This document shows positions 1-64,000 of a stretch of 64,000 nucleotides of DNA, one piece after another. The notes under the pieces were generated by a model. That model saw only the letters and a program-made list of their open reading frames with translations. It was not told the origin of the DNA and ran no database searches. Origin of the DNA: a virus (Duplodnaviria > Heunggongvirae > Uroviricota > Caudoviricetes). Position 1 is the first letter of the stretch. The number at the start of each line of letters is the position of its first letter. The position numbers and the translations under genes are program-made. The stretch lies in the IMG/VR virus record IMGVR_UViG_3300012933_000388, positions 1 to 64,000 of that record; one strand, given 5' to 3'.

Positions 1-1
1 G

Positions 2-622
2 TGCCGTGGTAACTTCCCTTCATTGATTCCTAAGACTGATCAAGAGCGTGTGCAGAACTTGAAGAAGGAAATTGTATCAGCTCAGAATGATGTGTTCGAA
101 GTCACTGAAAAGATGGAAGGTTCTTCAATGACTGTCTACCAGATGGTCGTTGATGGTGAAATGACATTCGGTGTTTGCTCACGTAACATGGATCTGAAAG
201 AAACACAAGGTAATGCTTTCTGGGATACTGCTCGCAAAGATGACATCGAAGCTAAGATGAAAGCCGTCGATGAGTTCTGGTCATTCGCTATTCAAGGTGA
301 GTTGATTGGTCCTGGCGTTCAAGGTAACATCTATGGTTTGAAAGAACCAATGTTTGTTGTGTTCGATGTATATGACATTCAAGCGGGCGAATACATCCCA
401 CCAGATGCTCGACGTGAGTTGATTGATAATATGGGGTTGAACCATGTGCCAGTGTTGAACGAGCGTTACACTTTGACTCAAACTGTTGATGAGATCCTCG
501 CTTCTGCTGAGGGTCAATCGACCTTCGCTAAAGTGGAACGTGAAGGTATCGTGTTCAAACAAGCGATGGGCGGGTTCTCGTTCAAAGCGATTTCGAACAA
601 GTACCTCCTAGGTGAAAAGTAA
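2..622 (+). CDS. ATP-dependent RNA ligase (PF09414/DRB0094-like); 5' end outside window
   Basis: Frame is open to the window edge. Motif I lysine in EKMEGSS, GELIGPGVQGN, motif IV-like EGIVFK, and C-terminal FKAISNKYLL typical of this ligase family. Confidence 0.65.
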   Translation, partial: CRGNFPSLIPKTDQERVQNLKKEIVSAQNDVFEVTEKMEGSSMTVYQMVVDGEMTFGVCSRNMDLKETQGNAFWDTARKDDIEAKMKAVDEFWSFAIQGELIGPGVQGNIYGLKEPMFVVFDVYDIQAGEYIPPDARRELIDNMGLNHVPVLNERYTLTQTVDEILASAEGQSTFAKVEREGIVFKQAMGGFSFKAISNKYLLGEK

Positions 623-623
623 T

Positions 624-1013
624 ATGAATAGCCGAATAGAAGAACTGGCTAATGATTCGTTTGCATATGCGCAGACGCGTCATAGTCAGCATTCACCTGA
701 ACTAATTCGCACATTCACATCGAAGTTTGCTGAGCTTTTGATCCGCGACGTAATGGAAACACGGAACATGGGCGAGAGCGACCGCGAGCATCTTTGTTCG
801 TACTATGGTCTTGAGTATAAGCCAGTCATGATGAAGCATCCGGAGTATGGGGATCTATATCAGTTGGATGAATGGGACGAGGCAGTAAACGCTGGTTATT
901 TCAATTCAGATGATGGCTCAGGATATTGGGCAACGAAGACAGAATATGCATACGTCTCTTGCTGGGACGAATGCCCAGAATGGGCAACTCACATATTGTG
1001 GTTCAACAAGTAA
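624..1013 (+). CDS. hypothetical protein, FAELLxxEC paralog family member
   Basis: ATG 624 preceded by AGGTGAAAAG. RIEELA...TSKFAELLIRD motif is shared with other ORFs in the window. Confidence 0.6.
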   Translation: MNSRIEELANDSFAYAQTRHSQHSPELIRTFTSKFAELLIRDVMETRNMGESDREHLCSYYGLEYKPVMMKHPEYGDLYQLDEWDEAVNAGYFNSDDGSGYWATKTEYAYVSCWDECPEWATHILWFNK

Positions 1014-1030
1014 CTATTTTCTCCCCTTTT

Positions 1031-1058
1031 GCGCCCGCTTGTCGGGCGTTCTTTTTTT
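1031..1058 (+). terminator. rho-independent terminator
   Basis: GCCCG-cttgt-CGGGC hairpin followed by gttcttttttt. Confidence 0.6.
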
Positions 1059-1068
1059 GGTGTATAAT
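1039..1068 (+). promoter_or_regulatory. sigma70-type promoter, candidate leaderless (TATAAT-N6-ATG)
   Basis: TTGTCG-N18-TATAAT (1063-1068). The ATG of the Toprim gene starts 6 nt after the -10 and no SD is present. Confidence 0.45.
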
Positions 1069-1074
1069 ACTTGT

Positions 1075-1599
1075 ATGGAAACACTAGCACAACACATGAA
1101 GACACGTCACATGGACGTCAATCTCCACCACCCAGTATTGGATGAAGTGGAACGTGTTGCTACGTTCTATCTTTGGAACCTCAGTGGGCAGTTAGTTGGC
1201 TACCAACAATACAGGCCAGAAGGCGAGAAGAAGCCAAACAACAACCCACGAGAAGGTAAGTATTACACATACAGAAAGCAGCCTACGGTTGTTGTATGGG
1301 GTGTAGAATCGCTTCACCTTACACCGCATGTTGTATTCCTGACCGAGGGTGTGTTCGACGCTGCTAGGCTGACAGAACGTGGTGTTAGTGCACTTGCAAT
1401 CCTCAGTTGTAACACAGGCTGGGACTTACGCAACTGGTTAAGCATGCTCAATCGAAAGGTTGTTGCTGTTTGTGATGGCGATAAGGCAGGCGCGCAGCTT
1501 GCCAAGTTTGGTAATGTCAGTCTTTGTATGCTTGGGGGTAAAGACCTTGGAGATGCTGATGATGCGACTGTTGATATGCTAGTGAGGGAGTTTGTGTAA
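1075..1599 (+). CDS. Toprim domain protein (primase/topoisomerase-type fold)
   Basis: Conserved Glu in FLTEGVFDA and DxD in VCDGDKAG, then GGKDLGD. The longer ORF from 910 crosses the terminator, so ATG 1075 is preferred. Confidence 0.65.
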   Translation: METLAQHMKTRHMDVNLHHPVLDEVERVATFYLWNLSGQLVGYQQYRPEGEKKPNNNPREGKYYTYRKQPTVVVWGVESLHLTPHVVFLTEGVFDAARLTERGVSALAILSCNTGWDLRNWLSMLNRKVVAVCDGDKAGAQLAKFGNVSLCMLGGKDLGDADDATVDMLVREFV

Positions 1600-2210
1600 T
1601 GCCAGCCGTGCACCTATCAGGTCAACACAACGTAACATTCGTCCACATTCCTAAGTCTGCTGGTACTAGTGTAGGCAACTGGATAGTGGATCATGCTGAC
1701 GAGAGTGCTGTAATGTTGTGGTGGAATCATCCAACACTCGCTCAGATGAGACGTACTTGCAGTACCAACTTTTCAATTGCGGTGGTGAGGAATCCATGGG
1801 ACAGACTTGTTAGCATGTATCATTATGCTCAGTTTGGCACAAGTCCTCATCCAGCTATCGACTCTGATATGATTCACGAGATGTTTATCAGAGCAAACAA
1901 CTATAAGGTTTGGCCAACGTTCGATGAGTGGGTGTCCAACCTACCTTCATTCTACACTACACCAAACCAACAGGGCATGGATATGTCGCAGATGTATTGG
2001 ATTGGGGATGGAGTCGACTTGGTGATCAAGATGGAGACCATCGAACAGCAGTTTGAGGTGGTACAGGAAATGTTTAAGTGTGGTGATCCACTACCAAAGC
2101 AGAATACAACCAACCATGGTCATTATAGCAAATACTATGATGCTCGAACGAGAGATCTAGTTGCGAGATGGTTTAAGCGTGACATCGAAGCATGGCACTA
2201 TGAGTTTTAA
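1599..2210 (+). CDS. sulfotransferase family protein
   Basis: PAPS-binding 5'-PSB-like FVHIPKSAGTS and 3'-PB-like VRNPWDRLVSMY motifs. ATG overlaps the upstream stop. Confidence 0.65.
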   Translation: MPAVHLSGQHNVTFVHIPKSAGTSVGNWIVDHADESAVMLWWNHPTLAQMRRTCSTNFSIAVVRNPWDRLVSMYHYAQFGTSPHPAIDSDMIHEMFIRANNYKVWPTFDEWVSNLPSFYTTPNQQGMDMSQMYWIGDGVDLVIKMETIEQQFEVVQEMFKCGDPLPKQNTTNHGHYSKYYDARTRDLVARWFKRDIEAWHYEF

Positions 2211-2223
2211 TTAGGAGACAGAT

Positions 2224-2661
2224 ATGACAAGTATGATTTTAGTTCGTGGATTGCCAGGCTCTGGTAAGTCTACTGTTGCGAAGACTTTGATTGGTTTCTA
2301 CATGCACGTGGAAGCGGATATGTTCTGGATCAACGACTGTGGCGAATATGACTTCGATATCAAACGAATCGGAGAAGCACATTCGTGGTGTCAGAACCGA
2401 GTGTATGAGTTGATGGCTGCTGGGTTTAGTGTTGTTGTGTCTAATACATTCACAACATTGAAAGAGATGGCACCATACTTTGAAATGGCCCGCGACTTTG
2501 ATTGTGTTCCACAGATCATTGCCTGCCAAGGACAATATGGTAGCATCCATGGTGTGCCTGATGAGGCAATTACAAGAATGCGAGATCGATTTGTTTGGGA
2601 CGTGTCGCCATTGTATGATCTTGAATCAGCTTTTTGGCAAGATCGTACCTTGCAGCCTTAG
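2224..2661 (+). CDS. P-loop kinase (AAA_33 / polynucleotide-kinase-like)
   Basis: Walker A GLPGSGKST at the N-terminus, EAD Walker-B-like motif, size and layout of small nucleotide/polynucleotide kinases. RBS AGGAGA. Confidence 0.6.
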   Translation: MTSMILVRGLPGSGKSTVAKTLIGFYMHVEADMFWINDCGEYDFDIKRIGEAHSWCQNRVYELMAAGFSVVVSNTFTTLKEMAPYFEMARDFDCVPQIIACQGQYGSIHGVPDEAITRMRDRFVWDVSPLYDLESAFWQDRTLQP

Positions 2662-3277
2662 ACTTCGACCCGAGTACAACAATAATGTGCTCGGGAGTAG
2701 TCATAGCAACACACCAACCAGCTGCATTAGTGAACCCAGTCTTTGACACAGTAACATGGGTAAACTGAGTTAACAGATTATAGTTGGTATTTTGAAGGAG
2801 GGTTAGATGAGCCCTCTTTCCTTTTGGCATAACGGTTTGTACTGTAGGATGAGACGCAGCTCGTATCTCATCAAACTTCATCGCATATGCAATTAGCAGA
2901 GCAACATCCTCAGCAGTCGATATATTCATGCCGAGGCCAGATGGATCAATGAACCTAGTATTGGACATACCAAGCTGTCGAGCTCTAAAGTTCATAGCCT
3001 GGATGAATTTATCGCGACCATATGTTGCTGCGATCGCCTCAGCGGACTTATTATTGCTTTGCACTAGCATGGTGTCGATCAGGTAACGATCGTCGACTCC
3101 CAACTCCAAAGCAACAATTGCCGTCATCAGCTTAGTGATGCTAGCTAGTGGTCTTTGTTGGGATGAATCTTGTTCTACTACTACTTTGTTGTGTCGTATG
3201 TCATATACGAGAATCGATTCCTTGGCTTGCAAGGCTGTAGCGAAAAACAATGAGAAGATGATTAGAAGTCTTTTCAT
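2570..3277 (-). CDS. secreted D-alanyl-D-alanine carboxypeptidase/endopeptidase (peptidase S11, low-MW PBP)
   Basis: Signal peptide MKRLLIIFSLFFATALQA. SxxK (SITK), SxN (SNN) and KTG (SKTGFT) active-site triad. Confidence 0.8.
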   Translation of the reverse strand: MKRLLIIFSLFFATALQAKESILVYDIRHNKVVVEQDSSQQRPLASITKLMTAIVALELGVDDRYLIDTMLVQSNNKSAEAIAATYGRDKFIQAMNFRARQLGMSNTRFIDPSGLGMNISTAEDVALLIAYAMKFDEIRAASHPTVQTVMPKGKRAHLTLLQNTNYNLLTQFTHVTVSKTGFTNAAGWCVAMTTPEHIIVVLGSKSKAARYDLAKKLIQDHTMATRPKQIDLAFL

Positions 3278-3392
3278 AATTAGTGCCCCGTTTATGTCCT
3301 CCCACCTGGCGTAGTGGGATGTAGTAGGACGGGGCCACTCCTTTGTACACCTATCGTAAGTTTAACGGTCCTAAGGTAGGTGTGTTCTTTAG

Positions 3393-3755
3393 TTACCAGG
3401 CCTTGCAGGACCAGTAACGTGCTTTATCTTTTGGACCAGGGTTGTCACAATTGTGACGAGCTCTGAATGAAGAACGACGTGCAGGAATATTCTTCTTGAT
3501 CGTCATGTTCTTATCGCCGAAGTTTACTTTCTTAGCCTTGCCATCACCATCAGGATCGACGTAGACTTTAGACTTCTTAACATCGCCAGCCATTGGCTTG
3601 TTGAGAGGAACCTTCTTACCTTGGTAAGTCGCTTCATCGATTTCAGATTCTTCCTTAACGCAAGAATCTTCAGCGCATGGCTTTGTTCCAGCCTTACGCT
3701 TATACCCCTTCCAACAGGTACAATTCTCACTGATAAAGTATTTGAAAGACAACAT
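3393..3755 (-). CDS. conserved hypothetical Lys/Cys-rich protein
   Basis: RBS AAGGAA upstream of the ATG. C-terminal RRSSFRARHNCDNPGPKDKARYWSCKAW resembles a recurrent phage family I cannot name. Confidence 0.55.
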   Translation of the reverse strand: MLSFKYFISENCTCWKGYKRKAGTKPCAEDSCVKEESEIDEATYQGKKVPLNKPMAGDVKKSKVYVDPDGDGKAKKVNFGDKNMTIKKNIPARRSSFRARHNCDNPGPKDKARYWSCKAW

Positions 3756-3773
3756 CGATTATTCCTTTTTGAG

Positions 3774-3783
3774 TTTATTTATC
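3774..3783 (-). promoter_or_regulatory. T4-late-promoter-like motif GATAAATAAA
   Basis: Minus-strand GATAAATA lies 20 nt upstream of ATG 3755 with an intervening SD. Compare T4 late consensus TATAAATA. Confidence 0.3.
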
Positions 3784-3784
3784 G

Positions 3785-6700
3785 TCATGCGCCACGCAAC
3801 ATACAACCGTTGAACCAAGTAATAGCTGAGTTATTAACTGCCGTAACAGTTACGTTCCCGCCCGAACCTTGCTGAACGTATATTTCAAAGTAATCACCAG
3901 TGCCGTTTGCATACACCAATGAGCTTACTTGCATTGCCCAGAAGTTGGTAGCAATTTGCGCTCCTCTCTGGTTTATGCCACGCTTGTATTCTGTACCGTT
4001 TTTGTAAAGAATAATCATTATTTCGCCAGTGCCACTGGCACCATCTAGTCGAACTTCTGCATTCAATTGATAATAGCCTTCAACCGTAGGGGTGAATCTC
4101 GAGCTAGCGTAATTATTATTGGTGTCAAACTCTTCTACTTGAAATAGGACCTTGGTCTGAACATCAGTTGGAATTGTTTGGAGTGTGTTGTTTGCATATG
4201 CGGAGAATGCAGGACCATTGACTGCTTGCTTACCACCGACGGTGATCGGGCCTGGAACATTTAGCGCGCCCGTATCAGATAAAGAAAATATTGTTGCACT
4301 ATACGCACTGTTAATAATTTCTATTCCACCAACACTATTCAATCGGAACGATTTAGTGTTTGCGGTTGCACCAGCAGTTTTATTTGTGACCTTTAAGAAG
4401 TCAGCATACCCAGTACCGCCTTGCGTATTGGAAGCATTAACAATTAATGGATAACCGGTTGGAGTTGCACCAGCATATGTCAATGTTAAAGTATTGCTGT
4501 TGACGTTGACGGCAGAGATAGCACCGACGAAGCTAATGTTGTTTGAAGTGAGTGACGCAACACCATTAGCATATGCATACTGATTGGCAGCAATGCCGCT
4601 AAGGTATAGTGCGTTGTTAGCAGTGCCGGATATGTTGTCTGGTATCACGATCCCTGACACTTGCTCAACGTTAACAATAACTGCTGGTGTACCAGGTACT
4701 GTTGGTGTTGTACCGGCTGCATATGAAACCAATTTCACATGGCCGCCTTCGGATGAGTGCATCACCTGAACTCTATCACCAGCGTTGACAGTCACCATGA
4801 ACGGAGTAACAGCAATCAAGCTTCCAGGATCCTGACCAGTGTTCTTTCTATTGACTGAAAATCTACTATTAGTGTTTGTTTGATCGGTGCCGTTGATTCG
4901 AATCCACACATTGACGTCGTCGTCGGAATTACCATTATTTTCATACTGGTTGCTATATTCAATGTGGTATGTACCGCTATGTGCAAAGACTATATCGTTG
5001 TTGCTACCGACCGTTACGCCGTTTGTTCCATCATATGATGCAGTAATAGGAACGACGTATGCGTTGGTTGTATTAGATAACGCAACGTTAGCGCCGTTAT
5101 AGTAGAACGCCCCAAAGTATCCAGTAGTGAAGTTGTTAGATGTTCCGTTCTGGTTAATCCACTGGCTAAGCGCAGTGTTGTATGTCAACACTTGATTGTT
5201 CAACGGACCAGTAATAGTAACATCAGTCAGACTATCGATCGTAGTTGGAATCGTTGGCTTATTCTTAATGAAGTCAATCGCTAATGTATTCGATTGATTC
5301 CAATCAGTTTGAATCTGAGATGCAGTGGCATTAGTCCAATATACTCCTGTACCATTGGAGGCTAACACTTGGCCAGCAGATCCTTTAGCATTGTTTGCTG
5401 TAATCGATACAAGGGTTGCGTTGTTGGTATTAATGCCTGTTGAGTCGATAGTTGCTGTAGTGATTAGTGTATTGCTACCTACAGGCGTTGTTTGGAATGT
5501 TATCTTTGTGCCTGTATTGGCAGTATAGAAGTCTTCAGCAGCGTTCAAGTTGATACGAACAATACTACCTACGTACGTGTTGCTACCTGCCGCCCACCCT
5601 TGAGCTGTCAGACGCAACAAAGTATCGCCCGACAGCGTTGGTAGCGGTGAAGCTGCTGTTCCTCGAGCAGCCCTACCAGCAACAGATGCATATGCACCAG
5701 CACCATATGCATCAAAACCAATACGTGCTGGCTGCCCATCTTGCGCAACCGCTTGGATTAACGATCCAGAGAAGTTGCGAGGTTGAATGTCTCCTGTACT
5801 GGATCCGACTATTGTTAATGCCGCCTGTGATGTTAGTAGTGTTGCTGGAGTGTTGATAGTTACCAGACCCTCACGAGTTACACCGAATGTTTGGTTGCCA
5901 GTATCATAGCTGTTTACTACAATCGGGCGGTTGATGACAAGATTGCCAGTCCCTAATGTCGCTCCAATATAAAACGTTGCTTCTGTATTAGTTAACTGTA
6001 TGTAATTGTTTTGCAATAAAAAGTTACCAACACGAAGACCGCCATTAGATTGTTGTGTTGTATTTGCAATCGCAATATAGAATATACCATTAGCAAGTGT
6101 TAACTTTTGATCTGGAAACCCTGTCGTCTGATCTGCAAATGTAACAGAATTACCACCAACCCAAATGGACTCCCAGCGGTTGGTATTATTGCCGAGCGAG
6201 TATGTTAAGCTAGTATTCGGAATGATGGATGATGGAACGTGCAACCAGTCGACTGTTGTATTAGCGCTGATTACTTGATTACTAATTGTAATAGTTGTAC
6301 CGTCAATCTTTACACCACCCTTAGTGGTAGTAGAAGCAGTAGGGAGGACATAACCACCAGGGCCCCCGCCCGTTGGATCTTGTGCGGTCCACTTCTTGAT
6401 AGATTCATTATATGTAAGCACCTGGCCGTCTGTAGCACCAAGAACAGACGAACGAGCAACATCATCCAAGTCTCTTAACCATACTGCACCACCGCCTGGC
6501 CCGGTCATGGAAATCTTACCAACCCAACCTTCCAACAATTTCAACTTCTGTTGAATGTCCTTCAAGTCTCTACCAGTAACTTCTGGAGCAGGCTGGACGA
6601 ACATCGAAGGCGGTTGACCCTTCTTCTTAATTTTCTTAGCTGCCTCTTTGGCAAGTGATGGCTCTTCAATGGGCGCAAGGATCGCTTCCTCAATCACTTC

Positions 6701-7078
6701 TGGAATCTCAACAATACCTTCCAGGACATCCTCAACCTGTTGACCTTGGTCCGCATCCTCGGCGATAGTCACTTGTGGTTCGTCGGAAACTGCATTAGCC
6801 TTGATATCGTCAATCTTCGCGAGCACAGTCGCAAAACGATCTAACAGAGCCTGTTCTTCCGCGCTCTTTTGCTTTTCTTCAGCCATCAGCTTGCTAATCT
6901 GGCCAGAAAGGTCAGCGAACGTAGATTTGAAAACAGCCTTACGTTCTTCTTGTAAAGCAATCTGTTTCTTTTCTTTTTGTTCTTCAGCTATAATCTGGTC
7001 AAACACAGACTGTTCTGTCTCTACACCGAGACGTTCGTTCATTTTGACAATGAGGCGGAGTTCTTTTAGTTTATTCAT
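3785..7078 (-). CDS. long tail fibre protein
   Basis: 1097 aa. N-terminal coiled coil, Gly-rich hinge, STTTKGGVKIDG fibre repeat, long Asn/Thr/Gly-rich beta region, and two C1q/TNF-like jelly-roll-like segments at the C-terminus. Confidence 0.75.
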   Translation of the reverse strand: MNKLKELRLIVKMNERLGVETEQSVFDQIIAEEQKEKKQIALQEERKAVFKSTFADLSGQISKLMAEEKQKSAEEQALLDRFATVLAKIDDIKANAVSDEPQVTIAEDADQGQQVEDVLEGIVEIPEVIEEAILAPIEEPSLAKEAAKKIKKKGQPPSMFVQPAPEVTGRDLKDIQQKLKLLEGWVGKISMTGPGGGAVWLRDLDDVARSSVLGATDGQVLTYNESIKKWTAQDPTGGGPGGYVLPTASTTTKGGVKIDGTTITISNQVISANTTVDWLHVPSSIIPNTSLTYSLGNNTNRWESIWVGGNSVTFADQTTGFPDQKLTLANGIFYIAIANTTQQSNGGLRVGNFLLQNNYIQLTNTEATFYIGATLGTGNLVINRPIVVNSYDTGNQTFGVTREGLVTINTPATLLTSQAALTIVGSSTGDIQPRNFSGSLIQAVAQDGQPARIGFDAYGAGAYASVAGRAARGTAASPLPTLSGDTLLRLTAQGWAAGSNTYVGSIVRINLNAAEDFYTANTGTKITFQTTPVGSNTLITTATIDSTGINTNNATLVSITANNAKGSAGQVLASNGTGVYWTNATASQIQTDWNQSNTLAIDFIKNKPTIPTTIDSLTDVTITGPLNNQVLTYNTALSQWINQNGTSNNFTTGYFGAFYYNGANVALSNTTNAYVVPITASYDGTNGVTVGSNNDIVFAHSGTYHIEYSNQYENNGNSDDDVNVWIRINGTDQTNTNSRFSVNRKNTGQDPGSLIAVTPFMVTVNAGDRVQVMHSSEGGHVKLVSYAAGTTPTVPGTPAVIVNVEQVSGIVIPDNISGTANNALYLSGIAANQYAYANGVASLTSNNISFVGAISAVNVNSNTLTLTYAGATPTGYPLIVNASNTQGGTGYADFLKVTNKTAGATANTKSFRLNSVGGIEIINSAYSATIFSLSDTGALNVPGPITVGGKQAVNGPAFSAYANNTLQTIPTDVQTKVLFQVEEFDTNNNYASSRFTPTVEGYYQLNAEVRLDGASGTGEIMIILYKNGTEYKRGINQRGAQIATNFWAMQVSSLVYANGTGDYFEIYVQQGSGGNVTVTAVNNSAITWFNGCMLRGA

Positions 7079-7082
7079 GGAT

Positions 7083-7093
7083 AATATTTATCT
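7083..7093 (-). promoter_or_regulatory. late-promoter-like motif AGATAAATATT, N6 from ATG
   Basis: Minus-strand AGATAAATATT is identical to the motif at 51912-51922. GATAAATA ends 6 nt before the tail-fibre ATG and no SD is present. Confidence 0.35.
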
Positions 7094-7094
7094 G

Positions 7095-7123
7095 TTGCCA
7101 ATTCCGATTGGTCACTATACAAT
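7095..7123 (+). promoter_or_regulatory. sigma70-type promoter
   Basis: TTGCCA-N17-TACAAT, 30 nt upstream of ATG 7154 with AGAGG SD. Confidence 0.5.
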
Positions 7124-7153
7124 AGACGCCAACACACTTTCAAGAGGTATACA

Positions 7154-7519
7154 ATGTTTTTTGGTAAATCTGCACAATTGCAACACGCAGAGACGCGTAT
7201 TGATTACTTGTCAAAAACAATCGATGAGTTGAACGCTCAGATCAAACAGATGCGTGAAGATGCGGAGAAAGAAAAAGAATCCGATCTACAAACTTCCACA
7301 TTTGCGATCGACTTTAATATTATGCGTGCATTTGCAATTGAGCGTAATATACACAACGGCGTTGTTTGTACTATTGTTGGACACTTCATTTCGGAGCCAG
7401 TCGCATTTACCGATGGTAACGTTGCTGCTAAAGAAGTGACTCGTGAATGGTATATGTATTGCAGCCAAGAACAACACGAGAAGTTGGTTGCAGAATTTAA
7501 CGCATACAAAAAGAAATGA
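7154..7519 (+). CDS. hypothetical protein
   Basis: First plus-strand ORF after the divergent promoter. Coiled-coil-like N-terminus. Confidence 0.6.
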   Translation: MFFGKSAQLQHAETRIDYLSKTIDELNAQIKQMREDAEKEKESDLQTSTFAIDFNIMRAFAIERNIHNGVVCTIVGHFISEPVAFTDGNVAAKEVTREWYMYCSQEQHEKLVAEFNAYKKK

Positions 7520-7695
7520 TTGCTCGAGCATTACTGACCTTCTTGGTCTTATTTGCTGTCTTTTACTTTGGTATTAATGGTTGGCGCCACATGGCTGGCA
7601 AAGACCAATGGCAGTTGGTGAAATCCGTAACTTACAGTATAATCTGTTCAGTGCTTACAATTGTGGTGCTGACCTTCTTTGTAATTTTGTTCTAA
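7516..7695 (+). CDS. small membrane protein (59 aa, below ORF-track cutoff)
   Basis: ATGA overlap with the upstream stop. Two hydrophobic segments (LLTFLVLFAVFYFGI and IICSVLTIVVLTFFVILF). Confidence 0.45.
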   Translation: MIARALLTFLVLFAVFYFGINGWRHMAGKDQWQLVKSVTYSIICSVLTIVVLTFFVILF

Positions 7696-7703
7696 GGAAA
7701 AAT

Positions 7704-8495
7704 ATGAAACGCTTATTTGTAATGTTGATGGTAATTGGTGGCGCATTGCTCACTGGTTGTACCCGTATCGAGACTGGTACTGTTGGTTTGCGTGTCGATA
7801 TGTCACGACAGATCCAAGGTAATGAATTACAACCTGGTACATGGAACCAGACGTTGATCGGTAGTGTGCTTGAATTCCAAGTGCGATCGATTCCTACAGG
7901 TTGGGAAAACTTGACTCCACAAACCGCTGATAACTCTACACTGAAAGACTTTGACGTCAATATTGTGTATGAAGTTAATCCAGCATCTGTCTCTGAATTG
8001 TGGACTACACAATCACGAAGCTTCCACACATATGAGCATGGCGATTATATGCTGATGCGTAACTATATGTCTCAGGTATTGAGCTCTGCTGCAGCTAAAG
8101 CTGTTCGTAAGTACAAGGCATTGGAAGTTGCTGACAATCGTGAGAACATCGAAAAAGCAATCCACGACATCATGGTCAATATGTTGACTGAAGAAAAGCT
8201 CGAGAAAGCTCTTACTATTAGCCAGGTTCGTGTCACTAGTGCCACTCCTGCCGATGACATTGTAGCATCTGCTAACAACGCTGTCCGTGCTCAGAACGAT
8301 CTGAAGACCAAGCAAGTCGAAGTACAGATTGCTCAACAAGAAGCTATCCGTATCCAAACTTTGAACAGCAACTCACAAGCTATTCCATACATGAATGCAA
8401 TGGCTCAAATGGAAATTGCTAAAGCTATCCGTGAAGGTAAGGTCCACACAATTGTTGTACCTCTAGACTTCAAGGGTATTGTAAACGTCAAGTAA
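7704..8495 (+). CDS. SPFH/band-7 domain lipoprotein
   Basis: Lipobox MKRLFVMLMVIGGALLTGC. GTVGLRVD...PGTWNQ...TADNSTLKDFDVNIVYEV is the SPFH pattern. The ORF-track start 7581 was rejected because it overlaps the small ORF. Confidence 0.7.
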   Translation: MKRLFVMLMVIGGALLTGCTRIETGTVGLRVDMSRQIQGNELQPGTWNQTLIGSVLEFQVRSIPTGWENLTPQTADNSTLKDFDVNIVYEVNPASVSELWTTQSRSFHTYEHGDYMLMRNYMSQVLSSAAAKAVRKYKALEVADNRENIEKAIHDIMVNMLTEEKLEKALTISQVRVTSATPADDIVASANNAVRAQNDLKTKQVEVQIAQQEAIRIQTLNSNSQAIPYMNAMAQMEIAKAIREGKVHTIVVPLDFKGIVNVK

Positions 8496-8505
8496 GGAGT
8501 ATATT

Positions 8506-8676
8506 ATGGGAATGTTTGATTCATTGACAGATTTTGCGGCAGCAGTTGTTGCCTCTCCAGTAACCTTGGCGGCGAAAGCCGTTGAAGTAACGGTGGACGC
8601 GGTTGCAGCTGTACCAGATGTGGCTGAGAAGGCTATCGAAAATATCGAGCAAGCCGTCGATAAGATCGGAAAATAA
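8506..8676 (+). CDS. small hypothetical protein (56 aa)
   Basis: Strong RBS AAGGAG 7 nt upstream. Ala/Val-rich helical sequence. Confidence 0.4.
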   Translation: MGMFDSLTDFAAAVVASPVTLAAKAVEVTVDAVAAVPDVAEKAIENIEQAVDKIGK

Positions 8677-8677
8677 T

Positions 8678-8884
8678 ATGGGATGGAGTTCTGGTGGTGA
8701 ATTGTTAGGTGATATCGTTCTGTCCACACAGAAGGCCGTCCCTCCAAAGTACCGTAAAGAGTTATACAAGCTGTTTATCAATCATTTTGAGATGCACGAT
8801 TGTGATGTGATCTACGAATGTAAAGGACTTGACAAAGAGTTCGATAAAGCATATAATGAGTTATACCCTGATGAGGATGAATGA
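8678..8884 (+). CDS. hypothetical protein
   Basis: ATG lies 2 nt after the upstream stop. The ORF-track N-terminal extension overlaps the previous ORF. Confidence 0.5.
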   Translation: MGWSSGGELLGDIVLSTQKAVPPKYRKELYKLFINHFEMHDCDVIYECKGLDKEFDKAYNELYPDEDE

Positions 8885-9057
8885 TGGATATTAAAAAGAA
8901 AATTACTGCTGCTCAGAAACGAGTACAGAAAAAGATCGATGCGTCTTTTGCTAAGTTGGCAGAAGAAACCAAAGCTGCATTTGAAGCAGCTCGCACAGAG
9001 AAGAAATAACCCCCGCAGTGTGCGTAGGGGCAATGTCAATAAGTCCTCTCCGATAAG
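8884..9057 (+). CDS. small hypothetical protein (57 aa)
   Basis: ATGA-type overlap with the upstream stop. Lys-rich helical N-terminus. Confidence 0.3.
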
Positions 9058-9066
9058 GAATATATT

Positions 9067-9318
9067 ATGAAACAACGTGGATTTACACTAATTGAGTTGA
9101 TGGTAGTTATTACTATTGGTATGGTTGTTGTCAGTATTGGCCTTGGATTCCTTGGTGCAACTTCTGGCAATAGCAATATCAGCGTAGGTATCAACGGTGT
9201 AACCGAATCCCGTTGTATTGAGGGTTACAAGTTTGTACTTAGTGCAAGCCATGAGGCGCCTCGTCAGATCATTGACGAGTTCGGTAAGGGTGTTCGATGC
9301 AACGCAATGGTGAAATAA
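9067..9318 (+). CDS. type IV pilin-like / pseudopilin protein
   Basis: Class III signal MKQRG|FTLIELMVVITIGMVVV with Gly-1, Phe+1, Glu+5 and a hydrophobic helix. RBS AAGGAA. Confidence 0.7.
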   Translation: MKQRGFTLIELMVVITIGMVVVSIGLGFLGATSGNSNISVGINGVTESRCIEGYKFVLSASHEAPRQIIDEFGKGVRCNAMVK

Positions 9319-9319
9319 T

Positions 9320-10279
9320 ATGGAACAAAAAGTGAAACGCGGCTTCAAGCGTAAAACAATTGAGCAAACAATTCGCAACCACATCAAAGGCTGGTTGGCT
9401 TCAATCGATGACATCGAATTGCGTGATGAAGTTAAGAAGCACTATATTGTAACTGGTGGTGCTATCACTTCTATGTTGCTTGGCGACTTGCCGAACGATT
9501 ATGATGTATACTTGGATGATGTTGATGTCGCTGCTAAGCTGGCCAACTATTACATCAGCCGATTGTCTACACCTGACAATGAGAAGACTGCTGTTCCGAT
9601 CGTTGAAGTTCCACCAGAACGTAACCGTGTGACTATTAAAGTTAAGTCATCTGGTGTTGCTGGTGAAGATATCAATCAAGCAGACTACCAATACTTTGAA
9701 CAGTATGCTGATGGCGGTCAACGCTCTGCTTCATACTTGGATGCCATGGCATCGCGCGAGACAGGTGCATACAAAGCACTTGCTATTACTACTAATGCAA
9801 TCACGTTGTCTGATAAGACTCAGATCGTGTTGCGCTTTGTTGGCCCTGCCAACGTTATTCACAAGAACTATGACTTCGTCCACACAACCAACTACTTTAC
9901 AGAGTCAGAGGGTGCTGTATTTAACGAACCTGCTCTGGAATCCATCCTTGCCCGAGAACTCAAGTATGTCGGTAGTCTCTACCCGATTTGTTCGATCTTC
10001 CGGATCAAGAAATTCATCAAACGTGGGTGGACAATTACTGCAGGTGAAATGCTCAAGATTGCTTACGACATCAGCAAACTCGATCTCGACAATCCGCTAG
10101 TATTGCAAGAGCAATTGACTGGTGTTGATGCTGCATACTTTGCTCAGATCCTTCAGTTGATTCGACAAGAAGGTAAGCCAATCGATCGTACATATTTGTT
10201 CGAACTGGTTAACCGAATCTTCGATGAAGATTGGGAAGTTGAGCAAGCGATTAACGAATCTGGAATTAATTTAGCATGA
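9320..10279 (+). CDS. Pol-beta superfamily nucleotidyltransferase (CCA-adding/poly(A) polymerase head-like)
   Basis: VTGGAITSMLLGDLPNDYDVYLDD matches the GGxxRDxLLG-x4-DxD head-domain pattern. Confidence 0.5.
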   Translation: MEQKVKRGFKRKTIEQTIRNHIKGWLASIDDIELRDEVKKHYIVTGGAITSMLLGDLPNDYDVYLDDVDVAAKLANYYISRLSTPDNEKTAVPIVEVPPERNRVTIKVKSSGVAGEDINQADYQYFEQYADGGQRSASYLDAMASRETGAYKALAITTNAITLSDKTQIVLRFVGPANVIHKNYDFVHTTNYFTESEGAVFNEPALESILARELKYVGSLYPICSIFRIKKFIKRGWTITAGEMLKIAYDISKLDLDNPLVLQEQLTGVDAAYFAQILQLIRQEGKPIDRTYLFELVNRIFDEDWEVEQAINESGINLA

Positions 10280-10560
10280 ACTACTCTTTAGACTACGACA
10301 ACACATACACGACAGATCCTGTAATGTGGGATGCGCTTATCGATATGATGAAACGCTATGGCCACAAGGTGTATGTTGTTACTATGCGTACACCCGAAGA
10401 AGGCGAAGAAGTACGCAAGTACCTCGCGGATAAGGTTGAGATGGTCATCTGCACATCACGTAAGGCGAAACAAGAATACGTCACTAACATGAATGTCCGA
10501 ATTGACATTTGGATTGATGACATGCCTTGGTTCATTCTCAATGATGCGAGACAGCTATGA
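10276..10560 (+). CDS. hypothetical protein
   Basis: ATGA overlap with the upstream gene. IWIDDMP resembles a HAD motif IV, but the protein is too short to call. Confidence 0.5.
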   Translation: MNYSLDYDNTYTTDPVMWDALIDMMKRYGHKVYVVTMRTPEEGEEVRKYLADKVEMVICTSRKAKQEYVTNMNVRIDIWIDDMPWFILNDARQL

Positions 10561-10781
10561 AGAATTGGATCCTAACACAATGTGCTAAGGTACTACCATA
10601 CCATCGTTGGGCAGCTTTATTGTTTGTTCAGGTTTGGGTGTGGCCACAAATTCTCGACCCACATATGCCCGCAGGTGTTGGGTTCAGTACTATCGTCACA
10701 ATGTTCTTCTGCATAGTTTACAACATTATCAAACTGGTCATTGCATATGAAGACAGACAAAATTCAAAAGCTGTTAGATAA
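10557..10781 (+). CDS. membrane protein
   Basis: ATGA overlap. Two hydrophobic helices. Confidence 0.5.
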   Translation: MKNWILTQCAKVLPYHRWAALLFVQVWVWPQILDPHMPAGVGFSTIVTMFFCIVYNIIKLVIAYEDRQNSKAVR

Positions 10782-10938
10782 AGAAGCTCGACTGGGTAAC
10801 GAGCGTTACGATGTCGTACAGCAAATTAAGCAGCTACGCGGCACTGAGCCACCTGTGTGTTGGGGTCAAGACGATTGCTCTACAATGATGTTGGTCCGCT
10901 GTCCGTGGCGCATCGATTGTGGTAGTCCTAAGGATTGA
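10741..10938 (+). CDS. hypothetical protein
   Basis: Overlaps the previous ORF by about 40 nt, so the start is uncertain (ATG 10741 or 10747). Confidence 0.4.
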   Translation: MHMKTDKIQKLLDKEARLGNERYDVVQQIKQLRGTEPPVCWGQDDCSTMMLVRCPWRIDCGSPKD

Positions 10939-10963
10939 CAAGTTTGCCTAGTGGCAGTATAAT
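10935..10963 (+). promoter_or_regulatory. perfect-consensus sigma70 promoter, candidate leaderless
   Basis: TTGACA-N17-TATAAT. ATG 10970 begins 6 nt after the -10 and no SD is present. Confidence 0.7.
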
Positions 10964-10969
10964 TGCTAT

Positions 10970-11251
10970 ATGAAATTTCTTAAAATCGAAACCATCGAAG
11001 AGGGCATGATCCCTCCACGCGCTCGCATTGCCCTTATTAAGGTAGTCGACACATTCATTAAAGATTGCCCAATTAGCTACGCAATCGTTTTGCGTCTTCC
11101 GTTCAAACGATGGAAGACCTTTTTCAGTATGCGCAACTTCGATAACGATCAAGGGTGGTGCGTGTATACTTGTTTCCTAACATACCACAAATGGCGTCGT
11201 GAATTCAAACGAGGCGGCATGTGGGTCCCAATTGAAACGGATGACCTATGA
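10970..11251 (+). CDS. hypothetical basic protein
   Basis: ORF starts at the predicted transcription start. Coding-like composition. Confidence 0.5.
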   Translation: MKFLKIETIEEGMIPPRARIALIKVVDTFIKDCPISYAIVLRLPFKRWKTFFSMRNFDNDQGWCVYTCFLTYHKWRREFKRGGMWVPIETDDL

Positions 11252-11406
11252 GCGAACGATCGCTAATGTGGATAATGATCAAGAATATTGTACTTGTTAT
11301 ATCCACATGCCTGAGTGTGTATTATATTAGTGGCTGGATGATCTTTATGATGTTGGCCTATACCTCAATCGAAATCAGCCCCAAGAAGGATAAAGATAAT
11401 GAATGA
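11248..11406 (+). CDS. small membrane protein (52 aa)
   Basis: ATGA overlap at both ends. Hydrophobic core IVLVISTCLSVYYISGWMIFMMLAY. Confidence 0.4.
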   Translation: MSERSLMWIMIKNIVLVISTCLSVYYISGWMIFMMLAYTSIEISPKKDKDNE

Positions 11407-11833
11407 CGAAGAATTCAACGAGAATGGCACGTTCAGTGTCAACCTGGATAGGATCATTGCAAGCAAGGACATGCTTGCTGTCACTAAGCTCGTTGCAATG
11501 GAGGCAAAGAATGAAGGGTATGTTACTGTTGGCCGATTCCTCCAGCAGCTGTCCGATCACGACTTGACTGAGTTGTTAGGAATTGCTGAGTCATGCAAGG
11601 ATGAGACTAACGACCGTGTTGGTGAGTTGTTATTGATTGCTGAGATCCTTGCTGCAGGCGAAGGCCTTGAACCAGCCGAGATTGATGAGATTACTAAACG
11701 AATCAATGTGTTCATCGTATTGCTCAACGTCGAATCGTTGCACCGCAAAGGGCTGGTTAAAGCTATTCATAATAATATGTCGCTGGGCGAAGATGCAGGT
11801 AACAAAGTGATCGTAGAGAAAATCAAACCATGA
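11399..11833 (+). CDS. hypothetical acidic protein
   Basis: Packed co-directional ORF. Confidence 0.6.
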   Translation: MNDEEFNENGTFSVNLDRIIASKDMLAVTKLVAMEAKNEGYVTVGRFLQQLSDHDLTELLGIAESCKDETNDRVGELLLIAEILAAGEGLEPAEIDEITKRINVFIVLLNVESLHRKGLVKAIHNNMSLGEDAGNKVIVEKIKP

Positions 11834-12060
11834 CGATTCTGGAATTTCTCAATAACGCTACCAACTTTATTGGTACTGTATTGAAGTATGGAGTCATTGC
11901 CTTCTTAATCGTATTGCTGTATGGGTTCTTCATGCAAGAAGAGTATGATGAAGACTATGTGACGTTCACCGTATCATGTAAGTCTGTCCTAAGCGATACT
12001 GATCATTATCCAGCCAACATTGTAAATTATTGTGTAGAAAATAGGAGCGACATTAAATGA
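11830..12060 (+). CDS. membrane protein
   Basis: ATGA overlap. N-terminal TM FIGTVLKYGVIAFLIVLLYGFF. Confidence 0.55.
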   Translation: MTILEFLNNATNFIGTVLKYGVIAFLIVLLYGFFMQEEYDEDYVTFTVSCKSVLSDTDHYPANIVNYCVENRSDIK

Positions 12061-12239
12061 GTAATCTTTGGAATTATATGGTAGACCAGTTGTCAGGCGA
12101 TTTGGATCACTTGCAGGATGACGACGAACATCTAGCAACAGACAAAGCATCTGTATATGTCGAGCAGCTGTTGCTACCAGAAGATGTGGCAATCACATAT
12201 CACCTCAAGTACGCGGTCAAGGCAGATGATGCGGTATGA
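12057..12239 (+). CDS. hypothetical acidic protein
   Basis: ATGA overlap with neighbours. Confidence 0.5.
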   Translation: MSNLWNYMVDQLSGDLDHLQDDDEHLATDKASVYVEQLLLPEDVAITYHLKYAVKADDAV

Positions 12240-12406
12240 CGGAAAAGGTATTATCATACGAACAATTCCAGGAGCAGTACTACCCACGTCTGACTACTGA
12301 AGCATATCGTAAGGAAATGCTCGAGAAGTATGGCGTCGATATTGATGCCGAGCAGGAAGCAATGACCCGCAAGCAGTATGAGATGTACTTGGATGGTATA
12401 TTATAA
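12236..12406 (+). CDS. small hypothetical protein (56 aa)
   Basis: ATGA overlap upstream. Its stop overlaps the next ATG (TAATG). Confidence 0.45.
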   Translation: MTEKVLSYEQFQEQYYPRLTTEAYRKEMLEKYGVDIDAEQEAMTRKQYEMYLDGIL

Positions 12407-12702
12407 TGGCCACTAAGAAACCAGTCGCTAAACCTGTTGCTAGGCCGGCCGCTAAGAAGGCACCTACGACTCCAGCTGTCGTGACGAAGGCAGCTAAGGT
12501 GGTCAAGCCTGTTGTTCCTGATGTGGAAATTAGTCCACCATTCGTAATGACAGATAAGTGGACGTTCAAATGCAACGATGAGGTCGTGTCTAAATCTGTG
12601 TTCGAGTCTATGATGAAAGACCATGATGCATATGTGGCTGAGCAAGCAAAGGCTGCACTTGCTGCCGATACGCCAGAAAAGAAAACTAGGAAAAAGAAAT
12701 GA
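12406..12702 (+). CDS. Lys/Ala/Pro-rich (histone H1-like tail) protein
   Basis: N-terminal KKPVAKPVARPAAKKAPTTPAVVTKAAKVVKP low-complexity basic repeat. Possible nucleic-acid binder. Confidence 0.6.
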   Translation: MATKKPVAKPVARPAAKKAPTTPAVVTKAAKVVKPVVPDVEISPPFVMTDKWTFKCNDEVVSKSVFESMMKDHDAYVAEQAKAALAADTPEKKTRKKK

Positions 12703-12959
12703 GAAAGAAACTATTTCGTGTTACTGTTGAATTTGATTATGTAATCGTCGCTGATGATGATGGTGACTCGTGTTGGGATGTTGCAGAACAGAATGTGCGA
12801 GACGCATTCAACGATCTAGACCGAAGCCAGTTGTCATTTCATGTAGTCCCATTTAAAATGGCAGATATGAAGAAGACTACAGGATGGGATGAAGAATGCA
12901 TTCCATATGGTGGTGATGGTAACACTCGCACAGGCGAGTATCTCAAAGGGGAAAAGTGA
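12699..12959 (+). CDS. hypothetical acidic protein
   Basis: ATGA overlap. Confidence 0.55.
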   Translation: MRKKLFRVTVEFDYVIVADDDGDSCWDVAEQNVRDAFNDLDRSQLSFHVVPFKMADMKKTTGWDEECIPYGGDGNTRTGEYLKGEK

Positions 12960-13252
12960 TGTTGGCTTTGTTTATAGTTGGTTTAGTCTTTTTTGGTGTC
13001 GTCATTCGTGGCTGGGCACTGTCGACGCTATGGGCTTGGTTCCTGGTGCCAATCGGCTTACCAGCAATCGGTATTGCTACGGCGTTGGGCATTTCTGTGA
13101 TCATTGGATTGTTCACAGTACACCTCAACAACGACAAAATCAAGGTCGATAAGAATTCGAGCTCTGATATGATCGGCACTATCATTGCCAAAGCAATCGG
13201 TGGTCCGTTGGTGTCTGTGTTTATCGGTTGGATTATCACATTGTTCATGTAA
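12956..13252 (+). CDS. membrane protein (3 TM)
   Basis: GTGA/ATGA overlap. Hydrophobic throughout. Confidence 0.6.
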   Translation: MMLALFIVGLVFFGVVIRGWALSTLWAWFLVPIGLPAIGIATALGISVIIGLFTVHLNNDKIKVDKNSSSDMIGTIIAKAIGGPLVSVFIGWIITLFM

Positions 13253-13261
13253 GGATTAGTA

Positions 13262-13708
13262 ATGTCTAAGAAAGAAGTTGCAGTAGCAGCAAATGACCAA
13301 CTGACTCCACTCCAACAACAATTGTTGGATCGTGCAGATTCCATTATGAGTTCGATTGCAACAACAGTCGATAAGGCTAGTACATTTGCTGCGGAACAAG
13401 TACCAGATATCGCATTGCAGTATGTTGCATTTGGACGAGCGAGTATTTCAGCATATGTGGCAATCAGCGTAATTGTATTTTGTATTGCATTCTGGTTGTG
13501 TATTCGAGTTGGTATTATGAACTCACGCGGATATCCAGCTGATGGATATTCGTGGGATGATCGACGCATCGGAGCTACTCTATTCGGTGGCGGTATGGGT
13601 GTTATATCAATCATTGCGTTCTTCATTAACTTGAACAACTTTATCATGGTATGGGTTGCTCCTAAGATTTGGTTGATCAACGAAATTGCACGATTGGTCA
13701 AGCGATGA
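13262..13708 (+). CDS. membrane protein
   Basis: RBS AGGA. Two or three TM helices in the C-terminal half. Confidence 0.6.
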   Translation: MSKKEVAVAANDQLTPLQQQLLDRADSIMSSIATTVDKASTFAAEQVPDIALQYVAFGRASISAYVAISVIVFCIAFWLCIRVGIMNSRGYPADGYSWDDRRIGATLFGGGMGVISIIAFFINLNNFIMVWVAPKIWLINEIARLVKR

Positions 13709-14070
13709 ACGTAATCATTGCAGGTGGCAGAGATGTCACCGATTTTGACTTAGTTGAACGAGCAGTCAACAACTCTGGTTTCGAAATCGAGCAAGTAGTC
13801 TCGGGCGGAGCTAAGGGTGTTGATACGCTTGCTGTACTATACGCTCAGAAGTATAATAAACACTTAGCGTTGTTTATGGCCGACTGGGACCGACATGGAC
13901 GTAAGGCAGGACCAATTCGTAATGGGCAGATGGCAGAGTATGCTGATGCTTTGATTGCGGTGTGGGACGGTAAGTCAAAAGGTACTAAGAATATGATCGA
14001 CCAAGCAACAGCTAAAGGTTTGAAAGTATACATTGAGCGAACAGATCAACCAACTGCATTGGATATTTAA
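13705..14070 (+). CDS. SLOG-fold protein (DUF2493 / YpsA-DprA-LOG-like)
   Basis: MNVIIAGGRD...VVSGGAKGVD...GPIRNGQM...SKGTKNM pattern of DUF2493. ATGA overlap selects 13705 over the ORF-track start. Confidence 0.6.
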   Translation: MNVIIAGGRDVTDFDLVERAVNNSGFEIEQVVSGGAKGVDTLAVLYAQKYNKHLALFMADWDRHGRKAGPIRNGQMAEYADALIAVWDGKSKGTKNMIDQATAKGLKVYIERTDQPTALDI

Positions 14071-14436
14071 ATGAACGAAATTCTCATCTTGATGCTTGCT
14101 TTGTTTACGAAGCATTTGATTGTGGACTTCCCTCTCCAAGGCCCATGGCAGTGGATGAACAAAGGGACATACATGCATCCAGGTGGCATGTTCCACGCAT
14201 TCTTGCATGGTGTTGGTACTATGTTGTGCTTCACACATTATGCACCACAAGCAGCGTTTTGGTTAGGGTTGTTTGATTGTATAATCCATTACCACATCGA
14301 CTGGTTGAAGATGAACATCAACGCTTGGTATGGTTGGAAGTCGGATAAGCATGAACAGTTCTGGTGGGCACTTGGTGTTGATCAGTATCTTCATGCTATA
14401 ACGTATATTGGTTTAGTCGCATTGGTAACGAAATAA
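14071..14436 (+). CDS. membrane protein, DUF3307-like
   Basis: FTKHLIVDFPLQ and HYHIDW His-rich motifs in a polytopic membrane protein. Confidence 0.5.
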   Translation: MNEILILMLALFTKHLIVDFPLQGPWQWMNKGTYMHPGGMFHAFLHGVGTMLCFTHYAPQAAFWLGLFDCIIHYHIDWLKMNINAWYGWKSDKHEQFWWALGVDQYLHAITYIGLVALVTK

Positions 14437-14445
14437 GGAAATATT

Positions 14446-14841
14446 ATGAGCAAGTCAAAACGAATTGTAGCCCCCTTCATCAACGACTTCGGTCAGGTGA
14501 TCCAACCTAACGAGTCAGTGTTTGCTGTCACTACATGCACACATCGTACAAACGTATTCGAAGCCAAATACGTCGGTTATGTTGAGCGTCAGTCATACAA
14601 CTGGAAAGAGAAGAAGCATGAGACGATGAAGTTCGCTCAGATCAGCACTCCTTCAAGCAGACACGTGTACTACAAGAAGGGTACCACAGAGTTGTTCCAA
14701 TGGAGCTCATATGTTAATGGCGTTCCTGGCGACCAGCAATACGACCGTGTAGAAGAAACGTATGATCACATCAGTACATTGCAATACAATCGCATCCTGT
14801 CTAAGAACTCATCATTGCATGAGCTTGCATCTGTAGTATGA
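14446..14841 (+). CDS. hypothetical protein
   Basis: RBS AAGGAA. Packed array. Confidence 0.6.
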   Translation: MSKSKRIVAPFINDFGQVIQPNESVFAVTTCTHRTNVFEAKYVGYVERQSYNWKEKKHETMKFAQISTPSSRHVYYKKGTTELFQWSSYVNGVPGDQQYDRVEETYDHISTLQYNRILSKNSSLHELASVV

Positions 14842-15062
14842 GTCACGTAGTTAGAGACGTCCGCTGGTTCTGTGGCCGTACAATGGTTGGCATTGTGCAG
14901 GTCGAAGACCAGTACGATGGTATCAAGTACTACATCGCTTCTCCTCCTGGCGAGGCGAATGGTCACAACGAGCAGGAAGATATCGACTTTATTGCTGATT
15001 GGGGATCTACGTTTCCGAAGCAAGCGGGCAATCTTTTGTTTGGGTTATGTAATAATGATTGA
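14838..15062 (+). CDS. hypothetical protein
   Basis: ATGA overlap. Confidence 0.5.
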   Translation: MSHVVRDVRWFCGRTMVGIVQVEDQYDGIKYYIASPPGEANGHNEQEDIDFIADWGSTFPKQAGNLLFGLCNND

Positions 15063-15399
15063 TTTCCTTACAGACATCCGTGAGACTTGGAGCATATCTT
15101 ACAAGGCTGCTGTTGAGCGTCGTAAGGAACGCGAGCGTGCCGCTGAGCGCAAGCGATTGGCTGCCGTGTTCAACGACATCTACACATACCGTTATCGCTA
15201 CGATAAGTCGAGCAGCGAACGATTGCCTGGTACCGGAATGTTTGGGTTTGCGGCAGAGACTGGTTATGCTTGGATGTGTCCCAAGTGCAATAAAATACAT
15301 TTAGCTAGTGGCTGTACTGGTATGACTGGTGTACAATATCCAGCATGCTGTGACCATCGTGAAGGTCATAGACTATACGACAACATAAGGACAAGATGA
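15055..15399 (+). CDS. hypothetical protein with CPKC...CC zinc-ribbon-like motif
   Basis: Internal ATG 15055 of the 14872 ORF fits the array. The upstream part overlaps the previous gene. Confidence 0.5.
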   Translation: MIDFLTDIRETWSISYKAAVERRKERERAAERKRLAAVFNDIYTYRYRYDKSSSERLPGTGMFGFAAETGYAWMCPKCNKIHLASGCTGMTGVQYPACCDHREGHRLYDNIRTR

Positions 15400-15659
15400 A
15401 TAAAGAACTAATCGATAAGATCGCTTTCCAACACAACCTCCCATATAGCGAGGCACTTGTTGAGTACACTCGCTCTATCATCCAAGAGTGCGTTGGTCGT
15501 TGCGATGTGGTTGCTGAGGAAGCTCATGCCGCTAAGACTAGCGACTTTACTACAGACATGGGCAAGCAATTGTTCTCTGGTATGTGGGGTGGTGCTATGG
15601 GTTGCGGTAATGCCATTATGATGCACTTTGACATTGAAGTGCCAGAAGAAAGAATGTAA
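15396..15659 (+). CDS. hypothetical protein, distant FAELLxxEC-family member
   Basis: YTRSIIQECVGRC resembles the family core. ATGA overlap. Confidence 0.55.
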   Translation: MNKELIDKIAFQHNLPYSEALVEYTRSIIQECVGRCDVVAEEAHAAKTSDFTTDMGKQLFSGMWGGAMGCGNAIMMHFDIEVPEERM

Positions 15660-16060
15660 TGAAACTCGATATGGAAAAGCTCCGTCGTGAGTATGAGATT
15701 CAAAAGGCTGCAGAGAAGGTCGTCGTCGACAATTTGCTAGCTAAGGGTGAGTTCCTCGATGAGGACGGTTATCCAACATCTGATGCTCTAACGATTGTTG
15801 AGCTATGGCCATTCGAGGATGAGAAGGGTTGGTTCATATTCATTGAGAGCTTGTGGGCAATGAAGCATTTCGGTTGGGCTGAAGGCGAAGCTCCGCACGA
15901 TTGGGATAAAGATAAGGTTGTGTATCTTTATGAATTGTCTACTGCTGGCTGGTCTGGTAATGAAGCTATCATTCGATCGATGGAAGAGAATGATAGCCTA
16001 TGGCATACGACATGGGTACAATCTCGTCGTGGTGGTCATTATATTTTTGAGATAGACTAA
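15659..16060 (+). CDS. hypothetical protein
   Basis: TAATG junction. Trp-rich. Confidence 0.6.
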   Translation: MKLDMEKLRREYEIQKAAEKVVVDNLLAKGEFLDEDGYPTSDALTIVELWPFEDEKGWFIFIESLWAMKHFGWAEGEAPHDWDKDKVVYLYELSTAGWSGNEAIIRSMEENDSLWHTTWVQSRRGGHYIFEID

Positions 16061-16061
16061 G

Positions 16062-16250
16062 ATGACAATTAAATTATTGATAGCTAAGTTGTTCTTCACG
16101 TTTCTCGTGCTGATAGTTCCATATGTGATATACATTGGCAACAAAAAAGCTATTGATGTTCCTCGGTGGGCTCAGTGGCTTGGAGTATTTTTATTTGGTG
16201 GTGCTGCGGTGACACTCTTCGTGGCGATTATGATTGCAATTTGGGAATAG
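16062..16250 (+). CDS. membrane protein (2 TM)
   Basis: Hydrophobic helices. Confidence 0.5.
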   Translation: MTIKLLIAKLFFTFLVLIVPYVIYIGNKKAIDVPRWAQWLGVFLFGGAAVTLFVAIMIAIWE

Positions 16251-16251
16251 T

Positions 16252-16656
16252 ATGGAAGTAACATTAAACAAATCATGGCATCTGTGGCTCGCTAACTTTG
16301 GCGAGAAGCGAATCTACCCCAACTGCGGTACCGACATTTGTGAGTATACACGAGCAGTGATGGTTGGTTCGTTCTGGGCACTCGTTGCAGGAACCTTCAT
16401 CACGTTAGGTACGTTGTGGGTCGGATTCTCTTTCTATGATATTGCTTTGGCAATCTTTACAGGTAGCGCGCTCTTGCCATATTCGATCATCTTCCTCATG
16501 TTGGTTGGGGCGTTTGTGTTGTTGGTGACAATTGTGGCATACAAAGAGTGGCGTAAGATGCAACCAAGTGAGCCTCCAAAGCCACCATCTTTCACTGCAG
16601 TGGCCTACCGTAAGTTCAAAGACAAAACTTGTTTCCGGATTAAATTCAATGAGTAA
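16252..16656 (+). CDS. membrane protein
   Basis: ATG lies 1 nt after the upstream stop. Three TM segments. Confidence 0.55.
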   Translation: MEVTLNKSWHLWLANFGEKRIYPNCGTDICEYTRAVMVGSFWALVAGTFITLGTLWVGFSFYDIALAIFTGSALLPYSIIFLMLVGAFVLLVTIVAYKEWRKMQPSEPPKPPSFTAVAYRKFKDKTCFRIKFNE

Positions 16657-16660
16657 TGTG

Positions 16661-17023
16661 ATGATTCAAGAAGTGATCGAGCGTGCTAATGCATCATTCT
16701 GCAAGAAGTACGGTATGGAAGGAACATACCATAACGACTTCACCCCATTCTTTGCAGAGCACTTGCTCGACCAGGTATGTAAAGATATTTCAGGATGTGC
16801 CGATCCTGCTAGTGCTATAGCATATGTCCGGATGAAGTATCACGTTGGTATGTTCAAGCGTGGCGATCGAGTACGTGCAAGTGAGAATGCTGGGTTCCAT
16901 CGTGGAGCCACCGGTGTGGTTGAATTTGTAGAGCCATCATACAAACGTGTATGGGTATTGCGCGATCATTCAACTTCACCAGTATACTACGCACCAGTAG
17001 AGTTGGAGTATGAAAATGTTTGA
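16661..17023 (+). CDS. hypothetical protein
   Basis: ATG 16661 lies 4 nt after the upstream stop. ATG 16649 is an alternative start. Confidence 0.5.
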   Translation: MIQEVIERANASFCKKYGMEGTYHNDFTPFFAEHLLDQVCKDISGCADPASAIAYVRMKYHVGMFKRGDRVRASENAGFHRGATGVVEFVEPSYKRVWVLRDHSTSPVYYAPVELEYENV

Positions 17024-17414
17024 TACAATACACGTCAATAGGCACTTCAATGCTTCAACTTTGACTGCAACAGTAACCGAGAAGCGAGCACCGACCGATG
17101 CATCGGTTCGCTTACTCAAAGAGATGGAGAAAGCTGCTCGCGATAAGGTGATCGCATCGATCGAGCTTGACTCTAATATTGTCAAAGGCAGAGTATTTGT
17201 AATGAAAGAAGTCCTGTCTGGTAAGAACAACTTTGCTGTGCTGATGGATATCAATGGCAAACGAGTTGAGATCAGAGTATCGACAAATGAATATGAGTCA
17301 CCTGACGCACAACTACAAGAAGTGTATCAGGAGATTGGTCGTCGCATTGCTGCTGAGGTAATGCCTGATGTGTTTGACACTGCTAGAAAAGAATTGCTGT
17401 TTAAAAATGTCTAA
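17010..17414 (+). CDS. hypothetical protein
   Basis: Packed array. Confidence 0.55.
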   Translation: MKMFDTIHVNRHFNASTLTATVTEKRAPTDASVRLLKEMEKAARDKVIASIELDSNIVKGRVFVMKEVLSGKNNFAVLMDINGKRVEIRVSTNEYESPDAQLQEVYQEIGRRIAAEVMPDVFDTARKELLFKNV

Positions 17415-17520
17415 GTTCTGGGATATCTTCTACACTGTTGGGCAGCTTTGTGTCCTTGCTGGCATATTGTATATGTGCTTTCTATTTTTGATGCTAGGAA
17501 AGGCGTTGACTCAATTATGA
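17407..17520 (+). CDS. very small membrane protein (37 aa)
   Basis: Fills the gap between neighbours with overlaps at both ends. Hydrophobic LCVLAGILYMCFLFLML. Confidence 0.3.
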   Translation: MSKFWDIFYTVGQLCVLAGILYMCFLFLMLGKALTQL

Positions 17521-17870
17521 CAGATAAAGAAACCATTGCGTTCATGCAGGACGTACTACGCTCAACACGTGAGCTGATTGTATATGGTTGCAATCCAGAT
17601 CTAACCGAATATCAGAAGCAAGTGATGAAACGGATTGGTCTTGCTACTGCCATGGCTCAAGATGCATTGAACCAACCAGACTCGGTTGATGAGATTACAA
17701 TCTACCAGTATAATACGTTTGAGGATTGGTTCTGTGAGATTGAGAACTACGGTACACGTGGTGAACGATTCTGGGAGTCACTCAACGGCTTCAAGTCCGA
17801 TCTCGGCAAAGAAGCCAATCATATTGTGTGGTTAAAAGCTGCATTTGAATCTGGACGACTATTGGGGTGA
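17517..17870 (+). CDS. hypothetical protein
   Basis: ATGA overlap start preferred over the ORF-track 17448. Confidence 0.55.
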   Translation: MTDKETIAFMQDVLRSTRELIVYGCNPDLTEYQKQVMKRIGLATAMAQDALNQPDSVDEITIYQYNTFEDWFCEIENYGTRGERFWESLNGFKSDLGKEANHIVWLKAAFESGRLLG

Positions 17871-17873
17871 CTT

Positions 17874-18317
17874 ATGTTTTGGGGTGGACTGAACGGTGAT
17901 GGATTCGCTGATGAATCGGATTATGACTATGGAGCTTATGCCGAAGGTCCATATGTACGCAAACGTTTGTCCGTCATGCCAAGGACCAACATAACATGCA
18001 CTCGTTGTGGATATCGTGGTCTGCACTGGAAGAATACCGATAGCGGTTGGCGGCTGGCATATGACTCTGGCTCTCCTTTGTTCGGTAAAATACATGCATG
18101 CGATTTTGAAGGAGAAGATATGGTCAAGAAGAAAGTAAATCATTTCAACGTAGTGCAAGATGTCATCGACCAGGATGGAATTGAATATGCTTTCGAGTCA
18201 TATTCGAACTGGGATGAGATCAAAGATGAGCAATTCCACACATTGCGATTGAACTTCCTGTATGCGATGCAAGAGCTATCGGATTATGTCTCGGGCCATA
18301 CTGACGAGGAAGAATGA
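17874..18317 (+). CDS. hypothetical protein (CxxC...HxC motif)
   Basis: Packed array. Confidence 0.55.
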   Translation: MFWGGLNGDGFADESDYDYGAYAEGPYVRKRLSVMPRTNITCTRCGYRGLHWKNTDSGWRLAYDSGSPLFGKIHACDFEGEDMVKKKVNHFNVVQDVIDQDGIEYAFESYSNWDEIKDEQFHTLRLNFLYAMQELSDYVSGHTDEEE

Positions 18318-18535
18318 TGGCAGTCATCGGCTTCCTATGCGTATGTGCGTTCCTGTTGTATCTCACGATCGTATATGTGCTCTTGTTCCTCGACACGATG
18401 GGCAAGTACAACATCGGGGGCGTTCCTAATACATTAACGTCCAAAGTTATAACTGCACTCGCTGGAGCAGTGTTGTGGTGGTTGTGGACCGAGGCGTTGT
18501 TGTACTCACCATTTGAGGTTATAATCAAATCATAA
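18314..18535 (+). CDS. membrane protein
   Basis: ATGA overlap. Two TM helices. Confidence 0.5.
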   Translation: MMAVIGFLCVCAFLLYLTIVYVLLFLDTMGKYNIGGVPNTLTSKVITALAGAVLWWLWTEALLYSPFEVIIKS

Positions 18536-18554
18536 ACAAACAAAAGAGTATATT

Positions 18555-18965
18555 ATGACGTTGATGGAACAAATTAAACAAAAGCAATTGGCAGCTCGCA
18601 AAGAGGGTTTACCAATTGCTAGCCTGTACACCACATTGCTCGGTGAAGCCGCAATGATTGGTAAGAACGCTGGCGACCGTGAAACTACAGACGCTGAAGT
18701 TGTTGCCGTTGTTAAGAAGTTCATCAAGAACACAAACGAAACAATCGACGCATTGACTACTCGCGGTCAGAATGCTGAGATGTTTGTGATTGAGCGAATG
18801 ATCTTGGAAGAGTTCCTACCAACACAATTGGACGAGGCTCGCTTGAAGGATATTGCATCCACAATGGCGTCGATGCCAGAGTTTATGAAGCACCTGAAAG
18901 AAAACTTTGCTGGTCAGTATGATGGCAAGTTGGCTTCGACTGTGGCTAAAACTGTGTTTGCATGA
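18555..18965 (+). CDS. GatB/YqeY-domain protein
   Basis: LMEQIKQKQLAARKEG...LLGEA...ETTDAEVVAVVKKFIKN follows the YqeY family pattern. Confidence 0.6.
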   Translation: MTLMEQIKQKQLAARKEGLPIASLYTTLLGEAAMIGKNAGDRETTDAEVVAVVKKFIKNTNETIDALTTRGQNAEMFVIERMILEEFLPTQLDEARLKDIASTMASMPEFMKHLKENFAGQYDGKLASTVAKTVFA

Positions 18966-19156
18966 CGGAGACTGAGCAAACATGGAGAGGGACTGAGATT
19001 GAGTTGGAATACATTCAATCTCAGTTTGTCCATCTGCACAACGTTGGCGATAAGAACTGGACACCCGAACAAAAGTTAGAAGCATATAAGCTGCGCAGAC
19101 GCTGCATTGAGCTTGGTGAATATCGCTACTACCTACTAAGGAACAACAATGGCTAA
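18962..19156 (+). CDS. hypothetical protein
   Basis: ATGA overlap. Confidence 0.5.
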   Translation: MTETEQTWRGTEIELEYIQSQFVHLHNVGDKNWTPEQKLEAYKLRRRCIELGEYRYYLLRNNNG

Positions 19157-19373
19157 GAAGAAACAAGCAAAACAGTTTATGTATGCTGTCGGTCACTACT
19201 GGGAAGGTGAGTCTGGATCAGTTGGAACGTATGCATATGGCAATGAACTCTTCTACGGTACTATGGCACAGGCACAGAGCTTCTTGGGGTATGTGCAAGA
19301 AGAGAACAAGAAGAAGAAAGTGGCCGATCGACGTGACTGGCGTATCTTCCAATTGATTGAAGTGCCAGCATGA
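19149..19373 (+). CDS. hypothetical protein
   Basis: Packed array. Confidence 0.5.
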   Translation: MAKKKQAKQFMYAVGHYWEGESGSVGTYAYGNELFYGTMAQAQSFLGYVQEENKKKKVADRRDWRIFQLIEVPA

Positions 19374-19633
19374 GCGATCCATGCTACGAGGGTTGGTCTG
19401 AGGAGGGCGGCAATACGTCGGGAACGTGCTGTTGCAATTGTCGGTATCAGCAACCCATTGTAGGCCATCCTTGGAACAAGGCTCACTTTACTAAAACATC
19501 GATAATGAGTATAATCGGCTATGGATGTTCGATGCCAGAGTCTGATCGTATTGTGTTCTTCGATCAGAAGCATGGTATGTGTGAGATGCATGCACATAAG
19601 GACAACGTTGTCCAGTTAAAGGTTGTGAAATGA
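19370..19633 (+). CDS. Cys-rich hypothetical protein
   Basis: ATGA overlap. CCCNC...C...C motifs. Confidence 0.5.
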   Translation: MSDPCYEGWSEEGGNTSGTCCCNCRYQQPIVGHPWNKAHFTKTSIMSIIGYGCSMPESDRIVFFDQKHGMCEMHAHKDNVVQLKVVK

Positions 19634-19875
19634 AAAAGATTTTAATTGTATTGGGTGTTGTTATGTTGGCTGCTTGCTCGCCGAGCGCCAAGCAGAAGTA
19701 CTACCCTGTCCTTCCAGACGAATTGAAAGACTGTAAGTTCTATCGATTAGAAGATGGTGCTGGTGTTGCTATTACTGTTGCACGTTGTGGTAACGCTACG
19801 GCTGTTCGCCAAAGTGATAAGGCAGGAAACACTACGATCTTGATTGATGGTGTTGAATATGAGCGAAAGAACTAA
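19630..19875 (+). CDS. lipoprotein
   Basis: Lipobox MKKILIVLGVVMLAAC. ATGA overlap. Confidence 0.6.
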   Translation: MKKILIVLGVVMLAACSPSAKQKYYPVLPDELKDCKFYRLEDGAGVAITVARCGNATAVRQSDKAGNTTILIDGVEYERKN

Positions 19876-19877
19876 AC

Positions 19878-20060
19878 ATGATTAATGATGAACCAAGTGT
19901 GAAAGACATGGCACGGCTGTGGGCATTGTGTGCAAAGTTTATTGAAGAGCAAGACATTCACTGTGCTGAAACGATATACCAAACAGATCGTATTGCAGAG
20001 AATGCATTACAGTTGATTGAAGATATCTGCGAGGAAGTTGGGTATAATAATGACGACTGA
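19878..20060 (+). CDS. hypothetical acidic protein
   Basis: Packed array. Confidence 0.45.
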   Translation: MINDEPSVKDMARLWALCAKFIEEQDIHCAETIYQTDRIAENALQLIEDICEEVGYNNDD

Positions 20061-20604
20061 TCGAGTTTCAAAACTGAGTAAGCAAGCGATGGAGTATGCT
20101 GCAGAGCAGTATGGTCCTCAACGTGCTGGCGAGATGGTGTGGGATCCTCTAACATACGATCGTAAGTTCGCTGAGCTGATCGCAGCGGATTGTATTGCGA
20201 TGATTCAATTGCACATGCCACGCAATGGTGTTAGCTCGCCAGAGAATGTAATATCCAAACGCCATATCAACAACATCGCTGACCTATATGGTGTCGCATT
20301 ACCGCTACCTGCATCAGCGTATGAGGATCAGATTGCTAACATCATGGCTGGAGCTGATGCGATGGCAGGCGATGGTGGTTATAGTGAAGCTAGTCTGAAG
20401 ACTCCCCAATTTCTAGAGACTCAAGCGAGATATGAGGCTTTGTACAGCAAGACGCAAATAACAGCCGAAGCTGTACAACATCTGCGTGAAATGACAGATT
20501 GCCCGATGATGGAATGTAAGAAAGCATTAACAGCATGTAATGGCAACATGGATGAAGCGATGGAGTATTTACGCAAAGGCCGTCAATTCCGGACATACAT
20601 CTAA
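20050..20604 (+). CDS. FAELLxxEC-family protein fused to an EF-Ts N-terminal (TS-N/UBA-like) domain
   Basis: C-terminal ITAEAVQHLREMTDCPMMECKKALTACNGNMDEAMEYLRKG aligns with E. coli EF-Ts [42 protein letters not shown]. N-terminal part carries RKFAELIAADC. Confidence 0.7.
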   Translation: MTTDRVSKLSKQAMEYAAEQYGPQRAGEMVWDPLTYDRKFAELIAADCIAMIQLHMPRNGVSSPENVISKRHINNIADLYGVALPLPASAYEDQIANIMAGADAMAGDGGYSEASLKTPQFLETQARYEALYSKTQITAEAVQHLREMTDCPMMECKKALTACNGNMDEAMEYLRKGRQFRTYI

Positions 20605-20619
20605 CCAAAAGGAAAACAA

Positions 20620-21042
20620 ATGAGTGATCAATCTACAAGATATGATGCATTCGAGAAGCGGATGCATGAAGAGTATCCAAAGATGTTCTCACAACCATAT
20701 GGTGGTTTTGCTATTGGTGAAGGTTGGTGGCCAATTGTCGAGATTCTATGCTCACATATTCAACAGCACATCGATTGGATCAACTTCAACATCGACAAGT
20801 ATCCTGAACGAGGCGTAGAGCCAGTTGAGCAAGTAGTTGTTGCACAGATCAAAGAGAAGTTCGGCAGCCTTCGATTCTATTATGATGGCGGGGACGCTTA
20901 TGTTCGTGGATTAGTTGAAATGGCTGAGTCATGGGCTGGTCGTAGTTGTGAGATATGCGGTGAGCGTGGAACACGTGGTGATAATAATGGATGGGTTAGT
21001 ACTTTATGCCCAACACACAGAGCAGAACGGAATGAAGCATGA
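20620..21042 (+). CDS. hypothetical protein with C-terminal CxxC...C zinc-ribbon-like motif
   Basis: RBS AAGGAAAA. GSLRFYYDGG...CEICGERG. Confidence 0.6.
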   Translation: MSDQSTRYDAFEKRMHEEYPKMFSQPYGGFAIGEGWWPIVEILCSHIQQHIDWINFNIDKYPERGVEPVEQVVVAQIKEKFGSLRFYYDGGDAYVRGLVEMAESWAGRSCEICGERGTRGDNNGWVSTLCPTHRAERNEA

Positions 21043-21302
21043 GTGAATTAAGTGATTTGAAAGCATTATTGTTAGAAGCTCCGAGTGATCAATTAGATCA
21101 TTCGATGTTTCCATTGATTGAGGCGTGGGATGCAGAGCCAAAGGCTATCCAGATCCTGGAAGTACTTGATAAGTGTATCTACTATGCGTTGGCTAGTGGG
21201 TTCGCTATCAAGGCGTTGCAGGTTATGTTGGATTATGCACTGACGAATGAAGGCACGACACTCGACCAGGTAGTACAACTAGCGACGTGGCGGACAACGT
21301 AA
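21039..21302 (+). CDS. hypothetical protein
   Basis: ATGA overlap. Confidence 0.5.
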   Translation: MSELSDLKALLLEAPSDQLDHSMFPLIEAWDAEPKAIQILEVLDKCIYYALASGFAIKALQVMLDYALTNEGTTLDQVVQLATWRTT

Positions 21303-21445
21303 TGTACTTCGGTAGTAGTGATATTAGTTGGATTTTTTCCAAATCAACGTGGACAGTTATTGCAATTGCATGTATACTAGCGTTATGGAAGATCGTAGAT
21401 GTTTTCATCTGGATCTTCTCACACATTAGTATATCGTGGAGTTAA
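21302..21445 (+). CDS. small membrane protein (47 aa)
   Basis: TAATG junction. TM WTVIAIACILALWKIVDVFIWIF. Confidence 0.35.
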   Translation: MYFGSSDISWIFSKSTWTVIAIACILALWKIVDVFIWIFSHISISWS

Positions 21446-21448
21446 ACA

Positions 21449-21658
21449 ATGGAACAAGCCAAGCCATGTCCCTTCTGTGGGAGTAGTAAGCTGACATATC
21501 GTTATGAAGGTCAGCCTGCATTGCGCTATGCAATCATGTGTGGTGAATGTGGTGGAACGACTCGTTCTGTCTATGTGGGCGGAACACCGTCCGGTTCTAC
21601 TGTGTTGTTTAATAATCCAGAAGCAACTGAACTATGGAATAAGAGAGCACAGCAATGA
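21449..21658 (+). CDS. Lar-family restriction-alleviation-like protein
   Basis: CPFCG...CGECG zinc ribbon followed by ATELWNKRA, the Lar_restr_allev pattern. Confidence 0.55.
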   Translation: MEQAKPCPFCGSSKLTYRYEGQPALRYAIMCGECGGTTRSVYVGGTPSGSTVLFNNPEATELWNKRAQQ

Positions 21659-21942
21659 ATATCTACAAGGCACGCTATCGCAATGCTCTGAAGAAGGCTG
21701 CGAAGATCAATCGCTATATGAAGAAGGGTTATCATGTATTCTTTGATAGTAACCCCAATCACCTCGGGTTTGTTATAAAGGACAACCAGCTATTGCTACG
21801 TGCCGATCAAAACTGTTCTTATATCTTCTATGAAAATGATAAGGACTGGGATCATGGGTATTGGACTCCAATCAAGCAATGGAATGCTGAGTTCAACGAA
21901 CGATTCGAAGTATACAAACCAGAAGCAAAGGTTGTATTATGA
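21655..21942 (+). CDS. hypothetical protein
   Basis: ATGA overlap. Confidence 0.55.
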   Translation: MNIYKARYRNALKKAAKINRYMKKGYHVFFDSNPNHLGFVIKDNQLLLRADQNCSYIFYENDKDWDHGYWTPIKQWNAEFNERFEVYKPEAKVVL

Positions 21943-22169
21943 ACGAACGAATCCAAGAACTTGATAAGCAGGCTAAACTCTGGGCGATGGATAATACTAA
22001 TTTTCCAATATCGTCACATATTCCTGCAGGTTATACAGAAAAGTTCGCCGAGTTGCTCATAGAGGAATGCATTGGGCAGTGTTGGACGGTGTCTGAATTG
22101 GAATCGAACGGGTATGTTGTCAGCGAGTGTTCGAAGAAGATTAGAAAACATTTCGGAATTGAGCAATGA
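21939..22169 (+). CDS. FAELLxxEC paralog family protein
   Basis: MNERIQELDKQAK...EKFAELLIEECIGQC...IRKHFGIEQ. Confidence 0.6.
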   Translation: MNERIQELDKQAKLWAMDNTNFPISSHIPAGYTEKFAELLIEECIGQCWTVSELESNGYVVSECSKKIRKHFGIEQ

Positions 22170-22411
22170 TAACGAATGAAGATATCCACATTTTAGCTGA
22201 ACAGGCTAAAGTATATGCTAACCAGTTCGAGGAGCATTGGAATGATGGCCCCGATACTGATAAGATATTCAACCAAAAGTTCGCTGAGTTGATAGTTTGG
22301 GAAACATTTGCTGCGCTGTGGACAGATGAATGCATGCAGAGCGATTTGGCATTGGAACAGTTTAACCGTAACGTGAACAACATTAAAAAACATTTCGGGA
22401 TGAAGGAATGA
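22166..22411 (+). CDS. FAELLxxEC paralog family protein
   Basis: LAEQAKVYA...QKFAELIVWE...IKKHFGMKE. Confidence 0.6.
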   Translation: MITNEDIHILAEQAKVYANQFEEHWNDGPDTDKIFNQKFAELIVWETFAALWTDECMQSDLALEQFNRNVNNIKKHFGMKE

Positions 22412-22611
22412 GCAAAACATATTTCCTCACAAACAATGACGGCGACATCATGTGTTGCTGGGACGGTGATCCGGCACGTACGAACATTATTGAGTTTAAA
22501 AGTGAGCGGCCATATACGCCAGAAGAGGTTGCACGACTGATGAACAAAGCATTCAAAATTGGTATGGATGCTAAGGCTCAGGACATAAAGAATGTGTTGG
22601 GGATTCGATGA
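22408..22611 (+). CDS. hypothetical protein
   Basis: ATGA overlap. Confidence 0.5.
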   Translation: MSKTYFLTNNDGDIMCCWDGDPARTNIIEFKSERPYTPEEVARLMNKAFKIGMDAKAQDIKNVLGIR

Positions 22612-22811
22612 GCGACGACACAACCAAGCCAGCTGTCCGTGTATATGGATGGGTGTGGAAGGATAAGCTAGCAGATGATGGATCTTGCTATGTTCCATCA
22701 TACACACCAGCACAACACGTTCCAAGAGGCGAGTTGTTTGCTCTAGTAGATCCTGCTGATTTACATGAGCCACTTAAAAACACGAAATGGCATTACAGGG
22801 AAAGTGAATAA
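22608..22811 (+). CDS. hypothetical protein
   Basis: ATGA overlap. Confidence 0.5.
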   Translation: MSDDTTKPAVRVYGWVWKDKLADDGSCYVPSYTPAQHVPRGELFALVDPADLHEPLKNTKWHYRESE

Positions 22812-22993
22812 TGGATTATAATGAAGCATATGTCCGCCTAGAGATGGGCGCAATCGATGATGTCGATGCTGCTGTATTCAGTGGCGATATCTTCCATGAT
22901 GAAGAGAATCGTAAGCGATTCCGCAAGATGCTCGAACGTTGGACAAAAGAGATGGATGCACTTGATGCGTCTGGATTTGGATTGAACCCATGA
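22811..22993 (+). CDS. hypothetical protein
   Basis: TAATG junction. Confidence 0.45.
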   Translation: MDYNEAYVRLEMGAIDDVDAAVFSGDIFHDEENRKRFRKMLERWTKEMDALDASGFGLNP

Positions 22994-23217
22994 CACAAAC
23001 AATTTACGGATTAACATGCGACTATGGTGATGGCAGTGCCGGCATGCGTTGGTATCGCAACAAAGCAATCGTCGATGCTAAACTAGATGAAGATGGTCCA
23101 GACTGGGATGAGATGATGTATGGTAATGAAGGTGTGCCTAGCATGGTGCTGACGTTCCCAGCCGACTTAGATCTCGAGAAGTGTGGATTCTACTTCGACG
23201 ATGAGGACGATCTATGA
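22990..23217 (+). CDS. hypothetical acidic protein
   Basis: ATGA overlap. Confidence 0.5.
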   Translation: MTQTIYGLTCDYGDGSAGMRWYRNKAIVDAKLDEDGPDWDEMMYGNEGVPSMVLTFPADLDLEKCGFYFDDEDDL

Positions 23218-23417
23218 GTAAAGGTCTAGAAATCCCATATGAGGTTGCCGATGGCATTACATTAGCATCGATGATTGATCAGCATGGGTACTTGAAAGAA
23301 GAGACAAGAGCGCATTTGGAAGATGGTGCATACCTTCATCCGGACGATTTGGGCAATAACATCAGGTTGATTGCTGCATTGGAGTTGTTGATTGCATATT
23401 ATGGTGGTGAAGTATGA
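23214..23417 (+). CDS. hypothetical protein
   Basis: ATGA overlap. Confidence 0.5.
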   Translation: MSKGLEIPYEVADGITLASMIDQHGYLKEETRAHLEDGAYLHPDDLGNNIRLIAALELLIAYYGGEV

Positions 23418-23767
23418 GTTTAGATGTTGATTTGCTGGTAACTAAGCCATCGTCTGTCTTCAGTTACAACATTACGCATAATCTAGGCGCAATGGCTAAG
23501 GCCGTTGTCCTCGATCCTCATACGGATATTCCGTTGACATTGTATCATGTGTTGTGGCGACCAGAAGAATATGATCTTACTTTAGCACATGAGATTGCCG
23601 ATTACTTGAACGTTGGTTTGGGTATCCTAATGGCAGACCCAGAGAAGTATAAGGCACTCAATCCGCCAAATGGGTGGGGTGATTATAACGGGCTGTGTCA
23701 ATTTGTCCGCGAGTATCGCGATGCATGTTGGGACAATCCATTTGCTGAGCTGAGTGTGTCGCGATGA
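23414..23767 (+). CDS. hypothetical protein
   Basis: ATGA overlap. Confidence 0.55.
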   Translation: MSLDVDLLVTKPSSVFSYNITHNLGAMAKAVVLDPHTDIPLTLYHVLWRPEEYDLTLAHEIADYLNVGLGILMADPEKYKALNPPNGWGDYNGLCQFVREYRDACWDNPFAELSVSR

Positions 23768-24096
23768 GACTAATGCTTGGGCGCGCGGGTAGACCAGATC
23801 TTCTTGTTGATGTTAAGCAAGAGATCGCTCCCGACCACTTCGATTTCCGCGTTGTCAATGGACAATGGGATGGCACATACTACAAGGGGTATGTGACTAC
23901 CCATGATGCTCCGAGTGGTGATTATTCTAGTTTGGATAAGGTAGAGATACTGACAGACAACCAAGACCGGTTGCGTAGTGTCCCTTGGTATGAATATCAG
24001 GAAGTGTTTAATAACTTCGACAATCCAGCATATGTCGCACCCAAACCAGCGCCAGTTGTCTATCCGGCCAGCTGGGATGATGATATCCCATTCTAA
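23764..24096 (+). CDS. hypothetical protein
   Basis: ATGA overlap. Confidence 0.55.
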   Translation: MRLMLGRAGRPDLLVDVKQEIAPDHFDFRVVNGQWDGTYYKGYVTTHDAPSGDYSSLDKVEILTDNQDRLRSVPWYEYQEVFNNFDNPAYVAPKPAPVVYPASWDDDIPF

Positions 24097-24105
24097 GGAT
24101 TCAGA

Positions 24106-24372
24106 ATGAACGGAAAAATCTTTGTCATAGCTGGTACCTATGATCAATTCAATATATTTCGCAGAACACTTGCAGGTACGATGATTGAGGAAAATATCGA
24201 TGTTCGTCTAAACGACATTGTGTACGTTCACAGCGACAACTTGTATGGGTATGAAGACATCTGGGGATACAAAGTCGGGACTTGGCAACAACGAAAAGAC
24301 ATTGATGTTATTTGCATGATGTTGCTCGCCTGCCGAAGCTCAATTGATAATTTTATTGAGGTTGAATTATGA
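24106..24372 (+). CDS. hypothetical protein
   Basis: RBS AAGGA. Confidence 0.5.
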   Translation: MNGKIFVIAGTYDQFNIFRRTLAGTMIEENIDVRLNDIVYVHSDNLYGYEDIWGYKVGTWQQRKDIDVICMMLLACRSSIDNFIEVEL

Positions 24373-25097
24373 AACAACTATACTCACACGAAGTACCAAG
24401 ATGGATGAGAATGCTTGGCGTGACTCGAGTACATAAAGAGTCAATCGATTTCAAATGGGGATACTTTGCTCCTCGTCCATCATTTCAGCTACTATTACAT
24501 CGTGGTGGATACTTTGATTCGCGATATGCTATCAGTATTGCACTAGGCTATGGTGTGTTCCACTTCTACCTTCCGTTCAAAACCAAGCTGAAAGAAGGTT
24601 GTGATTTACCACAGTATGGTATTCATATTCATGGTGATACGTTTTGGATAATGATCGGTGGCGATTATGATGAATCAATTGGTCAGGTTCAGGGTAAGAC
24701 GTGGATTACATGGGACCTACCATTCTTCAGCTATGAGTTCGATGGCCATTGGGTCAAAGACAAACAGCAGCGTTGGGCGCTGATGAAGAACTTTGAATCA
24801 TACGAATTCAAAAAGGATCAAGCATACAAAGAGCAACATCCGTTTACCTATGTTCTCAAAAACGGTACAATACAGGAAAGAACTGCGACTTGTACTATTG
24901 AGAAGCGTAAGTGGCATCGTAAGTGGTTTCCATGGCTGACCCGGGTCAGTGAAGTGATTGATGTTGAGTTCTCTGATGAGGTCGGCGAACGGTCGGGAAG
25001 CTGGAAGGGTGGAACGATTGGGTGTAGCTATGAGCTCGAGCCAGGTGATACGATTGAGAGTTGCCTAAGACGAATGGAAAAGGAAAGAAACTTTTAA
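24369..25097 (+). CDS. hypothetical protein (242 aa)
   Basis: ATGA overlap. Trp/Lys-rich with no motif I recognise. Confidence 0.6.
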   Translation: MKQLYSHEVPRWMRMLGVTRVHKESIDFKWGYFAPRPSFQLLLHRGGYFDSRYAISIALGYGVFHFYLPFKTKLKEGCDLPQYGIHIHGDTFWIMIGGDYDESIGQVQGKTWITWDLPFFSYEFDGHWVKDKQQRWALMKNFESYEFKKDQAYKEQHPFTYVLKNGTIQERTATCTIEKRKWHRKWFPWLTRVSEVIDVEFSDEVGERSGSWKGGTIGCSYELEPGDTIESCLRRMEKERNF

Positions 25098-25098
25098 T

Positions 25099-25299
25099 AT
25101 GGATGAAAAACTAATTGAGCGATTGAAGAAACTTGCTAGTAGTGAATGCTTCTATGATGATGAGGACGAAGATAAGATCATTGACGATTATGCTGGTGGC
25201 AACGTTGACGATGCTTTCCAGGTAGGTGAGCATGCAGGTCAAGTATTGCTTGCTCGTGATATCCTGACGGCGTTAAAAGTTCAATGGTGGACGGAATGA
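25099..25299 (+). CDS. hypothetical acidic protein
   Basis: TAATATG junction. Confidence 0.5.
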   Translation: MDEKLIERLKKLASSECFYDDEDEDKIIDDYAGGNVDDAFQVGEHAGQVLLARDILTALKVQWWTE

Positions 25300-25547
25300 A
25301 TGATCGAATCGAAAAACTTGCTAAAGAGCATAGGTTAATTCATATTCACATGAGCACAGGCGAATATAACGATACATTGAAGAAGTTCGAAAAGCTCGCC
25401 GAGCTGATTATCCTAGAGTGTGCTAAGGTATGTGCGGATAATGGAATGCGTGCAGGTGGTGGGAATACCATAGTTGGTGAAACTTTCTTGGATGCATCGA
25501 AGCTGATCAGAGGCAATTTCGGATTAGACACATTTGGGATGTACTGA
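25296..25547 (+). CDS. FAELLxxEC paralog family protein
   Basis: MNDRIEKLAKE...FEKLAELIILECAKVC...NFGL. ATGA overlap chosen over ORF-track 25284. Confidence 0.6.
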   Translation: MNDRIEKLAKEHRLIHIHMSTGEYNDTLKKFEKLAELIILECAKVCADNGMRAGGGNTIVGETFLDASKLIRGNFGLDTFGMY

Positions 25548-25786
25548 TGAACGATCGCACCAAGCAACTTGCTGAGCAGGCTGATCTATATGCTCGGTCT
25601 GATAATTCCAGCATGCTATTCGAAAACTGGAAAAAACAATACACCGAAAGGTTGACTGAGTTGATTGTTCGGGAATGTGCTGATAAAATCGAGCATGATT
25701 ACAAATATGAACGCGGCGAAGATACAAAGTGGATCACAGCATTTGCTATTGCTAGTGATTTGAAGGCACATTTCGGGGTTCAATGA
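25547..25786 (+). CDS. FAELLxxEC paralog family protein
   Basis: MNDRTKQLAEQADLYA...RLTELIVRECADKI...KAHFGVQ. Confidence 0.6.
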   Translation: MNDRTKQLAEQADLYARSDNSSMLFENWKKQYTERLTELIVRECADKIEHDYKYERGEDTKWITAFAIASDLKAHFGVQ

Positions 25787-26010
25787 TGTGGAACGATGAA
25801 GAATTAACCCAAGAAGAACAAAATGCACAATATCTGCAAGACAATCCGCATGTTGAATCTGGGTTGTGGGCAGAGTGGGTAGGGGTTGTATGTGGGTGGG
25901 ATAAGATTCCAACACCTACATCAGAAGAATGGACTAAGTTAAAAGCAAACTTCTATCATGGCAAGGCGCCGATAGAATCGGTTGCTGAATTAAAAAAGAT
26001 GCGGGGTTGA
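25783..26010 (+). CDS. hypothetical protein
   Basis: ATGA overlap. Confidence 0.5.
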   Translation: MMWNDEELTQEEQNAQYLQDNPHVESGLWAEWVGVVCGWDKIPTPTSEEWTKLKANFYHGKAPIESVAELKKMRG

Positions 26011-26013
26011 ATA

Positions 26014-26211
26014 ATGAAGTATAATGTAAAGAAGTTCCATGCTATCCTAGCAAAGGCACATTTGGAGATTGGTCCAAATGCAGATACAACGGCTTTGGCG
26101 GATAAGTTTGCTGAGTTGCTTGTGAGAGAATGTATCGATGTGTTATCGGAAGACGATGGGGCTACTCATCACGAGCAGTTGTTGCTCAATCATTTTGGAG
26201 TGAAACAATGA
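26014..26211 (+). CDS. FAELLxxEC paralog family protein
   Basis: LADKFAELLVRECIDVL...LLNHFGVKQ. Confidence 0.6.
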   Translation: MKYNVKKFHAILAKAHLEIGPNADTTALADKFAELLVRECIDVLSEDDGATHHEQLLLNHFGVKQ

Positions 26212-26336
26212 CATCAGCTCAATTCATGTGTATTATCGGGACAATCTACTTGGTTCCTGATATGAGTAAGGAATACCGGGCATTTGCCGGTATTGTATGT
26301 TTTGTTGTTGCTATTGTGACGGAATTCTTATCGTGA
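26208..26336 (+). CDS. small membrane protein (42 aa)
   Basis: ATGA overlap. Two short hydrophobic segments. Confidence 0.35.
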   Translation: MTSAQFMCIIGTIYLVPDMSKEYRAFAGIVCFVVAIVTEFLS

Positions 26337-26503
26337 CAGAGCAACAAATCATTGATACATACAACAAGATGGTAGCGCACTATGGTGATATGCTACCGAA
26401 TCCAGAACATTGCCCTAAGGAATTTCAATATTATGTCAAACTCTTCGCATACACTGAGAACGCTAATTCTGGAGAGAATCAAGCATATTCGGCCAACAGT
26501 TAA
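26333..26503 (+). CDS. hypothetical protein (GTG start)
   Basis: GTGA overlap with the upstream stop. Overlaps the next candidate in another frame. Confidence 0.35.
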   Translation: MTEQQIIDTYNKMVAHYGDMLPNPEHCPKEFQYYVKLFAYTENANSGENQAYSANS

Positions 26504-26606
26504 TCTATCAGACTTTGATGATCATGGAGACCGTGATCTGTTGGATGATTTTGAAGAGATCCTGACTGAGTATATTGAGCAACAGAGGATAGCTGACGCT
26601 GAATAA
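26433..26606 (+). CDS. hypothetical acidic protein
   Basis: ATG 26433. Overlaps 26333-26503 by 71 nt in another frame, and only one of the two may be real. Confidence 0.35.
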   Translation: MSNSSHTLRTLILERIKHIRPTVNLSDFDDHGDRDLLDDFEEILTEYIEQQRIADAE

Positions 26607-26613
26607 ACAGCAC

Positions 26614-27141
26614 TCAATATCTTCTTAGATAGTCCTTAACCTCAGGACTTCTACCCCATACCCAGCCTTCGGGTAATTCGCGCTTTCGCCCCTCTGATCC
26701 AGTAATAGGATGATGACACCACTTCAATCCAGTCGTAGTCGGCTTACCCATACGAGCCATGGCAACAAGAGCCTTACCCATAGCAGACTTACGACTTCCC
26801 CTAGCATTACTAGGCTTACCACGCTTAGCAATAGCCATCTTCGCCTTAGTCTCATCAGACATAGTCTTACCGGTATTAGCTAACTTAACAGCAGCAACCA
26901 TCTTCATCTTCTCATCTTCAGTGAAGTATTTCCATCCCCACTTCTTCTTTACAATAGCATCCTCATAGACATCAGAGACATTATATTGCTTCTTGAGACG
27001 ATCAATAACACTAGCATAATTGCCAGAATCTTTGATCATTGCTACCTTTTCCCATGCCCGACCATGATCGTTGTAAAATTGTTTATCGCCCTTATCGGAC
27101 GTTCTGAGCGTTCTATCCCGGAGGTAAACAGTGATAAGCAT
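26614..27141 (-). CDS. homing-endonuclease-like DNA-binding protein (NUMOD3-type repeats), no recognisable nuclease domain
   Basis: Opposite strand to the surrounding array. GKTMSDETKAKMAIAKRGKP and GSRKSAMGKALVAMARMGKP NUMOD3-like repeats, plus a C-terminal LPEGWVWGR tail as in T4 Seg/Mob proteins. No GIY-YIG or HNH motif is visible. Confidence 0.5.
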   Translation of the reverse strand: MLITVYLRDRTLRTSDKGDKQFYNDHGRAWEKVAMIKDSGNYASVIDRLKKQYNVSDVYEDAIVKKKWGWKYFTEDEKMKMVAAVKLANTGKTMSDETKAKMAIAKRGKPSNARGSRKSAMGKALVAMARMGKPTTTGLKWCHHPITGSEGRKRELPEGWVWGRSPEVKDYLRRY

Positions 27142-27232
27142 ACGTATATTCCATAATTGATTAATCCTAATATATAGGAAACAATGTATTTTTATGAGAA
27201 ATACTCGTATTACTTCTTGCAGATATTAATAC

Positions 27233-27253
27233 CGCATCTTAAACTAGTATGTA
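27233..27253. repeat. 21-nt direct repeat copy 1 (CGCATCTTAAACTAGTATGTA)
   Basis: Repeated at 27306-27326 with one mismatch and 73-nt spacing. Lies in ORF-free DNA upstream of the minus-strand HEG-like gene. Confidence 0.8.
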
Positions 27254-27305
27254 CGGGAATATAGAATGATGTGCGGGAAAATAGTTCAGTCGTACAGTAT
27301 ATGCG

Positions 27306-27326
27306 CGCGTCTTAAACTAGTATGTA
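27306..27326. repeat. 21-nt direct repeat copy 2 (CGCGTCTTAAACTAGTATGTA)
   Basis: See copy 1. Confidence 0.8.
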
Positions 27327-27370
27327 GCCCCTGCAGTCGACTCTAGGGATAGACCAAAGTGGTCCAGCAA

Positions 27371-27628
27371 TCAGCAGTAGTTCGCTTCACATAGCAGGAA
27401 AGACTCCTCCATAACTGCATCCAAGTCAACGCTAGGCTGTGTCATCATTAGCTGGCAGAGTACGCGCGGAAAGATGTAGCATGTTTGTGTCCCGTGTAGC
27501 TCAGTGCATGACACTAAGTCAGCAGGCAGCTTCTTTACAGTGAAAACGCTACCAGCCTTTAGTGTTAACGTGTTGCTGATTTTGTGTTCAGTTTTCAGCG
27601 TTGAGTACCAAATTTTAGCCATATTCAT
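27371..27628 (-). CDS. hypothetical protein
   Basis: Minus-strand ORF with AAGGATGA SD region, downstream of minus-strand promoter 27748-27776. Confidence 0.45.
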   Translation of the reverse strand: MNMAKIWYSTLKTEHKISNTLTLKAGSVFTVKKLPADLVSCTELHGTQTCYIFPRVLCQLMMTQPSVDLDAVMEESFLLCEANYC

Positions 27629-27660
27629 CCTTGTTCAGTCAAAAGTGCCAGTTTCATTCT

Positions 27661-27686
27661 GGAAACAAAATAGCCACTCTGCCCCC
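27661..27686. repeat. GGAAACAAAA-nn-GCCA-n-GCCCCC motif copy 1
   Basis: GGAAACAAAATAGCCACTCTGCCCCC. Related copies are at 27695-27717 and 29752-29777. Confidence 0.7.
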
Positions 27687-27694
27687 ACAAACCT

Positions 27695-27717
27695 GGAAAC
27701 AAAAGCGCCACTGATCC
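27695..27717. repeat. GGAAACAAAA motif copy 2
   Basis: GGAAACAAAAGCGCCACTGATCC. Confidence 0.6.
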
Positions 27718-27747
27718 TCGCACTAGTCATGCGATTGAATGAATCCC

Positions 27748-27776
27748 ATTATACCACAGTTTTAGTGTATTGACAA
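27748..27776 (-). promoter_or_regulatory. sigma70-type promoter with extended -10 (minus strand)
   Basis: Minus strand reads TTGTCA-N17-TATAAT preceded by TGG (TGnTATAAT). About 120-nt leader to ATG 27628. Confidence 0.5.
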
Positions 27777-27803
27777 CTAGCTAGGAATAGCCAATTGCCC
27801 CGT

Positions 27804-28022
27804 TCACTTTGTAGTACTATATGTGTATACGCCAGAAGGCTTACCAAAGATATTATTTCCATACACTTCCACTCTAACGGTCTTGCCATTTCCGAATGGA
27901 TTAATGCCATATTTGAATGCATTTCGGAATGTTTTATAGCCACTGATAATACAGCGGTTATTCATTCCTACCTCATCATAGCTACCATCTGCATTCTGCT
28001 TAGTCACCAAATAGCTAGTCAT
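27804..28022 (-). CDS. hypothetical protein (72 aa)
   Basis: AAGGAG SD 9 nt upstream of ATG 28022. The ORF-track N-terminal extension was rejected. Confidence 0.55.
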   Translation of the reverse strand: MTSYLVTKQNADGSYDEVGMNNRCIISGYKTFRNAFKYGINPFGNGKTVRVEVYGNNIFGKPSGVYTYSTTK

Positions 28023-28026
28023 TGAT

Positions 28027-28146
28027 TCATTCTCCTTCAAATGCATTGTCGCCATATGTGTCAAACTCAGTACCCTGGTTAGCCCAATAGTCGTACTCTT
28101 CACACAGTGCCACTAATTCTTCCAACTCTTGATCGATATTGCTCAT
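28027..28146 (-). CDS. small acidic protein (39 aa)
   Basis: Starts 1 nt after the stop of 28147-28317. MSNIDQELEELVALCEEYDYWANQGTEFDTYGDNAFEGE. Confidence 0.35.
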   Translation of the reverse strand: MSNIDQELEELVALCEEYDYWANQGTEFDTYGDNAFEGE

Positions 28147-28317
28147 TTACTTCCCCTGGTTATAAATGTCGTTTTCTAAATCACAAAACAGCGATTCAGT
28201 GCCATTGACTAGATCTAGTTCACTTTCATCGAAAATGCCTAATCTTTTGCCATGCCAAATCATTCCGAGAACTAACGAGACTTGCTGCTCGTTTAGTGTT
28301 ACTGTGATCTCTTTCAT
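28147..28317 (-). CDS. small hypothetical protein (56 aa)
   Basis: AGGAGA SD 5 nt upstream. First gene after minus-strand promoter 28340-28368. Confidence 0.45.
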   Translation of the reverse strand: MKEITVTLNEQQVSLVLGMIWHGKRLGIFDESELDLVNGTESLFCDLENDIYNQGK

Positions 28318-28339
28318 CGTTATCTCCTATTGAACCACG

Positions 28340-28368
28340 ATTATCTGACAAAAACGAAAGTTGGTCAA
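28340..28368 (-). promoter_or_regulatory. early promoter cassette, minus strand
   Basis: Minus strand reads TTGACC-N17-GATAAT (ttgaccaactttcgtttttgtcagataat), the same family as the plus-strand cassettes. Confidence 0.55.
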
Positions 28369-28528
28369 CATAGGCGATTAGTATCAGACTGAGCTGTACG
28401 CTTATTCTAAAAGTCATTTGTCCGCAGCCGCCGTCCACCCCAGTTGCTTTCGAATGACCCTATTATACATGGTTTTGGGAAGTCGGCAACTAGGCTGTAA
28501 GTATCAGACTAGAGTTGAAGGGTACTGG

Positions 28529-28557
28529 TTGTACAAATTCCAAAACTATTGTACAAT
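28529..28557 (+). promoter_or_regulatory. early promoter cassette (island variant)
   Basis: TTGTAC-N17-TACAAT, spacer aaattccaaaactattg. Confidence 0.5.
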
Positions 28558-28578
28558 AGTGTTTTAGGAGATAAAAAA

Positions 28579-28917
28579 ATGAATAAAGTTGTTTTTGGTT
28601 TTGGTGTGAGTGTTGATTTTATTAAAAAGAATGTTGATTTTGATTTTGAATTTGAGGGTAGTGGTGTATATGAGTTTGTTGGTGGTAGTGGTGAAATATA
28701 TGGTTATGAGAAGATTAGTAATAATAATGAAGTTGAATTGATGAATGTGGATGATATTCTAAATTCTATTGTTGATGAAGATTTTAGTGAAAAAGATATT
28801 AACAAATTGAAAGAGTTTGTTTTTAGTGATTTTGATGATGATTTGGGTTGTGAGAAAATGAGGTATGTTTGTTGTTATGGTGAGGATGATTTTAGAGAAT
28901 ATTATTATGTGAAATAA
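28579..28917 (+). CDS. acidic hypothetical protein encoded by a nearly C-free ORF
   Basis: TAGGAG SD then ATG 28579. Only 3 cytosines in the ORF, and the product lacks A, P, T, H and Q. N-terminal MNKVVFGFGV resembles 29337 and 30209 ORF products. Confidence 0.55.
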   Translation: MNKVVFGFGVSVDFIKKNVDFDFEFEGSGVYEFVGGSGEIYGYEKISNNNEVELMNVDDILNSIVDEDFSEKDINKLKEFVFSDFDDDLGCEKMRYVCCYGEDDFREYYYVK

Positions 28918-28923
28918 TAACAT

Positions 28924-28980
28924 ACTAAAATGTAAGCTTATTTTAAAAAAGTTGTACAAAATTGAAATTTGTATTATAAT
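28924..28980 (+). repeat. 57-nt direct repeat copy 1 containing promoter TTGTAC-N17-TATAAT (28952-28980)
   Basis: actaaaatgtaagcttattttaaaaaagttgtacaaaattgaaatttgtattataat is almost identical to 29246-29303. Confidence 0.8.
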
Positions 28981-29025
28981 ATATTTGTAATTTGATAAAA
29001 TGTAAACTTTTTAAAAGGGGATAGT

Positions 29026-29208
29026 ATGAAAGTAGCAAAAGTTGTGTTGAACATTGAAGTGTCAATTAATGAAAATGATTATAATGATTTGATGGCAAAT
29101 TTGAAAGATGTTTGTGGGTTGACTAATAAGTGTGACTTAGAAAATTATATTAGTGATGGTTTAGTGTATGATATTGAGAAAAATAATAGTAAGTTTTTGT
29201 TTGATTAA
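29026..29208 (+). CDS. acidic hypothetical protein (C-poor ORF)
   Basis: AAGGGGA SD. 6 cytosines in 183 nt. Confidence 0.5.
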   Translation: MKVAKVVLNIEVSINENDYNDLMANLKDVCGLTNKCDLENYISDGLVYDIEKNNSKFLFD

Positions 29209-29214
29209 AAGTGG

Positions 29215-29238
29215 GAGGGACACGAAAGTGTCCTTTCT
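29215..29238 (+). terminator. rho-independent terminator
   Basis: GGGACAC-gaaa-GTGTCC followed by tttct. Confidence 0.55.
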
Positions 29239-29245
29239 ATACTTT

Positions 29246-29303
29246 ACTAAAATGTAAGCTTATTTGAAAAAAAGTTGTACAAAATTGAAATTTGTATTAT
29301 AAT
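29246..29303 (+). repeat. 58-nt direct repeat copy 2 containing promoter TTGTAC-N17-TATAAT (29275-29303)
   Basis: Differs from copy 1 by one substitution and one extra A. Confidence 0.8.
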
Positions 29304-29336
29304 TGGTTTTCTGTTTAAATGAAAAAGGAATTTGAA

Positions 29337-29714
29337 ATGAATACAAAAGTGTTTAGTTTTGGTGTGGATGAAGATTCGTTAACTTTTGAAACAGAATTTG
29401 ATTCTTTAGAGTCTTATTTTAAAGTGGAAGGAATTCGCTATTGTGGCTATTTCTTAGACAAATATAATACTGAGGTAGTCAATAGTGTTACTGTTCAAGA
29501 TAAAGAGGAACTTTTTGATTATGATGAAGGTGAGTTAGAATTAGCTAAGTTTGATGAAATGGTAGCTAAGTATGATTCATTTTTGAAAAATAATAGTGAT
29601 TATGTGTTAGTCAATTATTGTATTGAATATGATATTTCTTGGATATTAATGAGTAAAGCTGATTATGCTAAGTTTTTAGAATTGTGTGAACTAGAAGTAG
29701 CAAACGAAGAATAA
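29337..29714 (+). CDS. acidic hypothetical protein, paralog of 28579-28917
   Basis: AAAAGGAA SD then ATG 29337. MNTKVFSFGVDEDS parallels MNKVVFGFGVSVDF. Confidence 0.55.
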   Translation: MNTKVFSFGVDEDSLTFETEFDSLESYFKVEGIRYCGYFLDKYNTEVVNSVTVQDKEELFDYDEGELELAKFDEMVAKYDSFLKNNSDYVLVNYCIEYDISWILMSKADYAKFLELCELEVANEE

Positions 29715-29718
29715 AATT

Positions 29719-29742
29719 GGGAACCGAAAGGTTCCCTTTTTT
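29719..29742 (+). terminator. rho-independent terminator
   Basis: GGGAACC-gaaa-GGTTCCC followed by tttttt. Confidence 0.75.
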
Positions 29743-29751
29743 ATCTCTATC

Positions 29752-29777
29752 GGAAACAAAAGTGCCAATCGCCCCCG
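29752..29777. repeat. GGAAACAAAA motif copy 3
   Basis: GGAAACAAAAGTGCCAATCGCCCCC, in the same orientation as copies at 27661 and 27695. Confidence 0.7.
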
Positions 29778-29810
29778 GCCGAGTAAGCTTACACTTTGAT
29801 TGGTTATTGG

Positions 29811-29839
29811 TTGACCAAATTCCAAAACTGTGTGATAAT
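29811..29839 (+). promoter_or_regulatory. early promoter cassette
   Basis: TTGACC-N17-GATAAT, preceded by ttggttattgg. Confidence 0.6.
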
Positions 29840-29868
29840 TCAGTCATCGATTAAATGAAAGGTCTGTT

Positions 29869-30132
29869 ATGACAAAGTTTTTGGTTGAGGTTGTTTCGAT
29901 TGAAGATGGTGAGTATTATTCTGATAACAATGTTTCTGGATCTACTGTGAATGTGACATTACAACGTGGTAGTGACTTTGCTAGTTGTGATCAGATTTTG
30001 TTTTGGGAAGCAACTGATCAAGAAGAGTTAAACGATCTGTTCGATGAGTGGGTCGATTTGGCTATCGGTGGTGAGGAAGGCTATAGTGCTATGATCACTG
30101 AAAATGGTGTTACAAAAATGTATTCTCAATAA
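29869..30132 (+). CDS. hypothetical acidic early protein
   Basis: Single ORF between two cassettes. SD AAAGG. Confidence 0.6.
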   Translation: MTKFLVEVVSIEDGEYYSDNNVSGSTVNVTLQRGSDFASCDQILFWEATDQEELNDLFDEWVDLAIGGEEGYSAMITENGVTKMYSQ

Positions 30133-30156
30133 GCTTCGGCTTTGTATGGTTATTGG

Positions 30157-30185
30157 TTGACCAAATCGAAATTTGGTCTTATAAT
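30157..30185 (+). promoter_or_regulatory. early promoter cassette
   Basis: TTGACC-N17-TATAAT-AGAGTCA. Spacer dyad GACCAAAT/ATTTGGTC. Confidence 0.7.
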
Positions 30186-30208
30186 AGAGTCATCTAAAGG
30201 AGATCAGT

Positions 30209-30517
30209 ATGTCATTCAAGTTCGGTGTTTCTTACAACTGTGAAGTTGGTAGCAATTGTGTTGGTGGAGCAGATGATGGTTATTACAGCACTGATATGCT
30301 TGGAAACGATTTGGGCAAGATTTGTTTACACATTCAAGCAAAAGAAGCAGATCCTGATATGACATTGGTACTTAACGATGACAACTTCATCGGCGAACAA
30401 TGTTCACAAGGTGGCAAGGTTGTGGCTTATTTTGGCTACGATTATAACGGCGATGGTGAATTCTATCCAACTATCGTGATTTACGAAGATCCTGTCGACA
30501 TTGAGATTATCGAATAA
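30209..30517 (+). CDS. hypothetical acidic early protein
   Basis: AAAGGAG SD. N-terminal MSFKFGVS resembles the island ORFs. Confidence 0.6.
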   Translation: MSFKFGVSYNCEVGSNCVGGADDGYYSTDMLGNDLGKICLHIQAKEADPDMTLVLNDDNFIGEQCSQGGKVVAYFGYDYNGDGEFYPTIVIYEDPVDIEIIE

Positions 30518-30541
30518 CCTTACACTCTAGTAAGGTATTGG

Positions 30542-30570
30542 TTGACCAAATTTCGATTTGGTCTGATAAT
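30542..30570 (+). promoter_or_regulatory. early promoter cassette
   Basis: TTGACC-N17-GATAAT-AGAGTCA. Spacer dyad GACCAAAT/ATTTGGTC. Confidence 0.7.
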
Positions 30571-30596
30571 AGAGTCATTGATACAGGAGAAGTAGA

Positions 30597-30860
30597 ATGA
30601 GTACAAAGACACGTTTGGTAGCACGCACAGTTTGTGACCTCACTGGCAAAGGCCATGTGATCTATAATGACAAGATGGCTGATGGTCGCCGCAGTCTGAA
30701 GGTTTGGGGTTGGGGTGAAGACGAATATTACAGAGCTAAGTCATTGCTCGAAGTAATGGGCTGTAATGTCAAGCTGGTTGTGAATGAGCGCTTCGATGCT
30801 CGTTGGGGCGGCAATATCGTTGTGCGTCGATTGCACGTGACTGAGAATGTGACATACTGA
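30597..30860 (+). CDS. hypothetical early protein
   Basis: CAGGAG SD. Confidence 0.6.
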   Translation: MSTKTRLVARTVCDLTGKGHVIYNDKMADGRRSLKVWGWGEDEYYRAKSLLEVMGCNVKLVVNERFDARWGGNIVVRRLHVTENVTY

Positions 30861-30870
30861 GGAGAATGAG

Positions 30871-31242
30871 ATGAGTACACGCAGCTTTATTGGGTATCAG
30901 CATAACGTTGGTGAGTTTCGTGGCATGTACTGTCACTATGACGGCTACCCTAGTCACGTGGGTGCAATTCTAGCAAAGCACCACAGCAGCTTCGAATCTC
31001 TATGTGAGATCGTCTATGGTGGACAGATCCGCAACTTCGATAATGATGGCACAATCGTCCGTTTCGGTGATGAAGGCGACGACAATCCAGAAAGCTTTGT
31101 CAATCTCGCTGAGGTATTGAATGATGTGTATGATTATGCATATCTGTTTGATCAGGGTGAAAATCGTTGGAGATGCTTCGAACGCAATCGTGACCTTCTT
31201 ATTGAAGAAGTCAACATCCCCGTGAATGAGCTTACAGTTTGA
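30871..31242 (+). CDS. hypothetical early protein (YCHYDGYPS motif family)
   Basis: GAGGAG SD. FIGYQ...GMYCHYDGYPSHVG is a recurrent phage/bacterial motif of unknown function. Confidence 0.6.
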   Translation: MSTRSFIGYQHNVGEFRGMYCHYDGYPSHVGAILAKHHSSFESLCEIVYGGQIRNFDNDGTIVRFGDEGDDNPESFVNLAEVLNDVYDYAYLFDQGENRWRCFERNRDLLIEEVNIPVNELTV

Positions 31243-31262
31243 TCTGGTACTTTTAGCCCGAG

Positions 31263-31291
31263 TTGTCCAAATTCCAAATTGGACTGATAAT
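31263..31291 (+). promoter_or_regulatory. early promoter cassette
   Basis: TTGTCC-N17-GATAAT-AGAGTCA. Dyad GTCCAA/TTGGAC. Confidence 0.65.
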
Positions 31292-31317
31292 AGAGTCATC
31301 TTTTAAGGAGTACCCGA

Positions 31318-31662
31318 ATGATTGCATTGCCACATAACCCAGAGTTGTTTGTTCCACACCACACATTGCAAAAGCTGATGTACGATAAGGCGTTGATCAA
31401 GCAATTGGCCATTCAAATCGTTGCAGGGCAAGTGGAGGCTCACATCGAGATGGGTTGCGATATGCCGAGTGAGTACAACAATCACGCAGATACTGCGGCT
31501 ATGATTGGCGATGCTAAAGTAACTGCAGAGGAATACTTCGCAGATTTAGTGACTGAATTCCGCGATGCAGTATATGAGGCAATCCGTACTGTTGAAGTCA
31601 ACGTGAAATCGACTACGTTTTCACCAGAGGGCTTGGAAGATGCAGTTGTGGAGGTGCAATAA
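31318..31662 (+). CDS. hypothetical early protein
   Basis: TAAGGAG SD. Confidence 0.6.
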   Translation: MIALPHNPELFVPHHTLQKLMYDKALIKQLAIQIVAGQVEAHIEMGCDMPSEYNNHADTAAMIGDAKVTAEEYFADLVTEFRDAVYEAIRTVEVNVKSTTFSPEGLEDAVVEVQ

Positions 31663-31841
31663 TGTATACGATCGATGAATTTGAAATGCTAATGAATGAG
31701 TCATACCCTGCGATATTGATTGGCGGCCGCGAGTATGGCCGCGGCACTACATTGCGTGCAGTCGATCCAAAGCAATTCGAAATCGAATTCCATGACTGGA
31801 TGCATTATTTGGATGAGTGTGAAGAAGACCGCGTGAATTGA
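31662..31841 (+). CDS. small hypothetical protein (59 aa, below ORF-track cutoff)
   Basis: TAATG junction with the upstream stop. MYTIDEFEMLMNESYP... Confidence 0.4.
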   Translation: MYTIDEFEMLMNESYPAILIGGREYGRGTTLRAVDPKQFEIEFHDWMHYLDECEEDRVN

Positions 31842-31869
31842 ATACCCTTACAAAGTAGAAGCTTATCCG

Positions 31870-31898
31870 TTGACGGAATGTCGATTTGGACTTATAAT
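31870..31898 (+). promoter_or_regulatory. early promoter cassette
   Basis: TTGACG-N17-TATAAT-AGAGTCA. Confidence 0.65.
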
Positions 31899-31922
31899 AG
31901 AGTCATTGCAAACAAAGGATGA

Positions 31923-32534
31923 ATGATGTATAAGATCGCTGAGTATGATTTGGTCAACATTGGCCGCAACGGTATGGGTTCGATTCGCTGCAAGGTGACT
32001 GGCTTTTGGAGTGGCGATTCAATCACTCTGTATATTGATCGTCGCTTTAGCACGGTAAAAGAACCAGGTTGGAGAATCACATTATCTAACTCTTCTGGAG
32101 GCCGCGATACTGATGAGGTTGCAGACGACCTAGATGCATATAAGAATTATGCAGCCGCACTCGAAGCGATGTGTGACGTCGGTAAGATGGTTCGTATGGA
32201 GCTCCCTAAGATGGAAGCCGCATATCAAGTGCAACGCGAAGCGGACCGTCAAGAGCGTGAAGCTCAGAAGGCTGCAGAACAAGCGAAGGTTGAAGCTGAT
32301 GAGCGATTGACCGAAGTAGGCGCAACTTTGCTGGTGGAAGAGATGGCTCTGACAGGCGCATATGCACACGCTTACTATCGTGGTAGCGATGAAGTGCGAT
32401 TGGTGGAGTGCGTTCGTCGCGAAAAGACAAAGTACTACTTTGCTGGTAGCATCATGGCTAAGAAGGCTCTGATTGCTAAGTTGGCTGAGATGTCGGCACG
32501 TTCACGTATTCCTGCGGAATTGAAGGCAGCTTAA
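31923..32534 (+). CDS. hypothetical early protein with coiled-coil segment
   Basis: AAAGGATGA SD. QREADRQEREAQKAAEQAKVEADE. Confidence 0.6.
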   Translation: MMYKIAEYDLVNIGRNGMGSIRCKVTGFWSGDSITLYIDRRFSTVKEPGWRITLSNSSGGRDTDEVADDLDAYKNYAAALEAMCDVGKMVRMELPKMEAAYQVQREADRQEREAQKAAEQAKVEADERLTEVGATLLVEEMALTGAYAHAYYRGSDEVRLVECVRREKTKYYFAGSIMAKKALIAKLAEMSARSRIPAELKAA

Positions 32535-32561
32535 TAAGCTTCTGAGTTGTAAGGTTACTAG

Positions 32562-32590
32562 TTGACCATTTTGGAATTTGGACTTATAAT
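32562..32590 (+). promoter_or_regulatory. early promoter cassette
   Basis: TTGACC-N17-TATAAT, then agagtcatactaaggagagaacgATG, identical to the leader at 33607-33632. Confidence 0.7.
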
Positions 32591-32613
32591 AGAGTCATAC
32601 TAAGGAGAGAACG

Positions 32614-32760
32614 ATGAATGATTCGATTTTGATGTTTGTGGCACAACGCACGATGCCTAACCAAGTAGCAGCAATCATGGCAAAGACTGAATTGTCATTG
32701 CGTGAGCAGACTACACAATCAGTTAAGCACGAAGCCAAACTCCCAGAGGTGACAGAATAA
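32614..32760 (+). CDS. small hypothetical protein (48 aa)
   Basis: TAAGGAGAG SD. Stop overlaps the next ATG (TAATG). Confidence 0.4.
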   Translation: MNDSILMFVAQRTMPNQVAAIMAKTELSLREQTTQSVKHEAKLPEVTE

Positions 32761-33020
32761 TGTTCAAAACTCAAAGCTCAAGCAAGCCACGTCTGGCAAA
32801 CGACACACTCGGTAACGATGCTCTGACCGCATTGTACGATGCATTCAAGACGATGGACCGTGATTCGTTCCACATCTTCGCTGAGGGGGTAGTCATGGCT
32901 GGAGGTGGAAAACAACCTGTGAAACTGGCAATCTGCGAATCGATGGTAGGCGCTACCAAGGAAAAGATTCTTACGAAAGCACAGAACTTCATCCTCGCTG
33001 GGATGGGATTAGGAGTCTAA
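32760..33020 (+). CDS. hypothetical early protein
   Basis: Coupled to the upstream small ORF. Confidence 0.55.
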   Translation: MFKTQSSSKPRLANDTLGNDALTALYDAFKTMDRDSFHIFAEGVVMAGGGKQPVKLAICESMVGATKEKILTKAQNFILAGMGLGV

Positions 33021-33038
33021 ATCAGAACAAATAAACTG

Positions 33039-33066
33039 TTGACCTTATTCCAAATCTGTGTATAAT
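33039..33066 (+). promoter_or_regulatory. early promoter cassette
   Basis: TTGACC-N16-TATAAT. Confidence 0.55.
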
Positions 33067-33091
33067 TGGTTGTACTGAACAAGGAAACGAA

Positions 33092-33496
33092 ATGGCAAAC
33101 AACGAACACTCAGAATATTTGGACCGTAAACTGGCTCACTACAATGTGTGGCTACTTGACCCTAAACGTGAATTCGGCGTCCCATACAAGGGATTCCCAG
33201 AAGATTTAATTAAGACCAAAGGAAAGAAAATGCAATCAAACGTAATCGCTGATATGACTCAAGTGTTGTCTGGTACTAAGGCTCCTGTGGCCGCATCTAA
33301 GGCTAAAGCCGTCAAAGCTAAGACTGCTAAGAAGTCTGACGGTCCTCGTGCAGGTTCCAAAGGCGATATGGCCTTGGCAATCTACAAGCGTCTGAATGGC
33401 GACAAGACATCTGTGATCTCTGCAATCCAAACTGAGATCGGTATGTCTGCTGCTGGTGCGACGACTTACTTCTACAATGCTAAGAAGTTGGCCTAA
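33092..33496 (+). CDS. hypothetical basic early protein
   Basis: AAGGAAA SD. Lys/Ala-rich centre. Confidence 0.6.
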   Translation: MANNEHSEYLDRKLAHYNVWLLDPKREFGVPYKGFPEDLIKTKGKKMQSNVIADMTQVLSGTKAPVAASKAKAVKAKTAKKSDGPRAGSKGDMALAIYKRLNGDKTSVISAIQTEIGMSAAGATTYFYNAKKLA

Positions 33497-33524
33497 TTAG
33501 CCACTTTAAAAGGTTTCTCCTTTT

Positions 33525-33548
33525 AGCCCGCCTTGCGCGGGCTTTTTT
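33525..33548 (+). terminator. rho-independent terminator
   Basis: GCCCGC-cttgc-GCGGGC followed by tttttt. Confidence 0.75.
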
Positions 33549-33577
33549 ATTGTCCTTCAACTTTGTATGGTTATTGG

Positions 33578-33606
33578 TTGACCAAATTCCAAATTGGACT
33601 TATAAT
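33578..33606 (+). promoter_or_regulatory. early promoter cassette
   Basis: cttcaactttgtatggttattgg-TTGACC-N17-TATAAT-AGAGTCA. Confidence 0.7.
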
Positions 33607-33629
33607 AGAGTCATACTAAGGAGAGAACG

Positions 33630-33836
33630 ATGAACAAGTTTGAGTTTGAGGCTACTGCGACAGACGTAGTGACAAAGAATTTCGAGATCGATGCTGACTT
33701 CTACGCTGGTTCGATGTTTGTGACATGCTCATCAGCTGTTGCAGCAAGAATCGAGACTCTGTTGATCGAAGCTTTGAAGTGTGGTGTGATCGTCAGCAAA
33801 GTTGGTCCTGAATACGCTTTCGACTTCACAGTATGA
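33630..33836 (+). CDS. hypothetical early protein
   Basis: TAAGGAGAG SD. Confidence 0.6.
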   Translation: MNKFEFEATATDVVTKNFEIDADFYAGSMFVTCSSAVAARIETLLIEALKCGVIVSKVGPEYAFDFTV

Positions 33837-33958
33837 AATACATCTTAATCACGAACACAGGTAAGGTGTTCACGTTTTATCTCAAAGCTGTTGCAGAGAC
33901 TTACCAACAAGCATACGGCGGCACAATCATCAACGAACAACAAAAGGAACTAGCATGA
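33833..33958 (+). CDS. very small hypothetical protein (41 aa)
   Basis: ATGA overlaps at both ends. Confidence 0.35.
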   Translation: MKYILITNTGKVFTFYLKAVAETYQQAYGGTIINEQQKELA

Positions 33959-34140
33959 GTACGAATTCAAATTACATCGATGCGCAATTGTTTACGGTAG
34001 CTCCGCTGCCATTGGAAGAAGCAAACTATCCATATGGCTTCGATGTGCAAATCAGTCAGCAAGGCCGGAAGACGAATCACTTGCGAATCACGGCTGAGCA
34101 AATGCGTAAGATTGAGAATGTTTTAAGGGGTATCGAATGA
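33955..34140 (+). CDS. hypothetical early protein
   Basis: ATGA overlap. Confidence 0.5.
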   Translation: MSTNSNYIDAQLFTVAPLPLEEANYPYGFDVQISQQGRKTNHLRITAEQMRKIENVLRGIE

Positions 34141-34334
34141 TAGTAACAGATGTGACGTTTACCGTAATGCCTGACCAAGACTACTGCTACGAAGTGTGTG
34201 CAGGTGAATTGCTGTCCCTCACATACAAAGAGAATGCAGGCCAAGAGATTTACATCGGATTTGGTTCAGTTGGAGAGATGCAAGCAGTCGCTAAGGCAAT
34301 GTTGAAAGCGTGTGAAGTGAAGGAATCGGTATGA
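34137..34334 (+). CDS. hypothetical early protein
   Basis: ATGA overlap. Confidence 0.5.
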   Translation: MIVTDVTFTVMPDQDYCYEVCAGELLSLTYKENAGQEIYIGFGSVGEMQAVAKAMLKACEVKESV

Positions 34335-34558
34335 AAATGAATGACGTATTGCAGTGGGTTGGTTGTCTGTTCTTGATTGGTGGTCACTCACTCAATGCGC
34401 GCGGCCCGGAGGTACATCCATGGAATATCGTCGCTTTCACGCTTGGCACTTTGATGTTCCTTATCTGGACGATTCGTGTCCGTAATGCTCCTCAGATGAC
34501 CGTCAATGCAGTATCAATAACCTTATGCGTTGTAGGCTTATTAAAGGCTGTTGGTTGA
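34331..34558 (+). CDS. membrane protein
   Basis: ATGA overlap. Three hydrophobic helices. Its stop TGA lies inside the next -35 hexamer. Confidence 0.55.
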   Translation: MKMNDVLQWVGCLFLIGGHSLNARGPEVHPWNIVAFTLGTLMFLIWTIRVRNAPQMTVNAVSITLCVVGLLKAVG

Positions 34559-34583
34559 CCAACTTTCCTTTTGGACTTATAAT
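34555..34583 (+). promoter_or_regulatory. early promoter cassette
   Basis: TTGACC-N17-TATAAT-AGAGTCAACAAACAAAGGAA. Confidence 0.7.
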
Positions 34584-34607
34584 AGAGTCAACAAACAAAG
34601 GAATGAT

Positions 34608-34709
34608 ATGAACACCGATCTCAAAGTAATCCTAACAGCATGTGCAGCAGTTGTGTTGGTCTTCTCACCAGCGATTGCTACTGCTGTTTGGTTCATTGCT
34701 ACTCACTAA
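34608..34709 (+). CDS. very small membrane protein (33 aa)
   Basis: AAAGGAA SD. VILTACAAVVLVFSPAIATAVWFIA. Confidence 0.35.
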   Translation: MNTDLKVILTACAAVVLVFSPAIATAVWFIATH

Positions 34710-34719
34710 GGAGCAGAGC

Positions 34720-34908
34720 ATGTATATTGAGATGACAACATACGCGATCCCAACATTCCTAATCAAGCTGATCACTGTGATTGCAGCAGCACTTGTAGTT
34801 TGGTTTGTGTTGGTTATTCTGGGCACGGCTTTGTACAGCTACATGACAGCACGTGCGATTGAGAAACAAATGAAAATCGATGCAGAGATCGATCGTCTCC
34901 ACAAGTAA
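34720..34908 (+). CDS. small membrane protein (62 aa)
   Basis: AAGGAG SD then ATG 34720. The ORF-track start 34642 was rejected. Confidence 0.5.
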   Translation: MYIEMTTYAIPTFLIKLITVIAAALVVWFVLVILGTALYSYMTARAIEKQMKIDAEIDRLHK

Positions 34909-34917
34909 GGAAGCAAC

Positions 34918-35190
34918 ATGATTGTCACTACAGGTCTCCCACTAGGTATGGAATTCGATTGGGAAGGCAACCCACGCTACCAAAAGAGCTGGTACCAGGT
35001 GTTCGAATGTACAGACGCTGATGATAAGTGGAGCTACGGACACACCAAAGTCCTGTTTGAAAGCGCTAACCTAGCATTGGCACACACCTATGCATACAAC
35101 GCGTGGCTTGAAGATGAGACTAGGATCTACACTATCATTCAGGCGTGCGATGAATCGTGTCGTGGTGGCTACGGATTCGCAGAAGAATAA
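34918..35190 (+). CDS. hypothetical early protein
   Basis: AAGGAAG SD. Confidence 0.55.
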   Translation: MIVTTGLPLGMEFDWEGNPRYQKSWYQVFECTDADDKWSYGHTKVLFESANLALAHTYAYNAWLEDETRIYTIIQACDESCRGGYGFAEE

Positions 35191-35214
35191 CCTTCAAGTT
35201 TGTATGGATATCAG

Positions 35215-35243
35215 TTGTCCAAAGTCCAAATTGGACAGATAAT
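35215..35243 (+). promoter_or_regulatory. early promoter cassette
   Basis: TTGTCC-N17-GATAAT-TGAGTCAACAAACAAAGGAA. Dyad GTCCAA/TTGGAC. Confidence 0.65.
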
Positions 35244-35269
35244 TGAGTCAACAAACAAAGGAAAGCAAC

Positions 35270-35545
35270 ATGCGTAATCCACTAGACTTCATTCCACACT
35301 TGATCCTGGGTTGTATCATTGCAGGACCATTGCTGTTGTTGGTCTGTGCGATCGATCATGCAATTGGTACAGACAAGGTGTTGAATACGTGGACGGGCAC
35401 TAAGAGCGTATGTTCACGTCAGCAATACAACTACAGCCTGAAGGTCACTCAATGCAAGGAATATAAGTCTGTTCCTGCTGCTTGCAAGAAGGTTGAGCAC
35501 ACTGGTCCGATCTTTGGTACATTCATTAACGATCGTTGCGAATAA
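35270..35545 (+). CDS. membrane-anchored/secreted Cys-containing protein
   Basis: AAAGGAAAG SD then ATG 35270. N-terminal TM LILGCIIAGPLLLLVCAI. Confidence 0.5.
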   Translation: MRNPLDFIPHLILGCIIAGPLLLLVCAIDHAIGTDKVLNTWTGTKSVCSRQQYNYSLKVTQCKEYKSVPAACKKVEHTGPIFGTFINDRCE

Positions 35546-35555
35546 GGAGAGAATC

Positions 35556-35825
35556 ATGGACAAGTCACAAGGTTACCCAGACATCCCCGGTGCAGCAGAA
35601 TACTACTGCGAAGTGATCAAGCCAAGCGAGATGGTCACTAAGGCATTTGAAGTGATCGAGATGCAATTCTTCACTGCATATGGTGGCTGCACTCGTGGAT
35701 ACTCCTCAGAGCGTAAGGTTGCTGAGGCCTCTACCAAAGAGGTCGCTGAACAGATCGCTAAGAAGTGGTCTGCCGATCGTGGCATTGCCGCACCGTTCTA
35801 TTACTACACAAAGGAAGCGAAATGA
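35556..35825 (+). CDS. hypothetical early protein
   Basis: AAGGAGAG SD then ATG 35556. Confidence 0.55.
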   Translation: MDKSQGYPDIPGAAEYYCEVIKPSEMVTKAFEVIEMQFFTAYGGCTRGYSSERKVAEASTKEVAEQIAKKWSADRGIAAPFYYYTKEAK

Positions 35826-36052
35826 AGCTGACTAGTAAAAAGGATTTCACGGCCAATCACACTGACTACTACACTGTGTTTGATGATGGTGTTGAGATTG
35901 GGTTCTATTCACGTCGACGTAGCGCAGATCCGGTAGAGTTTGCGTTCTTCTTTGACTGTGACAGTATTGTATACGATAGTCCTACTTTTGCTAGCAAGAA
36001 GGAATTGTTTGATCATCTGAATACCCTTCAACTTTGTATGGTTGCTCGTTGA
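35822..36052 (+). CDS. hypothetical early protein
   Basis: ATGA overlap. Its stop TGA lies inside the next -35 hexamer. Confidence 0.5.
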   Translation: MKLTSKKDFTANHTDYYTVFDDGVEIGFYSRRRSADPVEFAFFFDCDSIVYDSPTFASKKELFDHLNTLQLCMVAR

Positions 36053-36077
36053 CCAACTTGGAATTTGGTCTTATAAT
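36049..36077 (+). promoter_or_regulatory. early promoter cassette
   Basis: cttcaactttgtatgg...TTGACC-N17-TATAAT-TGAGTCAACAAACAAAGGAACACTCAAATG. The leader is identical to that at 36773-36802. Confidence 0.7.
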
Positions 36078-36104
36078 TGAGTCAACAAACAAAGGAACAC
36101 TCAA

Positions 36105-36494
36105 ATGTACAGCTTCTATCCAACAGCTCCAATTCCAGTCGATCACACAGGTCTGTTCATCGTAGGCATGGTATGTGCTACATGGCTGGTCGTCTGCTTG
36201 ATGAATTGTGCAGAAGAGTTCTTTGTCAACTTCTTCTTCGTGGCAATCGTCATGGCTATCGGCTATGGTGTTAGCTTCCACTGGACAAGCCAAGAAGTGA
36301 AGACATTCAAGAATGAGAAGGTCACTGCTGAATTCGTTAGCTTTCAACCAGAAGGTTATCGCGAGAAAAGCGGTAAGTCAATGGTCGACAAACACTACAT
36401 GTACGTTGTATACTCAGTGAACGGCGATCCAGTAATCTTGCAAGGTCAGCCTGGCCAGACATATCCACAAACAGTAATCCTCTACAAGAACTAA
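36105..36494 (+). CDS. membrane protein
   Basis: Two N-terminal TM helices. Confidence 0.6.
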   Translation: MYSFYPTAPIPVDHTGLFIVGMVCATWLVVCLMNCAEEFFVNFFFVAIVMAIGYGVSFHWTSQEVKTFKNEKVTAEFVSFQPEGYREKSGKSMVDKHYMYVVYSVNGDPVILQGQPGQTYPQTVILYKN

Positions 36495-36503
36495 GGAGTT
36501 AAT

Positions 36504-36740
36504 ATGAGTCACGAAGGTTATGATACAGCTCACGAAGCAATCAAGGCCGCTATTGAAGCGGGTGGTGTAGACGAGTTTGAGGGGATGAATTGCAACGATT
36601 ACACATTTGATGATGAGACGTCAGAATGCGCTGGTTGGGACGGAGTAGATCGACGTTGTGACTGTGGCAATCGACGTGTTAGTTGGGAAACAGGTCAGTA
36701 TGATAACGGTAAATTCTATGCGTACGCTGTAGCATATTAA
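36504..36740 (+). CDS. hypothetical protein (CxGWDG...RCDCGNRRVSW motif)
   Basis: TAAGGAG SD. Confidence 0.55.
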   Translation: MSHEGYDTAHEAIKAAIEAGGVDEFEGMNCNDYTFDDETSECAGWDGVDRRCDCGNRRVSWETGQYDNGKFYAYAVAY

Positions 36741-36743
36741 CCG

Positions 36744-36772
36744 TTGTCCAAATTCCAAATTGGTCTTATAAT
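36744..36772 (+). promoter_or_regulatory. early promoter cassette
   Basis: TTGTCC-N17-TATAAT-TGAGTCAACAAACAAAGGAACACTCAAATG. Confidence 0.7.
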
Positions 36773-36799
36773 TGAGTCAACAAACAAAGGAACACTCAA

Positions 36800-37180
36800 A
36801 TGGAATTCGTAATCAAAGCCTCTGCTAAGCAACTCAAGTGTATCGCTACTGACCTCGTCGACAACCTCCTTGGGGAGTGGGATGAGGAGATCAGTCGCTT
36901 TGCTGGTGTCTATCATGCTGAGCTGGTTGAGGGAATCCTGGAAAGCTATGAATTCTCCAAGTATGTTGAAAAGAAGATAATGGCACATGGTCCAGACTTC
37001 CTCGACTATCCATTCGACTACGACAACTACATGACTGAGCTGAATGCAATTAATAAGCATATTGATGTGTTCTGTGATATTTGGTGTGAGGCTGAGCATT
37101 CAGACCGTAATGCGGTCAATCAAGAGACTCTCAATGCTGCACTGCACATTGTGCGGAAGGCTGGTTATCAGGTAATCTAA
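36800..37180 (+). CDS. hypothetical acidic early protein
   Basis: Single ORF between cassettes. Confidence 0.6.
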   Translation: MEFVIKASAKQLKCIATDLVDNLLGEWDEEISRFAGVYHAELVEGILESYEFSKYVEKKIMAHGPDFLDYPFDYDNYMTELNAINKHIDVFCDIWCEAEHSDRNAVNQETLNAALHIVRKAGYQVI

Positions 37181-37189
37181 AGTGCTACG

Positions 37190-37217
37190 TTGACCAAAGT
37201 CCAAAACGGTGTATAAT
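37190..37217 (+). promoter_or_regulatory. early promoter cassette
   Basis: TTGACC-N16-TATAAT. Confidence 0.55.
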
Positions 37218-37241
37218 TGGACACATCAACCGGAGAATACA

Positions 37242-37445
37242 ATGAAAATCGAATCCATGTTTTACATCGCTTTAGGTACAGTAGTCGATGAGATTGAGAA
37301 GGCAGATTCCTACAAAGGGTTTGTCGAGTTGGCGGAAACAACAGATGAAGCCAACCGCTATGCTCGACGTGCTCTGAAGTACAAGGCTAAGGCAATCGTT
37401 GGTTTTGATCGTGAAATGGACCGTCTGGTAAAGGAATACAAATGA
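37242..37445 (+). CDS. hypothetical protein
   Basis: CCGGAGAA SD then ATG 37242. Confidence 0.5.
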   Translation: MKIESMFYIALGTVVDEIEKADSYKGFVELAETTDEANRYARRALKYKAKAIVGFDREMDRLVKEYK

Positions 37446-37909
37446 AACGCGGCGAAATGTTAGACAAGATGCTATTGATTGTGACGAACGCTCACCATGG
37501 TCAATTCGACAAAGGCGGAAGCCCATATATCCTCCACCCACTAAAGGTCATGCATTATCTGAAGACGGATGATGAAGAGCTGATGTGCATGGCACTAGGG
37601 CACGACGTAATTGAGGACACTAAGACGACTTATGCTGAATTGCGGGAAGCAGGGATCTCTGAGCGTGTAATCAGTGCAATCAAATGCCTGACAAAGCAGC
37701 CAGGCCAGACTCTGGAAGAATATAAGGACGTGATCTTCAGCAACACAGATGCAATGCGTGTTAAGATGGCCGACTTACGTCACAACTCAGACATCCGTCG
37801 TCTGAAGGGCGTCACAGAGAAGGACCTCGCACGTATGGCAAAGTACCATATGTTCTATCTGGAAATCAAGGCCAGATTAGAGTTGCCTATTGAACATAGG
37901 TCAGTATAA
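37442..37909 (+). CDS. HD-domain (p)ppGpp hydrolase-like protein (small alarmone hydrolase / SpoT-Mesh1 type)
   Basis: AHHGQFDKGGSPYILHPLKV and LGHDVIEDT motifs of the RelA/SpoT HD hydrolase domain. Confidence 0.7.
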   Translation: MKRGEMLDKMLLIVTNAHHGQFDKGGSPYILHPLKVMHYLKTDDEELMCMALGHDVIEDTKTTYAELREAGISERVISAIKCLTKQPGQTLEEYKDVIFSNTDAMRVKMADLRHNSDIRRLKGVTEKDLARMAKYHMFYLEIKARLELPIEHRSV

Positions 37910-37933
37910 TAAGCTTTTTACAAAGGACAGATA

Positions 37934-38155
37934 ATGGCACAGTCAAATAACCCCATCCCCTATACGGGCGTCTTCCACACACCAGCGAATAGCACTGAGC
38001 TGATGGAGTGGATCACACAACACACAGGCCCTGAGCGTAGCATTGCTATGACTGCAGCGTGCATGGCATTCAACCTGGCATATACGCTCGTGGAAGAGAC
38101 CTATGACACGTCTGTGTCCAAACCAGCAAACTACGCTGACGGCACAATGGCATAA
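37934..38155 (+). CDS. hypothetical protein
   Basis: AAAGGACAG SD. Confidence 0.5.
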   Translation: MAQSNNPIPYTGVFHTPANSTELMEWITQHTGPERSIAMTAACMAFNLAYTLVEETYDTSVSKPANYADGTMA

Positions 38156-38335
38156 GCGCTCAGAAAAAGCGCATGGGGGGGTATTTCAGTCTGAGATATC
38201 CCCCAGTGGGTGGCGTATAATAAGGTCCGGAAGAATTCCTGTTGTATACCTTTTTCCAAACCGGATTTGTATAAAACCGAATCGTAAAATTTTTTTGCGG
38301 AAAAACTGACCTAAAAAAGGTCGATAGGAGTTATT

Positions 38336-38548
38336 ATGGTAGAGCAATGTAGAGTGATGTGGTTTGCGAACGAGCCTCAGGATCGTCCTATTCGCAATGG
38401 TGGTACTATTGTTAATGGGCGGATATACACAACTGGTCGTGTTGATTTGACTGATTGTTTATTCCTGGGGGTTGTTGATGTTGAGATCTCGGATGGAATC
38501 AGTGCGATGGATGTATATGTTGGACCTACTGTGGAGCGTGTAAGATGA
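38336..38548 (+). CDS. hypothetical protein
   Basis: TAGGAG SD. Confidence 0.5.
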   Translation: MVEQCRVMWFANEPQDRPIRNGGTIVNGRIYTTGRVDLTDCLFLGVVDVEISDGISAMDVYVGPTVERVR

Positions 38549-38733
38549 AAATCGAAGTTCAAGCTGGTTTAATCACTGCTGGCATTATTGTAGCCGCTGG
38601 CTCACTCGCTACACTAATTGTGTTTATCCCTGAGGTAATCGCTAGTATTGCTGTTGGTGTAATTGCGTCCGTTATCGTCTATCATCTGTACAAGTCTGTA
38701 TTGCATGATTTGCGTGCACGCGATTGGGAATAA
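38545..38733 (+). CDS. membrane protein
   Basis: ATGA overlap. Two TM helices. Confidence 0.5.
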   Translation: MKIEVQAGLITAGIIVAAGSLATLIVFIPEVIASIAVGVIASVIVYHLYKSVLHDLRARDWE

Positions 38734-38793
38734 CACCTATAGCGGTGTATCCACTGCACAATTACACCAGATCTTCCCCACATATCGGTGCTA

Positions 38794-39480
38794 TTATAAT
38801 TCTCCGAATAGTGCGGCCGCCATTTCGTGTGTCTCTATGATTTCTAGCGTTGGGTGATATTCATGGATCGCCATAATCGTGTCAGCATCCCACATATTCC
38901 TAACAGCAATATATGGAACATTCATGCATGCTGCTATATGAGTCCATCCACCCTCTATTCCCACAACATATCTGGATCTAGACATAATATCGACTGACTG
39001 TTGTACTGTTAGTGGTAGACCGAGGATTGGATATAGCTGTGGATTGGACTGTGCTATTTGGTTTATCCTCCTGAGGGCGTGAGAATTAAAAAACTTCCTT
39101 ATTGAATCTGACCCATGCCCCCTATACATCTTGTGTGTAAGGTATAATGCTATTGGCCCGTCTGTATTCGGAATCCATTGTGTCTTGAATGGGTGATATT
39201 TGTGCGGGAGTGTTAGTGATGTTTCCAGCCTGATCAGATCATCTGTATTTTCTCTAATATCAATTAGCTGCTGGCGGTCATGTAGCCTAACCTCATATGT
39301 GTATTGATACTGAGGTTGTTGGAATAGCGGGATCAGCTGATCTATCGTATGATCTATAGGCCTTGCTCGGCTATAGTGGAATATTAGATGCGTCGGTTCT
39401 GTTAATGTGGATAACGCATATGATATCGTTCTGACCAAATCACCAAATCCCGTCATTCCGGATATGTGTTGTATTTTCAT
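38794..39480 (-). CDS. glycosyltransferase family 9 (heptosyltransferase)-like protein
   Basis: C-terminal YVVGIEGGWTHIAACMNVPYIAV resembles the GT9 xGxDSGxxHLAAAxGxPxV motif. Isolated minus-strand gene. Confidence 0.4.
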   Translation of the reverse strand: MKIQHISGMTGFGDLVRTISYALSTLTEPTHLIFHYSRARPIDHTIDQLIPLFQQPQYQYTYEVRLHDRQQLIDIRENTDDLIRLETSLTLPHKYHPFKTQWIPNTDGPIALYLTHKMYRGHGSDSIRKFFNSHALRRINQIAQSNPQLYPILGLPLTVQQSVDIMSRSRYVVGIEGGWTHIAACMNVPYIAVRNMWDADTIMAIHEYHPTLEIIETHEMAAALFGEL

Positions 39481-39502
39481 TAGTTTATTTAGAGTAGGAG
39501 CG

Positions 39503-39531
39503 TTGACCCAAACACTAACTCCGTGTATAGT
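39503..39531 (+). promoter_or_regulatory. sigma70-type promoter
   Basis: TTGACC-N17-TATAGT in the divergent intergenic region. Confidence 0.5.
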
Positions 39532-39569
39532 CAGCCTTGTTGCTGTCAGATACTATTAGAAAGACTAAA

Positions 39570-40004
39570 ATGAAGACATGGGATAATATGTTCGAAGGCC
39601 CTCATACGTTTGATCCTGAGACTCAATTCTATACAAGAGACCGTAGTTTGAATCGTCAGGACTATGCTATGGAAGCAAGGGTTCCTCCTGCATCTATTCG
39701 GTTTAATGTAGAAGAGAATCTACAAGGTGAGATGCGAGCTCGGATTGTTCATCACGTATACCAAGAACAAGTTGGTGTATATTACTACTCTGTACAATGG
39801 CCTGATACATGGGTAGATCACTTTAAACAAGATGTTGTCACTAAATGGGGTAGGTTAGGTGAATGGTTGTTGGACCGCTACCCTATCCAGTATAATAGCA
39901 AGACAGTACAGCTGGACGTACAGGCAATGTATCCAGACTTTGTACCTATCAATGGCTATGGCCAGGTCAATTATATTGTTCGAGAAATGACAAGGAAGAA
40001 GTGA
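39570..40004 (+). CDS. hypothetical protein
   Basis: First ATG downstream of the promoter. Start is uncertain. Confidence 0.5.
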   Translation: MKTWDNMFEGPHTFDPETQFYTRDRSLNRQDYAMEARVPPASIRFNVEENLQGEMRARIVHHVYQEQVGVYYYSVQWPDTWVDHFKQDVVTKWGRLGEWLLDRYPIQYNSKTVQLDVQAMYPDFVPINGYGQVNYIVREMTRKK

Positions 40005-40204
40005 TGAGTTCAGATAAGATCCGCGAAGCTTACATCAAAGCATGCCAGGCGTTCCGTAATCGCCCGGCAATGTATGCACAGGTAAAAATGGACCTTAACG
40101 CTGCTAAGGCACGTGGCGAGATCTCTGAGACCGACTATAAGATCGTCGAACAAATCCATAAGTCATTCGGCATTATCGATACCAAGAGCTCAATCAAGGT
40201 ATAA
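40001..40204 (+). CDS. hypothetical protein
   Basis: GTGATG overlap. Confidence 0.5.
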   Translation: MMSSDKIREAYIKACQAFRNRPAMYAQVKMDLNAAKARGEISETDYKIVEQIHKSFGIIDTKSSIKV

Positions 40205-40206
40205 CA

Positions 40207-40341
40207 ATGGCTCAGAAGCTTTCTGAAATGTCATTCGCAGACTTCATCGATAACCCATGGACATACTGTATCGGCTTGGCCGTTTTCTGTGGAATCTGCT
40301 TCGTAACCGCGCTACTAATCTCAATGGTAATCTGGAAATGA
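40207..40341 (+). CDS. small membrane protein (44 aa)
   Basis: ATG lies 2 nt after the upstream stop. TM YCIGLAVFCGICFVTALLISMVIW. Confidence 0.4.
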   Translation: MAQKLSEMSFADFIDNPWTYCIGLAVFCGICFVTALLISMVIWK

Positions 40342-40583
40342 AAAACATCATCATTCTGTCAGACTTTGAATTTGACCAAATCGCTCCGGATCTCAGCCTA
40401 GAAGCACGTGCCTCTGCATGGGAGCTATGGCGAGACGACCTCACTACTGCGTTGTCCAGAGATCAGCTAATCATCGGTGCCAATAGCATCCTATACTACT
40501 TCGGTTCTAAAGTGCTGATCACTGATGTTGATTGGAGCGCGCCAGACAACTGTTTCCTGTGGGAAGTGGAACAAGACCAATAA
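40338..40583 (+). CDS. hypothetical protein
   Basis: ATGA overlap start preferred over the ORF-track 40257. Confidence 0.5.
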   Translation: MKNIIILSDFEFDQIAPDLSLEARASAWELWRDDLTTALSRDQLIIGANSILYYFGSKVLITDVDWSAPDNCFLWEVEQDQ

Positions 40584-40587
40584 TCTG

Positions 40588-40616
40588 TTGTTGGTCTAAC
40601 GTTTTCGTCATATAAT
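40588..40616 (+). promoter_or_regulatory. early promoter cassette (divergent copy)
   Basis: TTGTTG-N17-TATAAT-AGAGTCA. Confidence 0.5.
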
Positions 40617-40650
40617 AGAGTCATCACTTAACAACACAGAGGTTATTATT

Positions 40651-41601
40651 ATGGCACATATGGTCGAGACGATGGCATACGCTGGTGAAACGCCATGGCA
40701 CGGTTTGGGCGTGCAGGTACCAGCAGACTTATCTCCAGCTCAGATGCTGGAAAAAGCTGGCTTGGACTGGACGGTAGAAAAAGTTCCTGCTTTCGCAGAA
40801 ATCGGCGGGAAAAAAACCTCGGTCGGCTGGAGCGCTCTTGTCCGTAGTAATGATGAGAAAGTATTGTCTGTAGTTTCTAATGATTGGAACCCGGTCCAGA
40901 ACCATGAAGCTTTTGAATTCTTCCATGAATATTGCGCTGTTGGTGATATGGAAATGAATACCGCCGGTTCTTTGCGTGATGGCCAGATCGTTTGGGGCCT
41001 TGCTAAAGTAAAACAGTCTTTTGAGCTCTTTAAGGGCGATACAGTCGAGTCATATTTGCTGTTTACTAACCCTCATAAGTTCGGTCAATCGATTGACGTC
41101 CGCTTTACACCTATTCGCGTCGTCTGTAATAACACATTGACGCTGTCACTCGAGCAAAAAGCCGACCGAGTCGTCAAGAAAAGCCACCGTACACAGTTTG
41201 ATCCTAACATGGTCAAAGAGCAACTTGGCATTGCAACGGATAAACTGGCAAAATACAAGGAAATGGCTCAATTCTTGGGTAGCAAGCGCTACAACAACGA
41301 GTCTCTGACCGACTATTTTAACAAAATCTTCCCTGTTATCGCATACAACAAGGAAAAAGGCCCCCAGCGTAAGATTTTATCTAAGTCTGCCGAGCGTGCA
41401 TTGGAAGTTATCCACACACAACCTGGTGCTAACTACGCTGAAGGTTCATGGTGGCAAGCGTTTAACGCAGTGACATACCTGACTGACCACGAAATTGGTC
41501 GCTCTACCGACACTCGTTTACAATCGGCATGGTTCGGACCCAATAAGAACCTGAAATTAAAGGCGCTGGAGACAGCAGTTGAAATGGCGGAGATGGCATA
41601 A
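40651..41601 (+). CDS. DUF932 / phage-plasmid-like protein (TIGR03299-type)
   Basis: N-terminal MAYAGETPWHGLG...AGLDWTVEK is the hallmark of the DUF932 family. Confidence 0.6.
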   Translation: MAHMVETMAYAGETPWHGLGVQVPADLSPAQMLEKAGLDWTVEKVPAFAEIGGKKTSVGWSALVRSNDEKVLSVVSNDWNPVQNHEAFEFFHEYCAVGDMEMNTAGSLRDGQIVWGLAKVKQSFELFKGDTVESYLLFTNPHKFGQSIDVRFTPIRVVCNNTLTLSLEQKADRVVKKSHRTQFDPNMVKEQLGIATDKLAKYKEMAQFLGSKRYNNESLTDYFNKIFPVIAYNKEKGPQRKILSKSAERALEVIHTQPGANYAEGSWWQAFNAVTYLTDHEIGRSTDTRLQSAWFGPNKNLKLKALETAVEMAEMA

Positions 41602-41931
41602 ATGGAATTCCACTTTACAAAAGTTAAACGTGTGCGTAAAGCACCTGCAGTAACCAAAGCTGAAAAGCTTTTGAAGATGATGCAAAACGGCGAACGAGGC
41701 TCAATGGAGTACTTTGCTCGCAAATTGAAGACTTCTAAGGATGGCGTACGCAGCTTTGTCTGCCACTTGCGCAAGCAAGGCCATAATATCTTCAATCGAG
41801 CTGTTGATGGTTCATTGCGCAAGACAGAATACTTCCTTGCAAAGAAGGGAATGCAGGAACAAGTCGTTCTCAATAAGGTACGCCACACAATGAATGTACC
41901 AAAAGGATCACATATCCTTAAAATTCGTTGA
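41602..41931 (+). CDS. hypothetical basic protein, possible winged-helix DNA binder
   Basis: TAAATG junction. Basic helical pattern. Confidence 0.45.
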   Translation: MEFHFTKVKRVRKAPAVTKAEKLLKMMQNGERGSMEYFARKLKTSKDGVRSFVCHLRKQGHNIFNRAVDGSLRKTEYFLAKKGMQEQVVLNKVRHTMNVPKGSHILKIR

Positions 41932-41957
41932 TTTTGATTGTGAATTGACTATATACT

Positions 41958-41990
41958 GGGGTCAGGGTGCAATGCCTCGACCCCTTTTCT
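41958..41990 (+). terminator. rho-independent terminator
   Basis: GGGGTC...GACCCC hairpin followed by ttttct. Confidence 0.6.
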
Positions 41991-42042
41991 GTCTTTAATA
42001 TTAGGATGCTAGACAGACGTCCGTAACAATTAGGAGTATGTA

Positions 42043-42882
42043 ATGATGTACAATAACAAAATGGTCGCCGTTATCAAGACTGGTGGCAGAGTTCTTCGCG
42101 AAGCGGACAGCACAGTCTACCTTCCATTCGGATGCGAGTATTCGATCCTTCTCAAAAACCTCAACACCGTTCGCGCTGAAGTCAAAATCACAATCGATGA
42201 TGTGGATGTCCTTGGTGGCAATACGATTGTCGTCAATGCTAATGACAGAGTAGAGCTTGAGCGTTTCCTCAAAGACCTTTCTAAAGGTAACCGATTCAAA
42301 TTCATCGAGCGTTCTGCTAGCGTAGAAGAGCATCGTGGCGTCGGTGCTACCGATGGCCTGATCCGCATTGAATGGCAATTCGAAAAGCCACGTCCAATTT
42401 ATACCGCTCGCCCAGATCCATTCCCACAATGGGGCGGCCAAACACCATCGCAATGGCTTACCGCTTCTGGGTATAATGTCAACGGTGTGATGCGTAGCGT
42501 CGATTTCAGCAATGGTGAGGCTACTAAGGCATATGCATCCGCTGCTGCAGATGTTACATTAGCACAGATGGGGTATGCGACAAACAGCGAAGTGCATGAT
42601 GGCATGGCAACAATGGATTGTGCATTTGCCGCACCTGCTAATGATGTTGGTATTACTGTTCCAGGATCAATGTCCGGTCAGAAGTTCACTACAGTCGCTT
42701 CGTTCCCATTGGAAGAACAAAAATACGCAATGGTGTTGCAACTGAAGGGCGAAACAGCGGATAATAAGGTAACGGCTCCTGTGACCGTAAAGGCTAAACC
42801 AAAGTGTGTAACTTGTGGTAAGGTAAATAAGGCCACAGCAAAGTTTTGTTCTAATTGTGGAACAGCATTAGAGATCGTATAA
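42043..42882 (+). CDS. hypothetical protein with C-terminal zinc-ribbon
   Basis: TAGGAG SD. C-terminal CVTCGKVNKATAKFCSNCG. Confidence 0.6.
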   Translation: MMYNNKMVAVIKTGGRVLREADSTVYLPFGCEYSILLKNLNTVRAEVKITIDDVDVLGGNTIVVNANDRVELERFLKDLSKGNRFKFIERSASVEEHRGVGATDGLIRIEWQFEKPRPIYTARPDPFPQWGGQTPSQWLTASGYNVNGVMRSVDFSNGEATKAYASAAADVTLAQMGYATNSEVHDGMATMDCAFAAPANDVGITVPGSMSGQKFTTVASFPLEEQKYAMVLQLKGETADNKVTAPVTVKAKPKCVTCGKVNKATAKFCSNCGTALEIV

Positions 42883-43025
42883 TGAAAAGCATGAAGCAAG
42901 CAGCTAATTTTAAGATGCGTGGTAGAATTACCATGCGTTGCCATTGCCGCTGCTGCGAGGTTTTTAATCCGAAGTGGGCATATCGTATGAAAATGGCTGC
43001 CAAGGATATAAAAGAATTGTTGTAA
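42882..43025 (+). CDS. small basic Cys-rich protein (47 aa)
   Basis: TAATG junction. CHCRCC motif. Ends immediately before the tmRNA acceptor piece. Confidence 0.35.
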   Translation: MKSMKQAANFKMRGRITMRCHCRCCEVFNPKWAYRMKMAAKDIKELL

Positions 43026-43080
43026 TCCCTTCAAAGAGAAGGACTTCTGGACGCGGGTTCGACTCCCGCCATCTCCACCA
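43026..43080 (+). ncRNA. ssrA: tmRNA acceptor piece (3' half of a permuted ssrA gene); 5' boundary uncertain
   Basis: GCGGG-TTCGACT-CCCGC T-arm, 3' acceptor strand CATCTCC and encoded ACCA (43077-43080). Complementary to GGGGATG at 43219. Confidence 0.8.
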
Positions 43081-43218
43081 AAAGTAATCACCGAAGTGAC
43101 TAGGAATAAAAGCGGTCATCGAGTTAGGGCATCAGGTCAAGACTGTGTTAGTAGTGTGGACAGCCTCCCTAACCGACCACTAAGGCGAGTGGTTGAGAAT
43201 GCAACGATTACTTTTGAT
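43081..43218 (+). other. structured intervening segment of the permuted tmRNA precursor
   Basis: AAAGTAATC (43081-89) pairs with GATTACTTT (43206-14). Internal helices GTTAGGG/CCCTAAC and ACCACT/AGTGGT. Confidence 0.6.
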
Positions 43219-43455
43219 GGGGATGCCATGGTTTCGACAGGGGTAGATATTAGAGACGGCAACACGGTAGGCGATGACCGCAAATCAAGCAAATAAAAGT
43301 AACTGCAAACGAAAGCTCTTACGCATTGGCAGCCTAAACGCTGACTAGGGTTTCGGATGGTTTCCTCGTAACAGAATAACCATCCACTAATATATCAGAC
43401 ACGTTGCCCATTAGAGGCCCTGTATGGTCTAGCAGTACCATCAAAGAAACTGCTA
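43219..43455 (+). ncRNA. ssrA: tmRNA coding piece (5' half of the permuted ssrA gene); 3' boundary uncertain
   Basis: GGGGATGCCATGGTTTCGACAGGGG 5' end. Tag ORF GCAAACGAAAGCTCTTACGCATTGGCAGCCTAA (43305-43337, ANESSYALAA*). Helix 43355-62/43378-85 and H-type pseudoknot 43424-43455. Confidence 0.8.
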
Positions 43456-43503
43456 ATATTGCTTATCATAAGTAATAGACCAAATCAAATAGATGGAGAT
43501 TCA

Positions 43504-43644
43504 ATGTCGCTCATCCCACAAGATAAACTAGCAACAGATTTCTGGCAACACAACTGTGAAGCAAAAGAAGGTGCTGTAGTTTATAACGAAAAGGGCAAAC
43601 CTTGCCCCTACTGCTCGGCAACCGAGCCCAAGCCAACCAAATAA
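43504..43644 (+). CDS. small hypothetical protein (46 aa)
   Basis: GATGGAGA SD then ATG 43504. CPYC motif. Confidence 0.4.
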   Translation: MSLIPQDKLATDFWQHNCEAKEGAVVYNEKGKPCPYCSATEPKPTK

Positions 43645-43701
43645 GGCTTGTTAACCCCAATGATTCGCTAGTGCCACTTTTGTGGTGAGTACACATGCCA
43701 G

Positions 43702-43730
43702 TCGACTTTTCGGCTTGGGCATAGTATAAT
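43702..43730 (+). promoter_or_regulatory. sigma70-type promoter
   Basis: TCGACT-N17-TATAAT upstream of the lysis genes. Confidence 0.4.
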
Positions 43731-43755
43731 AGCTGATCTGACTAGGAGGTGCATT

Positions 43756-44328
43756 ATGCATTCAACAGCTGTAAACGCTGTCGATAAGACGGTGGTACAA
43801 CTTATCAGGGCCGTGTGCTTTGTTATTGGTGTAACTGTCGTTATATCTGCTTTAAGACTCGCTATTGACTATCGTACTGAAAATACAGTTGCGCCAGTAG
43901 TCAATACATCCGCAAGAGAAATCGAAACCCAGCTTACGTGCCTAGCACGGAACATTTACTGGGAAGCTGCATCCGAACCTTTTGAAGGCAAGGTCGCTGT
44001 AGCACAAGTCACAATGAACCGCATGAATAGCGGTAAGTTCCCAGACACAGTCTGTGGAGTTGTCCACCAGAAGACGACTGTGTATAATAAGATCGTCTGC
44101 CAATTCTCGTGGCTATGTGAAAATAACTATCGTACACGTCCCATACACCGTAAGATGTATGAGGAAAGTGAAGAAGTTGCTAAGATGGTGATGTTAGAGG
44201 GCTTCCGTTTGAAGACATTGAACGATGCTTTGTATTATCACGCTGATTATGTCAACCCACGATGGAAGTTAGACAAAGTTACGCAGATTGGTCGTCATAT
44301 TTTCTATAAGGAAAAGAGCAATGGATAA
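43756..44328 (+). CDS. SleB-type cell wall hydrolase (Hydrolase_2) endolysin with N-terminal membrane anchor
   Basis: TAGGAGG SD. N-terminal TM IRAVCFVIGVTVVISALRLAI. NIYWEAASEPFEGKVAVAQVTMNR...CGVVHQ...QFSW family pattern. Confidence 0.7.
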   Translation: MHSTAVNAVDKTVVQLIRAVCFVIGVTVVISALRLAIDYRTENTVAPVVNTSAREIETQLTCLARNIYWEAASEPFEGKVAVAQVTMNRMNSGKFPDTVCGVVHQKTTVYNKIVCQFSWLCENNYRTRPIHRKMYEESEEVAKMVMLEGFRLKTLNDALYYHADYVNPRWKLDKVTQIGRHIFYKEKSNG

Positions 44329-44608
44329 GTTGGAATCTATTAAAGAGTATCTCCGTCATATCTCGACGGAGACTATCGGATGGCTAGCTGTGATTATGAT
44401 TCACTGTAGTACGATTCCTCCTATCCTCGCTCTTCTGCTCGGCGTATCAGACCACCTACCTTCTATTGATGTGGTAGCGTTTATGTGGTTCGGTTTAATC
44501 TTGCTTTTCATCAAAGCTCTGATTACCAAAGATATGTTGAATGTTATTACTATTGGCGTGGGGTTCATCATCCAAGCCATGTTACTCGGATTATTGGTAT
44601 TCAAATAA
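44321..44608 (+). CDS. holin candidate (3 TM membrane protein)
   Basis: Overlaps the endolysin stop. Three hydrophobic helices. Position is the main argument. Confidence 0.5.
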   Translation: MDKLESIKEYLRHISTETIGWLAVIMIHCSTIPPILALLLGVSDHLPSIDVVAFMWFGLILLFIKALITKDMLNVITIGVGFIIQAMLLGLLVFK

Positions 44609-44847
44609 TGGAAGAACAAATCAATCAACTCATTAACGTCCAGGACTTCTTATTAAAGATCGAATCGATCTCACGCGAGAAGCGTTTAGACGCTATGGAC
44701 GCAGTACTGTGGTATTGTGCCAACTCAGGCCTCGAAATTGAGACCGCTGCTGAGCTTATTCGTAAGAATGCAAAGATGAAAGCTCGCATCAAAAACGATG
44801 CAGAGAACAATGGATATTTTCCTAAGACCGCAAAGCTACCAATTTAA
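44608..44847 (+). CDS. gp33: late transcription coactivator (T4 gp33-like)
   Basis: TAATG junction. LDAMDAVLWYCANSGLEIETAAELIRKNAKMKARIKNDAE parallels the T4 gp33 core (MSYLEATTAFLEENSIPETQFAKFI...). Confidence 0.5.
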   Translation: MEEQINQLINVQDFLLKIESISREKRLDAMDAVLWYCANSGLEIETAAELIRKNAKMKARIKNDAENNGYFPKTAKLPI

Positions 44848-44891
44848 CCTGAATTGATAATAATTTAAAATTATCACGAATTGATTATATT

Positions 44892-45476
44892 ATGAATGGA
44901 TACGAAGCGTACAAGTTATATGTTGCGATGAAGAACCACTTCAATTCGCAATCATATGACTACTTCAAGTACGGTGGCAAGACTCGGGCAAGTTTAGCCG
45001 CGTTTGAGAAACGGAACGATAAGCATTTCTTCAATGTCATTGGACGACATAAGGACTGCCAGAACTATATCCTCGCTAACATTGTTGAAGGTGGTCCCGA
45101 TCTTTGGGTCGGAGACATTGCCAACGAGCAACAAGCAGAGAGTGTGTATCTAAAGTGGAAAGCAAAGAACGAATCATTGACGTATAACTTTACGAATGAC
45201 TTGGATAAGATGCTTCCATCGTATGATGATAATTTGCTGGTGGAGCAGGGCCAGCATCCCCACTTATTGAAATTAGCAATGAGCAAAACAATTAACATTG
45301 AGACGCTCGTTATACTAAACGATATGTGTGGGTTCTTTAAGTATTGGTCTCGAAACATTACGGATCCTGTTGTTTGGCCTCGGTATAAGATGCTCGTCAA
45401 GAAGTACCGACCATTCGTTACATTTGATCAACAAAAAATGAAAAAAATTGTTGTAGATCACTTCAAAACCCAGTAA
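44892..45476 (+). CDS. gp59: helicase loader (T4 gp59-like)
   Basis: YEAYKLYVAMKNHFN..YDYFKY...AAFEKRNDKHFF...LANIVEG..DLWVGDI aligns with the T4 gp59 N-terminal domain. Immediately upstream of gp32 as in T4. Confidence 0.7.
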   Translation: MNGYEAYKLYVAMKNHFNSQSYDYFKYGGKTRASLAAFEKRNDKHFFNVIGRHKDCQNYILANIVEGGPDLWVGDIANEQQAESVYLKWKAKNESLTYNFTNDLDKMLPSYDDNLLVEQGQHPHLLKLAMSKTINIETLVILNDMCGFFKYWSRNITDPVVWPRYKMLVKKYRPFVTFDQQKMKKIVVDHFKTQ

Positions 45477-45559
45477 AGTAAGCTAAATAAACATGCAGGT
45501 TGCAAGACTTGCAATACAACGTTTATATTTTTAATACTCCGCATATATAAGGAAATACA

Positions 45560-46486
45560 ATGGCAGATTTTAGCTCCCTCAAGAAAAACAGCAAGTCACA
45601 ATTCGACAAGCTCGTATCAGAAGTTCAGAAACTGAACGCACCAGCCCAAGGCGGCAACTCCCAAGACGAAGACAAGTACTGGAAACCAGAAGTAGATAAA
45701 GCTGGTAACGGCTACGCTATTCTCCGTTTCTTACCAGCACCAGGTGGTGAGGACCTTCCATACGTCCGTATCTTCGACCATGGCTTCCAAGGCCCAGGTG
45801 GATGGTACATCGAGAAGTCTTTGACTACGCTTGGTGAAAAGGATCCAGTATCCGAATACAACAGCCAGTTGTGGAACTCAGGCATCGAAGCAAACAAAGA
45901 ACTCGTGCGTAAGCAAAAGCGTCGTTTGTCTTTCGTCTCTAACGTGTTGGTCGTTAAAGATCCAGCACACCCAGAGAACGAAGGTAAGGTCATGTTGTTC
46001 AAGTATGGCAAGAAGATCTGGGACAAGATCGAACTCGCTATGAACCCAGAGTTCGAAGATGAACAAAAGATCAACCCATTTGATATGTGGGAAGGTGCAA
46101 ACTTCAAACTCAAGATCCGTAAGGTTGAAGGCTATCGTAACTACGATAAGTCAGAGTTCGAAGCAGCAGCTCCTATCAGTCAAGATGATGATGAGTTGGA
46201 AGCAATTTGGAAACAAGAGCACTCACTTGCTGAGTTGGTCGATCCAAAGAACTTCAAGTCTTATGATGAATTGAAGGCCCGTCTCCACAAAGCCTTGGCT
46301 TTGGATGGTCGCACTCAACCACGTACGACGGCAGAGTCTTCAACTGCTCCATGGGACGACGAACCAGCAGCTCCAGCAGCTTCTGCTCCAGCGTTCAAGA
46401 CAGCAGCAGCTCGCCCAGCTCCAGCAGCAACAGTAGATGACGATGATGATTCATTGGACTTCTTCAAGAAGCTCGCAGAAGAGTAA
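45560..46486 (+). CDS. gp32: single-stranded DNA-binding protein (T4 gp32-like)
   Basis: DKAGNGYAILRFLPAP...HGFQGPGGWYIE...LVVKDPAHPENEGKVMLFKYGKKIWDKI aligns with T4 gp32. Acidic C-terminal tail DDDDDSLDFF. Confidence 0.85.
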   Translation: MADFSSLKKNSKSQFDKLVSEVQKLNAPAQGGNSQDEDKYWKPEVDKAGNGYAILRFLPAPGGEDLPYVRIFDHGFQGPGGWYIEKSLTTLGEKDPVSEYNSQLWNSGIEANKELVRKQKRRLSFVSNVLVVKDPAHPENEGKVMLFKYGKKIWDKIELAMNPEFEDEQKINPFDMWEGANFKLKIRKVEGYRNYDKSEFEAAAPISQDDDELEAIWKQEHSLAELVDPKNFKSYDELKARLHKALALDGRTQPRTTAESSTAPWDDEPAAPAASAPAFKTAAARPAPAATVDDDDDSLDFFKKLAEE

Positions 46487-46491
46487 AAAGT

Positions 46492-46516
46492 AAGGCCCCT
46501 TTCGGGGCCTTTTTTA
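46492..46516. terminator. bidirectional rho-independent terminator between convergent genes
   Basis: AAGGCCCC-tttc-GGGGCCTT flanked by A-run and T-run. Confidence 0.8.
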
Positions 46517-46519
46517 TTG

Positions 46520-49015
46520 TCATATGGTTCCACCAGATGTATACCACGTCTGTCTTTGACCGAAGGAGTGCTTCTCCTTATACTGGCTAACTGGCGGCAC
46601 TGATGGTGGCGTACGGTTGCTGTTGCCGCCTGATGGTGCAGCTCCACGATTGCCTCCTCCATCGGATGGTACTGTCATTCCAGCGAAGTTACCTTGTAGT
46701 ATACCTTGCATCATGTTGCCTAGGTCTTGATACTCGCGAATCGAATCTTGTAGCCCAGTAATATTCTTTATTTGTTGATCGTCCAATCCCAGTGCTTTGA
46801 GGTTACCAGTATCAAACCCTGTTGCGCTAGATACAGTCGTAGACATATTTCCACGACCCTGTGCATTACTTGCTCTGTTTTCGAGATCGGCTAAGGTAAT
46901 GCTGCCTTTATTGTCTGAATCGAGTCCCTTATTTGCCTCATACTCCCTCGATCCTTTGCTATACATCACAAAGTCTTTGTTCTTTAGAGCAGCTGGCTTG
47001 AAGATAGACGCGTATATTTGTCCTTTGGTTGCACCATGTGGTAGGCCAACTTTGTCGAAGTATTTGTCTACCCACTTCATCTGGCCAGCACGGGACATCC
47101 CAGCCAATTCAGTAGTCGATGTACCTAACCACTTTGCGGTCTTGTCCATAAACTGTATGAGGCCAGTTGCACTACTATTTGGGTTCTTACGCGACGGATC
47201 GAATGTGCTGTTCTCTGCCTTCATCACACTGAGTAGGTCCGATACGCTGATTCCGTGCTTATCAGCCACTCGCTGAACTTCGGCCATAAATGCCTTATCA
47301 GCAAGCACATCTTTAGGTACAAATGATAGGTCGCCTTGTTGTGTTGTATTAGACGAACCAGCTGGCATGCTATTAGGAGTGATGTTATTATCTCTTCCTG
47401 CTGATGTGTCGTTGCTATTATTGATGTTAGTTGCGGCAACGTTTGGCGTCTTTGTTCTAAATTGGTCAGCAAGCAAGCTTGAGCCTACTCCTATACCCAT
47501 ACTAACACCGAATCCCAAACCACCTGTCAGGCCTGTTGCAGCTAGAGATGCTGCGACACCAGTCGCTGTGATTGCAGCAGCTGCATAATCGCCGTTTTGT
47601 ATGTCTTCATATATGCCAGGCAACGACATTGCTACGTTCAAAGCTCCGAAGATTTTACCTGAGTTCTTAGCAATCATGCCGCCAGCTTCTTTGCCTAGAT
47701 CGCTAGCTTTGCTGATTGCGCCGCCGATTGTGGCTTGAGTCTTGCTCAGCGTGCTTGCTTGTTGCTCAGCTGCTCTCTCCATTGCTAAACGACGAGCTTG
47801 TGCTTGAGCACCTACAGTGCCGTAATCGGACAACTTGACGGCGCTTCCTATTTCTGGAGTAGCGACAGGAGGAGCCTTTTTAAATAAATTAGCAAGCCAT
47901 GGGCTACCAGTAGCAGATCCCGTTGCTTGAGGAATAGCATCAGCCGCGCCGGCGGAAGGCTTTACTTTACCCTTAGAAAGGAAATACATCGCAGCAGCTG
48001 GCAATGCAATTGAACCTGCAGCCGCCAACCCAGGCGACTCTTGTGATGCTGCATAACCACCCAATGCGCCTAGCGATCCAGCTGCAGTCTTACCCATGAA
48101 TCCTGTAAGGCCGAGCATTTTGAGTACCGGGTATTTCTTGGCGAGTAGTGCAAGTCCCCCTACGCCGAGTGCTCCTCCAACTAACGGAGCTGCATCATTT
48201 GCAAAGTCCCGAGGATCAGACTTCCCTGTATATGACCACTCTTTAGTCTTCTTATCCTGCTCGAATCCCAACAACTTACCGATATCGTTTTCAGCGCCAG
48301 TCGCAATCTTTCTACCAATAGCAATGCCGAGAGCTTTCGTGCCCGACCAAACCTGGCTCGCAATGAAGTCGGCAATGTCGCCACCCTTCGCTGCTAGCTT
48401 TTCCTGTAGGTCTTTGCTCAATTCTTCCTTAGCTGGGAGCTTAGCTCCTCTTAGGAAATCATCAACAAATCCTTCGATCTTATCTTTGTTTTGATATGCG
48501 TATCCAGCACCAGCAACAATACCAGCACCCATCAACGCCTTCTTTATAGCACTAGCAATCGCATCGGCATTGGTTGAAGCAGCTGAGGCCTGTTTGTCTT
48601 GGATATCGTTTGTGACAATTACTGATGATCTATTGAACGACGTGTCCTTGATGTTCGCTCCGACCTTCATTGCTTGAAGCTGAGCGATGTTGATCTTTCG
48701 AATGTCGCCGAGGATATTATTCATCGCACGCAATTGAACATTCATTTTATTGAGGCTGTTCTTGCTAGTAGCGGTCATCGTCTTGATGTCTACTACATCC
48801 TTTGCGGTTTTCTTAGCTTCCTTCTCGGTACTCTTGCCTTGTTGTTTCTTATACTCAGCTACGGTCTGTCTAATTAGAGGCCCAACACCAAGCCCGAGCC
48901 CATATATCGATTTACGTGGGTCGAACTGGCTCATTACGCTTTCTTTTGCGTCTTTGGCAGTTGTTGCTACTCGGTTCTTTGCGCCTGTAGCTAATGCATC
49001 TAATAGACTGGCCAT
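46520..49015 (-). CDS. tail tape measure / baseplate hub protein (gp29-position) with lytic transglycosylase (SLT) domain
   Basis: 831 aa. Gly/Ala-rich hydrophobic repeats. SLT motif LSVMKAENSTFDP...SSATGLIQFMDKTAKWLG in the C-terminal third. Confidence 0.6.
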   Translation of the reverse strand: MASLLDALATGAKNRVATTAKDAKESVMSQFDPRKSIYGLGLGVGPLIRQTVAEYKKQQGKSTEKEAKKTAKDVVDIKTMTATSKNSLNKMNVQLRAMNNILGDIRKINIAQLQAMKVGANIKDTSFNRSSVIVTNDIQDKQASAASTNADAIASAIKKALMGAGIVAGAGYAYQNKDKIEGFVDDFLRGAKLPAKEELSKDLQEKLAAKGGDIADFIASQVWSGTKALGIAIGRKIATGAENDIGKLLGFEQDKKTKEWSYTGKSDPRDFANDAAPLVGGALGVGGLALLAKKYPVLKMLGLTGFMGKTAAGSLGALGGYAASQESPGLAAAGSIALPAAAMYFLSKGKVKPSAGAADAIPQATGSATGSPWLANLFKKAPPVATPEIGSAVKLSDYGTVGAQAQARRLAMERAAEQQASTLSKTQATIGGAISKASDLGKEAGGMIAKNSGKIFGALNVAMSLPGIYEDIQNGDYAAAAITATGVAASLAATGLTGGLGFGVSMGIGVGSSLLADQFRTKTPNVAATNINNSNDTSAGRDNNITPNSMPAGSSNTTQQGDLSFVPKDVLADKAFMAEVQRVADKHGISVSDLLSVMKAENSTFDPSRKNPNSSATGLIQFMDKTAKWLGTSTTELAGMSRAGQMKWVDKYFDKVGLPHGATKGQIYASIFKPAALKNKDFVMYSKGSREYEANKGLDSDNKGSITLADLENRASNAQGRGNMSTTVSSATGFDTGNLKALGLDDQQIKNITGLQDSIREYQDLGNMMQGILQGNFAGMTVPSDGGGNRGAAPSGGNSNRTPPSVPPVSQYKEKHSFGQRQTWYTSGGTI

Positions 49016-49154
49016 TTTTATTTTTGTCTCGCTTGTTGAAGTCTGTCAGCCTCTGTCTCTAGGTAGTCTTTTAATAAGTCAACGTAGATGTCTCTTTCAT
49101 ATGGCATCATGTTCTCTATTTCCGAAATTGAGTAATGATGGTGCTGAGCCAAGT

Positions 49155-49178
49155 TAAAAAGCAACTGGTAGTAGTTGC
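49155..49178 (-). terminator. rho-independent terminator (minus strand)
   Basis: Minus strand reads GCAACT-actacc-AGTTGC then ttttt. Confidence 0.45.
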
Positions 49179-49193
49179 TTATCGTGTTGTGGC

Positions 49194-49901
49194 TCAGCCC
49201 AATATAAAAAAATCATTGAGGTTTTGAAGGACCACTTTCTTTTCTACGCCTTCGCTATTTGTATACGATGTCTCGTAGTGTAGCTTTGGCATTGTTTCTA
49301 GGAACTTTTGAACTTCTTTGAATGTCGTTACATCAAGTGCAGTTACAAACTCAGTCAATTCTTCGTCTGTGTAATCTTTTGCTTCGTATACTTCGTTTTC
49401 GTCATATACCTTATCGATGCAATACTTAATTACTTCAAAATACAAATCAACTTCTGTAGTTGCAGCCTCGACTGCCTTGAGCATGTCGGTCTTTGGATAA
49501 CGTAAAACAAGTCCAACCTGATCGTTGATCTTGACATTAGGATTGTGGTCAGGATCGTTGACAATTTCCACCTTATCTAAGTCGATCTGAAGCTTGTAAT
49601 CCAGTTCATCATCAGGGTCACGGTATGTGACATCGATAACGTTGTTAATCGATCTTCCACGCAATTTAATAAACAGATACTCGAGGTCAAATGTGGCTAA
49701 TTTTTCTACATCCACATTGTCGAGCAAACAATTGTTCACGACCTGCTTGATGGCTAACACCACATCGCGTGAGTTGCCTGTAGTTTGTGCAGTCAATAGT
49801 ACCTTTTCCTCTTTAACGAGGAACGGGCGCATTTTGACCTTCGCCTTAGACGAAGGAATTGTCACTTCAAAGATAGGATAATTGATTTTAGGAAGACTCA
49901 T
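49194..49901 (-). CDS. virion/tail assembly protein of unknown role
   Basis: GAGGTG SD. Located in the structural operon just upstream of the tape measure. Confidence 0.5.
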   Translation of the reverse strand: MSLPKINYPIFEVTIPSSKAKVKMRPFLVKEEKVLLTAQTTGNSRDVVLAIKQVVNNCLLDNVDVEKLATFDLEYLFIKLRGRSINNVIDVTYRDPDDELDYKLQIDLDKVEIVNDPDHNPNVKINDQVGLVLRYPKTDMLKAVEAATTEVDLYFEVIKYCIDKVYDENEVYEAKDYTDEELTEFVTALDVTTFKEVQKFLETMPKLHYETSYTNSEGVEKKVVLQNLNDFFILG

Positions 49902-49914
49902 GTTTTCACCTCAG

Positions 49915-50856
49915 TTAATAGTCAAGTCGGGTTGGTAATAATGTTTTCAGCAGTGTCGATCCGGTATTGACGACATTCAATACGTCGTTTACGTTGCGTG
50001 GGCTCTTCACCGCACTGATCGTTTGCAACACAGATGCACCACGCATAATATTGTCGAATAGCGACACATTCTGCGAAGCGAGTGTTTGTTGGTTTGGCTC
50101 ACGTAGTTGCATTTCGAGGCTACCATCGTATGCCCAGTGCGAGTATGTGAATGTAATAGGAATCCGTACAAGGTCGTTAATGTTAGACCAGTCGCGTTGT
50201 ATTTCGCCCAAAGATATTGGGTAGGCGTTGTATAGTTTAATGACGCCTATTTTCTTTTGTATCTCATCGTATGTTACGATGTCGATTGTTGTTTTGTATG
50301 AGTCGCGGTAGCTGAGTTCGAACGGCTTACCATAGAAGGAGTCAACGCCAGCGCCGGCATGTGGCATATTGCCGAACCCGATGATTGAATTCATCCACAC
50401 ATAGAAGAACTGATGGATTACTCCACGAGCATCGCCAATGAACGATATAGACACATCATTGAACCCTGCAGAGAAAGGCTTCTTTTCGAGAGGTCCCACA
50501 CCATGACGTCTAACACTAGAAGTCATTAGCTGCACACCTGGCTGGTTGACACGCTCGGCGCGCAAGGTTACGAGCTTATCTAATATTGCTCCAGCATCTG
50601 GTACGACGGCTTGTCTAGTGTTGATATTATCTGTGAAAATCTTAGGAGCGGAGATGCCGATATATGTCAATGACGGCTTTTCAATGCCCCACTTACGGAT
50701 ACCTGCCCGGACCCCCTCGGACGCTTTTGCAAACGGCTCGGCTTGTCTCTTTTCGCCAGTCGTTTGTCTAAACCCACCGAGTAGACGGTTGGCAGCGCCC
50801 CCTGCCAGGCTGATTGCGCCTAGTATTTGTTGGTTACGTTCGTTTAGGGATGCCAT
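49915..50856 (-). CDS. tail-tube-fold protein (gp3/gp54/gp48 class; exact orthology unresolved)
   Basis: VNQPGVQLMTSSVRRHGVGPLEKKPFSAGFNDVSISFIGD...FFYVWMNSI resembles the T4 gp19-fold pattern. Follows gp4 and the gp2-like gene. Confidence 0.45.
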   Translation of the reverse strand: MASLNERNQQILGAISLAGGAANRLLGGFRQTTGEKRQAEPFAKASEGVRAGIRKWGIEKPSLTYIGISAPKIFTDNINTRQAVVPDAGAILDKLVTLRAERVNQPGVQLMTSSVRRHGVGPLEKKPFSAGFNDVSISFIGDARGVIHQFFYVWMNSIIGFGNMPHAGAGVDSFYGKPFELSYRDSYKTTIDIVTYDEIQKKIGVIKLYNAYPISLGEIQRDWSNINDLVRIPITFTYSHWAYDGSLEMQLREPNQQTLASQNVSLFDNIMRGASVLQTISAVKSPRNVNDVLNVVNTGSTLLKTLLPTRLDY

Positions 50857-51464
50857 TATCTCTTTCTAGTTTTTCGTATGCTGTCTTCATATACTCGTGC
50901 TGAAGATGCCTTCTGGAATCTTTCGAGTGGTAAGAATAACGCTACACTCCACTCGGTTGCTGGAATAGTGACCAAGTTGGAGGCTAACCCCTTATTTAGG
51001 TAGTGCTTCACGCATGGCTCGAAATAACGATTCTTGGAAATGTTCTGAAGTACGCTATACGACAATTGGAGCTTGGTTCTGGCGTTTGTCAATTCGCCGG
51101 ATGCTGCAGTTAACAAAGCATCCATTAGAACGGCTCTCATTTGGTATGGCAAATAATGCATGTTGATTCCCCACATCCCTGTACTATCGGTGTGGAATGG
51201 GAATACTAAAGGAAATTTATCCCAATATGGTAGATCCTTTGCTGTAGTTGCCTCATATTGAAACAACACCATTTGACCTATGATTGAACTTACTGGCCCA
51301 CCTTTTTGTAAGGTGGATGGGGCAGACTTAATCACAGTCTTTGGATTCTTCATTGCATTAGTGGCTGCTTGTTGGACCCACGTTTGCGCTTCAGCTGTTC
51401 TGAGAGGGATAGATCTCGACTGCACGTTTTTCTGAAGAAGGTTTGCGAATATGCCAGTAGCCAT
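50856..51464 (-). CDS. DNA end protector-like protein (T4 gp2-like)
   Basis: GQMVLFQYEATTAKDLPYWDKFPLVFPF...GMWGINMHYLP pattern and position next to gp4. Confidence 0.4.
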   Translation of the reverse strand: MATGIFANLLQKNVQSRSIPLRTAEAQTWVQQAATNAMKNPKTVIKSAPSTLQKGGPVSSIIGQMVLFQYEATTAKDLPYWDKFPLVFPFHTDSTGMWGINMHYLPYQMRAVLMDALLTAASGELTNARTKLQLSYSVLQNISKNRYFEPCVKHYLNKGLASNLVTIPATEWSVALFLPLERFQKASSARVYEDSIRKTRKR

Positions 51465-51907
51465 TATTTAATTCCTAGGTGTTGCTCGGTCAGTATGCGA
51501 AATTGCCACGACTTCTTGTGACAAAACTCGGTAGCCGCCTGCCATTTAGCTGAGTTTACGCCCCATGTCATTACCTCGTTAATATACCTTTTCGTACGTC
51601 GTGTCTGTACAGGAGGAGGTTCTGTCTGCTTCTTTGGCTTGATCTCGACCACGATTATCTCTTCGACGCCGTGTACGTTGCGTTGTCTGATCCAGAAGTC
51701 TGGGAAATATCTATGCACGCGGCCATCGATCGGAGATCTATAAGGAATGCAGAATTCCTCACTCGACCATTCCAATACGTCTGGGTGCGCGTCTAAATAT
51801 GTCATAAACTTTAGTTCCCACGACGACCTGAAAACGATGCCAGACGGATCGCCTTTGTATTTTGTTGGATTTTTGGGACGGTAACTTCCCTTGTAACTTT
51901 TACTCAT
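51464..51907 (-). CDS. gp4: head completion nuclease (T4 gp4-like)
   Basis: YKGSYRPKNPTKYKGD...VFRSSWELKFMTYLD...WSSEEFCIPYRSPIDGRVHRYFPDF, a PD-(D/E)xK-type pattern of gp4 homologues. Confidence 0.6.
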   Translation of the reverse strand: MSKSYKGSYRPKNPTKYKGDPSGIVFRSSWELKFMTYLDAHPDVLEWSSEEFCIPYRSPIDGRVHRYFPDFWIRQRNVHGVEEIIVVEIKPKKQTEPPPVQTRRTKRYINEVMTWGVNSAKWQAATEFCHKKSWQFRILTEQHLGIK

Positions 51908-51911
51908 ATAG

Positions 51912-51922
51912 AATATTTATCT
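51912..51922 (-). promoter_or_regulatory. late-promoter-like motif AGATAAATATT, N6 from ATG
   Basis: Identical 11-mer to 7083-7093. GATAAATA ends 6 nt before the gp4 ATG and no SD is present. Confidence 0.35.
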
Positions 51923-51926
51923 AAGC

Positions 51927-53369
51927 ATGGCAAACAAATATACACAATATGGCGCCGCAGTAGCTGGTGCTGTTGCGATTCCTGCTGCTGTTAGTGGTAT
52001 TAAGGCCGCGTCTACTGCCTGGAATGCGTTTGGCGGCGCACAAAGTCAGATTGCTCAATCAGTTGATGCAGGCGGCACAGCAGCCGATGCGCTCGGAGCT
52101 ATGTCAAGCTCAGCCGTTGATGCTGGAACCTCGGCTATGGGGTCGGCGTTAAGTTCCACACTTAACAATCCTGCGTTCCTTACGTCCATCGGTGTGGGCC
52201 TCGTCGGTCTTGCTCTAGGGTCTGGATCGAAGACTCCTTCTCTCAATCTACCAAATTTGGCAGCTACTGCGGCTGTTGCGCTAAGCGTTAGTTCAATGCT
52301 TAAGCAAGGCAAAGCGGCCGCAGCAGCCAATGAGCGTGCCGCGGCAGCACGCGGTGGCGCTTTAACTTCTCCATCTAACTTCAAGACGGTCGCAGCAAGC
52401 GATCCGAACGTTGCAGTTATGAATGAAAGACAGAAAGGAGTTACACTCCAGATGTCGTTCCCGAAGACGCTCAATTCAGATTATTGGATGCGCTTCTCGG
52501 TCCGTAAATATAGTCGCTCCACGTCTCAGGACAATGCAGCTAGCACGTTATCTGATTTCCACACAATGATAAAGCTACCGTTACCTACCAATTTGGTAGA
52601 CGCGTTGAAGCTTTCATATCAGGAAGTCGGGCTAGGGATGTTTGGGGGGCCTGGTATGCAAGCTGGCGATGCGGCATATGAAGCATTCAAGAATAGCGGG
52701 GGATCTACGGGCGATGCACTGGGTGCCGCAGCACGTGCCGGAGCCGGTAAAATGTCCACTCTGCTAGGTCAGGATGGGGTCAAGGCAGCGTTAGCTCGTA
52801 AAATGCTAACAAATAGTATGCCAGCAGTTGCAACTGCAATGGACATGATCACTGGTAATGCTCCTAACCCACACATGGCTGTGACTTTCAATGGCGTAAA
52901 TTTAAAGAAGCACCAATTCTCATGGCGCCTATCGCCAGATAACTATGCAGAGAGTAGAGAGCTTGAAAATATCATAAGACAGCTACAAGCTGCAGCACTG
53001 CCATGGACTGAGGGGGAGTTTGCATTAATGCTTCAATTCCCTGACGTTGTTATTGTTGAAATGAATCCAAGCAACTTAATACCATTCAAGCCATGTGCAA
53101 TTGACTCGGTTGGTATTAATTATGCCCCTAACGGTGTTCCTTCATTCTTCAGAGCAGATAACCCATCCAATGATGATGGTAAGAGATATCCAACTGAAGT
53201 AGAGCTGACGATTGTGCTACGTGAATTGGATATCCATACTGGTAACATGCCATTCTATGAGGAGGCACGTAAAGGTCAGATGGAGTTCTATGAGGGAGCT
53301 ACGCCAACATCCGCAACTCAAACATCCGAGGCTACACAGGCTCGTGATGATAGCATACAAAGCGCATAA
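51927..53369 (+). CDS. baseplate-tail tube junction protein candidate (gp48/gp54-like)
   Basis: Ala/Gly/Ser-rich N-terminus. C-terminal MAVTFNGVNLKKHQFSWRLSPDN..ESRELENIIRQL resembles tube-fold proteins. First gene of the baseplate operon. Confidence 0.4.
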   Translation: MANKYTQYGAAVAGAVAIPAAVSGIKAASTAWNAFGGAQSQIAQSVDAGGTAADALGAMSSSAVDAGTSAMGSALSSTLNNPAFLTSIGVGLVGLALGSGSKTPSLNLPNLAATAAVALSVSSMLKQGKAAAAANERAAAARGGALTSPSNFKTVAASDPNVAVMNERQKGVTLQMSFPKTLNSDYWMRFSVRKYSRSTSQDNAASTLSDFHTMIKLPLPTNLVDALKLSYQEVGLGMFGGPGMQAGDAAYEAFKNSGGSTGDALGAAARAGAGKMSTLLGQDGVKAALARKMLTNSMPAVATAMDMITGNAPNPHMAVTFNGVNLKKHQFSWRLSPDNYAESRELENIIRQLQAAALPWTEGEFALMLQFPDVVIVEMNPSNLIPFKPCAIDSVGINYAPNGVPSFFRADNPSNDDGKRYPTEVELTIVLRELDIHTGNMPFYEEARKGQMEFYEGATPTSATQTSEATQARDDSIQSA

Positions 53370-53371
53370 CC

Positions 53372-54235
53372 ATGTCACGTTATTTTGAAAACTTTAATAC
53401 TGCCCAATATAATGGGGAGATTTGTAGAGTGCTTACACATCGCGCAGGTATTACTCGCGATGTTATGAGCCGTGCATCTGTATTTTATCCATACCAAACC
53501 CGTGAGGGCGAGCGTCCTGATACGTTGTCGCATCTATACTACGACGATTCGGCTATGGAATGGTTGGTGTTCTTTGCCAATGGCATTATCGATCCATATT
53601 ATGGGTGGTATCTGACTACAGAACAGTTCAATCAATATATTATCAGTAAATATGGTTCGCTCGTTGAGGCTCAGCTAAAGATTCATCACTACCAAGTCGA
53701 TTGGACAAATGATAGCCGCAGACTTACTATTGCAGCATACAATGCATTAGACAGTGTAGCTCCTATCAACCTCAAGCGCTACTGGGCACCCGTACTGAAC
53801 GATTATGGTAGCGTCGTATTTTACCAGCGCGCTGCAGTGGAACTAATATCTACAACCAACAAAGTTTTGAAGCTTAGCGTTACTAGTACAGCAGGATTCG
53901 AAGTTGGTGAATTGGTTAGCCAGCTTAATGGAGATACAGTATCTGGATATGGCGAGATTGTAGCCATGGATGATATTAGTATCACTATTCAAAATATCAC
54001 CGGGGTGTTCATTGGTGGTACGGCCATTACTGGATTCACTACAGCAACTCAGACCATTCCCACAACGGTGACTCTACTAACAGAGAGCATTCCATCAGTT
54101 GAGCAATCCTACTGGCGTGCAATTTCAATATACGATTATGAGGAACTGCTAAATGAGCAGCGTAAGACTCTACGTATGATTGACAAGCGATATGCAGAGC
54201 AAGCGCAACTCAACCTACAGGCTGTAATGAAGTAA
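53372..54235 (+). CDS. gp53: baseplate wedge protein (T4 gp53-like)
   Basis: GERPDTLSHLYYDDSAMEWLVFFANGIIDPYYGWYLTTEQFNQYIISKYG parallels T4 gp53 ...YWVLLMCNDNYDPYYGWITSQEAAYQASIQKY. Confidence 0.65.
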   Translation: MSRYFENFNTAQYNGEICRVLTHRAGITRDVMSRASVFYPYQTREGERPDTLSHLYYDDSAMEWLVFFANGIIDPYYGWYLTTEQFNQYIISKYGSLVEAQLKIHHYQVDWTNDSRRLTIAAYNALDSVAPINLKRYWAPVLNDYGSVVFYQRAAVELISTTNKVLKLSVTSTAGFEVGELVSQLNGDTVSGYGEIVAMDDISITIQNITGVFIGGTAITGFTTATQTIPTTVTLLTESIPSVEQSYWRAISIYDYEELLNEQRKTLRMIDKRYAEQAQLNLQAVMK

Positions 54236-54236
54236 T

Positions 54237-55559
54237 ATGGCAGAATCTACACAGAACGTACTCGGCCGAGCAATTATCAAAGAGGCATACATCTATAACA
54301 AGGATGGGGTAACTCTATCAATCACAGACAATCTAGTGTCTGTTGAAATTTATGAAGACATTTACAATCCATTCGTGAGTTGTGAAATGATGCTCGTCGA
54401 TTATGACAGTCTTGCTAAGCAATTCCCATTAGTTGGAGAGGAATTCTTTAGATTCTCCTACAAGAGCATTGAGGGGAAGATTGTTACGTATGAATTTTTC
54501 TTAGGTACTAAAGACACAGCTGCTATGACGGAAACAAACGCCGCCAAAGCATATGTTCTTCGTGGTGTAACTAAGGAGCGTGCATTCGATACTGCTAAAA
54601 CTGTCAGTCGCGCGTTCGTAGGAACATATGCATCTATTGCTGGCCAGATATTTGACGACTTCATTAAGGTCGATAGTGACGGATATGGGTTTGATTTTGA
54701 ACCAAGCCGCGGCGTCACTAGATTTACTGTTCCTCAACTGAGTCCACTGCAAGCAATTGAGTATTGCAAGTCGCGTGCTATAGCTACTGGTGAGGCACGC
54801 ACACCATTCACATTCTTCCGTAGTTCTGAGGGATACTCGTTCACTTCCATTAGTGGTCTGTTTAACAGAAAAGGCTCTGAAGCATCGGCTGGCGTCACTC
54901 ACACATATGCAGCTCGTCAATTGCCGGCTGAATATGATGAGAAGTTATCTAATGGAACGAAGGTTGATATCGTCAAGTTTGATATCGCCTCATTCTATGA
55001 CACTACGGAGAAGATCGATCGTGGATCGTATAATGGCGACTGCTATTCTTTCGATCTCACTACCAAAGCATTCACGCTGAAGCAGAGATACAACCTTGTC
55101 GACCAAGGTAATAAATTCCAATTGGGTGGGCAAGGTTATATCAACCGAGCCGATTTTGCTGGATCGTTTGCAAATACTAGATGTGTTGCTTATTATGTTC
55201 CGACCGATTGTGCTTGGGAGATTAATGGCGATCAAAGTACACAGAAGGATCTATACCCTGACTATGTTGGTGAGATGTCTGCATACTCGAACCTAATATC
55301 GGAGTACAACATTCATTACACAATATATGGCGACTCGAATGTTACTGCTGGCCAGGTAATGAAAATCAACGTGCCACAATCACGTGAGCAAGCAGGCAAG
55401 GGAACAAATCGCGGAACTCAGGATAAGATGTATTCGGGATCTTTCCTATGTGCTCGAACAGTGCATACTTTTAATTTTAATGAAAACGTGGACTACTACG
55501 TACATATTAGCGCAATCAATGGCGCACGTAACCACAGTATTGAGGATCTAAGAACATGA
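54237..55559 (+). CDS. gp27: baseplate hub protein (T4 gp27-like)
   Basis: Size and position upstream of the gp5-like gene. The C-terminal region GDSNVTAGQVMKINVP...FLCARTVHTFN resembles the gp27 C-terminus. Confidence 0.5.
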   Translation: MAESTQNVLGRAIIKEAYIYNKDGVTLSITDNLVSVEIYEDIYNPFVSCEMMLVDYDSLAKQFPLVGEEFFRFSYKSIEGKIVTYEFFLGTKDTAAMTETNAAKAYVLRGVTKERAFDTAKTVSRAFVGTYASIAGQIFDDFIKVDSDGYGFDFEPSRGVTRFTVPQLSPLQAIEYCKSRAIATGEARTPFTFFRSSEGYSFTSISGLFNRKGSEASAGVTHTYAARQLPAEYDEKLSNGTKVDIVKFDIASFYDTTEKIDRGSYNGDCYSFDLTTKAFTLKQRYNLVDQGNKFQLGGQGYINRADFAGSFANTRCVAYYVPTDCAWEINGDQSTQKDLYPDYVGEMSAYSNLISEYNIHYTIYGDSNVTAGQVMKINVPQSREQAGKGTNRGTQDKMYSGSFLCARTVHTFNFNENVDYYVHISAINGARNHSIEDLRT

Positions 55560-56458
55560 TAGAAATGGGTAAAATGGGGTTTGTGTGGTGGTTTGGTATA
55601 GTGGAGGACGTAATGGACCCACTTCAGATCGGCCGTGTAAAGGTTCGAGTGTACCACTTCTACTCGCTAAACGATTCGGTGCTACCTACTGATGAACTGC
55701 CATGGGCTCACGTCGTGATGCCAACAACCAGTGCAAGCTACCAAGGCAAAGGATGGAGTCCTACGTTCATCCGCCCAGATAGTACCGTGTTCGGGTTCTT
55801 CGTTGATGGCCCAGAAGGACAGATGCCGATTGTGTTAGGAACGTATCCTGGCATTCCACAACCCAATCCAGACTTCACAGATACTGATAACCTCAGCGTA
55901 GACACACATGATGTTAGTCAACTCGCTCGTGGTGTTAATAAGCTAGCTACAGCAAAAGAAGAGATCCGCTCGAAGGAGCGCTCGAAGGAGTCTGAGCCGA
56001 TGGAGCCGCCTCCATCAAATACGTTCAGAGCACAATACCCATATAACAAAGTGTTTGAGTCAGAACGTGGTCATGCCGTTGAAATGGATGACACACCAGG
56101 CGCCGAACGAATCCATGTATACCACAATAGTGGCTCATTTATTGAGATGAATACTGGATTGACGATCGATAAAACTAACGGTATTCGAGTCAACACTGCG
56201 ACTGTTGGGCATTGGACTAAGAGTAACGGAGATATGTTCCTCGTTGCGGACGGAGCATTGCAGATATTCGCCAAAGGCGCAATAACGATATCTTCGGAAA
56301 AACAAATATCGATGAATGCCCCACTGATAAATATAAGCGGCACGATTGCTACATCGATTACTGGGGGAGCAACTCTTTCTATGTCGTCTACAGGTATGAC
56401 GACTGTTAGTGGATTAGTTGCGTTGTATCTGAACCCAGGCGCAGTAAGTGCAGCATAA
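55556..56458 (+). CDS. gp5: baseplate central spike (gp5/VgrG-like OB-fold + beta-helix), no lysozyme domain
   Basis: FGIVEDVMDPLQIGRVKVRVYHF...LPWAHV OB-fold N-terminus. Repetitive beta-helical C-terminus. Only 300 aa. Confidence 0.7.
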   Translation: MIEMGKMGFVWWFGIVEDVMDPLQIGRVKVRVYHFYSLNDSVLPTDELPWAHVVMPTTSASYQGKGWSPTFIRPDSTVFGFFVDGPEGQMPIVLGTYPGIPQPNPDFTDTDNLSVDTHDVSQLARGVNKLATAKEEIRSKERSKESEPMEPPPSNTFRAQYPYNKVFESERGHAVEMDDTPGAERIHVYHNSGSFIEMNTGLTIDKTNGIRVNTATVGHWTKSNGDMFLVADGALQIFAKGAITISSEKQISMNAPLINISGTIATSITGGATLSMSSTGMTTVSGLVALYLNPGAVSAA

Positions 56459-56475
56459 GAATAAACGGAGATTGT

Positions 56476-56748
56476 ATGGTAAGACCAGTAGGACGAGTTG
56501 GAGTAGATTTAGCGGGGGGCGTACTTGCTACCCCACTGTATCCTAACGTCACCGTCAACGGTGCCCCAATCGCCGTCGTTAAAACAAAAATTACACCACA
56601 TGGGCCTTCGCCTCACAACGTATCGATGATGGCTACTGGTAGTCCTAATGTATTTGTTGGGGCAGCAAGAACTCCAGTGTGCTCTGCGGGCGATATTGCA
56701 ACTTGCGGACACCCTCTAATATCAAAATCAAACGTGTTTGTAAACTAA
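56476..56748 (+). CDS. PAAR-repeat spike tip protein (gp5.4-like)
   Basis: 90 aa. HGPSPHN...GSPNVFVGAARTPVCSAGDIATCGH pattern. Confidence 0.7.
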   Translation: MVRPVGRVGVDLAGGVLATPLYPNVTVNGAPIAVVKTKITPHGPSPHNVSMMATGSPNVFVGAARTPVCSAGDIATCGHPLISKSNVFVN

Positions 56749-56749
56749 C

Positions 56750-57178
56750 ATGACAATAACAACAGTAGCAGATAGATACACATCGACTGACATTAAGACC
56801 GAGCTATTCAGCGATCTAGGCGTCAACTTTCAATTGCATCCCGGTAAGCGGGATCTCGTTCGTTTAACGGATGAGAGCTCTGTCAAGCGATCGATTGTTA
56901 ATTTGTTATTGACTGACTATCACGAGCGATTCCATCAGCCATATCTTGGCGCTAACATTAAGCATTTGTTGTTTGAACCGGCCACTGAAGACACATTGTC
57001 CCTACTAAGACATAGAATTTTGACTTGTATTAGTAAATTCGAGCCACGCGCAAATGTAATCTCGTTGAGAGTGACTACAACCCCTGATGAGCACCACGTT
57101 CAAGTGAATATGGTGTTTAGTGTAGTGAACACCTCAACCCCTGTATCACTTAACCTCCTTCTTAATAGAGTACGATAA
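56750..57178 (+). CDS. gp25: baseplate wedge protein (GPW/gp25 family)
   Basis: VKRSIVNLLLTDYHERFHQPYLGANIKHLLFEP is the gp25 signature. Confidence 0.8.
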   Translation: MTITTVADRYTSTDIKTELFSDLGVNFQLHPGKRDLVRLTDESSVKRSIVNLLLTDYHERFHQPYLGANIKHLLFEPATEDTLSLLRHRILTCISKFEPRANVISLRVTTTPDEHHVQVNMVFSVVNTSTPVSLNLLLNRVR

Positions 57179-58986
57179 TGGCCAATAGTAACGGTTCAGT
57201 CAACCTTGTCAATCTAGACTTTGATACCCTAAAGTCATCATTTAAATCATATCTGAGCTCACAGACGGCGTTTCGGGACTACAACCTCGAAGGATCGAAC
57301 CTGAGTGTGTTGCTCGATGTGATGGCATACAACACATATATCAACTCATTCTACTTAAACATGGTAGCGAGCGAGATGTATTTGGATACAGCACAGCTGA
57401 GAGCTAGTGTAATATCGCACGCTAAAGAATTAAACTATACTCCTCGTTCGTTTAGATCGGCCAAGGCTATTGTTAATCTAGCCATTGCGCCAACCAATCC
57501 GACCGGAATTACTACAGTTACTGTTCCGCGTGGAACATCCTTCACTAGTAAGGTTGGCTCAAACACATATACGTTCACAGTTCCAGATAACTTGCTGATC
57601 ACTGGTTCGATCGATGGCGTCTTTTATGCAAGCAACGTTGCGTTGTATGAAGGATCGTTGATTACTGACACGTTTGTATATAACTCATCTAACGAGGGAC
57701 AGCGTTTCATCTTGTCAAACCCGACCGTAGATACCACAAGCCTGCGTGTATATGTTACTGAGAACAATGGTAGTTCGGTATTGCAATATCAACAAGCAAC
57801 ATCATACTTGGGCATGACAGCATCGACCCAAGGATTCTTCGTGCAAGCTGCTGAGAATGATTTGTATGAGATATTATTCGGTAATGGCGAGCAAGGACGT
57901 ATGCCTAGCCATGGAGCAATTATTTCCGTCGTATATCAAGTAGGTAATGGTGAGTTGCCAAACGGATGTAGTATATTCTCCAGCGATGATGCTATTGACG
58001 GCCACACCAATGTACGCGTGACTACAGTTCAAGACGCAATGGGAGGAGCCGTCCACGAAACGACACAGATGATTAGACGCAATGCGCCTAGATTCTATCA
58101 AACTCAAGAACGTGCCGTTACAGCCACCGACTACCAAACACTGCTCCAGCTTGCATATCCTGAAATTTCTGCAATTTATGTGTATGGGGGCGAAGAAGCT
58201 CAACCACCCCGATATGGTAAGGTGTTGGTATCTGTCGACATCGATAACGCCGATGGTGTATCTGACTCGAAGAAGGAAGAGTACAGAAAGTTTCTCAAAA
58301 CTAGATGTCCATTGACGATTGATCCTATCTTTATCGATCCTGAATTCCTGAACGTGGAAGTGTATAGCAATGTGTCTTATAACATCAACACGACTCCTGT
58401 ATCTGAGTCTGAGCTCATTTCAGCAATCAAGACTAAGGTTAGAGTATTCAACGAGCAAACGCTGAATGACTTCAACGCGGTATGTCGCTATTCAAAGCTC
58501 GTCAATGAAATCGATGCTACATCAGAGCACGTCATTAGTAATAGCACAGATCTGATGGTGTATAAGGAGTTGAATCCTACACTAAACTCTACAGAACCGT
58601 TTACGGTCAGCTTTTATAATAAACTCAAGTCGACACAGTCGTCTAGCACGCTTCACTCGTATACAGACAGTCACACAGTATCATCTACGTATTTTACATA
58701 CCAAGGCAACACCTGTAAGATAGAAGATGATGGGTATGGTGTGATACGTATCGTGGCACTCACCTATGGTACCACTGGTCATACTACTATAGTTAATATT
58801 GGTACTGTTGATTATGATACTGGTACTATTGTATTTGAGGGCGGTCTGCCGATCTCTGCATATGAAGGACCGTATATCCGCCTGCGTGTTGTCACTGATA
58901 GTAAGGACATCGACGCATCGCAGAATAACATTATCAGAATCAAGGATGATGACATTTACATCAACGTAACTGGTGAGCGTGCATAA
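57178..58986 (+). CDS. gp6: baseplate wedge protein (Baseplate_J / T4 gp6-like)
   Basis: TAATG junction after gp25. 602 aa. FDTLKSSFKSYL...SNLSVLLDVMAYN N-terminus typical of J-like proteins. Confidence 0.7.
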   Translation: MANSNGSVNLVNLDFDTLKSSFKSYLSSQTAFRDYNLEGSNLSVLLDVMAYNTYINSFYLNMVASEMYLDTAQLRASVISHAKELNYTPRSFRSAKAIVNLAIAPTNPTGITTVTVPRGTSFTSKVGSNTYTFTVPDNLLITGSIDGVFYASNVALYEGSLITDTFVYNSSNEGQRFILSNPTVDTTSLRVYVTENNGSSVLQYQQATSYLGMTASTQGFFVQAAENDLYEILFGNGEQGRMPSHGAIISVVYQVGNGELPNGCSIFSSDDAIDGHTNVRVTTVQDAMGGAVHETTQMIRRNAPRFYQTQERAVTATDYQTLLQLAYPEISAIYVYGGEEAQPPRYGKVLVSVDIDNADGVSDSKKEEYRKFLKTRCPLTIDPIFIDPEFLNVEVYSNVSYNINTTPVSESELISAIKTKVRVFNEQTLNDFNAVCRYSKLVNEIDATSEHVISNSTDLMVYKELNPTLNSTEPFTVSFYNKLKSTQSSSTLHSYTDSHTVSSTYFTYQGNTCKIEDDGYGVIRIVALTYGTTGHTTIVNIGTVDYDTGTIVFEGGLPISAYEGPYIRLRVVTDSKDIDASQNNIIRIKDDDIYINVTGERA

Positions 58987-61900
58987 TGAGTATACTTCTA
59001 CACGATAAGATCTCGCCTTTAATTGAATCGCAGTTTCCTGCCTTTTATAGGGAGGAAGGTCCTCAATTCGTTGCATTCGTAAAGGCATATTATGAATGGC
59101 TCGAGCAGACGAATAACCCACTGTATCATTCGCGCCATCTGCTGGACTATAAAGACATCGACCTCACGCTGGATGAGTTCGTACCTCACTTTGCATACAA
59201 ATACTTACACGGAACACAAACTTCAAAGATCGCATCTCAGCGTGATCTGATTAAACACTCACATGATCTTTACCAAACTAAAGGGACGATACAGTCGCTT
59301 GAGTTGGTATTTCGGATGTTGTTCGATCAGGATATTGAAGTGTATTATCCTGGAGATGATATTCTCCGAGCATCCGATGGTGTGTGGATTATCCCAAAAT
59401 ATATCGAGTTGTCTGTTAGCGACAAGGCTAGAGAGTTCGTCGGTAAGGATATTATAGGTAACTTGTCTGGATCAAGAGCGTTCGTTGAACGTGTCGATCG
59501 TAAAGTATTTGATGGTCGCGTTATCGATGTTGCATATTTGTCTAACGTACAACCAAACGTTGATACTGGTGCCACGTTCGTTTATGGTGAATATATCTCG
59601 ACTGATGGTATCATCAAGGATGCACCACGTGTAGTCGGATCATTAACTCGTGTTAACATCACGTCCTCAGGAAGTGGTTTTGCTGAGGGTGAAGTTGTAG
59701 ATATCGTATCTGACCGTCGTGGCCATAAAGGTACAGCGCGTGTAACTTCCGTTGGTAATAGAACTGGTGAAGTTAACTATAGATTGCTAGATGGGGGATA
59801 TGGGTATACGTTGAACGCCAACGTGTCTGGTATTTCCCAGAAGGTGTATGTGTCAGCCAACGTGCTATCGCTCACGTCGTTCACAAGCAGTAACACCTTC
59901 ACTAAAGGATTTCCAGAGTTTAGTACAATCGTCCAGCCTTTGACTGAGTTGTCATTCAGCACAGCCAACACCACATTCGCTGCGGGCGATATGATATATG
60001 GTACTACCAATACAACATCGAATGTCATAACTACTGGTTTTGTGTTGTCGGTTTCGCAAGCATTGGGATCTGGTACTCTATTGATATCCCCTCACACTAC
60101 AGCATTTGTTGATATCGATACTGTACAATTTGCTAATACGATCACGGGATCGTTTGCACTTGGCGAATCCATATATCAAACGAACAACAGCGGCAACTCA
60201 GCTGTTGGTGTTATCGTCGAAGCTAACTCTACGGTGATTGTTATTGATCAAAAGTATGGTCCTTTTGCAAATGGCGAACTGCTTGTTGGTAGCACGTCAG
60301 GAGCAACGGCCAACGCAACTGCTGTTAACACACGCGTATCTGACAACACCAATTTTACAGATAGTAATGTTACTCGAATCGTGATTGGTGAGACTGATCA
60401 GGGAGCGTATGTAACGGGAGCAACCGACGAGACGGCTTCAGCTAACGTCGTTGGATCCAATACTGGAGCTGTTGGGGTATTCAACATAACTAACAATTTC
60501 CGTGGCGGATCGTTTGCGCGCGTATACTCTCCTACCACTGGAGCGACGGCTGATATTACCGTAACAAGTAGTGGATATCCGGGACAATTTAAGATCGGTG
60601 CTATTGCAAACACGGAAGTTGTGTACCTTGGTGCGGATATGTTGAATGCTAATAATTCATCCAACGTGAGCTTCCTATCAGTCAATCTCGACGATCCTAC
60701 GTATGGGTTTTCAGCTAATGCTTCGGCAAACCTATCATCCGTACTTGCGTCTGCGTTCACTAAAAACCCATATACAATTGGTACGATTTTGTCGTTGACT
60801 GAACGTAACCCTGGTTTCGACAACACAGCTAAGCCGTTTGTTGTGGAGATTGAGCAGGTTGTGGCATCGTATGGTAAACGTAGCCGACTGACAGCAGGCG
60901 TAATTAATAGAGTGGGATCATACGGTATCGGCGAGACTGTAACTCAAACAATTAGCCTACCGCTTGCCAACGTTGGTATTACTAATGCAAGCAATACGTT
61001 CAATTTTAGCAGTAGAGAAACTATCAAACAAGTGCGTGCAGATGGGCACACTACATTTGGTGACCTATACACAACATCTGTTGTGGGTGCGAATGGATCA
61101 ATACGAATATTTGTTGCGAACACAGCGAACACATTTGACGCCTCAAACACGATCGTAGGTTTGGTATCCGGAAGTACTGCTAATGTGGTGTCGGTCGGTA
61201 TCACTAATACGAATATCGTTGCAGCGGGCATTGTTCGAGGTACTTTTGAAAATCAAATCGACATTCAACGAACCACGTTCACAGACTTCGTCAGAGATCT
61301 GCAGCTTTATGGATCTGAAACAGGTACAACATCTACTGTGATCACGCTCCAGGAAGATTCTTCCTCTGGGGTACTCGGCAATAATGCTTTCGTCGATCCA
61401 GAAGCAGGCATCTCCGACGGTCGAATTAATACACTCGAAGTGTTAGACTCAGGGTTCCTATATGAGGAAGGTGAACCGGTAATTGTGTCGGCACCAGGCA
61501 ATCAGATTACCGCTGCCGGTATTGCTCGTGTTGAGACTTATGGTACCTCACAAGGATATTGGAGAGGGGATCGTGGCACACTCGATAGTACTAAACGAAT
61601 TCAAGACAATGAATATTATCAAGAATACTCATATGAGATCCAGACTGGTCTTGATAAAGACAAATATGAGTCAGCAGTCAAGAGTCTAGCGCACGTCGTC
61701 GGCACAAAGATGTTTAGCAAATATGTCAACGTTTCTACGTCTAGTAAGCCTGTAGCAGCCGCTAATGCCACATACAATCGTATCACAACACTAACACTAA
61801 CGGGTGTATCGGGCACGTTTGCAAACAACGAAGTAGTTTCGCAGGCCGCCAATACTGCAAACGGTCGTGTTATATCGTTTAATGCGTCGCTAAATACATT

Positions 61901-62006
61901 GCAGCTAGTTGACACTACAGGATCGTTTATTGCAGCGGGAGTAGTAACAGGAGCAAACTCAACAGCTACCGGTACGATCTCCAGTACAAACCTTTTGTTT
62001 ATATAA
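58986..62006 (+). CDS. large baseplate wedge protein (gp7 position)
   Basis: 1006 aa between the gp6 and gp8 homologues. No motif-level match that I can verify. Confidence 0.45.
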   Translation: MSILLHDKISPLIESQFPAFYREEGPQFVAFVKAYYEWLEQTNNPLYHSRHLLDYKDIDLTLDEFVPHFAYKYLHGTQTSKIASQRDLIKHSHDLYQTKGTIQSLELVFRMLFDQDIEVYYPGDDILRASDGVWIIPKYIELSVSDKAREFVGKDIIGNLSGSRAFVERVDRKVFDGRVIDVAYLSNVQPNVDTGATFVYGEYISTDGIIKDAPRVVGSLTRVNITSSGSGFAEGEVVDIVSDRRGHKGTARVTSVGNRTGEVNYRLLDGGYGYTLNANVSGISQKVYVSANVLSLTSFTSSNTFTKGFPEFSTIVQPLTELSFSTANTTFAAGDMIYGTTNTTSNVITTGFVLSVSQALGSGTLLISPHTTAFVDIDTVQFANTITGSFALGESIYQTNNSGNSAVGVIVEANSTVIVIDQKYGPFANGELLVGSTSGATANATAVNTRVSDNTNFTDSNVTRIVIGETDQGAYVTGATDETASANVVGSNTGAVGVFNITNNFRGGSFARVYSPTTGATADITVTSSGYPGQFKIGAIANTEVVYLGADMLNANNSSNVSFLSVNLDDPTYGFSANASANLSSVLASAFTKNPYTIGTILSLTERNPGFDNTAKPFVVEIEQVVASYGKRSRLTAGVINRVGSYGIGETVTQTISLPLANVGITNASNTFNFSSRETIKQVRADGHTTFGDLYTTSVVGANGSIRIFVANTANTFDASNTIVGLVSGSTANVVSVGITNTNIVAAGIVRGTFENQIDIQRTTFTDFVRDLQLYGSETGTTSTVITLQEDSSSGVLGNNAFVDPEAGISDGRINTLEVLDSGFLYEEGEPVIVSAPGNQITAAGIARVETYGTSQGYWRGDRGTLDSTKRIQDNEYYQEYSYEIQTGLDKDKYESAVKSLAHVVGTKMFSKYVNVSTSSKPVAAANATYNRITTLTLTGVSGTFANNEVVSQAANTANGRVISFNASLNTLQLVDTTGSFIAAGVVTGANSTATGTISSTNLLFI

Positions 62007-62008
62007 GC

Positions 62009-63769
62009 ATGTCAAAAATATTCACTACAAAATTTAGAACAGCGGTTGTTGGTAGAATTATAACTACCAATCCAATATTCTACATGTTCCTTGGGAAGTC
62101 GCAAGAATTCCCAGACGACCTCAATCCTCCTGTGCCTACCGATCGTATATCGGAGACATATACAGGAGCATATGATTCGATGATCGTTGCTAAGTCCATC
62201 AAGACTACTGATATGTCTCCTATGATTCCACGCATTGACTGGCAAGCTGGGGTAGGGTATAAGGCATATCGTCAAGATTCTGGCTCGCTGTATGGAAACA
62301 ACTTTTATGTGTCCGTCAACTCCGGTAGTGGGTATGATGTGTTTAAGTGTTTAAGTAACAACGGCGTATTGTCTACCGTTCCACCGGACGCTACTGCAAC
62401 ATCCCCTTCCGATGATGTATATGAGACGTCGGATGGGTACCAGTGGAAATTCATGTACACTGTACCTAACGCAGTATTTACAAAATTTGCATCTAAAGAT
62501 TATATCCCAGTTTTTGCAAACGCCGCAGTCGTGGCCGCCGCCCAGCCTGGATCGATCGATTATGTTCAAGTAACGTATGGTGGATCAAATTACGACGCAA
62601 ACGCAAACGGCACCATTCAGGCAACGTCTGTTGGTGGTAATGCTCTAGTGCACATCATCGAATCTTCAGCATCCTCAAATGCTAACTTCTATACTGGGTC
62701 AGCGTTCAAGCTCACTACAGGGACAGGCGCCGGTCAGCAACGTACGGTTGCAGGATATCTGGTGTCAGGATCCACCAGAACTATTGTATTAGACCAGCCG
62801 TTTGATACGTCCCCAGATACCTCATCCACATACGAAATCACACCAAACGTGATAGCAGTTGGTAGTGGTAGCGATTTCCAAGCGCGCGCATTAATTAATA
62901 CAGCTGCTTCAAACTCTGTGTATAAGGTAGAGATTACCAATAGAGGCGTTGGGTATACTCACGGATCCCTATACGTTGCAGGTAACACAGGCGGTGTTAC
63001 AAACTCTGCCGCTGTAGAAGCTATCATTGGTCCTAAGGGTGGCCATGGATCAGATCCCATTAACGAGCTTGGTGGTAGGTATTTGTGTATCACTACCACA
63101 TTTAGTACAGCTGACGTAGAGGCAAACAACAAGGTACTCGACACAAGCAAGTTCCGTTCGATTGGTATTATATCCAATCCACTAATGGCCAACATCGAGT
63201 TGTCCTATACTAGTGCTACCGGTACCTTTATCGTTGGTGAGACCATCACTCAGCCAACCACAAATGCTGTCGGTAAGGTTGTAACCTACTCTGCTAATAC
63301 CATCACTCTGACTAACGTATCACGACACTTCCGCACTGGTAACTCCTCGGTGAATTATATCGTCGGTGGTAATTCTAGTGTGACTGCAGAAGTACTTGCT
63401 GTGAGAAACAACGGTAGTGCTAATCTGGTAGCAAACGTATCATATGCATGTCAACTCACTAAAGTTAATATATCGAGTCTTACAGGTGCGTTCGTACCTA
63501 ATGAGACTGTTACAATGACGGGTAACGTTGCAACATCCAATGCTGTTGTATATTTTGCTAACACATCCCAAGTGTGGTTAACTGAAGTTAGAGGAACTGT
63601 GGGTACCACAGTAGCTAGCTTGACTTCGGGGGCTTCTGCTCCTGTCGATTCCGTAATACCTCCTGATATTATATACGGAACTGGTGATATTTTCTATATG
63701 GAGAATTTTTCGCCGATAAATAAGTCATCAGGTCAAACAGAATCAATCAAAGCTATTATAGAATTCTAA
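62009..63769 (+). CDS. gp8: baseplate wedge protein (T4 gp8-like, enlarged)
   Basis: TTKFRT, NPPVPTD, MIPRIDW, YDVFKCL, DGYQWKFMYTVP, FRSIGIISNPL and GDIFYMENFSPI...TESIKAIIEF match the conserved blocks of T4 gp8 in order. Confidence 0.75.
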   Translation: MSKIFTTKFRTAVVGRIITTNPIFYMFLGKSQEFPDDLNPPVPTDRISETYTGAYDSMIVAKSIKTTDMSPMIPRIDWQAGVGYKAYRQDSGSLYGNNFYVSVNSGSGYDVFKCLSNNGVLSTVPPDATATSPSDDVYETSDGYQWKFMYTVPNAVFTKFASKDYIPVFANAAVVAAAQPGSIDYVQVTYGGSNYDANANGTIQATSVGGNALVHIIESSASSNANFYTGSAFKLTTGTGAGQQRTVAGYLVSGSTRTIVLDQPFDTSPDTSSTYEITPNVIAVGSGSDFQARALINTAASNSVYKVEITNRGVGYTHGSLYVAGNTGGVTNSAAVEAIIGPKGGHGSDPINELGGRYLCITTTFSTADVEANNKVLDTSKFRSIGIISNPLMANIELSYTSATGTFIVGETITQPTTNAVGKVVTYSANTITLTNVSRHFRTGNSSVNYIVGGNSSVTAEVLAVRNNGSANLVANVSYACQLTKVNISSLTGAFVPNETVTMTGNVATSNAVVYFANTSQVWLTEVRGTVGTTVASLTSGASAPVDSVIPPDIIYGTGDIFYMENFSPINKSSGQTESIKAIIEF

Positions 63770-63780
63770 GGAAGAGCTAC

Positions 63781-64000
63781 ATGCCATTAGACAAACAGGC
63801 AACGACCCTAAGACAGTCGCCATATTTCGACGATTACGACGAAACGAAAAATTTCCACAGAGTGTTGTTCAAGCCCTCGGTGGCTGTACAGGCTCGTGAG
63901 TTGACTCAACTGCAAACCATCTTGCAGTCGCAGATTGAGCGATTCGGTGATAACATTTACCAGACAGGAACAATCATCAAGGGTTGTTCCTTGATTACAG
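63781..64000 (+). CDS. baseplate/fibre-associated structural protein, 3' end outside window
   Basis: AAGGAAG SD. SPYFDDYDETKNFHRVLFKPSVAVQARELTQLQTILQ is a recurrent N-terminus of myovirus baseplate proteins (DUF4815-like). Confidence 0.45.
   Translation, partial: MPLDKQATTLRQSPYFDDYDETKNFHRVLFKPSVAVQARELTQLQTILQSQIERFGDNIYQTGTIIKGCSLIT

Follow-up and report, generated by a model that had tools for sequence, protein, structure and literature searches.

Start codons abutting early and late promoters suggest leaderless mRNAs in an uncultured T4-like myophage

The stretch of DNA analysed here (the window, 64,000 nucleotides) comes from an uncultured, distant T4-like myophage and reads with an ATG abutting a promoter at five places. 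Four of these genes, two early and two late, lack a ribosome-binding site and have the start codon directly 3′ of the promoter (Table 1). Dozens of distant relatives repeat this layout, and on these comparative sequence grounds the four are very probably translated from leaderless mRNAs, a reading that all the indirect tests favour; we infer where transcription starts and how translation proceeds from the sequences, their geometry, the start codons and their conservation. An earlier note on this DNA had proposed a distinct class of four genes. The four are present, but membership is not confined to them, as a fifth candidate lies at 39480 on the minus strand; no informative homologues of this GT9-like ORF were found.

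Table 1. Promoters, late motifs and associated genes in the window
Feature	Positions	Strand	Remarks
Intrinsic terminator	1031–1059	+	Stem-loop GCGCCCG-CTTGT-CGGGCGT plus T-run; −12.1 kcal/mol, z −2.5
σ70-type early promoter TTGTCG-N18-TATAAT	1039–1068	+	−10 hexamer 1063–1068; acttgt (6 nt), then ATG 1075
Stand-alone Toprim-domain gene, 174 aa, no SD	1075–1599	+	phrog_849, 2.9e-39; predicted leaderless early mRNA
Perfect-consensus σ70 promoter	10935–10963	+	TTGACA 10935–10940, N17, TATAAT 10958–10963; tgctat, then ATG 10970
Conserved 93-aa gene, function unknown, no SD	10970–11251	+	Predicted leaderless early mRNA
GATAAATA, T4-type late-promoter motif, G at −13	7085–7092	−	6 nt 5′ of ATG 7078
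Tail-fibre-like gene, 1097 aa, no SD	3785–7078	−	Predicted leaderless or 1-nt-leader late mRNA
σ70-like promoter TTGAAA-N18-TATAGT	7114–7143	−	10/12 matches; 35 nt 5′ of fibre ATG
GATAAATA late-promoter motif	51914–51921	−	6 nt 5′ of gp4 ATG 51907
gp4 head-completion gene, 147 aa, no SD	51464–51907	−	phrog_218, 2.1e-61; predicted leaderless or 1-nt-leader late mRNA
GATAAATA late motif, T4-like class	3776–3783	−	Conventional 20-nt spacer including AAGGA SD, then ATG 3755
GATAAATA, candidate internal late promoter	56326–56333	+	Within gp5-like gene; 142 nt 5′ of PAAR-like gene, ATG 56476
GATAAATA, candidate late promoter	63715–63722	+	58 nt 5′ of ATG 63781
CTAAATA, Aeh1/cyanophage-type late motif	39486–39492	−	5 nt 5′ of ATG 39480
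GT9-like ORF, 228 aa, no SD	38794–39480	−	Fifth leaderless candidate
gp33 homologue, late-transcription co-activator	44608–44847	+	PF16805, 40.1 bits versus cut-off 25; phrog_254

Early promoters at the Toprim and 93-aa genes

Both TATAAT-N6-ATG arrangements claimed for the early genes, with acttgt before ATG 1075 and with tgctat between the consensus TTGACA-N17-TATAAT and ATG 10970, are read where they had been placed. The search of the window for TATAAT-N6-ATG yields three further matches that look random. Those at 29080 and 30663 (plus strand) were read, lack a −35 element, lie inside ORFs and are apparently due to chance; the one at 62504 (minus strand) is likewise set aside, the sole basis being its absence from the promoter scan. 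In that scan the early promoters of the window form two groups, one of about 18 located 23–30 nt before an SD-led ATG and the other of exactly two located at 6 nt.

The Toprim gene, for which Pfam Toprim_2 and TIGR01391 matches are weak, was compared across 36 non-redundant related loci with 35–78% protein identity, a promoter-like match being one that scored at least 9/12. A strong promoter of the TTGACA-N17-TATAAT type has its −10 hexamer ending exactly 6 nt before the ATG at 21 of the 36 loci and 5 or 7 nt before it in four more, with only five promoter-like matches at all other sampled distances. Each of the 25 matches lying 5–7 nt from the ATG has a spacer of 17 nt and lacks a usable SD. 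At 19 of the 21 N6 sites a pyrimidine precedes the ATG, which fits the Y(−1)R(+1) preference of transcription start sites. At the 93-aa gene, four other distinct loci (L138, L139/L140, L141 and L145) keep TTGAyn-N17-TATAmT-N6-ATG behind two different upstream genes. The host σ70 holoenzyme would read TTGnCn-N17/18-TATAAT at the early genes; with the −10 hexamer at −12 to −7, N6 would set +1 on the A of ATG 1075 and of ATG 10970.

The annotated start codons are, as judged from sequence comparison, correct, because the N-termini are conserved in homologues. A rival account accepts the motifs as real promoters and has transcription start inside the ORFs or far from the ATG, with the true starts downstream and preceded by short leaders, for example at Met13 of the fibre or the 93-aa protein; we consider this very improbable. 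An in-frame ATG does lie 36 nt downstream in both genes, and GAGGG precedes ATG 11006, but it stands merely 1–2 nt from that codon. The ten homologues of the 93-aa protein, all 93 aa long and 65–88% identical, have residues 1–4 (MKFL) invariant in 10/10 and Gln at codon 13 in 7/10, so the downstream ATG is excluded as the start of this protein. In the fibre, conservation among homologues at the protein level covers residues 1–13, with the N-terminus MNKLKELRLIVKM, and gp4 has no alternative ATG near its start and aligns from residue 3 to position 2 of the phrog_218 profile.

Late motifs at the gp4 and tail-fibre genes

The identical minus-strand AGATAAATATT occurs at 7093–7083 before the fibre gene and at 51922–51912 before gp4, with 6 nt from GATAAATA to the ATG and no SD in either case, just as the earlier note had described; its further GATAAATA, before gene 3755, is likewise present at 3783–3776, with AAGGA in the 20-nt leader. 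The three GATAAATA sites it listed are in fact five, those at 56326 and 63715 having been missed, and all are co-oriented with late genes. T4 late promoters carry TATAAATA at −13 to −6 and depend on gp55, gp33 and gp45 (PMC2988020, PMC1524935), and this position of the motif means that N5, not N6, sets +1 on the A of ATG. The 8-bp motif of the window matches the T4 motif at 7/8 positions, a non-T at −13 being a known variant; as in T4, it precedes late structural genes on their coding strand and is depleted at other places. From the gp33 homologue it is clear that the window encodes late transcription machinery of the T4 type; gp55 had no match among the window proteins scanned, a minority of its ORFs.

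Conservation of the late layout was followed through 65 non-redundant related gp4 loci, in which NNTAAATA lies exactly 5 nt before the ATG in 35 and 6 nt before it in four more, with an SD in none of these 39. Numbered with the A of ATG as +1, the gp4 sites have the motif at −13 to −6, precisely the T4 position. T is found at −13 and A at −12 in 32/36 each, although these two bases played no part in selecting the sites; the flanking columns hold less than 1 bit of information, and 34 of the 36 N5 sites have a pyrimidine immediately before the ATG, again in keeping with Y(−1)R(+1). The fibre gene has GATAAATA or CTAAATA at N5–N6 in three of four homologous loci (GATAAATA-N6 in L146, GATAAATA-N5 in L147 and CTAAATA-N5 in L149). 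CTAAATA, with C at −12, serves in late promoters of Aeromonas phage Aeh1 and marine cyanophages (PMC1524935). It stands ahead of gp4 or of the fibre gene in some relatives (L002, L061 and L149), and the window has it at 39492 (minus strand), 45483, 50999 (minus strand), 51793 and 61890. Five of the six cultured cyanophages analysed (Syn9, S-T4, P-SSM7, P-SSM3 and ACG-2014f), however, have it 22–25 nt before gp4 and not at N5.

Across related loci, 468 distinct late-motif sites have a bimodal distribution of distances to the first ORF ATG, with a sharp peak at 4–6 nt that comprises 52 sites from several unrelated gene families, and a second, broad and T4-like mode at 19–33 nt. In 55 kb of T4 no ORF has a late motif 4–6 nt ahead of it, and T4 genes 4 and 53 have leaders of 26–28 nt with AAGGAG or AGGAGG (26 nt and AAGGAG for gene 4). 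The leaderless layout at gp4 differs from T4's expression of gene 4, the one matching T4 gene checked.

The possibility that A/T-rich hexamers lie next to ATGs by chance in this 64-kb genome of moderate A/T content is effectively refuted. The three random-looking TATAAT-N6-ATG matches would suit it, as would the count of GATAAATA, which is not enriched in the window (5 versus 2.7 expected, with 10/100 shuffles reaching 5). It is opposed by the bimodal distances and by the geometry, which relatives with as little as 35–55% protein identity keep at the same four genes, the promoter–ATG spacing persisting while flanks diverge. ATAAATA occurs 5 times against 12.7 ± 3.2 in shuffles, and all five are GATAAATA on the coding strand of late-gene blocks, while TAAATA occurs 19 times against 41 ± 6, so the motif is depleted overall.

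Leaderless mRNAs or longer transcripts

The four genes might instead be carried on longer read-through or operon transcripts and be initiated independently of an SD through an A/U-rich S1-binding enhancer or translational coupling, in which case the ATG-adjacent motifs would be A/U-rich translation elements or minor promoters and not a source of leaderless mRNA. We regard this as unlikely, though it is the rival with most to recommend it. The layout is not obligatory, since some homologues of three of the genes lack the adjacent promoter and have an upstream ORF that abuts or overlaps the gene instead: an inserted ORF overlaps the ATG in L001, the closest gp4 relative (82% identity), and an upstream ORF abuts or overlaps the 93-aa gene in L142–L144 and the Toprim gene in L102 and L115. 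These genes can therefore be translated without an SD or a promoter of their own. The late genes at 51927 and 62009 also have neither SD nor adjacent promoter, and the σ70-like promoter upstream of the fibre gene might yield a second transcript, one that has a leader but lacks an SD. An A/U-rich enhancer, however, needs neither a co-conserved −35 element at exactly 17 bp and a fixed 6 nt, nor a full late-promoter octamer at exactly −13 to −6 amid drifting flanks. Moreover, the terminator that closes the upstream RNA-ligase operon stops 5 nt short of the Toprim −10 hexamer, and the late motif at gp4 lies within the only 19 nt between the start codons of gp4 and a divergent gp48-like gene. Hairpins comparable to this terminator overlap the −35 element in relatives L085 and L131, and the ORF 5′ of the Toprim gene is not kept beside it in relatives.

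SDs are otherwise common in the window, although the assertion that nearly all other genes have strong AGGAG-type SDs was overstated: among 125 crudely called genes the SD core is at least 5 nt in 56, 4 nt in 30, 3 nt in 30 and absent in nine, about 70% thus having a core of at least 4 nt.

For the late genes, we propose that a gp55/gp33/clamp-dependent RNA polymerase would read GATAAATA or CTAAATA, with +1 falling exactly on the A at the 39480 ORF and, at the fibre gene and gp4, on the pyrimidine preceding the ATG, unless a slip of one base moves the start to the A. The earlier suggestion that the A of ATG is +1 fits the early N6 sites; the late N6 sites would give a 0–1-nt leader, N5 being needed to reach the A. 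A counterpoint is that the two late sites first reported in the window are N6, against the N5 dominant in relatives, and would have C or U as +1 under the T4 rule; in E. coli, extra 5′ nucleotides weaken leaderless initiation. The mRNAs would have a 5′-terminal AUG or a 1-nt leader and no SD, and a 70S ribosome, or a 30S subunit with IF2 and fMet-tRNA, would bind the 5′ AUG directly.

Relation to known leaderless systems

Actinobacteria, Deinococcus and their phages have leaderless genes genome-wide, with TANNNT about 6–7 nt before the start codon. The promoter-to-start-codon geometry and the lack of an SD are the same here; leaderless genes are the host-wide norm in those organisms, whereas here they would be a small gene-specific subset involving a proposed phage-specific late σ factor. 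The λ cI mRNA from PRM is leaderless, as are other genes with σ70 promoters such as Tn1721 tetR, the −10 hexamer lying about 6–7 nt before an ATG whose A is +1, so that the AUG is 5′-terminal and without an SD. The early genes of the window have the same layout as cI, although the Toprim promoter overlaps an upstream terminator and the genes concerned (Toprim and 93-aa) are lytic early genes of a T4-like phage, not a lysogeny repressor, with the layout conserved across a whole environmental lineage.

Genome context, promoter motifs and start codons

Judged from its predicted proteins, the window derives from a distant T4-like myophage. The best-matching cultured phages are cyanophages and Sinorhizobium T4-like phages, at 40–58% protein identity, and megablast searches of 50,697 phage records with two 12-kb pieces of the window found no match, so that this set holds no close relative that is annotated. 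A gp33 homologue (PF16805) is encoded at 44608–44847; among the subset of window proteins scanned, none matched gp55 or the gp45 clamp, whose genes may sit beyond the window. A permuted (two-piece) tmRNA gene was identified by ARAGORN at 42974–43428 (+), with the tag peptide VTANESSYALAA and Rfam scores of 147 bits (tmRNA_permuted) and 140 bits (beta_tmRNA); its acceptor/T-arm 32-mer matches genomes of many phyla and was uninformative as a clue to the host. Positions 28000–30000 form a low-GC island (32% versus ~44% GC elsewhere) with a duplicated promoter-like unit, aaaatgtaagcttattt..gttgtacaaaattgaaatttgtattataat (repeats at 28925–28980 and 29247–29303), unlike the TTGACC-type early promoters found elsewhere in the window, which suggests a foreign cassette. 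Syntenic genes of 318–321 aa in three related loci (L138, 1070–2026; L142, 1–545; L146, 1–91) carry a precomputed Pfam annotation as anti-Gabija Gad2; for the window counterpart (319 aa, 9320–10279) our own Pfam scan gave no match, and only phrog_4400 was assigned.

Coordinates of promoter elements and genes in the window
Feature	Position	Strand	Gene or remark
TATAAT-acttgt-ATG	hexamer 1063–1068; ATG 1075	+	Toprim gene
TTGACA-N17-TATAAT-tgctat-ATG	10935; 10958–10963; ATG 10970	+	93-aa gene
AGATAAATATT then ATG	ATG 7078	−	tail fibre gene; 6 nt from GATAAATA to ATG
AGATAAATATT then ATG	ATG 51907	−	gp4 gene; 6 nt from GATAAATA to ATG
GATAAATA	3783	−	
GATAAATA	7092	−	
GATAAATA	51921	−	
GATAAATA	56326	+	
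GATAAATA	63715	+	
gp4, head completion	51464–51907	−	with gp2 and gp3 in the 49.9–51.9 kb block
Baseplate genes like gp48, gp53, gp5, gp25, gp6, gp7 and gp8	from 51927	+	
gp33, gp59, gp32	44.6–46.5 kb		
Small early genes	11–46 kb	+	long block

The four promoter–ATG arrangements lie exactly where an earlier note had located them, and a reading of the sequence bore out its claim that all four lack a Shine–Dalgarno (SD) sequence. Neither at the window sites nor in relatives does the stretch from promoter to start codon hold an SD or have space for one. The third GATAAATA (3783) has the conventional 20-nt spacer containing an SD that the note had described. Its statement on strong SDs at nearly all other genes was too broad: an SD core of at least 4 nt is present in 86 of 125 genes, a count based on crude gene calls, and other late genes, such as those at 51927 and 62009, likewise have no SD. 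Leaderless initiation strongly requires an AUG start. The start codon is ATG at all five window sites, including a further one at 39480; in relatives, ATG starts alone were scored as candidates, and the sole locus with a GTG start (L127) has no adjoining promoter.

The late motif of the window, GATAAATA, belongs to the known variants of the T4 late promoter TATAAATA, for which a non-T at −13 and a CTAAATA form are documented (PMC1524935). A promoter of this type should lie on the coding strand upstream of late genes, as the window sites do. ATAAATA occurs five times in the window (12.7 ± 3.2 in shuffles) and TAAATA 19 times (41 ± 6), both rarer than in shuffles; such general avoidance is as expected of a functional promoter signal. 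Each of the five ATAAATA is a GATAAATA, placed on the coding strand of a late-gene block. By number alone, GATAAATA does not exceed the shuffles; what carries the signal is its strand, its location and its invariant G.

The start codons are, by comparison with homologues, correct as annotated. Close-relative scans of IMG/VR returned nothing for the 93-aa protein, the fibre N-terminus or the GT9-like ORF that starts at 39480, and homologues of these were sought instead in a large protein database. Ten homologues of the 93-aa protein were found there, each of 93 aa, with MKFL invariant. At codon 13, seven of the ten have Gln where the window has Met, which rules out ATG 11006, behind GAGGG, as the real start. 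The fibre N-terminus MNKLKELRLIVKM is kept as protein across ~25 homologues, residue 3 of gp4 aligns to position 2 of the family profile with no alternative ATG nearby, and tBLASTn alignments of the Toprim protein in relatives start at residues 1–4.

Early promoters: the Toprim and 93-aa genes

Sigma70-type promoters were defined by a TTGACA-like −35 and a TATAAT-like −10 element spaced by 17 ± 1 bp. The promoter at 10935–10963 matches at 12/12 positions with a 17-bp spacer and that at 1039–1068 at 10/12 with an 18-bp spacer. About 18 TTGACC-N17-TATAAT promoters lie 23–30 nt ahead of an ATG with an AAGGAG-type SD, and many of their leaders are near-identical; exactly two early promoters of the window place the −10 hexamer 6 nt before ATG. 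The search for TATAAT-N6-ATG that the earlier note had proposed recovered these two and also three strings that are apparently due to chance: those at 29080 and 30663 (+) are internal to ORFs and lack a −35 element, and that at 62504 (−) is missing from the scan for promoters matching at 10/12 or more positions. Between 30157 and 37215 (+), near-identical promoter-plus-leader cassettes (TTGACC-N17-TATAAT-agagtcat..AAGGAG..ATG; for example at 30157, 32562, 33578, 36049 and 36744) precede many small early genes.

For the Toprim gene, 55 related IMG/VR loci were fetched (35–78% protein identity; 36 non-redundant). A promoter-like match (at least 9/12) precedes the ATG by 6 nt in 21 of the 36 and by 5 or 7 nt in four more, and only five matches stand at other distances. 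The 25 matches at 5–7 nt all have 17-bp spacers and scores of 10–12/12, and a pyrimidine precedes the ATG in 19 of the 21 N6 loci. The upstream gene varies from locus to locus; the Toprim gene therefore travels together with its promoter as one unit. A split primase, or gene-60-like translational bypass, across 1013–1075 is thereby rejected as well: the upstream ORF (624–1013) has no match to a primase or Zn ribbon, and no homologue of it stands beside the Toprim gene in the 55 loci. An intrinsic terminator (−12.1 kcal/mol; 1031–1049 plus T-run) finishes 5 nt upstream of the −10 hexamer, so that upstream transcription would be largely stopped and no space is left for a leader; comparable hairpins overlap the −35 element in relatives. 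A PDB sequence search with the Toprim protein gave no match. Neighbouring genes (23–622, 2224–2661 and 1599–2210) encode an RNA ligase (PF09414), a polynucleotide-kinase-like P-loop kinase and a sulfotransferase-like protein. This context looks more like RNA repair than replication, and the 174-aa Toprim protein may therefore not be a primase.

The arrangement TTGAyn-N17-TATA(A/C)T-N6-ATG is kept at four other distinct 93-aa loci, behind two different upstream genes. At two further loci the promoter is missing, and the stop codon of the ORF upstream shares bases with the ATG. A terminator-like hairpin within the 93-aa ORF (11094–11118, +; −12.9 kcal/mol, then CTTTTTC) is not kept in six homologous loci and is therefore probably incidental. 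That the promoter at 10935 instead drives a small RNA ending at this hairpin was ruled out, the protein being conserved (ten homologues) and the hairpin not.

Late promoters: gp4, the tail fibre gene and other sites

Eighty IMG/VR loci with gp4 at 55–82% identity yielded 65 non-redundant upstream regions. In 35 of these, NNTAAATA lies exactly 5 nt before the gp4 ATG (30 being TATAAATA), and in four more it lies 6 nt before; all 39 lack an SD. About a dozen have a T4-like layout with the motif 25–40 nt upstream, and the closest gp4 relative (L001) has an inserted ORF in place of the fused promoter. With the A of the ATG as +1, the motif of the N5 class occupies −13 to −6, exactly where the late promoter of T4 has been placed in published work (PMC1524935, PMC2988020). 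The N5 sites have T at −13 and A at −12 in 32/36 each, neither of which played a part in their selection, and a pyrimidine at −1 in 34/36; the remaining flanking columns carry little information. T4 gene 4 differs from gp4 of the window in being SD-led, with TATAAATA followed by a 26-nt leader containing AAGGAG, and a scan of 55 kb of T4 found zero late motifs 4–6 nt ahead of an ORF. The cultured cyanophages Syn9, S-T4, P-SSM7, P-SSM3 and ACG-2014f are likewise unlike the window, with CTAAATA 22–25 nt before gp4.

At the related fibre loci, the arrangement is GATAAATA-N6 (L146), GATAAATA-N5 (L147), CTAAATA-N5 (L149) or leadered (L148), so that the spacing is 5–6 nt in three of four. Across all related loci, 468 distinct late-motif sites show a sharp peak at 4–6 nt from the first ORF ATG (52 sites) and a second, broad mode at 19–33 nt; the 4–6-nt class includes several unrelated gene families beyond gp4 and fibre. 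In the window, CTAAATA-aacta-ATG (39478–39492, −) has the exact N5 spacing and no SD ahead of a 228-aa ORF (38794–39480, −), which makes ATG 39480 a fifth leaderless candidate. This ORF is weakly GT9-heptosyltransferase-like and antisense to the early genes around it; a 105-kb JGI contig encodes an identical protein, and homologues were uninformative on the upstream region.

In every gene family, some members lack the fused promoter and have the gene coupled to the ORF ahead of it; longer RNAs may therefore serve for translation from these starts independently of an SD. We also count against a leaderless reading the N6 spacing of the window's own late sites and a second, sigma70-like promoter 35 nt upstream of the fibre gene. 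On the other side stands the promoter-to-ATG spacing, which homologues conserve, as a requirement for +1 to remain on the AUG would predict.

Several further features were observed. The gp48-like baseplate gene (ATG 51927; region 51908–51927), divergent from gp4, has neither an SD nor an adjoining promoter; its nearest same-strand late-type motif is CTAAATA at 51793–51799 (+), 127 nt upstream within the gp4 coding region, and the gene has an AGGAAA-type SD in relatives. Another CTAAATA (45483–45489, +), between gp59 and gp32 and 70 nt ahead of the gp32 ATG (45560), could serve this ssDNA-binding protein gene as a late promoter with a long leader. A conserved, structured intergenic element of ~115 nt (3278–3392, −; MFE −37.5 kcal/mol, z −2.8) separates a 120-aa gene from a secreted Peptidase_S11 (D-Ala-D-Ala carboxypeptidase-like) gene. 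It has a near-identical copy in L146 (6073–6188) and no match in Rfam, even at E ≤ 1. In L147, CATAAATA-N5-ATG of a different gene comes after its 3′ end; it could thus be a 3′ element or a small RNA and not a 5′ UTR.

Proposed leaderless expression and its significance

The best explanation of the arrangements would be promoter–start codon fusions that yield leaderless mRNAs, a reading with strong comparative support that falls short of proof. In our judgement the mRNAs of the four genes are probably leaderless or have a 1-nt leader. Early in infection, host sigma70 RNA polymerase would start on the A of ATG 1075 and of ATG 10970, the −10 hexamer being followed by N6. The fibre and gp4 genes would be transcribed late by a gp55-type polymerase, which is expected because gp33 is encoded in the window. 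The earlier note had set the start ~7 nt after both kinds of element; with the late motif at −13 to −6, +1 is instead the sixth base past it. By this T4 rule, +1 would be the A at N5 sites, including 39480, and the C or T just ahead of the A at the N6 sites of fibre and gp4. Given the Y(−1)R(+1) preference of RNA polymerase, the start at N6 sites could still be the A, and the leader would be 0 or 1 nt. Translation would proceed by direct ribosome binding to the 5′ AUG, as leaderless mRNAs are known to behave.

The proposed mechanism is that of classical leaderless mRNAs, such as lambda cI from PRM and the actinobacterial leaderless genes. SD-driven gene expression is generally taken as the rule in T4. 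We found no description in the open-access literature searched of T4-type late or early promoters fused to start codons in T4-like phages, and a review of T4 post-transcriptional control does not mention leaderless mRNAs. The point of interest, on the comparative evidence, is a conserved, gene-specific fusion across a large uncultured T4-like branch. More tentatively, the fusion may be a conserved design of this large, mostly uncultured branch, kept since leaderless mRNAs are handled differently in infection, which we regard as possible rather than probable. Host sigma70 early and gp55-type late promoters would then both be fused, and the fusion kept at particular genes (gp4, tail fibre, the stand-alone Toprim protein and others), for example as an escape from RegB-like SD-targeting nucleases and RegA-like translational repressors, or through use of 70S-type initiation late in infection. 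If true, it would represent the first leaderless class to be linked with T4-type late transcription, and start-codon and promoter annotation would be systematically incomplete in environmental T4-like genomes.

The arrangements predict transcription starts to the nucleotide for two promoter classes and offer annotation rules for metagenomic T4-like contigs, in which late-motif-N5-ATG and −10-N6-ATG would mark start codons and promoters. They bear on start-site choice by the gp55 holoenzyme and on the partitioning of translation during infection. Confirmation of leaderless expression would mean that particular early and late genes have leaderless mRNAs in many environmental relatives, a departure from T4 at gene 4.

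Follow-up and report, generated by a model that had tools for sequence, protein, structure and literature searches.

A predicted Sec-exported PBP7-type DD-peptidase without a conserved beta-hairpin in large T4-like freshwater phages

Profile matches, catalytic motifs, the modelled fold and the N-terminal sequence indicate that a 235-residue protein encoded on the minus strand of the 64,000-nucleotide stretch of viral DNA analysed here (the window) is a serine DD-peptidase of the PBP7/PbpG type (MEROPS S11) that consists of a single domain and is exported through the Sec pathway. Its gene is a long-time resident of a lineage of large T4-like freshwater phages. Moreover, judging from alignments and structural models, the clade to which it belongs has lost a beta-hairpin by deletion and is, as a result, a non-canonical member of the S11 family.

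To our knowledge, few phage proteins enter the periplasm unaided ahead of lysis, and the examples known from work on T4 govern lysis timing and superinfection. A phage-made penicillin-binding protein (PBP) would be a different kind of tool, namely direct enzymatic editing of the cross-links of the host wall during infection.

Family, fold and export signal of the phage protein

The gene and the sequence elements on which its assignment depends are the following.

2570..3277, minus strand: PBP-type peptidase gene, 235 aa, ATG start, PBP7/PbpG-type Peptidase_S11
3224..3277, minus strand: signal peptide, residues 1-18 (MKRLLIIFSLFFATALQA), predicted cleavage before KES
3131..3142, minus strand: SxxK motif, S46-I-T-K49, in register with SITK of 6azi and 6muq
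3086..3100, minus strand: short linker, approximately residues 60-64 (GVDDR), in place of a 21-residue beta-hairpin (clade-specific gap columns)
3050..3058, minus strand: SxN motif, S74-N-N76, in register with SEN of 6azi and 6muq
2735..2743, minus strand: KTG motif, K179-T-G181, in register with KTG of 6azi and 6muq

The reading frame stands as an earlier note on this DNA had described it, and its product belongs to the Pfam family PF00768, Peptidase_S11 (E=4.7e-30, 105.2 bits against a cut-off of 27.6), with a further match to phrog_5304. The SITK, SNN and KTG triad recognized in that note is upheld by its register with the two solved structures; the SxxK motif supplies the catalytic serine and the general-base lysine. 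In an alignment of 120 sequences, S46, K49, S74, N76, K179, T180 and G181 are invariant, which disposes of the possibility, raised at the time, that the active-site residues would prove not to be conserved on alignment. The middle residue of SxN is N in all 12 clade members as opposed to D in 94% of the other homologues.

The closest PDB relatives by sequence are the PBP7-type endopeptidases 6azi and 6muq (E=1e-26), and the same two are the best fold matches in Foldseek (6azi, E=5.6e-18, TM 0.76) for an AF2 model of the 235-residue protein (pLDDT 91) that adopts a penicillin-binding/beta-lactamase-like alpha-beta fold. Foldseek yielded 415 matches at E<=0.001, and the 50 listed are S11-type DD-peptidases or PBPs with the exception of one designed hydrolase; the solved fold with the lowest rmsd among the matches is that of the K15 DD-transpeptidase (2.2-2.4 A, TM 0.77-0.78). 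Among the NCBIfam models, PRK11669 (PbpG) scores highest, and its 112.5 bits, which fall short of the equivalog cut-off of 294 bits, nevertheless make it the best family by about 70 bits, the DacA, DacC and DacD models reaching approximately 40 bits. The phage protein also contains the 'NTN' motif of 6azi and 6muq and consists of a single domain without domain II or a membrane anchor, the model of its 235 residues ending in helix 207-221 and a disordered tail. By these comparisons, the PbpG/PBP7 DD-endopeptidases are closer to the phage PBP than the PBP5-type carboxypeptidases. Thus, of the 'carboxy/endopeptidase' activity proposed earlier, the endopeptidase half is probably the better guess, given the PRK11669 score, the 'NTN' motif and the single domain, and the carboxypeptidase half, with its low Dac scores, is the less likely one.

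The earlier note missed the 21-residue deletion. In the alignment, a segment with the consensus LTRSIKLSNRVGSSLPRGQYT in all other homologues is gone from 12 of the 12 clade members, and the corresponding hairpin is also present in every solved relative matched. The missing segment sits between the SxxK helix and SxN; in the model of a loop-containing homologue (P0018) it comprises a strand (66-68), a loop and a second strand (81-83), and helix 45-58 of the modelled window protein runs directly into helix 64-72. The spacing between the SxxK and SxN serines is 28 residues, as against 57 in E. coli PBP7, and is shorter than in any family member compared. The phage PBP does without the S11 feature of an SxxK-to-SxN hairpin that contacts SxN. 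The deleted hairpin includes the counterpart of the 74-90 loop of PBP5, which modulates SxN and the deletion of which is reported to abolish the carboxypeptidase activity of PBP5 (PMC9320039); hence, hydrolytic turnover may be impaired in the phage enzyme. The hairpin-less variant is a natural experiment on the role of the SxN-adjacent segment in low-molecular-weight PBPs, and its small size, 217 residues in the mature form, recommends it as a minimal scaffold for structural studies.

With respect to export, the N-terminus, MKRLLIIFSLFFATALQA followed by KES, has two positive charges, a 13-residue uncharged core, A at position -1 and no lipobox. Such Sec-type features recur in 14 of the 14 N-termini tabulated (11 from the clade and 3 from loop-containing relatives), the sequence itself diverging, and they support the cleavable signal peptide predicted earlier. 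The mature solved proteins align from residue 18 on, and the AF2 model has an N-terminal helix at low pLDDT. The infected cell, presumably that of a Gram-negative host, would synthesise the pre-protein and translocate it into the periplasm, with cleavage before KES.

The gene is under strong purifying selection, with diversities of 0.184, 0.102 and 0.459 at the successive codon positions of the mature region (8 loci). Its GC content (0.45) equals that of its flanks, and thus there is no sign of recent capture by horizontal transfer.

The overlap with the convergent kinase gene

The 3' end of the PBP gene is shared with a gene on the opposite strand.

2224..2661, plus strand: P-loop kinase-like gene, 145 aa, AAA_33; core to residue ~131 (nt 2616), tail 132-145 (nt 2617-2658)
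2570..2661, both strands: convergent PBP/kinase overlap of 92 nt, from the ORF coordinates
2615..2659, minus strand: last PBP helix, residues 207-221, high pLDDT, antisense to the kinase tail
2573..2614, minus strand: PBP C-terminal tail, residues 222-235, disordered, antisense to the kinase core

The kinase-like protein matches Pfam AAA_33 (47.7 bits) and the polynucleotide kinase families phrog_2071 and phrog_505. The ORF coordinates confirm the 92-nt overlap described earlier, along with the gene that enters into it, and the accompanying suspicion that one of the two C-termini had been mis-called does not survive comparison with relatives. The distance from the PBP ATG to the kinase ATG is exactly 1054 nt in eight of eight independent assemblies, in which the overlaps span 83-95 nt, both ORFs are open, both stop codons recur and no indels are present at 69-96% protein identity. 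Furthermore, another subclade (L001, L003) has a different partner, an Rnl1-type RNA ligase gene, with which the overlap is 56 nt. Overlaps of 92 nt between convergent genes are uncommon, and the disordered PBP tail without detectable constraint could likewise be taken to mean that the overlap is an artefact (a frameshift, an assembly error or a mis-called stop) or that the PBP gene is a piece of host DNA, either in decay or present as a contaminant. This reading, however, is already contradicted by the constant spacing with both frames open, by the overlap with another partner, by the purifying selection on the PBP and by the preserved synteny with phage genes, and we consider it exceedingly improbable. 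The overlap is genuine, and neither C-terminus is mis-called.

Nor does the conserved region end before position 2661, which according to the earlier note would have made the overlap trivial: the conserved helix 207-221, in which K207 and R210 are near-invariant or invariant, lies inside it. The two conserved cores meet at approximately nt 2615. From there, the PBP continues for 14 disordered residues until its frame, antisense to the kinase core, meets a first stop, and the 14-residue tail of the kinase is encoded antisense to the last PBP helix. Under the kinase tail, the third-position diversity of the PBP gene is halved (from 0.459 to 0.217, p=0.008; 8 loci), and under the PBP tail that of the kinase gene is unchanged (0.321 vs 0.366, Fisher p=1; 8 loci). 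The kinase tail is thus constrained and functional, and no constraint is detectable on the PBP tail, which by prediction is disordered (pLDDT below 50 for residues 225-235); the sequence of this tail differs in the clade with the RNA ligase partner. Most kinase homologues stop near residue 131. The kinase of L001 was considered as an ortholog for judging the kinase tail and rejected, being a different AAA_33 protein. The locus is a clean, small example of convergent genes with abutting cores and mutually antisense tails, only one of which is selected.

Phage context, upstream genes and the RNA element

The genes upstream of the PBP gene and those of the lysis region are listed below.

3285..3383, minus strand: two-hairpin RNA element (hairpin 1, 3347-3383; AAGGAG, 3338-3343; hairpin 2, 3285-3335)
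3393..3755, minus strand: 120-aa gene, phrog_7595, co-oriented upstream, the RNA element usually following it
3785..7078, minus strand: fibre-like gene, 1097 aa, co-oriented upstream, N-terminus conserved and C-terminus variable
43756-44328: SleB/Hydrolase_2 endolysin with an N-terminal TM segment
44288-44608: 3-TM ORF adjoining the endolysin gene

The window encodes a gp32 SSB, a gp33-like coactivator, a gp5-like hub and baseplate wedge proteins, a complement that identifies it as part of a T4-like phage, and syntenic relatives are found on contigs of 196, 223 and 235 kb. Given the separate SleB-type enzyme, the adjoining 3-TM ORF and the Sec signal of its own that the PBP is predicted to carry, the PBP is not the endolysin. 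The earlier claim of a PBP-type DD-peptidase that is phage-encoded and distinct from the endolysin accordingly agrees with the S11 match, the T4-like genes and the presence of the SleB-type gene. The phage also encodes a beta-type permuted tmRNA, which suggests that its host belongs to the Betaproteobacteria. The best cellular homologues of the PBP come from Gamma- and Betaproteobacteria and, together with the tmRNA type, point to a Gram-negative host. Megablast of positions 1-8000 of the window against GenBank phages gave no match, and tblastn of the PBP against the same phages gave only matches of at most 38% identity (no more than 30% where most of its length aligned), largely to unannotated gut contigs or doubtful records; a scan of JGI metagenomes added two further close relatives only.

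Any 5' leader of the PBP gene would have to be formed by the RNA element. This element is near-identical in 13 distinct loci, with covarying base pairs and no conservation of a reading frame, and an Rfam scan of the leader region returned no credible family. A repeated cassette of the PeSL type was ruled out as its identity because the element is single-copy in the window. The idea of a PBP-specific leader or split Shine-Dalgarno device was rejected in its PBP-specific part, as the same element precedes unrelated genes (L095, L096); in two other loci (L004, L005) it stands apart from the PBP gene. The 1097-aa fibre-like protein has no PHROG or Pfam match. The best sigma-70-like match (10/12) is located at 7143-7114, just upstream of the fibre-like gene; the scan for sigma-70 promoters and terminators found nothing in the 115-nt spacer before the PBP gene and no overall enrichment, and an exact search for the T4 late-promoter motif TATAAATA gave 0 matches in the 64 kb.

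Proposed function and comparison with known systems

We propose, with a confidence that only slightly exceeds an even chance, that the PBP acts in the periplasm as an exported DD-endopeptidase and thereby loosens the sacculus of the host while infection proceeds. In the periplasm, such an enzyme would cut the D-Ala-mDAP cross-links of the sacculus, and we infer that the loosened wall could allow enlargement of the cell during infection or help the SAR-type SleB endolysin at lysis. T4 secretes periplasmic proteins such as Spackle and, by analogy, a phage-made and presumably periplasmic protein in a T4-like genome might function in superinfection exclusion or in defence-related remodelling of the wall against later phages. 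We regard this as quite improbable: cutting of cross-links should ease rather than hinder penetration of the wall, no resemblance in sequence to known exclusion proteins emerged, and the gene is located downstream of the fibre-like gene, not amid obviously early genes.

Both activities occur within the S11 family, and the weaker matches to DacA, DacC and DacD are significant, so that the protein might instead be mainly a DD-carboxypeptidase like PBP5/6, which would trim the terminal D-Ala of pentapeptides and leave fewer donors for cross-linking. This alternative seems unlikely in view of the lead of the PbpG model over any Dac model, the best-matching structures being endopeptidases that share the 'NTN' motif, the lack of both the membrane anchor and the C-terminal domain II that characterize PBP5/6, and the absence of the loop reported to be needed for PBP5 carboxypeptidase activity (PMC9320039). 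The same absence, shared by the entire clade, bears on a further possibility, that loss of the hairpin created a slow-deacylating or non-hydrolytic PBP that is acylated by D-Ala-D-Ala stems or beta-lactams and turns over poorly. It could then serve to trap or cap stem peptides, as a strict transpeptidase in the manner of Streptomyces K15, or as a peptidoglycan-binding regulator of another enzyme. The effect of the loop deletion on PBP5 (PMC9320039), the low rmsd to the K15 enzyme and the strict retention of the residues needed for acylation would fit such a protein. However, SxN and KTG, two motifs with a part in deacylation, are retained as well, and a stoichiometric trap would require very high expression; furthermore, PBP7-type enzymes already have a loop much shorter than that of PBP5 and are active endopeptidases (PMC11586513), so that the PBP5 result may not transfer, and we give this possibility little credence.

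Homologues of 40-45% identity also occur on phage-like contigs, which suggests that the phenomenon is broader than the hairpin-less clade. A far-reaching generalization, which we advance as a speculation with a small chance of being correct, is that secreted PBP7-like enzymes are widespread, undescribed periplasmic effectors of large environmental phages, and that the present clade is a naturally minimised PBP with altered chemistry. If so, hairpin loss could have produced a slow-deacylating enzyme that covalently caps or traps stem peptides or, alternatively, an opened cleft could permit much more aggressive cutting of cross-links in intact sacculi by a Sec-delivered partner of the SAR endolysin.

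The nearest relatives outside the clade are metagenomic PBP7-like proteins of other large phage-like contigs (40-45% identity), among them P0042, P0064 and P0116, each of about 250-275 aa; P0042 and P0064 have signal-peptide-like N-termini. The contigs of these three appear phage-like, with many small unannotated ORFs and genes for DNA ligase, HNH/NUMOD3, phage lysozyme, SleB-type hydrolase and NAD synthase; the surroundings of a further homologue from the sample (P0090) are ambiguous. In contrast to the clade, these proteins keep the beta-hairpin, and the fibre, 120-aa and kinase neighbourhood is missing. Full-text searches found no paper that describes these homologues.

With PBP7/PbpG of the E. 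coli type (6azi, Enterobacter cloacae; 6muq, Yersinia enterocolitica), the phage PBP shares the single-domain periplasmic S11 fold, the signal peptide, the SxxK, SxN, KTG and 'NTN' motifs, and approximately 30% identity over the whole mature domain. In E. coli PBP7, S67, S124 and K231 are essential, and a C-terminal alpha-helix directs midcell localisation (PMC11586513). The phage protein differs in being phage-encoded, in lacking the 21-residue hairpin, a 'PG' dipeptide and four residues after the KTG strand, in scoring far below the equivalog cut-off, and in continuing past the last helix as a disordered run-on. E. coli PBP5 and PBP6 (DacA/DacC) belong to the same family, have the same catalytic motifs and are alignable from residue 65 to 218, whereas the phage PBP has neither domain II nor the amphipathic membrane anchor (235 aa as against 363-403) and no counterpart of PBP5 residues ~59-100, including the 74-90 loop.

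Searches of the literature for S11, PBP7 or DD-endopeptidase genes in phages found nothing relevant, and the single phage 'DD-carboxypeptidase' that they retrieved was set aside as an unrelated VanY endolysin (PMC5219037). The VanY or Peptidase_M15-type endolysins of phages such as KP27 and T5 are likewise phage-encoded peptidoglycan peptidases, often under the same annotation label, but they are unrelated zinc metallopeptidases, unlike the serine PBP with its own predicted Sec signal; the VanY-type 'D-Ala-D-Ala carboxypeptidases' are holin-dependent and are actually L-Ala-D-Glu endopeptidases (PMC5219037). Such VanY-type enzymes are the lysis enzyme itself, whereas the phage PBP coexists with a separate endolysin.

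Catalytic core, export signal and missing hairpin

The minus-strand ORF lies at exactly the coordinates that the earlier note had assigned to it, and its 235-aa product (PBP) matches both Pfam Peptidase_S11 (105.2 bits, E=4.7e-30; gathering score 27.6) and PHROG 5304 'peptidase'.

Features at the peptidase locus
2570..3277, minus strand: PBP gene, ATG start, 235 codons
PBP residues 1-18 (MKRLLIIFSLFFATALQA), minus strand: predicted signal peptide, from tabulated classical features
2224..2661, plus strand: convergent kinase gene, AAA_33 P-loop protein (47.7 bits), PHROG 'ATPase' / 'polynucleotide kinase'
3285-3383, minus strand: structured RNA element of ~100 nt, comprising hairpin 1, an AAGGAG motif and the 51-nt hairpin 2

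Among solved structures, the top sequence matches are 6azi (E=9.6e-27) and 6muq (E=3.4e-24), both PBP7/PbpG-type DD-endopeptidases, and the same two entries head a Foldseek search with the single-domain AlphaFold model of PBP (mean pLDDT 91, pTM 0.85). The SxxK/SxN/KTG triad previously read from the ORF is borne out by printed sequence alignments, in which SITK pairs with SITK, SNN with SEN and KTGFTNAAG with KTGFTNAAG of these enzymes; S46, K49, S74, N76, K179, T180 and G181 are invariant across 120 aligned sequences, as is T164 of the 'NTN' motif that PBP shares with 6azi and 6muq. The original family assignment was correct and can be refined: the NCBIfam PbpG endopeptidase model PRK11669 ranks top at 112 bits, against ~40 bits for the DacA/DacC/DacD carboxypeptidase models, with PBP under the equivalog cut-off of every one of these models. 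PBP is a PBP7-like but non-canonical member of the family.

The cleavable signal peptide proposed earlier is likewise predicted here. Residues 1-18 contain two N-terminal positive charges, a core of 13 uncharged residues (maximum 9-residue Kyte-Doolittle mean 3.1), A at -1 and L at -3, and no lipobox cysteine. The same architecture precedes a conserved K/R-E-S mature end in all eleven relatives of the clade (the 12 close hairpin-less sequences that include PBP), among them three whose database gene calls start too late, even though the signal sequences themselves have diverged (MRWVVFVVWMLCSITTFA|KES and MKKLLLTLLLLAAPAFA|KES, for instance). Given this conservation, together with the alignment of solved mature enzymes from residue 18 onwards and the modelling of residues 2-12 as an isolated low-confidence helix, export via the Sec pathway is well supported as a prediction.

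The principal structural peculiarity lies between SxxK and SxN, where a 21-residue segment (consensus LTRSIKLSNRVGSSLPRGQYT) is absent from 12/12 clade sequences, which are 65-96% identical to each other, and kept in the other 108 homologues. Absent from the clade too are a 'PG' dipeptide and four residues downstream of the KTG strand. In the loop-containing homologue P0018, the segment is modelled as a beta-hairpin (strand 66-68, 12-residue loop, strand 81-83; AlphaFold, pLDDT 90), whereas in the PBP model five residues with pLDDT above 95 link helix 45-58 to helix 64-72. The catalytic serine and the SxN serine are accordingly 28 residues apart in PBP, compared with 57 in E. coli PBP7 (S67 and S124; PMC11586513).

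Selection, distribution and phage context

Codon-position diversity of the PBP mature region across eight independent loci (0.184 / 0.102 / 0.459) demonstrates clear purifying selection, and the GC content of the gene (0.45) is that of its surroundings. Close relatives occur on contigs of up to 196, 223 and 235 kb (ENA, Logan, IMG/VR), at least one of them labelled freshwater metagenome, usually in the order fibre-like gene, 120-aa gene, PBP and convergent gene. The top matches in bacterial genomes (one per species), from Gamma- and Betaproteobacteria, are only 30-38% identical to PBP, whereas metagenomic proteins come nearer, at 40-45%. We inspected the genomic context of four of the latter: three (P0064, P0042 and P0116) lie among dense, small, unannotated ORFs of phage-like character, with genes for DNA ligase, HNH/NUMOD3, phage lysozyme, SleB-type hydrolase, NAD synthase, SOD and Fe-S assembly around them, and the context of P0090 is ambiguous. 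The N-termini of P0042 and P0064 resemble signal peptides.

PBP7-like genes, 40-45% identical, with the hairpin kept, on large phage-like contigs
L090, 8001-8828
L091, 8001-8741
the contig encoding P0116

With metagenomic proteins closer than bacterial ones and three of the four inspected in a phage-like context, PBP is apparently part of a larger PBP7-like branch carried mainly by phages, with the hairpin subsequently lost in the clade; these comparisons suggest a broad phage-borne family.

A gp32-type SSB, a gp33-type late coactivator, a gp5-type hub and baseplate wedge proteins identify the window, by gene content, as that of a T4-like phage. By its gp6-like wedge protein, the nearest cultured relatives are Caulobacter phage Cr30 (40%) and the Sinorhizobium phiM12 group (37%); no DNA-level match to the window was found among GenBank phages. 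The window also encodes a permuted, Betaproteobacteria-type tmRNA at 42974-43397 (plus strand; Rfam beta_tmRNA 140 bits, E=9e-43; tmRNA_permuted 147.5 bits) with the ARAGORN-predicted tag peptide VTANESSYALAA, which points to a betaproteobacterial host.

Features of the lysis region
43756-44328, plus strand: SleB/Hydrolase_2 endolysin with an N-terminal hydrophobic segment (SAR-like)
44288-44608, plus strand: holin candidate ORF with three TM-like stretches, next after the SleB enzyme
44485-44847, plus strand: gp33-type late-transcription coactivator (PF16805), from domain match, not a lysis gene

The presence of this separate SleB/Hydrolase_2 enzyme, followed by the three-TM ORF, upholds the view that PBP is not the endolysin. 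Among auxiliary genes, an unusual one at 1599-2210 (plus strand) encodes a sulfotransferase (Pfam Sulfotransfer_2, E=1e-11; PHROG 3347 'galactose-3-O-sulfotransferase'), which also adjoins the kinase in the related locus L129.

The convergent overlap and the upstream RNA element

The PBP and kinase genes overlap by 92 nt, which had raised the suspicion that one C-terminus was mis-called. This suspicion was wrong: the two ATGs are exactly 1054 nt apart, with zero indels, in 8/8 assemblies (the window, L004, L005, L006, L125, L127, L128 and L129), in all of which both frames are open and overlap by 83-95 nt. The PBP gene of another subclade has a different convergent partner, encoding an Rnl1-type RNA ligase, and overlaps it by 56 nt. 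The overlap cannot stem from sequencing or calling errors. Neither is the overlap trivial in the sense that PBP conservation ends before 2661, since homologue alignment shows conservation continuing inside it as far as helix 207-221 (K207 near-invariant, R210 invariant or near-invariant), which ends at nt 2615. Beyond the clade, kinase homologues mostly stop at the equivalent of residue ~131, so that the conserved kinase core, with M119, R122, F123 and L130 invariant, ends at nt ~2616. The two cores abut, and each 14-residue tail is antisense to the core of the other protein.

Third positions of PBP lie opposite second positions of the kinase, and the reverse holds as well, which permits a test of the tails for constraint. 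Beneath the kinase tail, PBP third-position diversity falls to 0.217 from 0.459 elsewhere (variable positions 9/16 vs 159/186; Fisher p=0.008), implying selection on this tail (DLESAFWQ...). Beneath the PBP tail, the third positions of the kinase show no such fall in diversity (0.321 vs 0.366 elsewhere; 10/14 vs 84/114 variable, p=1). With 16 and 14 sites, the asymmetry is indicative, not proven, of a kinase tail under selection and a PBP tail free of detectable constraint. In the model, the PBP tail follows helix 207-221, the last helix, as an unstructured stretch predicted to be disordered (pLDDT below 50), and its sequence differs in the ligase-partner clade; it is best read as a run-on to the first stop in the antisense frame. 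The C-terminal tail of the kinase homologue P0123 (163 aa) is tandemly duplicated (RFEYDVSDLYNTESDYWKEAARFKYDVSELHDTQSDYWKEGF), which fits a functional module. The neighbourhood is RNA-repair-like, with an RNA ligase (PF09414) at 23-622 (plus strand) besides the kinase at 2224-2661 (plus strand); in relatives it is enlarged by genes for an Rnl1-type ligase, a metallophosphatase and another RNA ligase (L001 6590-10747; L005 6695-7702).

A spacer of 115 nt precedes the PBP ATG and contains no sigma-70-like site. Across the whole 64-kb window, 0 copies of the T4 late-promoter motif TATAAATA were found against 2.8 expected; since a gp33-like coactivator and late genes of T4 type are nevertheless present, this lineage must rely on another late-promoter consensus. 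The two-hairpin RNA element almost fills the spacer, and the PBP transcript must therefore begin upstream of or within it. The nearest same-strand promoter-like match (7143-7114) precedes the fibre-like gene, making co-transcription with that gene possible. The fibre-like proteins themselves (window 3785-7078, minus strand; L095 1492-4236; L096 9499-11172), for which no PHROG or Pfam match was found, combine a conserved ~200-residue N-terminus with unrelated C-terminal parts and differ greatly in total length (557-1440 aa), as would be expected of a swappable receptor-binding protein.

Copies of the RNA element in related loci
L001, 5827-5942
L004, 696-811
L005, 4327-4442
L008, 3840-3955
L095, 2104-2219, minus strand
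L096, 11541-11656
others

The non-coding element, single-copy in the window, is nearly identical in 13 distinct loci in which flanking proteins are only ~65-80% identical, and it contains no conserved reading frame and has no Rfam match. The basal stem of hairpin 2 covaries (G-C to A-U in five sequences, C-G to U-A in one), hairpin 1 exists in several mutually compensated versions, and the internal loops are completely conserved. Most copies lie after the 120-aa gene and most, though not all, before PBP; some precede unrelated genes. The element may act as a 3'-end structure, as a small RNA or, for PBP, as a split Shine-Dalgarno device.

Probable function and relation to known enzymes

The evidence shows or strongly supports a phage-encoded, selected PBP7-type serine peptidase with a complete catalytic set, an export signal and a missing hairpin. 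On balance, we lean towards a DD-endopeptidase that is active in the periplasm and has the host wall as its target. The protein would be exported to the periplasm of a Gram-negative host, which the beta-type tmRNA and the proteobacterial affinities of the family fit, and would loosen the sacculus by hydrolysing 4-3 cross-links. The two most plausible uses are to let the infected cell enlarge or keep building its wall, endopeptidases including PBP7 being known to promote peptidoglycan synthesis (PMC11586513), or to weaken the wall in advance of attack by the SAR-type SleB endolysin.

A carboxypeptidase is an unlikely alternative given the low Dac scores. It is similarly doubtful that hairpin loss has turned the enzyme into a slow-deacylating trap or a transpeptidase. 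Residues 65-218 of PBP align to PBP5 101-256 and S46 corresponds to PBP5 S44, so that PBP5 residues ~59-100, including the 74-90 loop, have no counterpart in PBP; in PBP5 the loop touches the SxN motif, and carboxypeptidase activity of that enzyme is reported to be 'completely abolished' when the loop is deleted (PMC9320039). However, the loop of PBP7-type enzymes is already much shorter than that of PBP5, and this result may not carry over to them. Superinfection exclusion, to which we give a small chance, is a biological purpose and hence overlaps with the biochemical options. That the overlap or the gene is an artefact is extremely improbable in view of the constant spacing of the two genes.

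We found no literature on phage S11 or PBP7-like genes, and the published phage 'DD-carboxypeptidases' are VanY metallopeptidase endolysins unrelated to PBP. The function in a phage is thus undescribed so far and the hairpin deletion is structurally notable, but the DD-endopeptidase reading that we favour involves no new mechanism: PBP is a known kind of enzyme in an unusual carrier.

Follow-up and report, generated by a model that had tools for sequence, protein, structure and literature searches.

The locus at 9067..9318 raises the question of why a T4-like phage should carry a gene whose product begins as a prepilin does, and what the rest of that product would contribute. The window, by which we mean the whole 64,000-nt stretch of DNA analysed, belongs to a T4-like myovirus by its gp6/gp7/gp8-type baseplate wedge genes at 57-64 kb, and the phage is presumably lytic. 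The open reading frame starts at the first ATG past an in-frame stop, and its product (MKQRGFTLIELMVVITIGMVVVSIGLGFLGATSGNSNISVGINGVTESRCIEGYKFVLSASHEAPRQIIDEFGKGVRCNAMVK) was found as first described in an earlier note, with 83 aa, an MKQRG start and two cysteines (C50 and C78). The mapped features are collected in Table 1.

Table 1. Features of the prepilin-signal gene and its upstream context, in coordinates of the window
Feature	Position	Strand	Details and basis
Prepilin-signal protein gene	9067..9318 (stop codon included)	+	83 aa; ORF call, N_methyl and TIGR02532 above cut-offs
Ribosome-binding site AAGGA	9055..9059	+	7 nt 5' of the ATG; direct sequence reading
Class III signal motif	9067..9096	+	Leader MKQRG, then F(+1) T L I E(+5)
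Hydrophobic TM helix, alpha1-N equivalent, residues ~11-33	9097..9165	+	AF2 helix
Gly/Ser/Asn-rich linker GNSNI, residues 34-38	9166..9180	+	AF2 helix end, lower pLDDT
Phage-specific head, residues 39-78	9181..9300	+	Small beta-sheet; conservation 0.78, AF2
Invariant head cysteines	Cys50 = 9214-9216; Cys78 = 9298-9300	+	Head also carries the DEFGKG motif
Two-TM protein, 59 aa	7516..7695	+	Context; directly 5' of SPFH in 27 of 28 SPFH-bearing loci
SPFH/Band_7 lipoprotein	7701..8495	+	Context; Band_7 E 8.4e-15, PHROG 200 'lipoprotein', lipobox LLTGC
Perfect sigma-70 promoter TTGACA-17-TATAAT	8829..8857	+	12/12; 210 nt upstream of 9067..9318

To examine the N-terminus, the product was compared with the curated profiles for prepilin-type (class III) signals. 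It scored 37.4 bits against Pfam N_methyl (PF07963; cut-off 21.2, E 1.6e-9) and 25.8 bits against TIGR02532 (cut-off 16.3). Both curated cut-offs were passed, and the missing N_methyl match that the earlier note, in proposing this search, had named as a ground for giving up its reading did not occur. The signal itself was found as claimed there, with a basic leader, Gly at -1, Phe at +1, Glu at +5 and a hydrophobic helix, G5 and E10 being invariant. A six-frame scan of the 64 kb returned a single class III motif, that of 9067..9318, and no further pilin-like genes. The same kind of scan found no prepilin-peptidase (A24) motif anywhere in the window, so that processing would need a host enzyme, and no pil or gsp genes were detected in domain scans of 7154-10560 and a few large ORFs.

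Conservation was measured as the mean top-residue frequency over 42 unique sequences. It reached 0.91 for residues 1-10, fell to 0.44 in the TM core (11-30) and 0.48 in the linker (31-38), and rose again to 0.78 in the head (39-78); the sequence of the TM core varied freely yet stayed hydrophobic. G5 (-1), L8 (+3), E10 (+5), C50 and C78 were invariant among the 42 homologs, and the +1 residue was restricted to F, I, V, Y or M (F6 in 83%), substitutions that prepilin peptidases tolerate. The class III signal of this family is real and under clear purifying selection, with cleavage predicted after Gly5, between 9081 and 9082. Glu at +5 is dispensable for prepilin cleavage and required for pilin assembly, and since it is this residue that is invariant, something more than simple anchoring is suggested.

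The likeness to pilins was found to end with the helix. When the product was compared with the NCBIfam pilin and pseudopilin equivalogs, it fell below every cut-off (score/cut-off in bits: GspH 23.2/80, PpdD 23.9/138, GspG 15.3/88.85, ComGC 14.3/75), and the matches spanned residues 1-30 only. Profile matches in the PDB were likewise N-terminal only, and the top sequence matches were short pilins such as Geobacter PilA-N. In the AF2 model built from a 75-sequence alignment (mean pLDDT 81.4, head blocks 82-85), a helix at residues 8-33 with pLDDT up to 96 was followed by a short Gly/Ser/Asn linker and by strands at 37-41, 44-51 and 54-59 plus short C-terminal bridges; an earlier model from a 50-sequence alignment had the identical topology. 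The continuous alpha1 helix of ~50 residues and the four-stranded alpha-beta roll that identify a pilin were not seen, as the helix ends at about residue 33 with no alpha1-C. Fold searches detected no structural relative of the head and no likeness to pilin heads. The two invariant cysteines (C50 and C78) were present, and many type IVa pilins have a C-terminal disulfide D-region. The earlier description of a type IV pilin- or pseudopilin-like protein therefore stands for the N-terminal ~30 residues and lapses for the remainder; by profile and model, the product is to be regarded as pilin-like over those residues only.

Host homologs were sought in one genome per species across 185,579 bacterial and archaeal species. 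At least 25 matches were confirmed, of which at least 23 covered the N-terminus only, while two weak longer matches (L060 and L074) reached residues 72-78 at 38% and 26% identity. No convincing full-length bacterial or archaeal relative was present among the matches listed from these genomes, and a host origin of the head found no support among them.

The family itself was large. Among 5.8 billion proteins searched, 731 full-length homologs were found, ~80-93 aa long and 57-83% identical. Most had a precomputed N_methyl match, and the names on them were solely automatic 'prepilin-type N-terminal cleavage/methylation domain' labels. The gene was carried by 50 IMG/VR viral contigs, the longest of 374 kb, and by long metagenome contigs with phage gene content, and the 60 loci found by an alignment-based locus search included about nine further contigs with a family member. 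The family signature is a 'GxNGxxExRCIxGY...DEFGKGxxC' head that occupies the C-terminal ~40 residues with two Cys. It is placed behind an N-in/C-out membrane anchor in proteins of ~55-130 aa in total, a build that the product of 9067..9318 fits. Across the 42 unique sequences the invariant head residues were G41, G44, R49, C50, Y54, Q67, D70-E-F-G-K-G75 and C78. When the window copy was compared with those of other phages, the median was 59%, against 45% for the SPFH neighbour and 43% for the two-TM neighbour over the same phage pairs. The ORF at 9067..9318 is thus a real gene under constraint. Literature searches returned no paper on this head family.

The gene sits in a plus-strand run of small ORFs that starts at 7154, divergent from a fibre-like gene of 1,097 aa (3785..7078, minus strand); the latter has the Gly/Thr/Asn/Ser runs of a tail-fibre-like protein and no PHROG match at E <= 0.001. 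The pilin-like gene had been placed among small membrane and lipoprotein genes (7516-9057), which holds for the two-TM and SPFH genes of Table 1 but not for the three ORFs that follow them (8506..9009), these being small, unconserved and soluble-looking by sequence. When the genes upstream of the pilin-like gene were compared across 56 loci, SPFH was found in 28, an AAA+ ATPase in 21 and neither in 8, with both present in one locus only (L007). In the 21 AAA+-type loci, the ATPase of ~340 aa lies upstream and a UvsW-like helicase downstream. Because about half of the loci are without SPFH, its linkage is best described as lineage-specific synteny and not as an obligatory partnership, which is ruled out by these counts, and the functional tie to the SPFH lipoprotein that had been implied does not hold in general. 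In some relatives (L004, L082) a gene for a ClpP/NfeD-like protease is close by, an arrangement reminiscent of the SPFH-NfeD operons of bacteria; the NfeD/ClpP-like, c8 and c9 genes found near relatives were absent from the window. On the 3' side, the ORF at 9320..10279 (+, 319 aa) has a precomputed match to Pfam PF26128, Gad2, the Gabija anti-defence nucleotidyltransferase. In our Pfam scan it matched only the PolyA_pol head, and weakly; its match to PHROG 4400, of unknown function, had E 1.4e-48. In L002 and L003, a Gad2-family gene of 220 aa precedes the SPFH module. PADLOC defence models gave no matches for the 9067..9318 gene or its neighbours.

To see when the gene might be expressed, promoter motifs were sought over the 64 kb. 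Two perfect sigma-70 promoters were found, that of Table 1 and one at 10935..10963 (+), against 0.05 expected, and both lie in the small-gene cluster. The T4-type late promoter TATAAATA was absent from the whole window, where 2.8 occurrences were expected. The late promoters of this phage must therefore differ from those of T4, and the timing of 9067..9318 is read from the sigma-70 matches alone. With a perfect sigma-70 promoter upstream and no T4-type late motif, early transcription by host RNA polymerase is likely, and the promoter at 8829..8857 likely serves the ORF at 8881..9009 together with the pilin-like gene.

The product is most likely an early periplasmic effector tethered to the inner membrane, in which the functional constant would be the phage-specific, Cys-bridged head. 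It would insert in the inner membrane with the N-terminus cytoplasmic and the C-terminus periplasmic, and host prepilin peptidase would remove the MKQRG leader, leaving a disulfide-bridged beta head of ~40 residues that a short flexible linker holds to the periplasmic side of the membrane. The mature protein would then share the membrane pool of the host pilins and pseudopilins, with the head acting as the effector and the class III signal as its delivery and targeting device. The likeliest target in this clade would be the assembly apparatus of the type IV pilus or of the T2SS, where the N-terminal helix and Glu+5 may dock as a pilin's do; the protein has neither the alpha1-C nor the pilin head that filament extension requires. 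The likely benefit would be superinfection exclusion, secondary phages being kept off or out of the infected cell. Interference with the pilus or the T2SS, or superinfection exclusion, is plausible and is our leading guess; the full account, in which an envelope effector processed by the host peptidase most probably hinders such assembly and so limits secondary infection, is the one we favour, though tentatively.

Several of the above results speak for this account. The signal passes curated cut-offs and keeps Gly-1 and Glu+5 invariant, at 0.91 against 0.44 for the TM segment; the window copy exceeds its neighbours in conservation (59% versus 45% and 43%); no convincing full-length host relative appeared among the matches listed, and every type of anchor in the family is predicted N-in/C-out. 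The gene has a perfect sigma-70 promoter 210 nt before it, and a gene of the Gad2 family, of counter-defence type, adjoins its 3' end. The hosts of phages with class III ORFs form a pattern in the same direction. Among cultured phages, such ORFs were found in those of Vibrio, Synechococcus, Pseudomonas, Aeromonas, Acinetobacter, Xanthomonas and Acidovorax and in one Salmonella record, and none was found in Escherichia, Klebsiella or Shigella phages (which supply 1,039 of the 2,442 phage records with a match to the gp6 baseplate protein of the window). This contrast in host range is suggestive only, as the records are highly redundant and the tblastn matches weak (E up to 10). Published work gives a precedent in prophage FimU mimics (PMC12952977), and T4-like cyanophages bind type IV pili, which raise the rate of phage encounter (10.1101/2025.09.20.677514). 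Against a target in the pilus or the T2SS stand the absence of any fold likeness between the head and pilin heads, and the absence of pil or gsp genes (in 7154-10560 and a few large ORFs) and of a peptidase motif (in the whole window).

A further objection came from the head itself. A head-only phmmer search was carried out with residues 36-83 against 1.84 billion cluster representatives, and 67 matches were obtained, of which 66 were small proteins that carry the head C-terminally; P0122, a 992-aa protein with eight head-matching repeats, was dismissed as a low-complexity repeat artefact. A canonical class III signal was present in 37 of the 66 head clusters. Another seven had a degenerate signal in which Gly-1 was lost and Glu at +4/+5 kept (e.g. 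MR-ITIIE), 18 had an unrelated hydrophobic anchor or signal peptide (64 clusters being classifiable), and four appeared to be truncated ORF calls. Non-pilin anchors thus account for about a quarter to a third of the clusters. Among the 18 plain anchors, P0140 was lipobox-like and P0179 looked Sec-like. All anchor types were predicted to have one topology, with the N-terminus cytoplasmic and the head periplasmic. Since the head-only search finds the same head on class III, degenerate and unrelated anchors, the head is the constant unit of the family and the prepilin signal its commonest delivery device.

The anchor types were also scattered over head similarity. Fitch parsimony gave 22 changes against 22.6 with shuffled labels, and for most plain-anchor variants the closest head relative was a class III protein, at 59-74% identity. 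The anchor has clearly been exchanged repeatedly across the head family, the number of swaps being uncertain from a poorly resolved tree of 40 residues. Because plain anchors interleave with class III relatives, the head can work without the prepilin signal and possibly without the pilus machinery. One plain-anchor variant (L102/L103) belongs to a lambdoid-type phage, in whose nin region it is flanked by a primosomal gene and by NinG/Rap; the contig also carries a CI-like repressor and a large terminase. Two others, P0132 and P0174, were on contigs of only 1.3 kb that are uninformative on context. A sub-lineage with the N-terminus MR-(V/I)TIIE was seen in L055/L098 (IMGVR_UViG_3300047548_000827) and P0130. 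There Glu+5 and its spacing are kept and cleavage is unlikely because Gly-1 is lost, and this sub-lineage may be informative on the role of Glu+5 in the head family.

These exchanges speak for the class III segment being an anchor only, an N-in/C-out tether borrowed from host pilin genes for a head whose target has nothing to do with pili or the T2SS. The window protein may be compared with small phage-specific envelope proteins of superinfection exclusion, such as T4 Imm and Sp, T5 Llp and lambdoid Cor, which are membrane- or lipid-anchored and face the periplasm; expressed early or from prophages, they protect the infected cell. The head might be an inhibitor of incoming-phage injection like T4 Imm/Sp, a lysis-timing sensor of antiholin type, a protein directed at peptidoglycan or at factors of the outer membrane, or one that works with the SPFH module of the phage. 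The 18 clusters with plain anchors among class III relatives, one of them in a lambdoid nin region, speak both for this explanation and against a pilus or T2SS effector. A head of orphan fold without pilin resemblance, a helix that ends at ~33 with no alpha1-C, and the 28 loci in which the two-TM/SPFH pair precedes the gene also favour an anchor. On the other side, SPFH is missing in about half of the loci, and no holin or endolysin genes were identified within 7154-10560. More generally, Gly-1 and Glu+5 are invariant in an otherwise variable helix, and for a plain anchor the burial of an acidic residue comes at a cost. That the seven degenerate variants without Gly-1 still retain Glu at +4/+5 points the same way, back to the pilin pathway. 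We consider a mere tether rather unlikely.

It was also considered whether the protein might be a true filament subunit that, once processed, would polymerise with those of the host in a type IV pilus or pseudopilus and be displayed along the fibre or at the tip, where it would mask or replace receptor surfaces. The earlier note had held that such functions are known from a few temperate Pseudomonas phages that use unrelated proteins, a statement that is now outdated. Prophage FimU mimics (P-FimU) of F10-like Pseudomonas phages are built into the tip of the pilus, and phages that bind there are blocked (Sztanko et al., Cell Rep 2026, PMC12952977); non-temperate phages also have PilA-like ORFs, some truncated to ~60 residues (PMC12952977). 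The P-FimU proteins are full-length homologs of a host minor pilin that function in twitching, differ greatly among themselves and are expressed from prophages (PMC12952977). The window protein resembles them in being phage-encoded with a prepilin-type N-terminus, and differs in other respects: it has 83 aa, no alpha1-C and strong conservation, the phage that carries it is T4-like, and the head is found on non-pilin anchors as well and has no convincing host homolog among the matches listed. Full-length homology to a host pilin, the criterion for P-FimU and P-PilA, was likewise not found among the matches listed.

With these precedents (PMC12952977), a canonical class III signal with invariant Glu+5 and two invariant cysteines resembling the D-region disulfide of pilins would be consistent with a subunit. 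Very short polymerising pilins also exist, such as Geobacter PilA-N of 61 aa, which shares the class III signal and alpha1-N with the window protein and has little beyond them. The match to it is confined to the N-terminal helix, however, and unlike the window protein PilA-N is a polymerising structural pilin of the host that has a separate PilA-C partner. The AF2 model has neither alpha1-C nor an alpha-beta roll, the fold searches were negative and every pilin or pseudopilin equivalog cut-off was missed. Homologs with plain anchors could not be extracted into a filament, so that polymerisation is arguably unneeded for the function of the family. Finally, the head is conserved and not diversifying, unlike the receptor mimics of the P-FimU kind, a point that also tells against a pilus effector. 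A filament subunit is improbable on this evidence.

Other short class III ORFs of large lytic phages were compared with the window protein as well. KVP40.0030 (66 aa), the 'pilin' of Synechococcus phage ACG-2014f (127 aa) and PHROGs 13280 and 3433 share with it a basic leader, GFTLIE and a hydrophobic helix, and these uncharacterised proteins come, like the window gene, from early or accessory regions of T4-like phages. By hhalign, their homology to the window protein extends over the N-terminal ~35-40 residues only and the heads are unrelated. PHROGs holds the 'pilin' family 3433 and several unnamed families that match the N-terminus. KVP40.0030 of Vibrio phage KVP40 (L085 2501..2701) lies between dexA and td, as in KVP40-like phages, and its deposited annotation is a match to the Pfam pilin family PF00114. 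A peptidase decoy, in which a strong early prepilin-like substrate saturates or inhibits host prepilin peptidase and halts all pilin and pseudopilin maturation, would suit these several unrelated class III ORF families of large lytic phages (KVP40.0030, the cyanophage 'pilin', PHROGs 13280 and 3433), a cleavage motif that is the best-conserved segment (0.91) and the high early expression suggested by a perfect consensus promoter, but it is very improbable, as it leaves the strong conservation of the head and the non-pilin anchors unexplained and Glu+5 is unnecessary for recognition by the peptidase.

Returning to the envelope effector that acts on pilin assembly, what is already known and what is new can be separated. 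Phage pilin mimics are known from the literature, and annotations of short class III ORFs in T4-like phages go back years. New is a family with an orphan, phage-confined head on modular anchors, which comprises at least 66 clusters at 50% identity and occurs in T4-like, jumbo and lambdoid-type phages. That the head is an unrecognised phage periplasmic effector domain, one that mostly rides the host prepilin pathway to disable the type IV pilus or the T2SS in lytic infection, is a wider claim and for now a doubtful one. If true, it would describe a general superinfection-exclusion or host-takeover mechanism that depends on the pilin pathway and is distinct from the receptor-mimicking P-FimU, carried by a head domain that occurs widely among environmental phages of the T4-like, jumbo and lambdoid kinds. 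Protection of cells by imitation of a pilus subunit has been shown only recently, and only where a prophage protein copies a minor pilin of the host. The head family would extend the pilin-mimic idea to lytic T4-like and jumbo phages, which are abundant in environmental metagenomes, and with a differing design, a host-type export and assembly signal being fused to a phage-invented head that also occurs on ordinary anchors. This modularity offers a means to ask what the prepilin signal adds beyond membrane tethering. Should the head target something unrelated to pili, its proteins would still make up a family of phage envelope effectors that is both new and widespread.

Two cultured phages were found to carry true members of the family, both annotated as hypothetical proteins. 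UTS52068 of Synechococcus phage BUCT-ZZ01 (host S. elongatus PCC 7942) is a full-length homolog at 49% identity, and WEM34242 of Xanthomonas phage X1, found also in phage BUDD, was aligned by hhalign with a probability of 98.8% over 74 columns including both Cys. They are divergent from the window protein, and in X1 the head has drifted over its second half. Xanthomonas campestris and S. elongatus PCC 7942 are piliated hosts, and since cultured phages with family members infect them, the role of the head is directly testable.

As for the phage of the window, megablast of 7000-11000 against INPHARED gave no close cultured relative. The best gp6 matches were to Caulobacter phage Cr30 (40%), the Sinorhizobium PhiM12 group (37%), Stenotrophomonas phage DLP6 (36%) and Pelagibacter phage HTVC008M (34%). 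A permuted two-piece tmRNA was identified at 42974..43428 (+), called by ARAGORN as tmRNA* with the tag peptide VTANESSYALAA. It matched Rfam beta_tmRNA (RF01850) with 140 bits against a gathering threshold of 84, and tmRNA_permuted (RF04321) with 147.5 bits, and this tmRNA type suggests a betaproteobacterial host.
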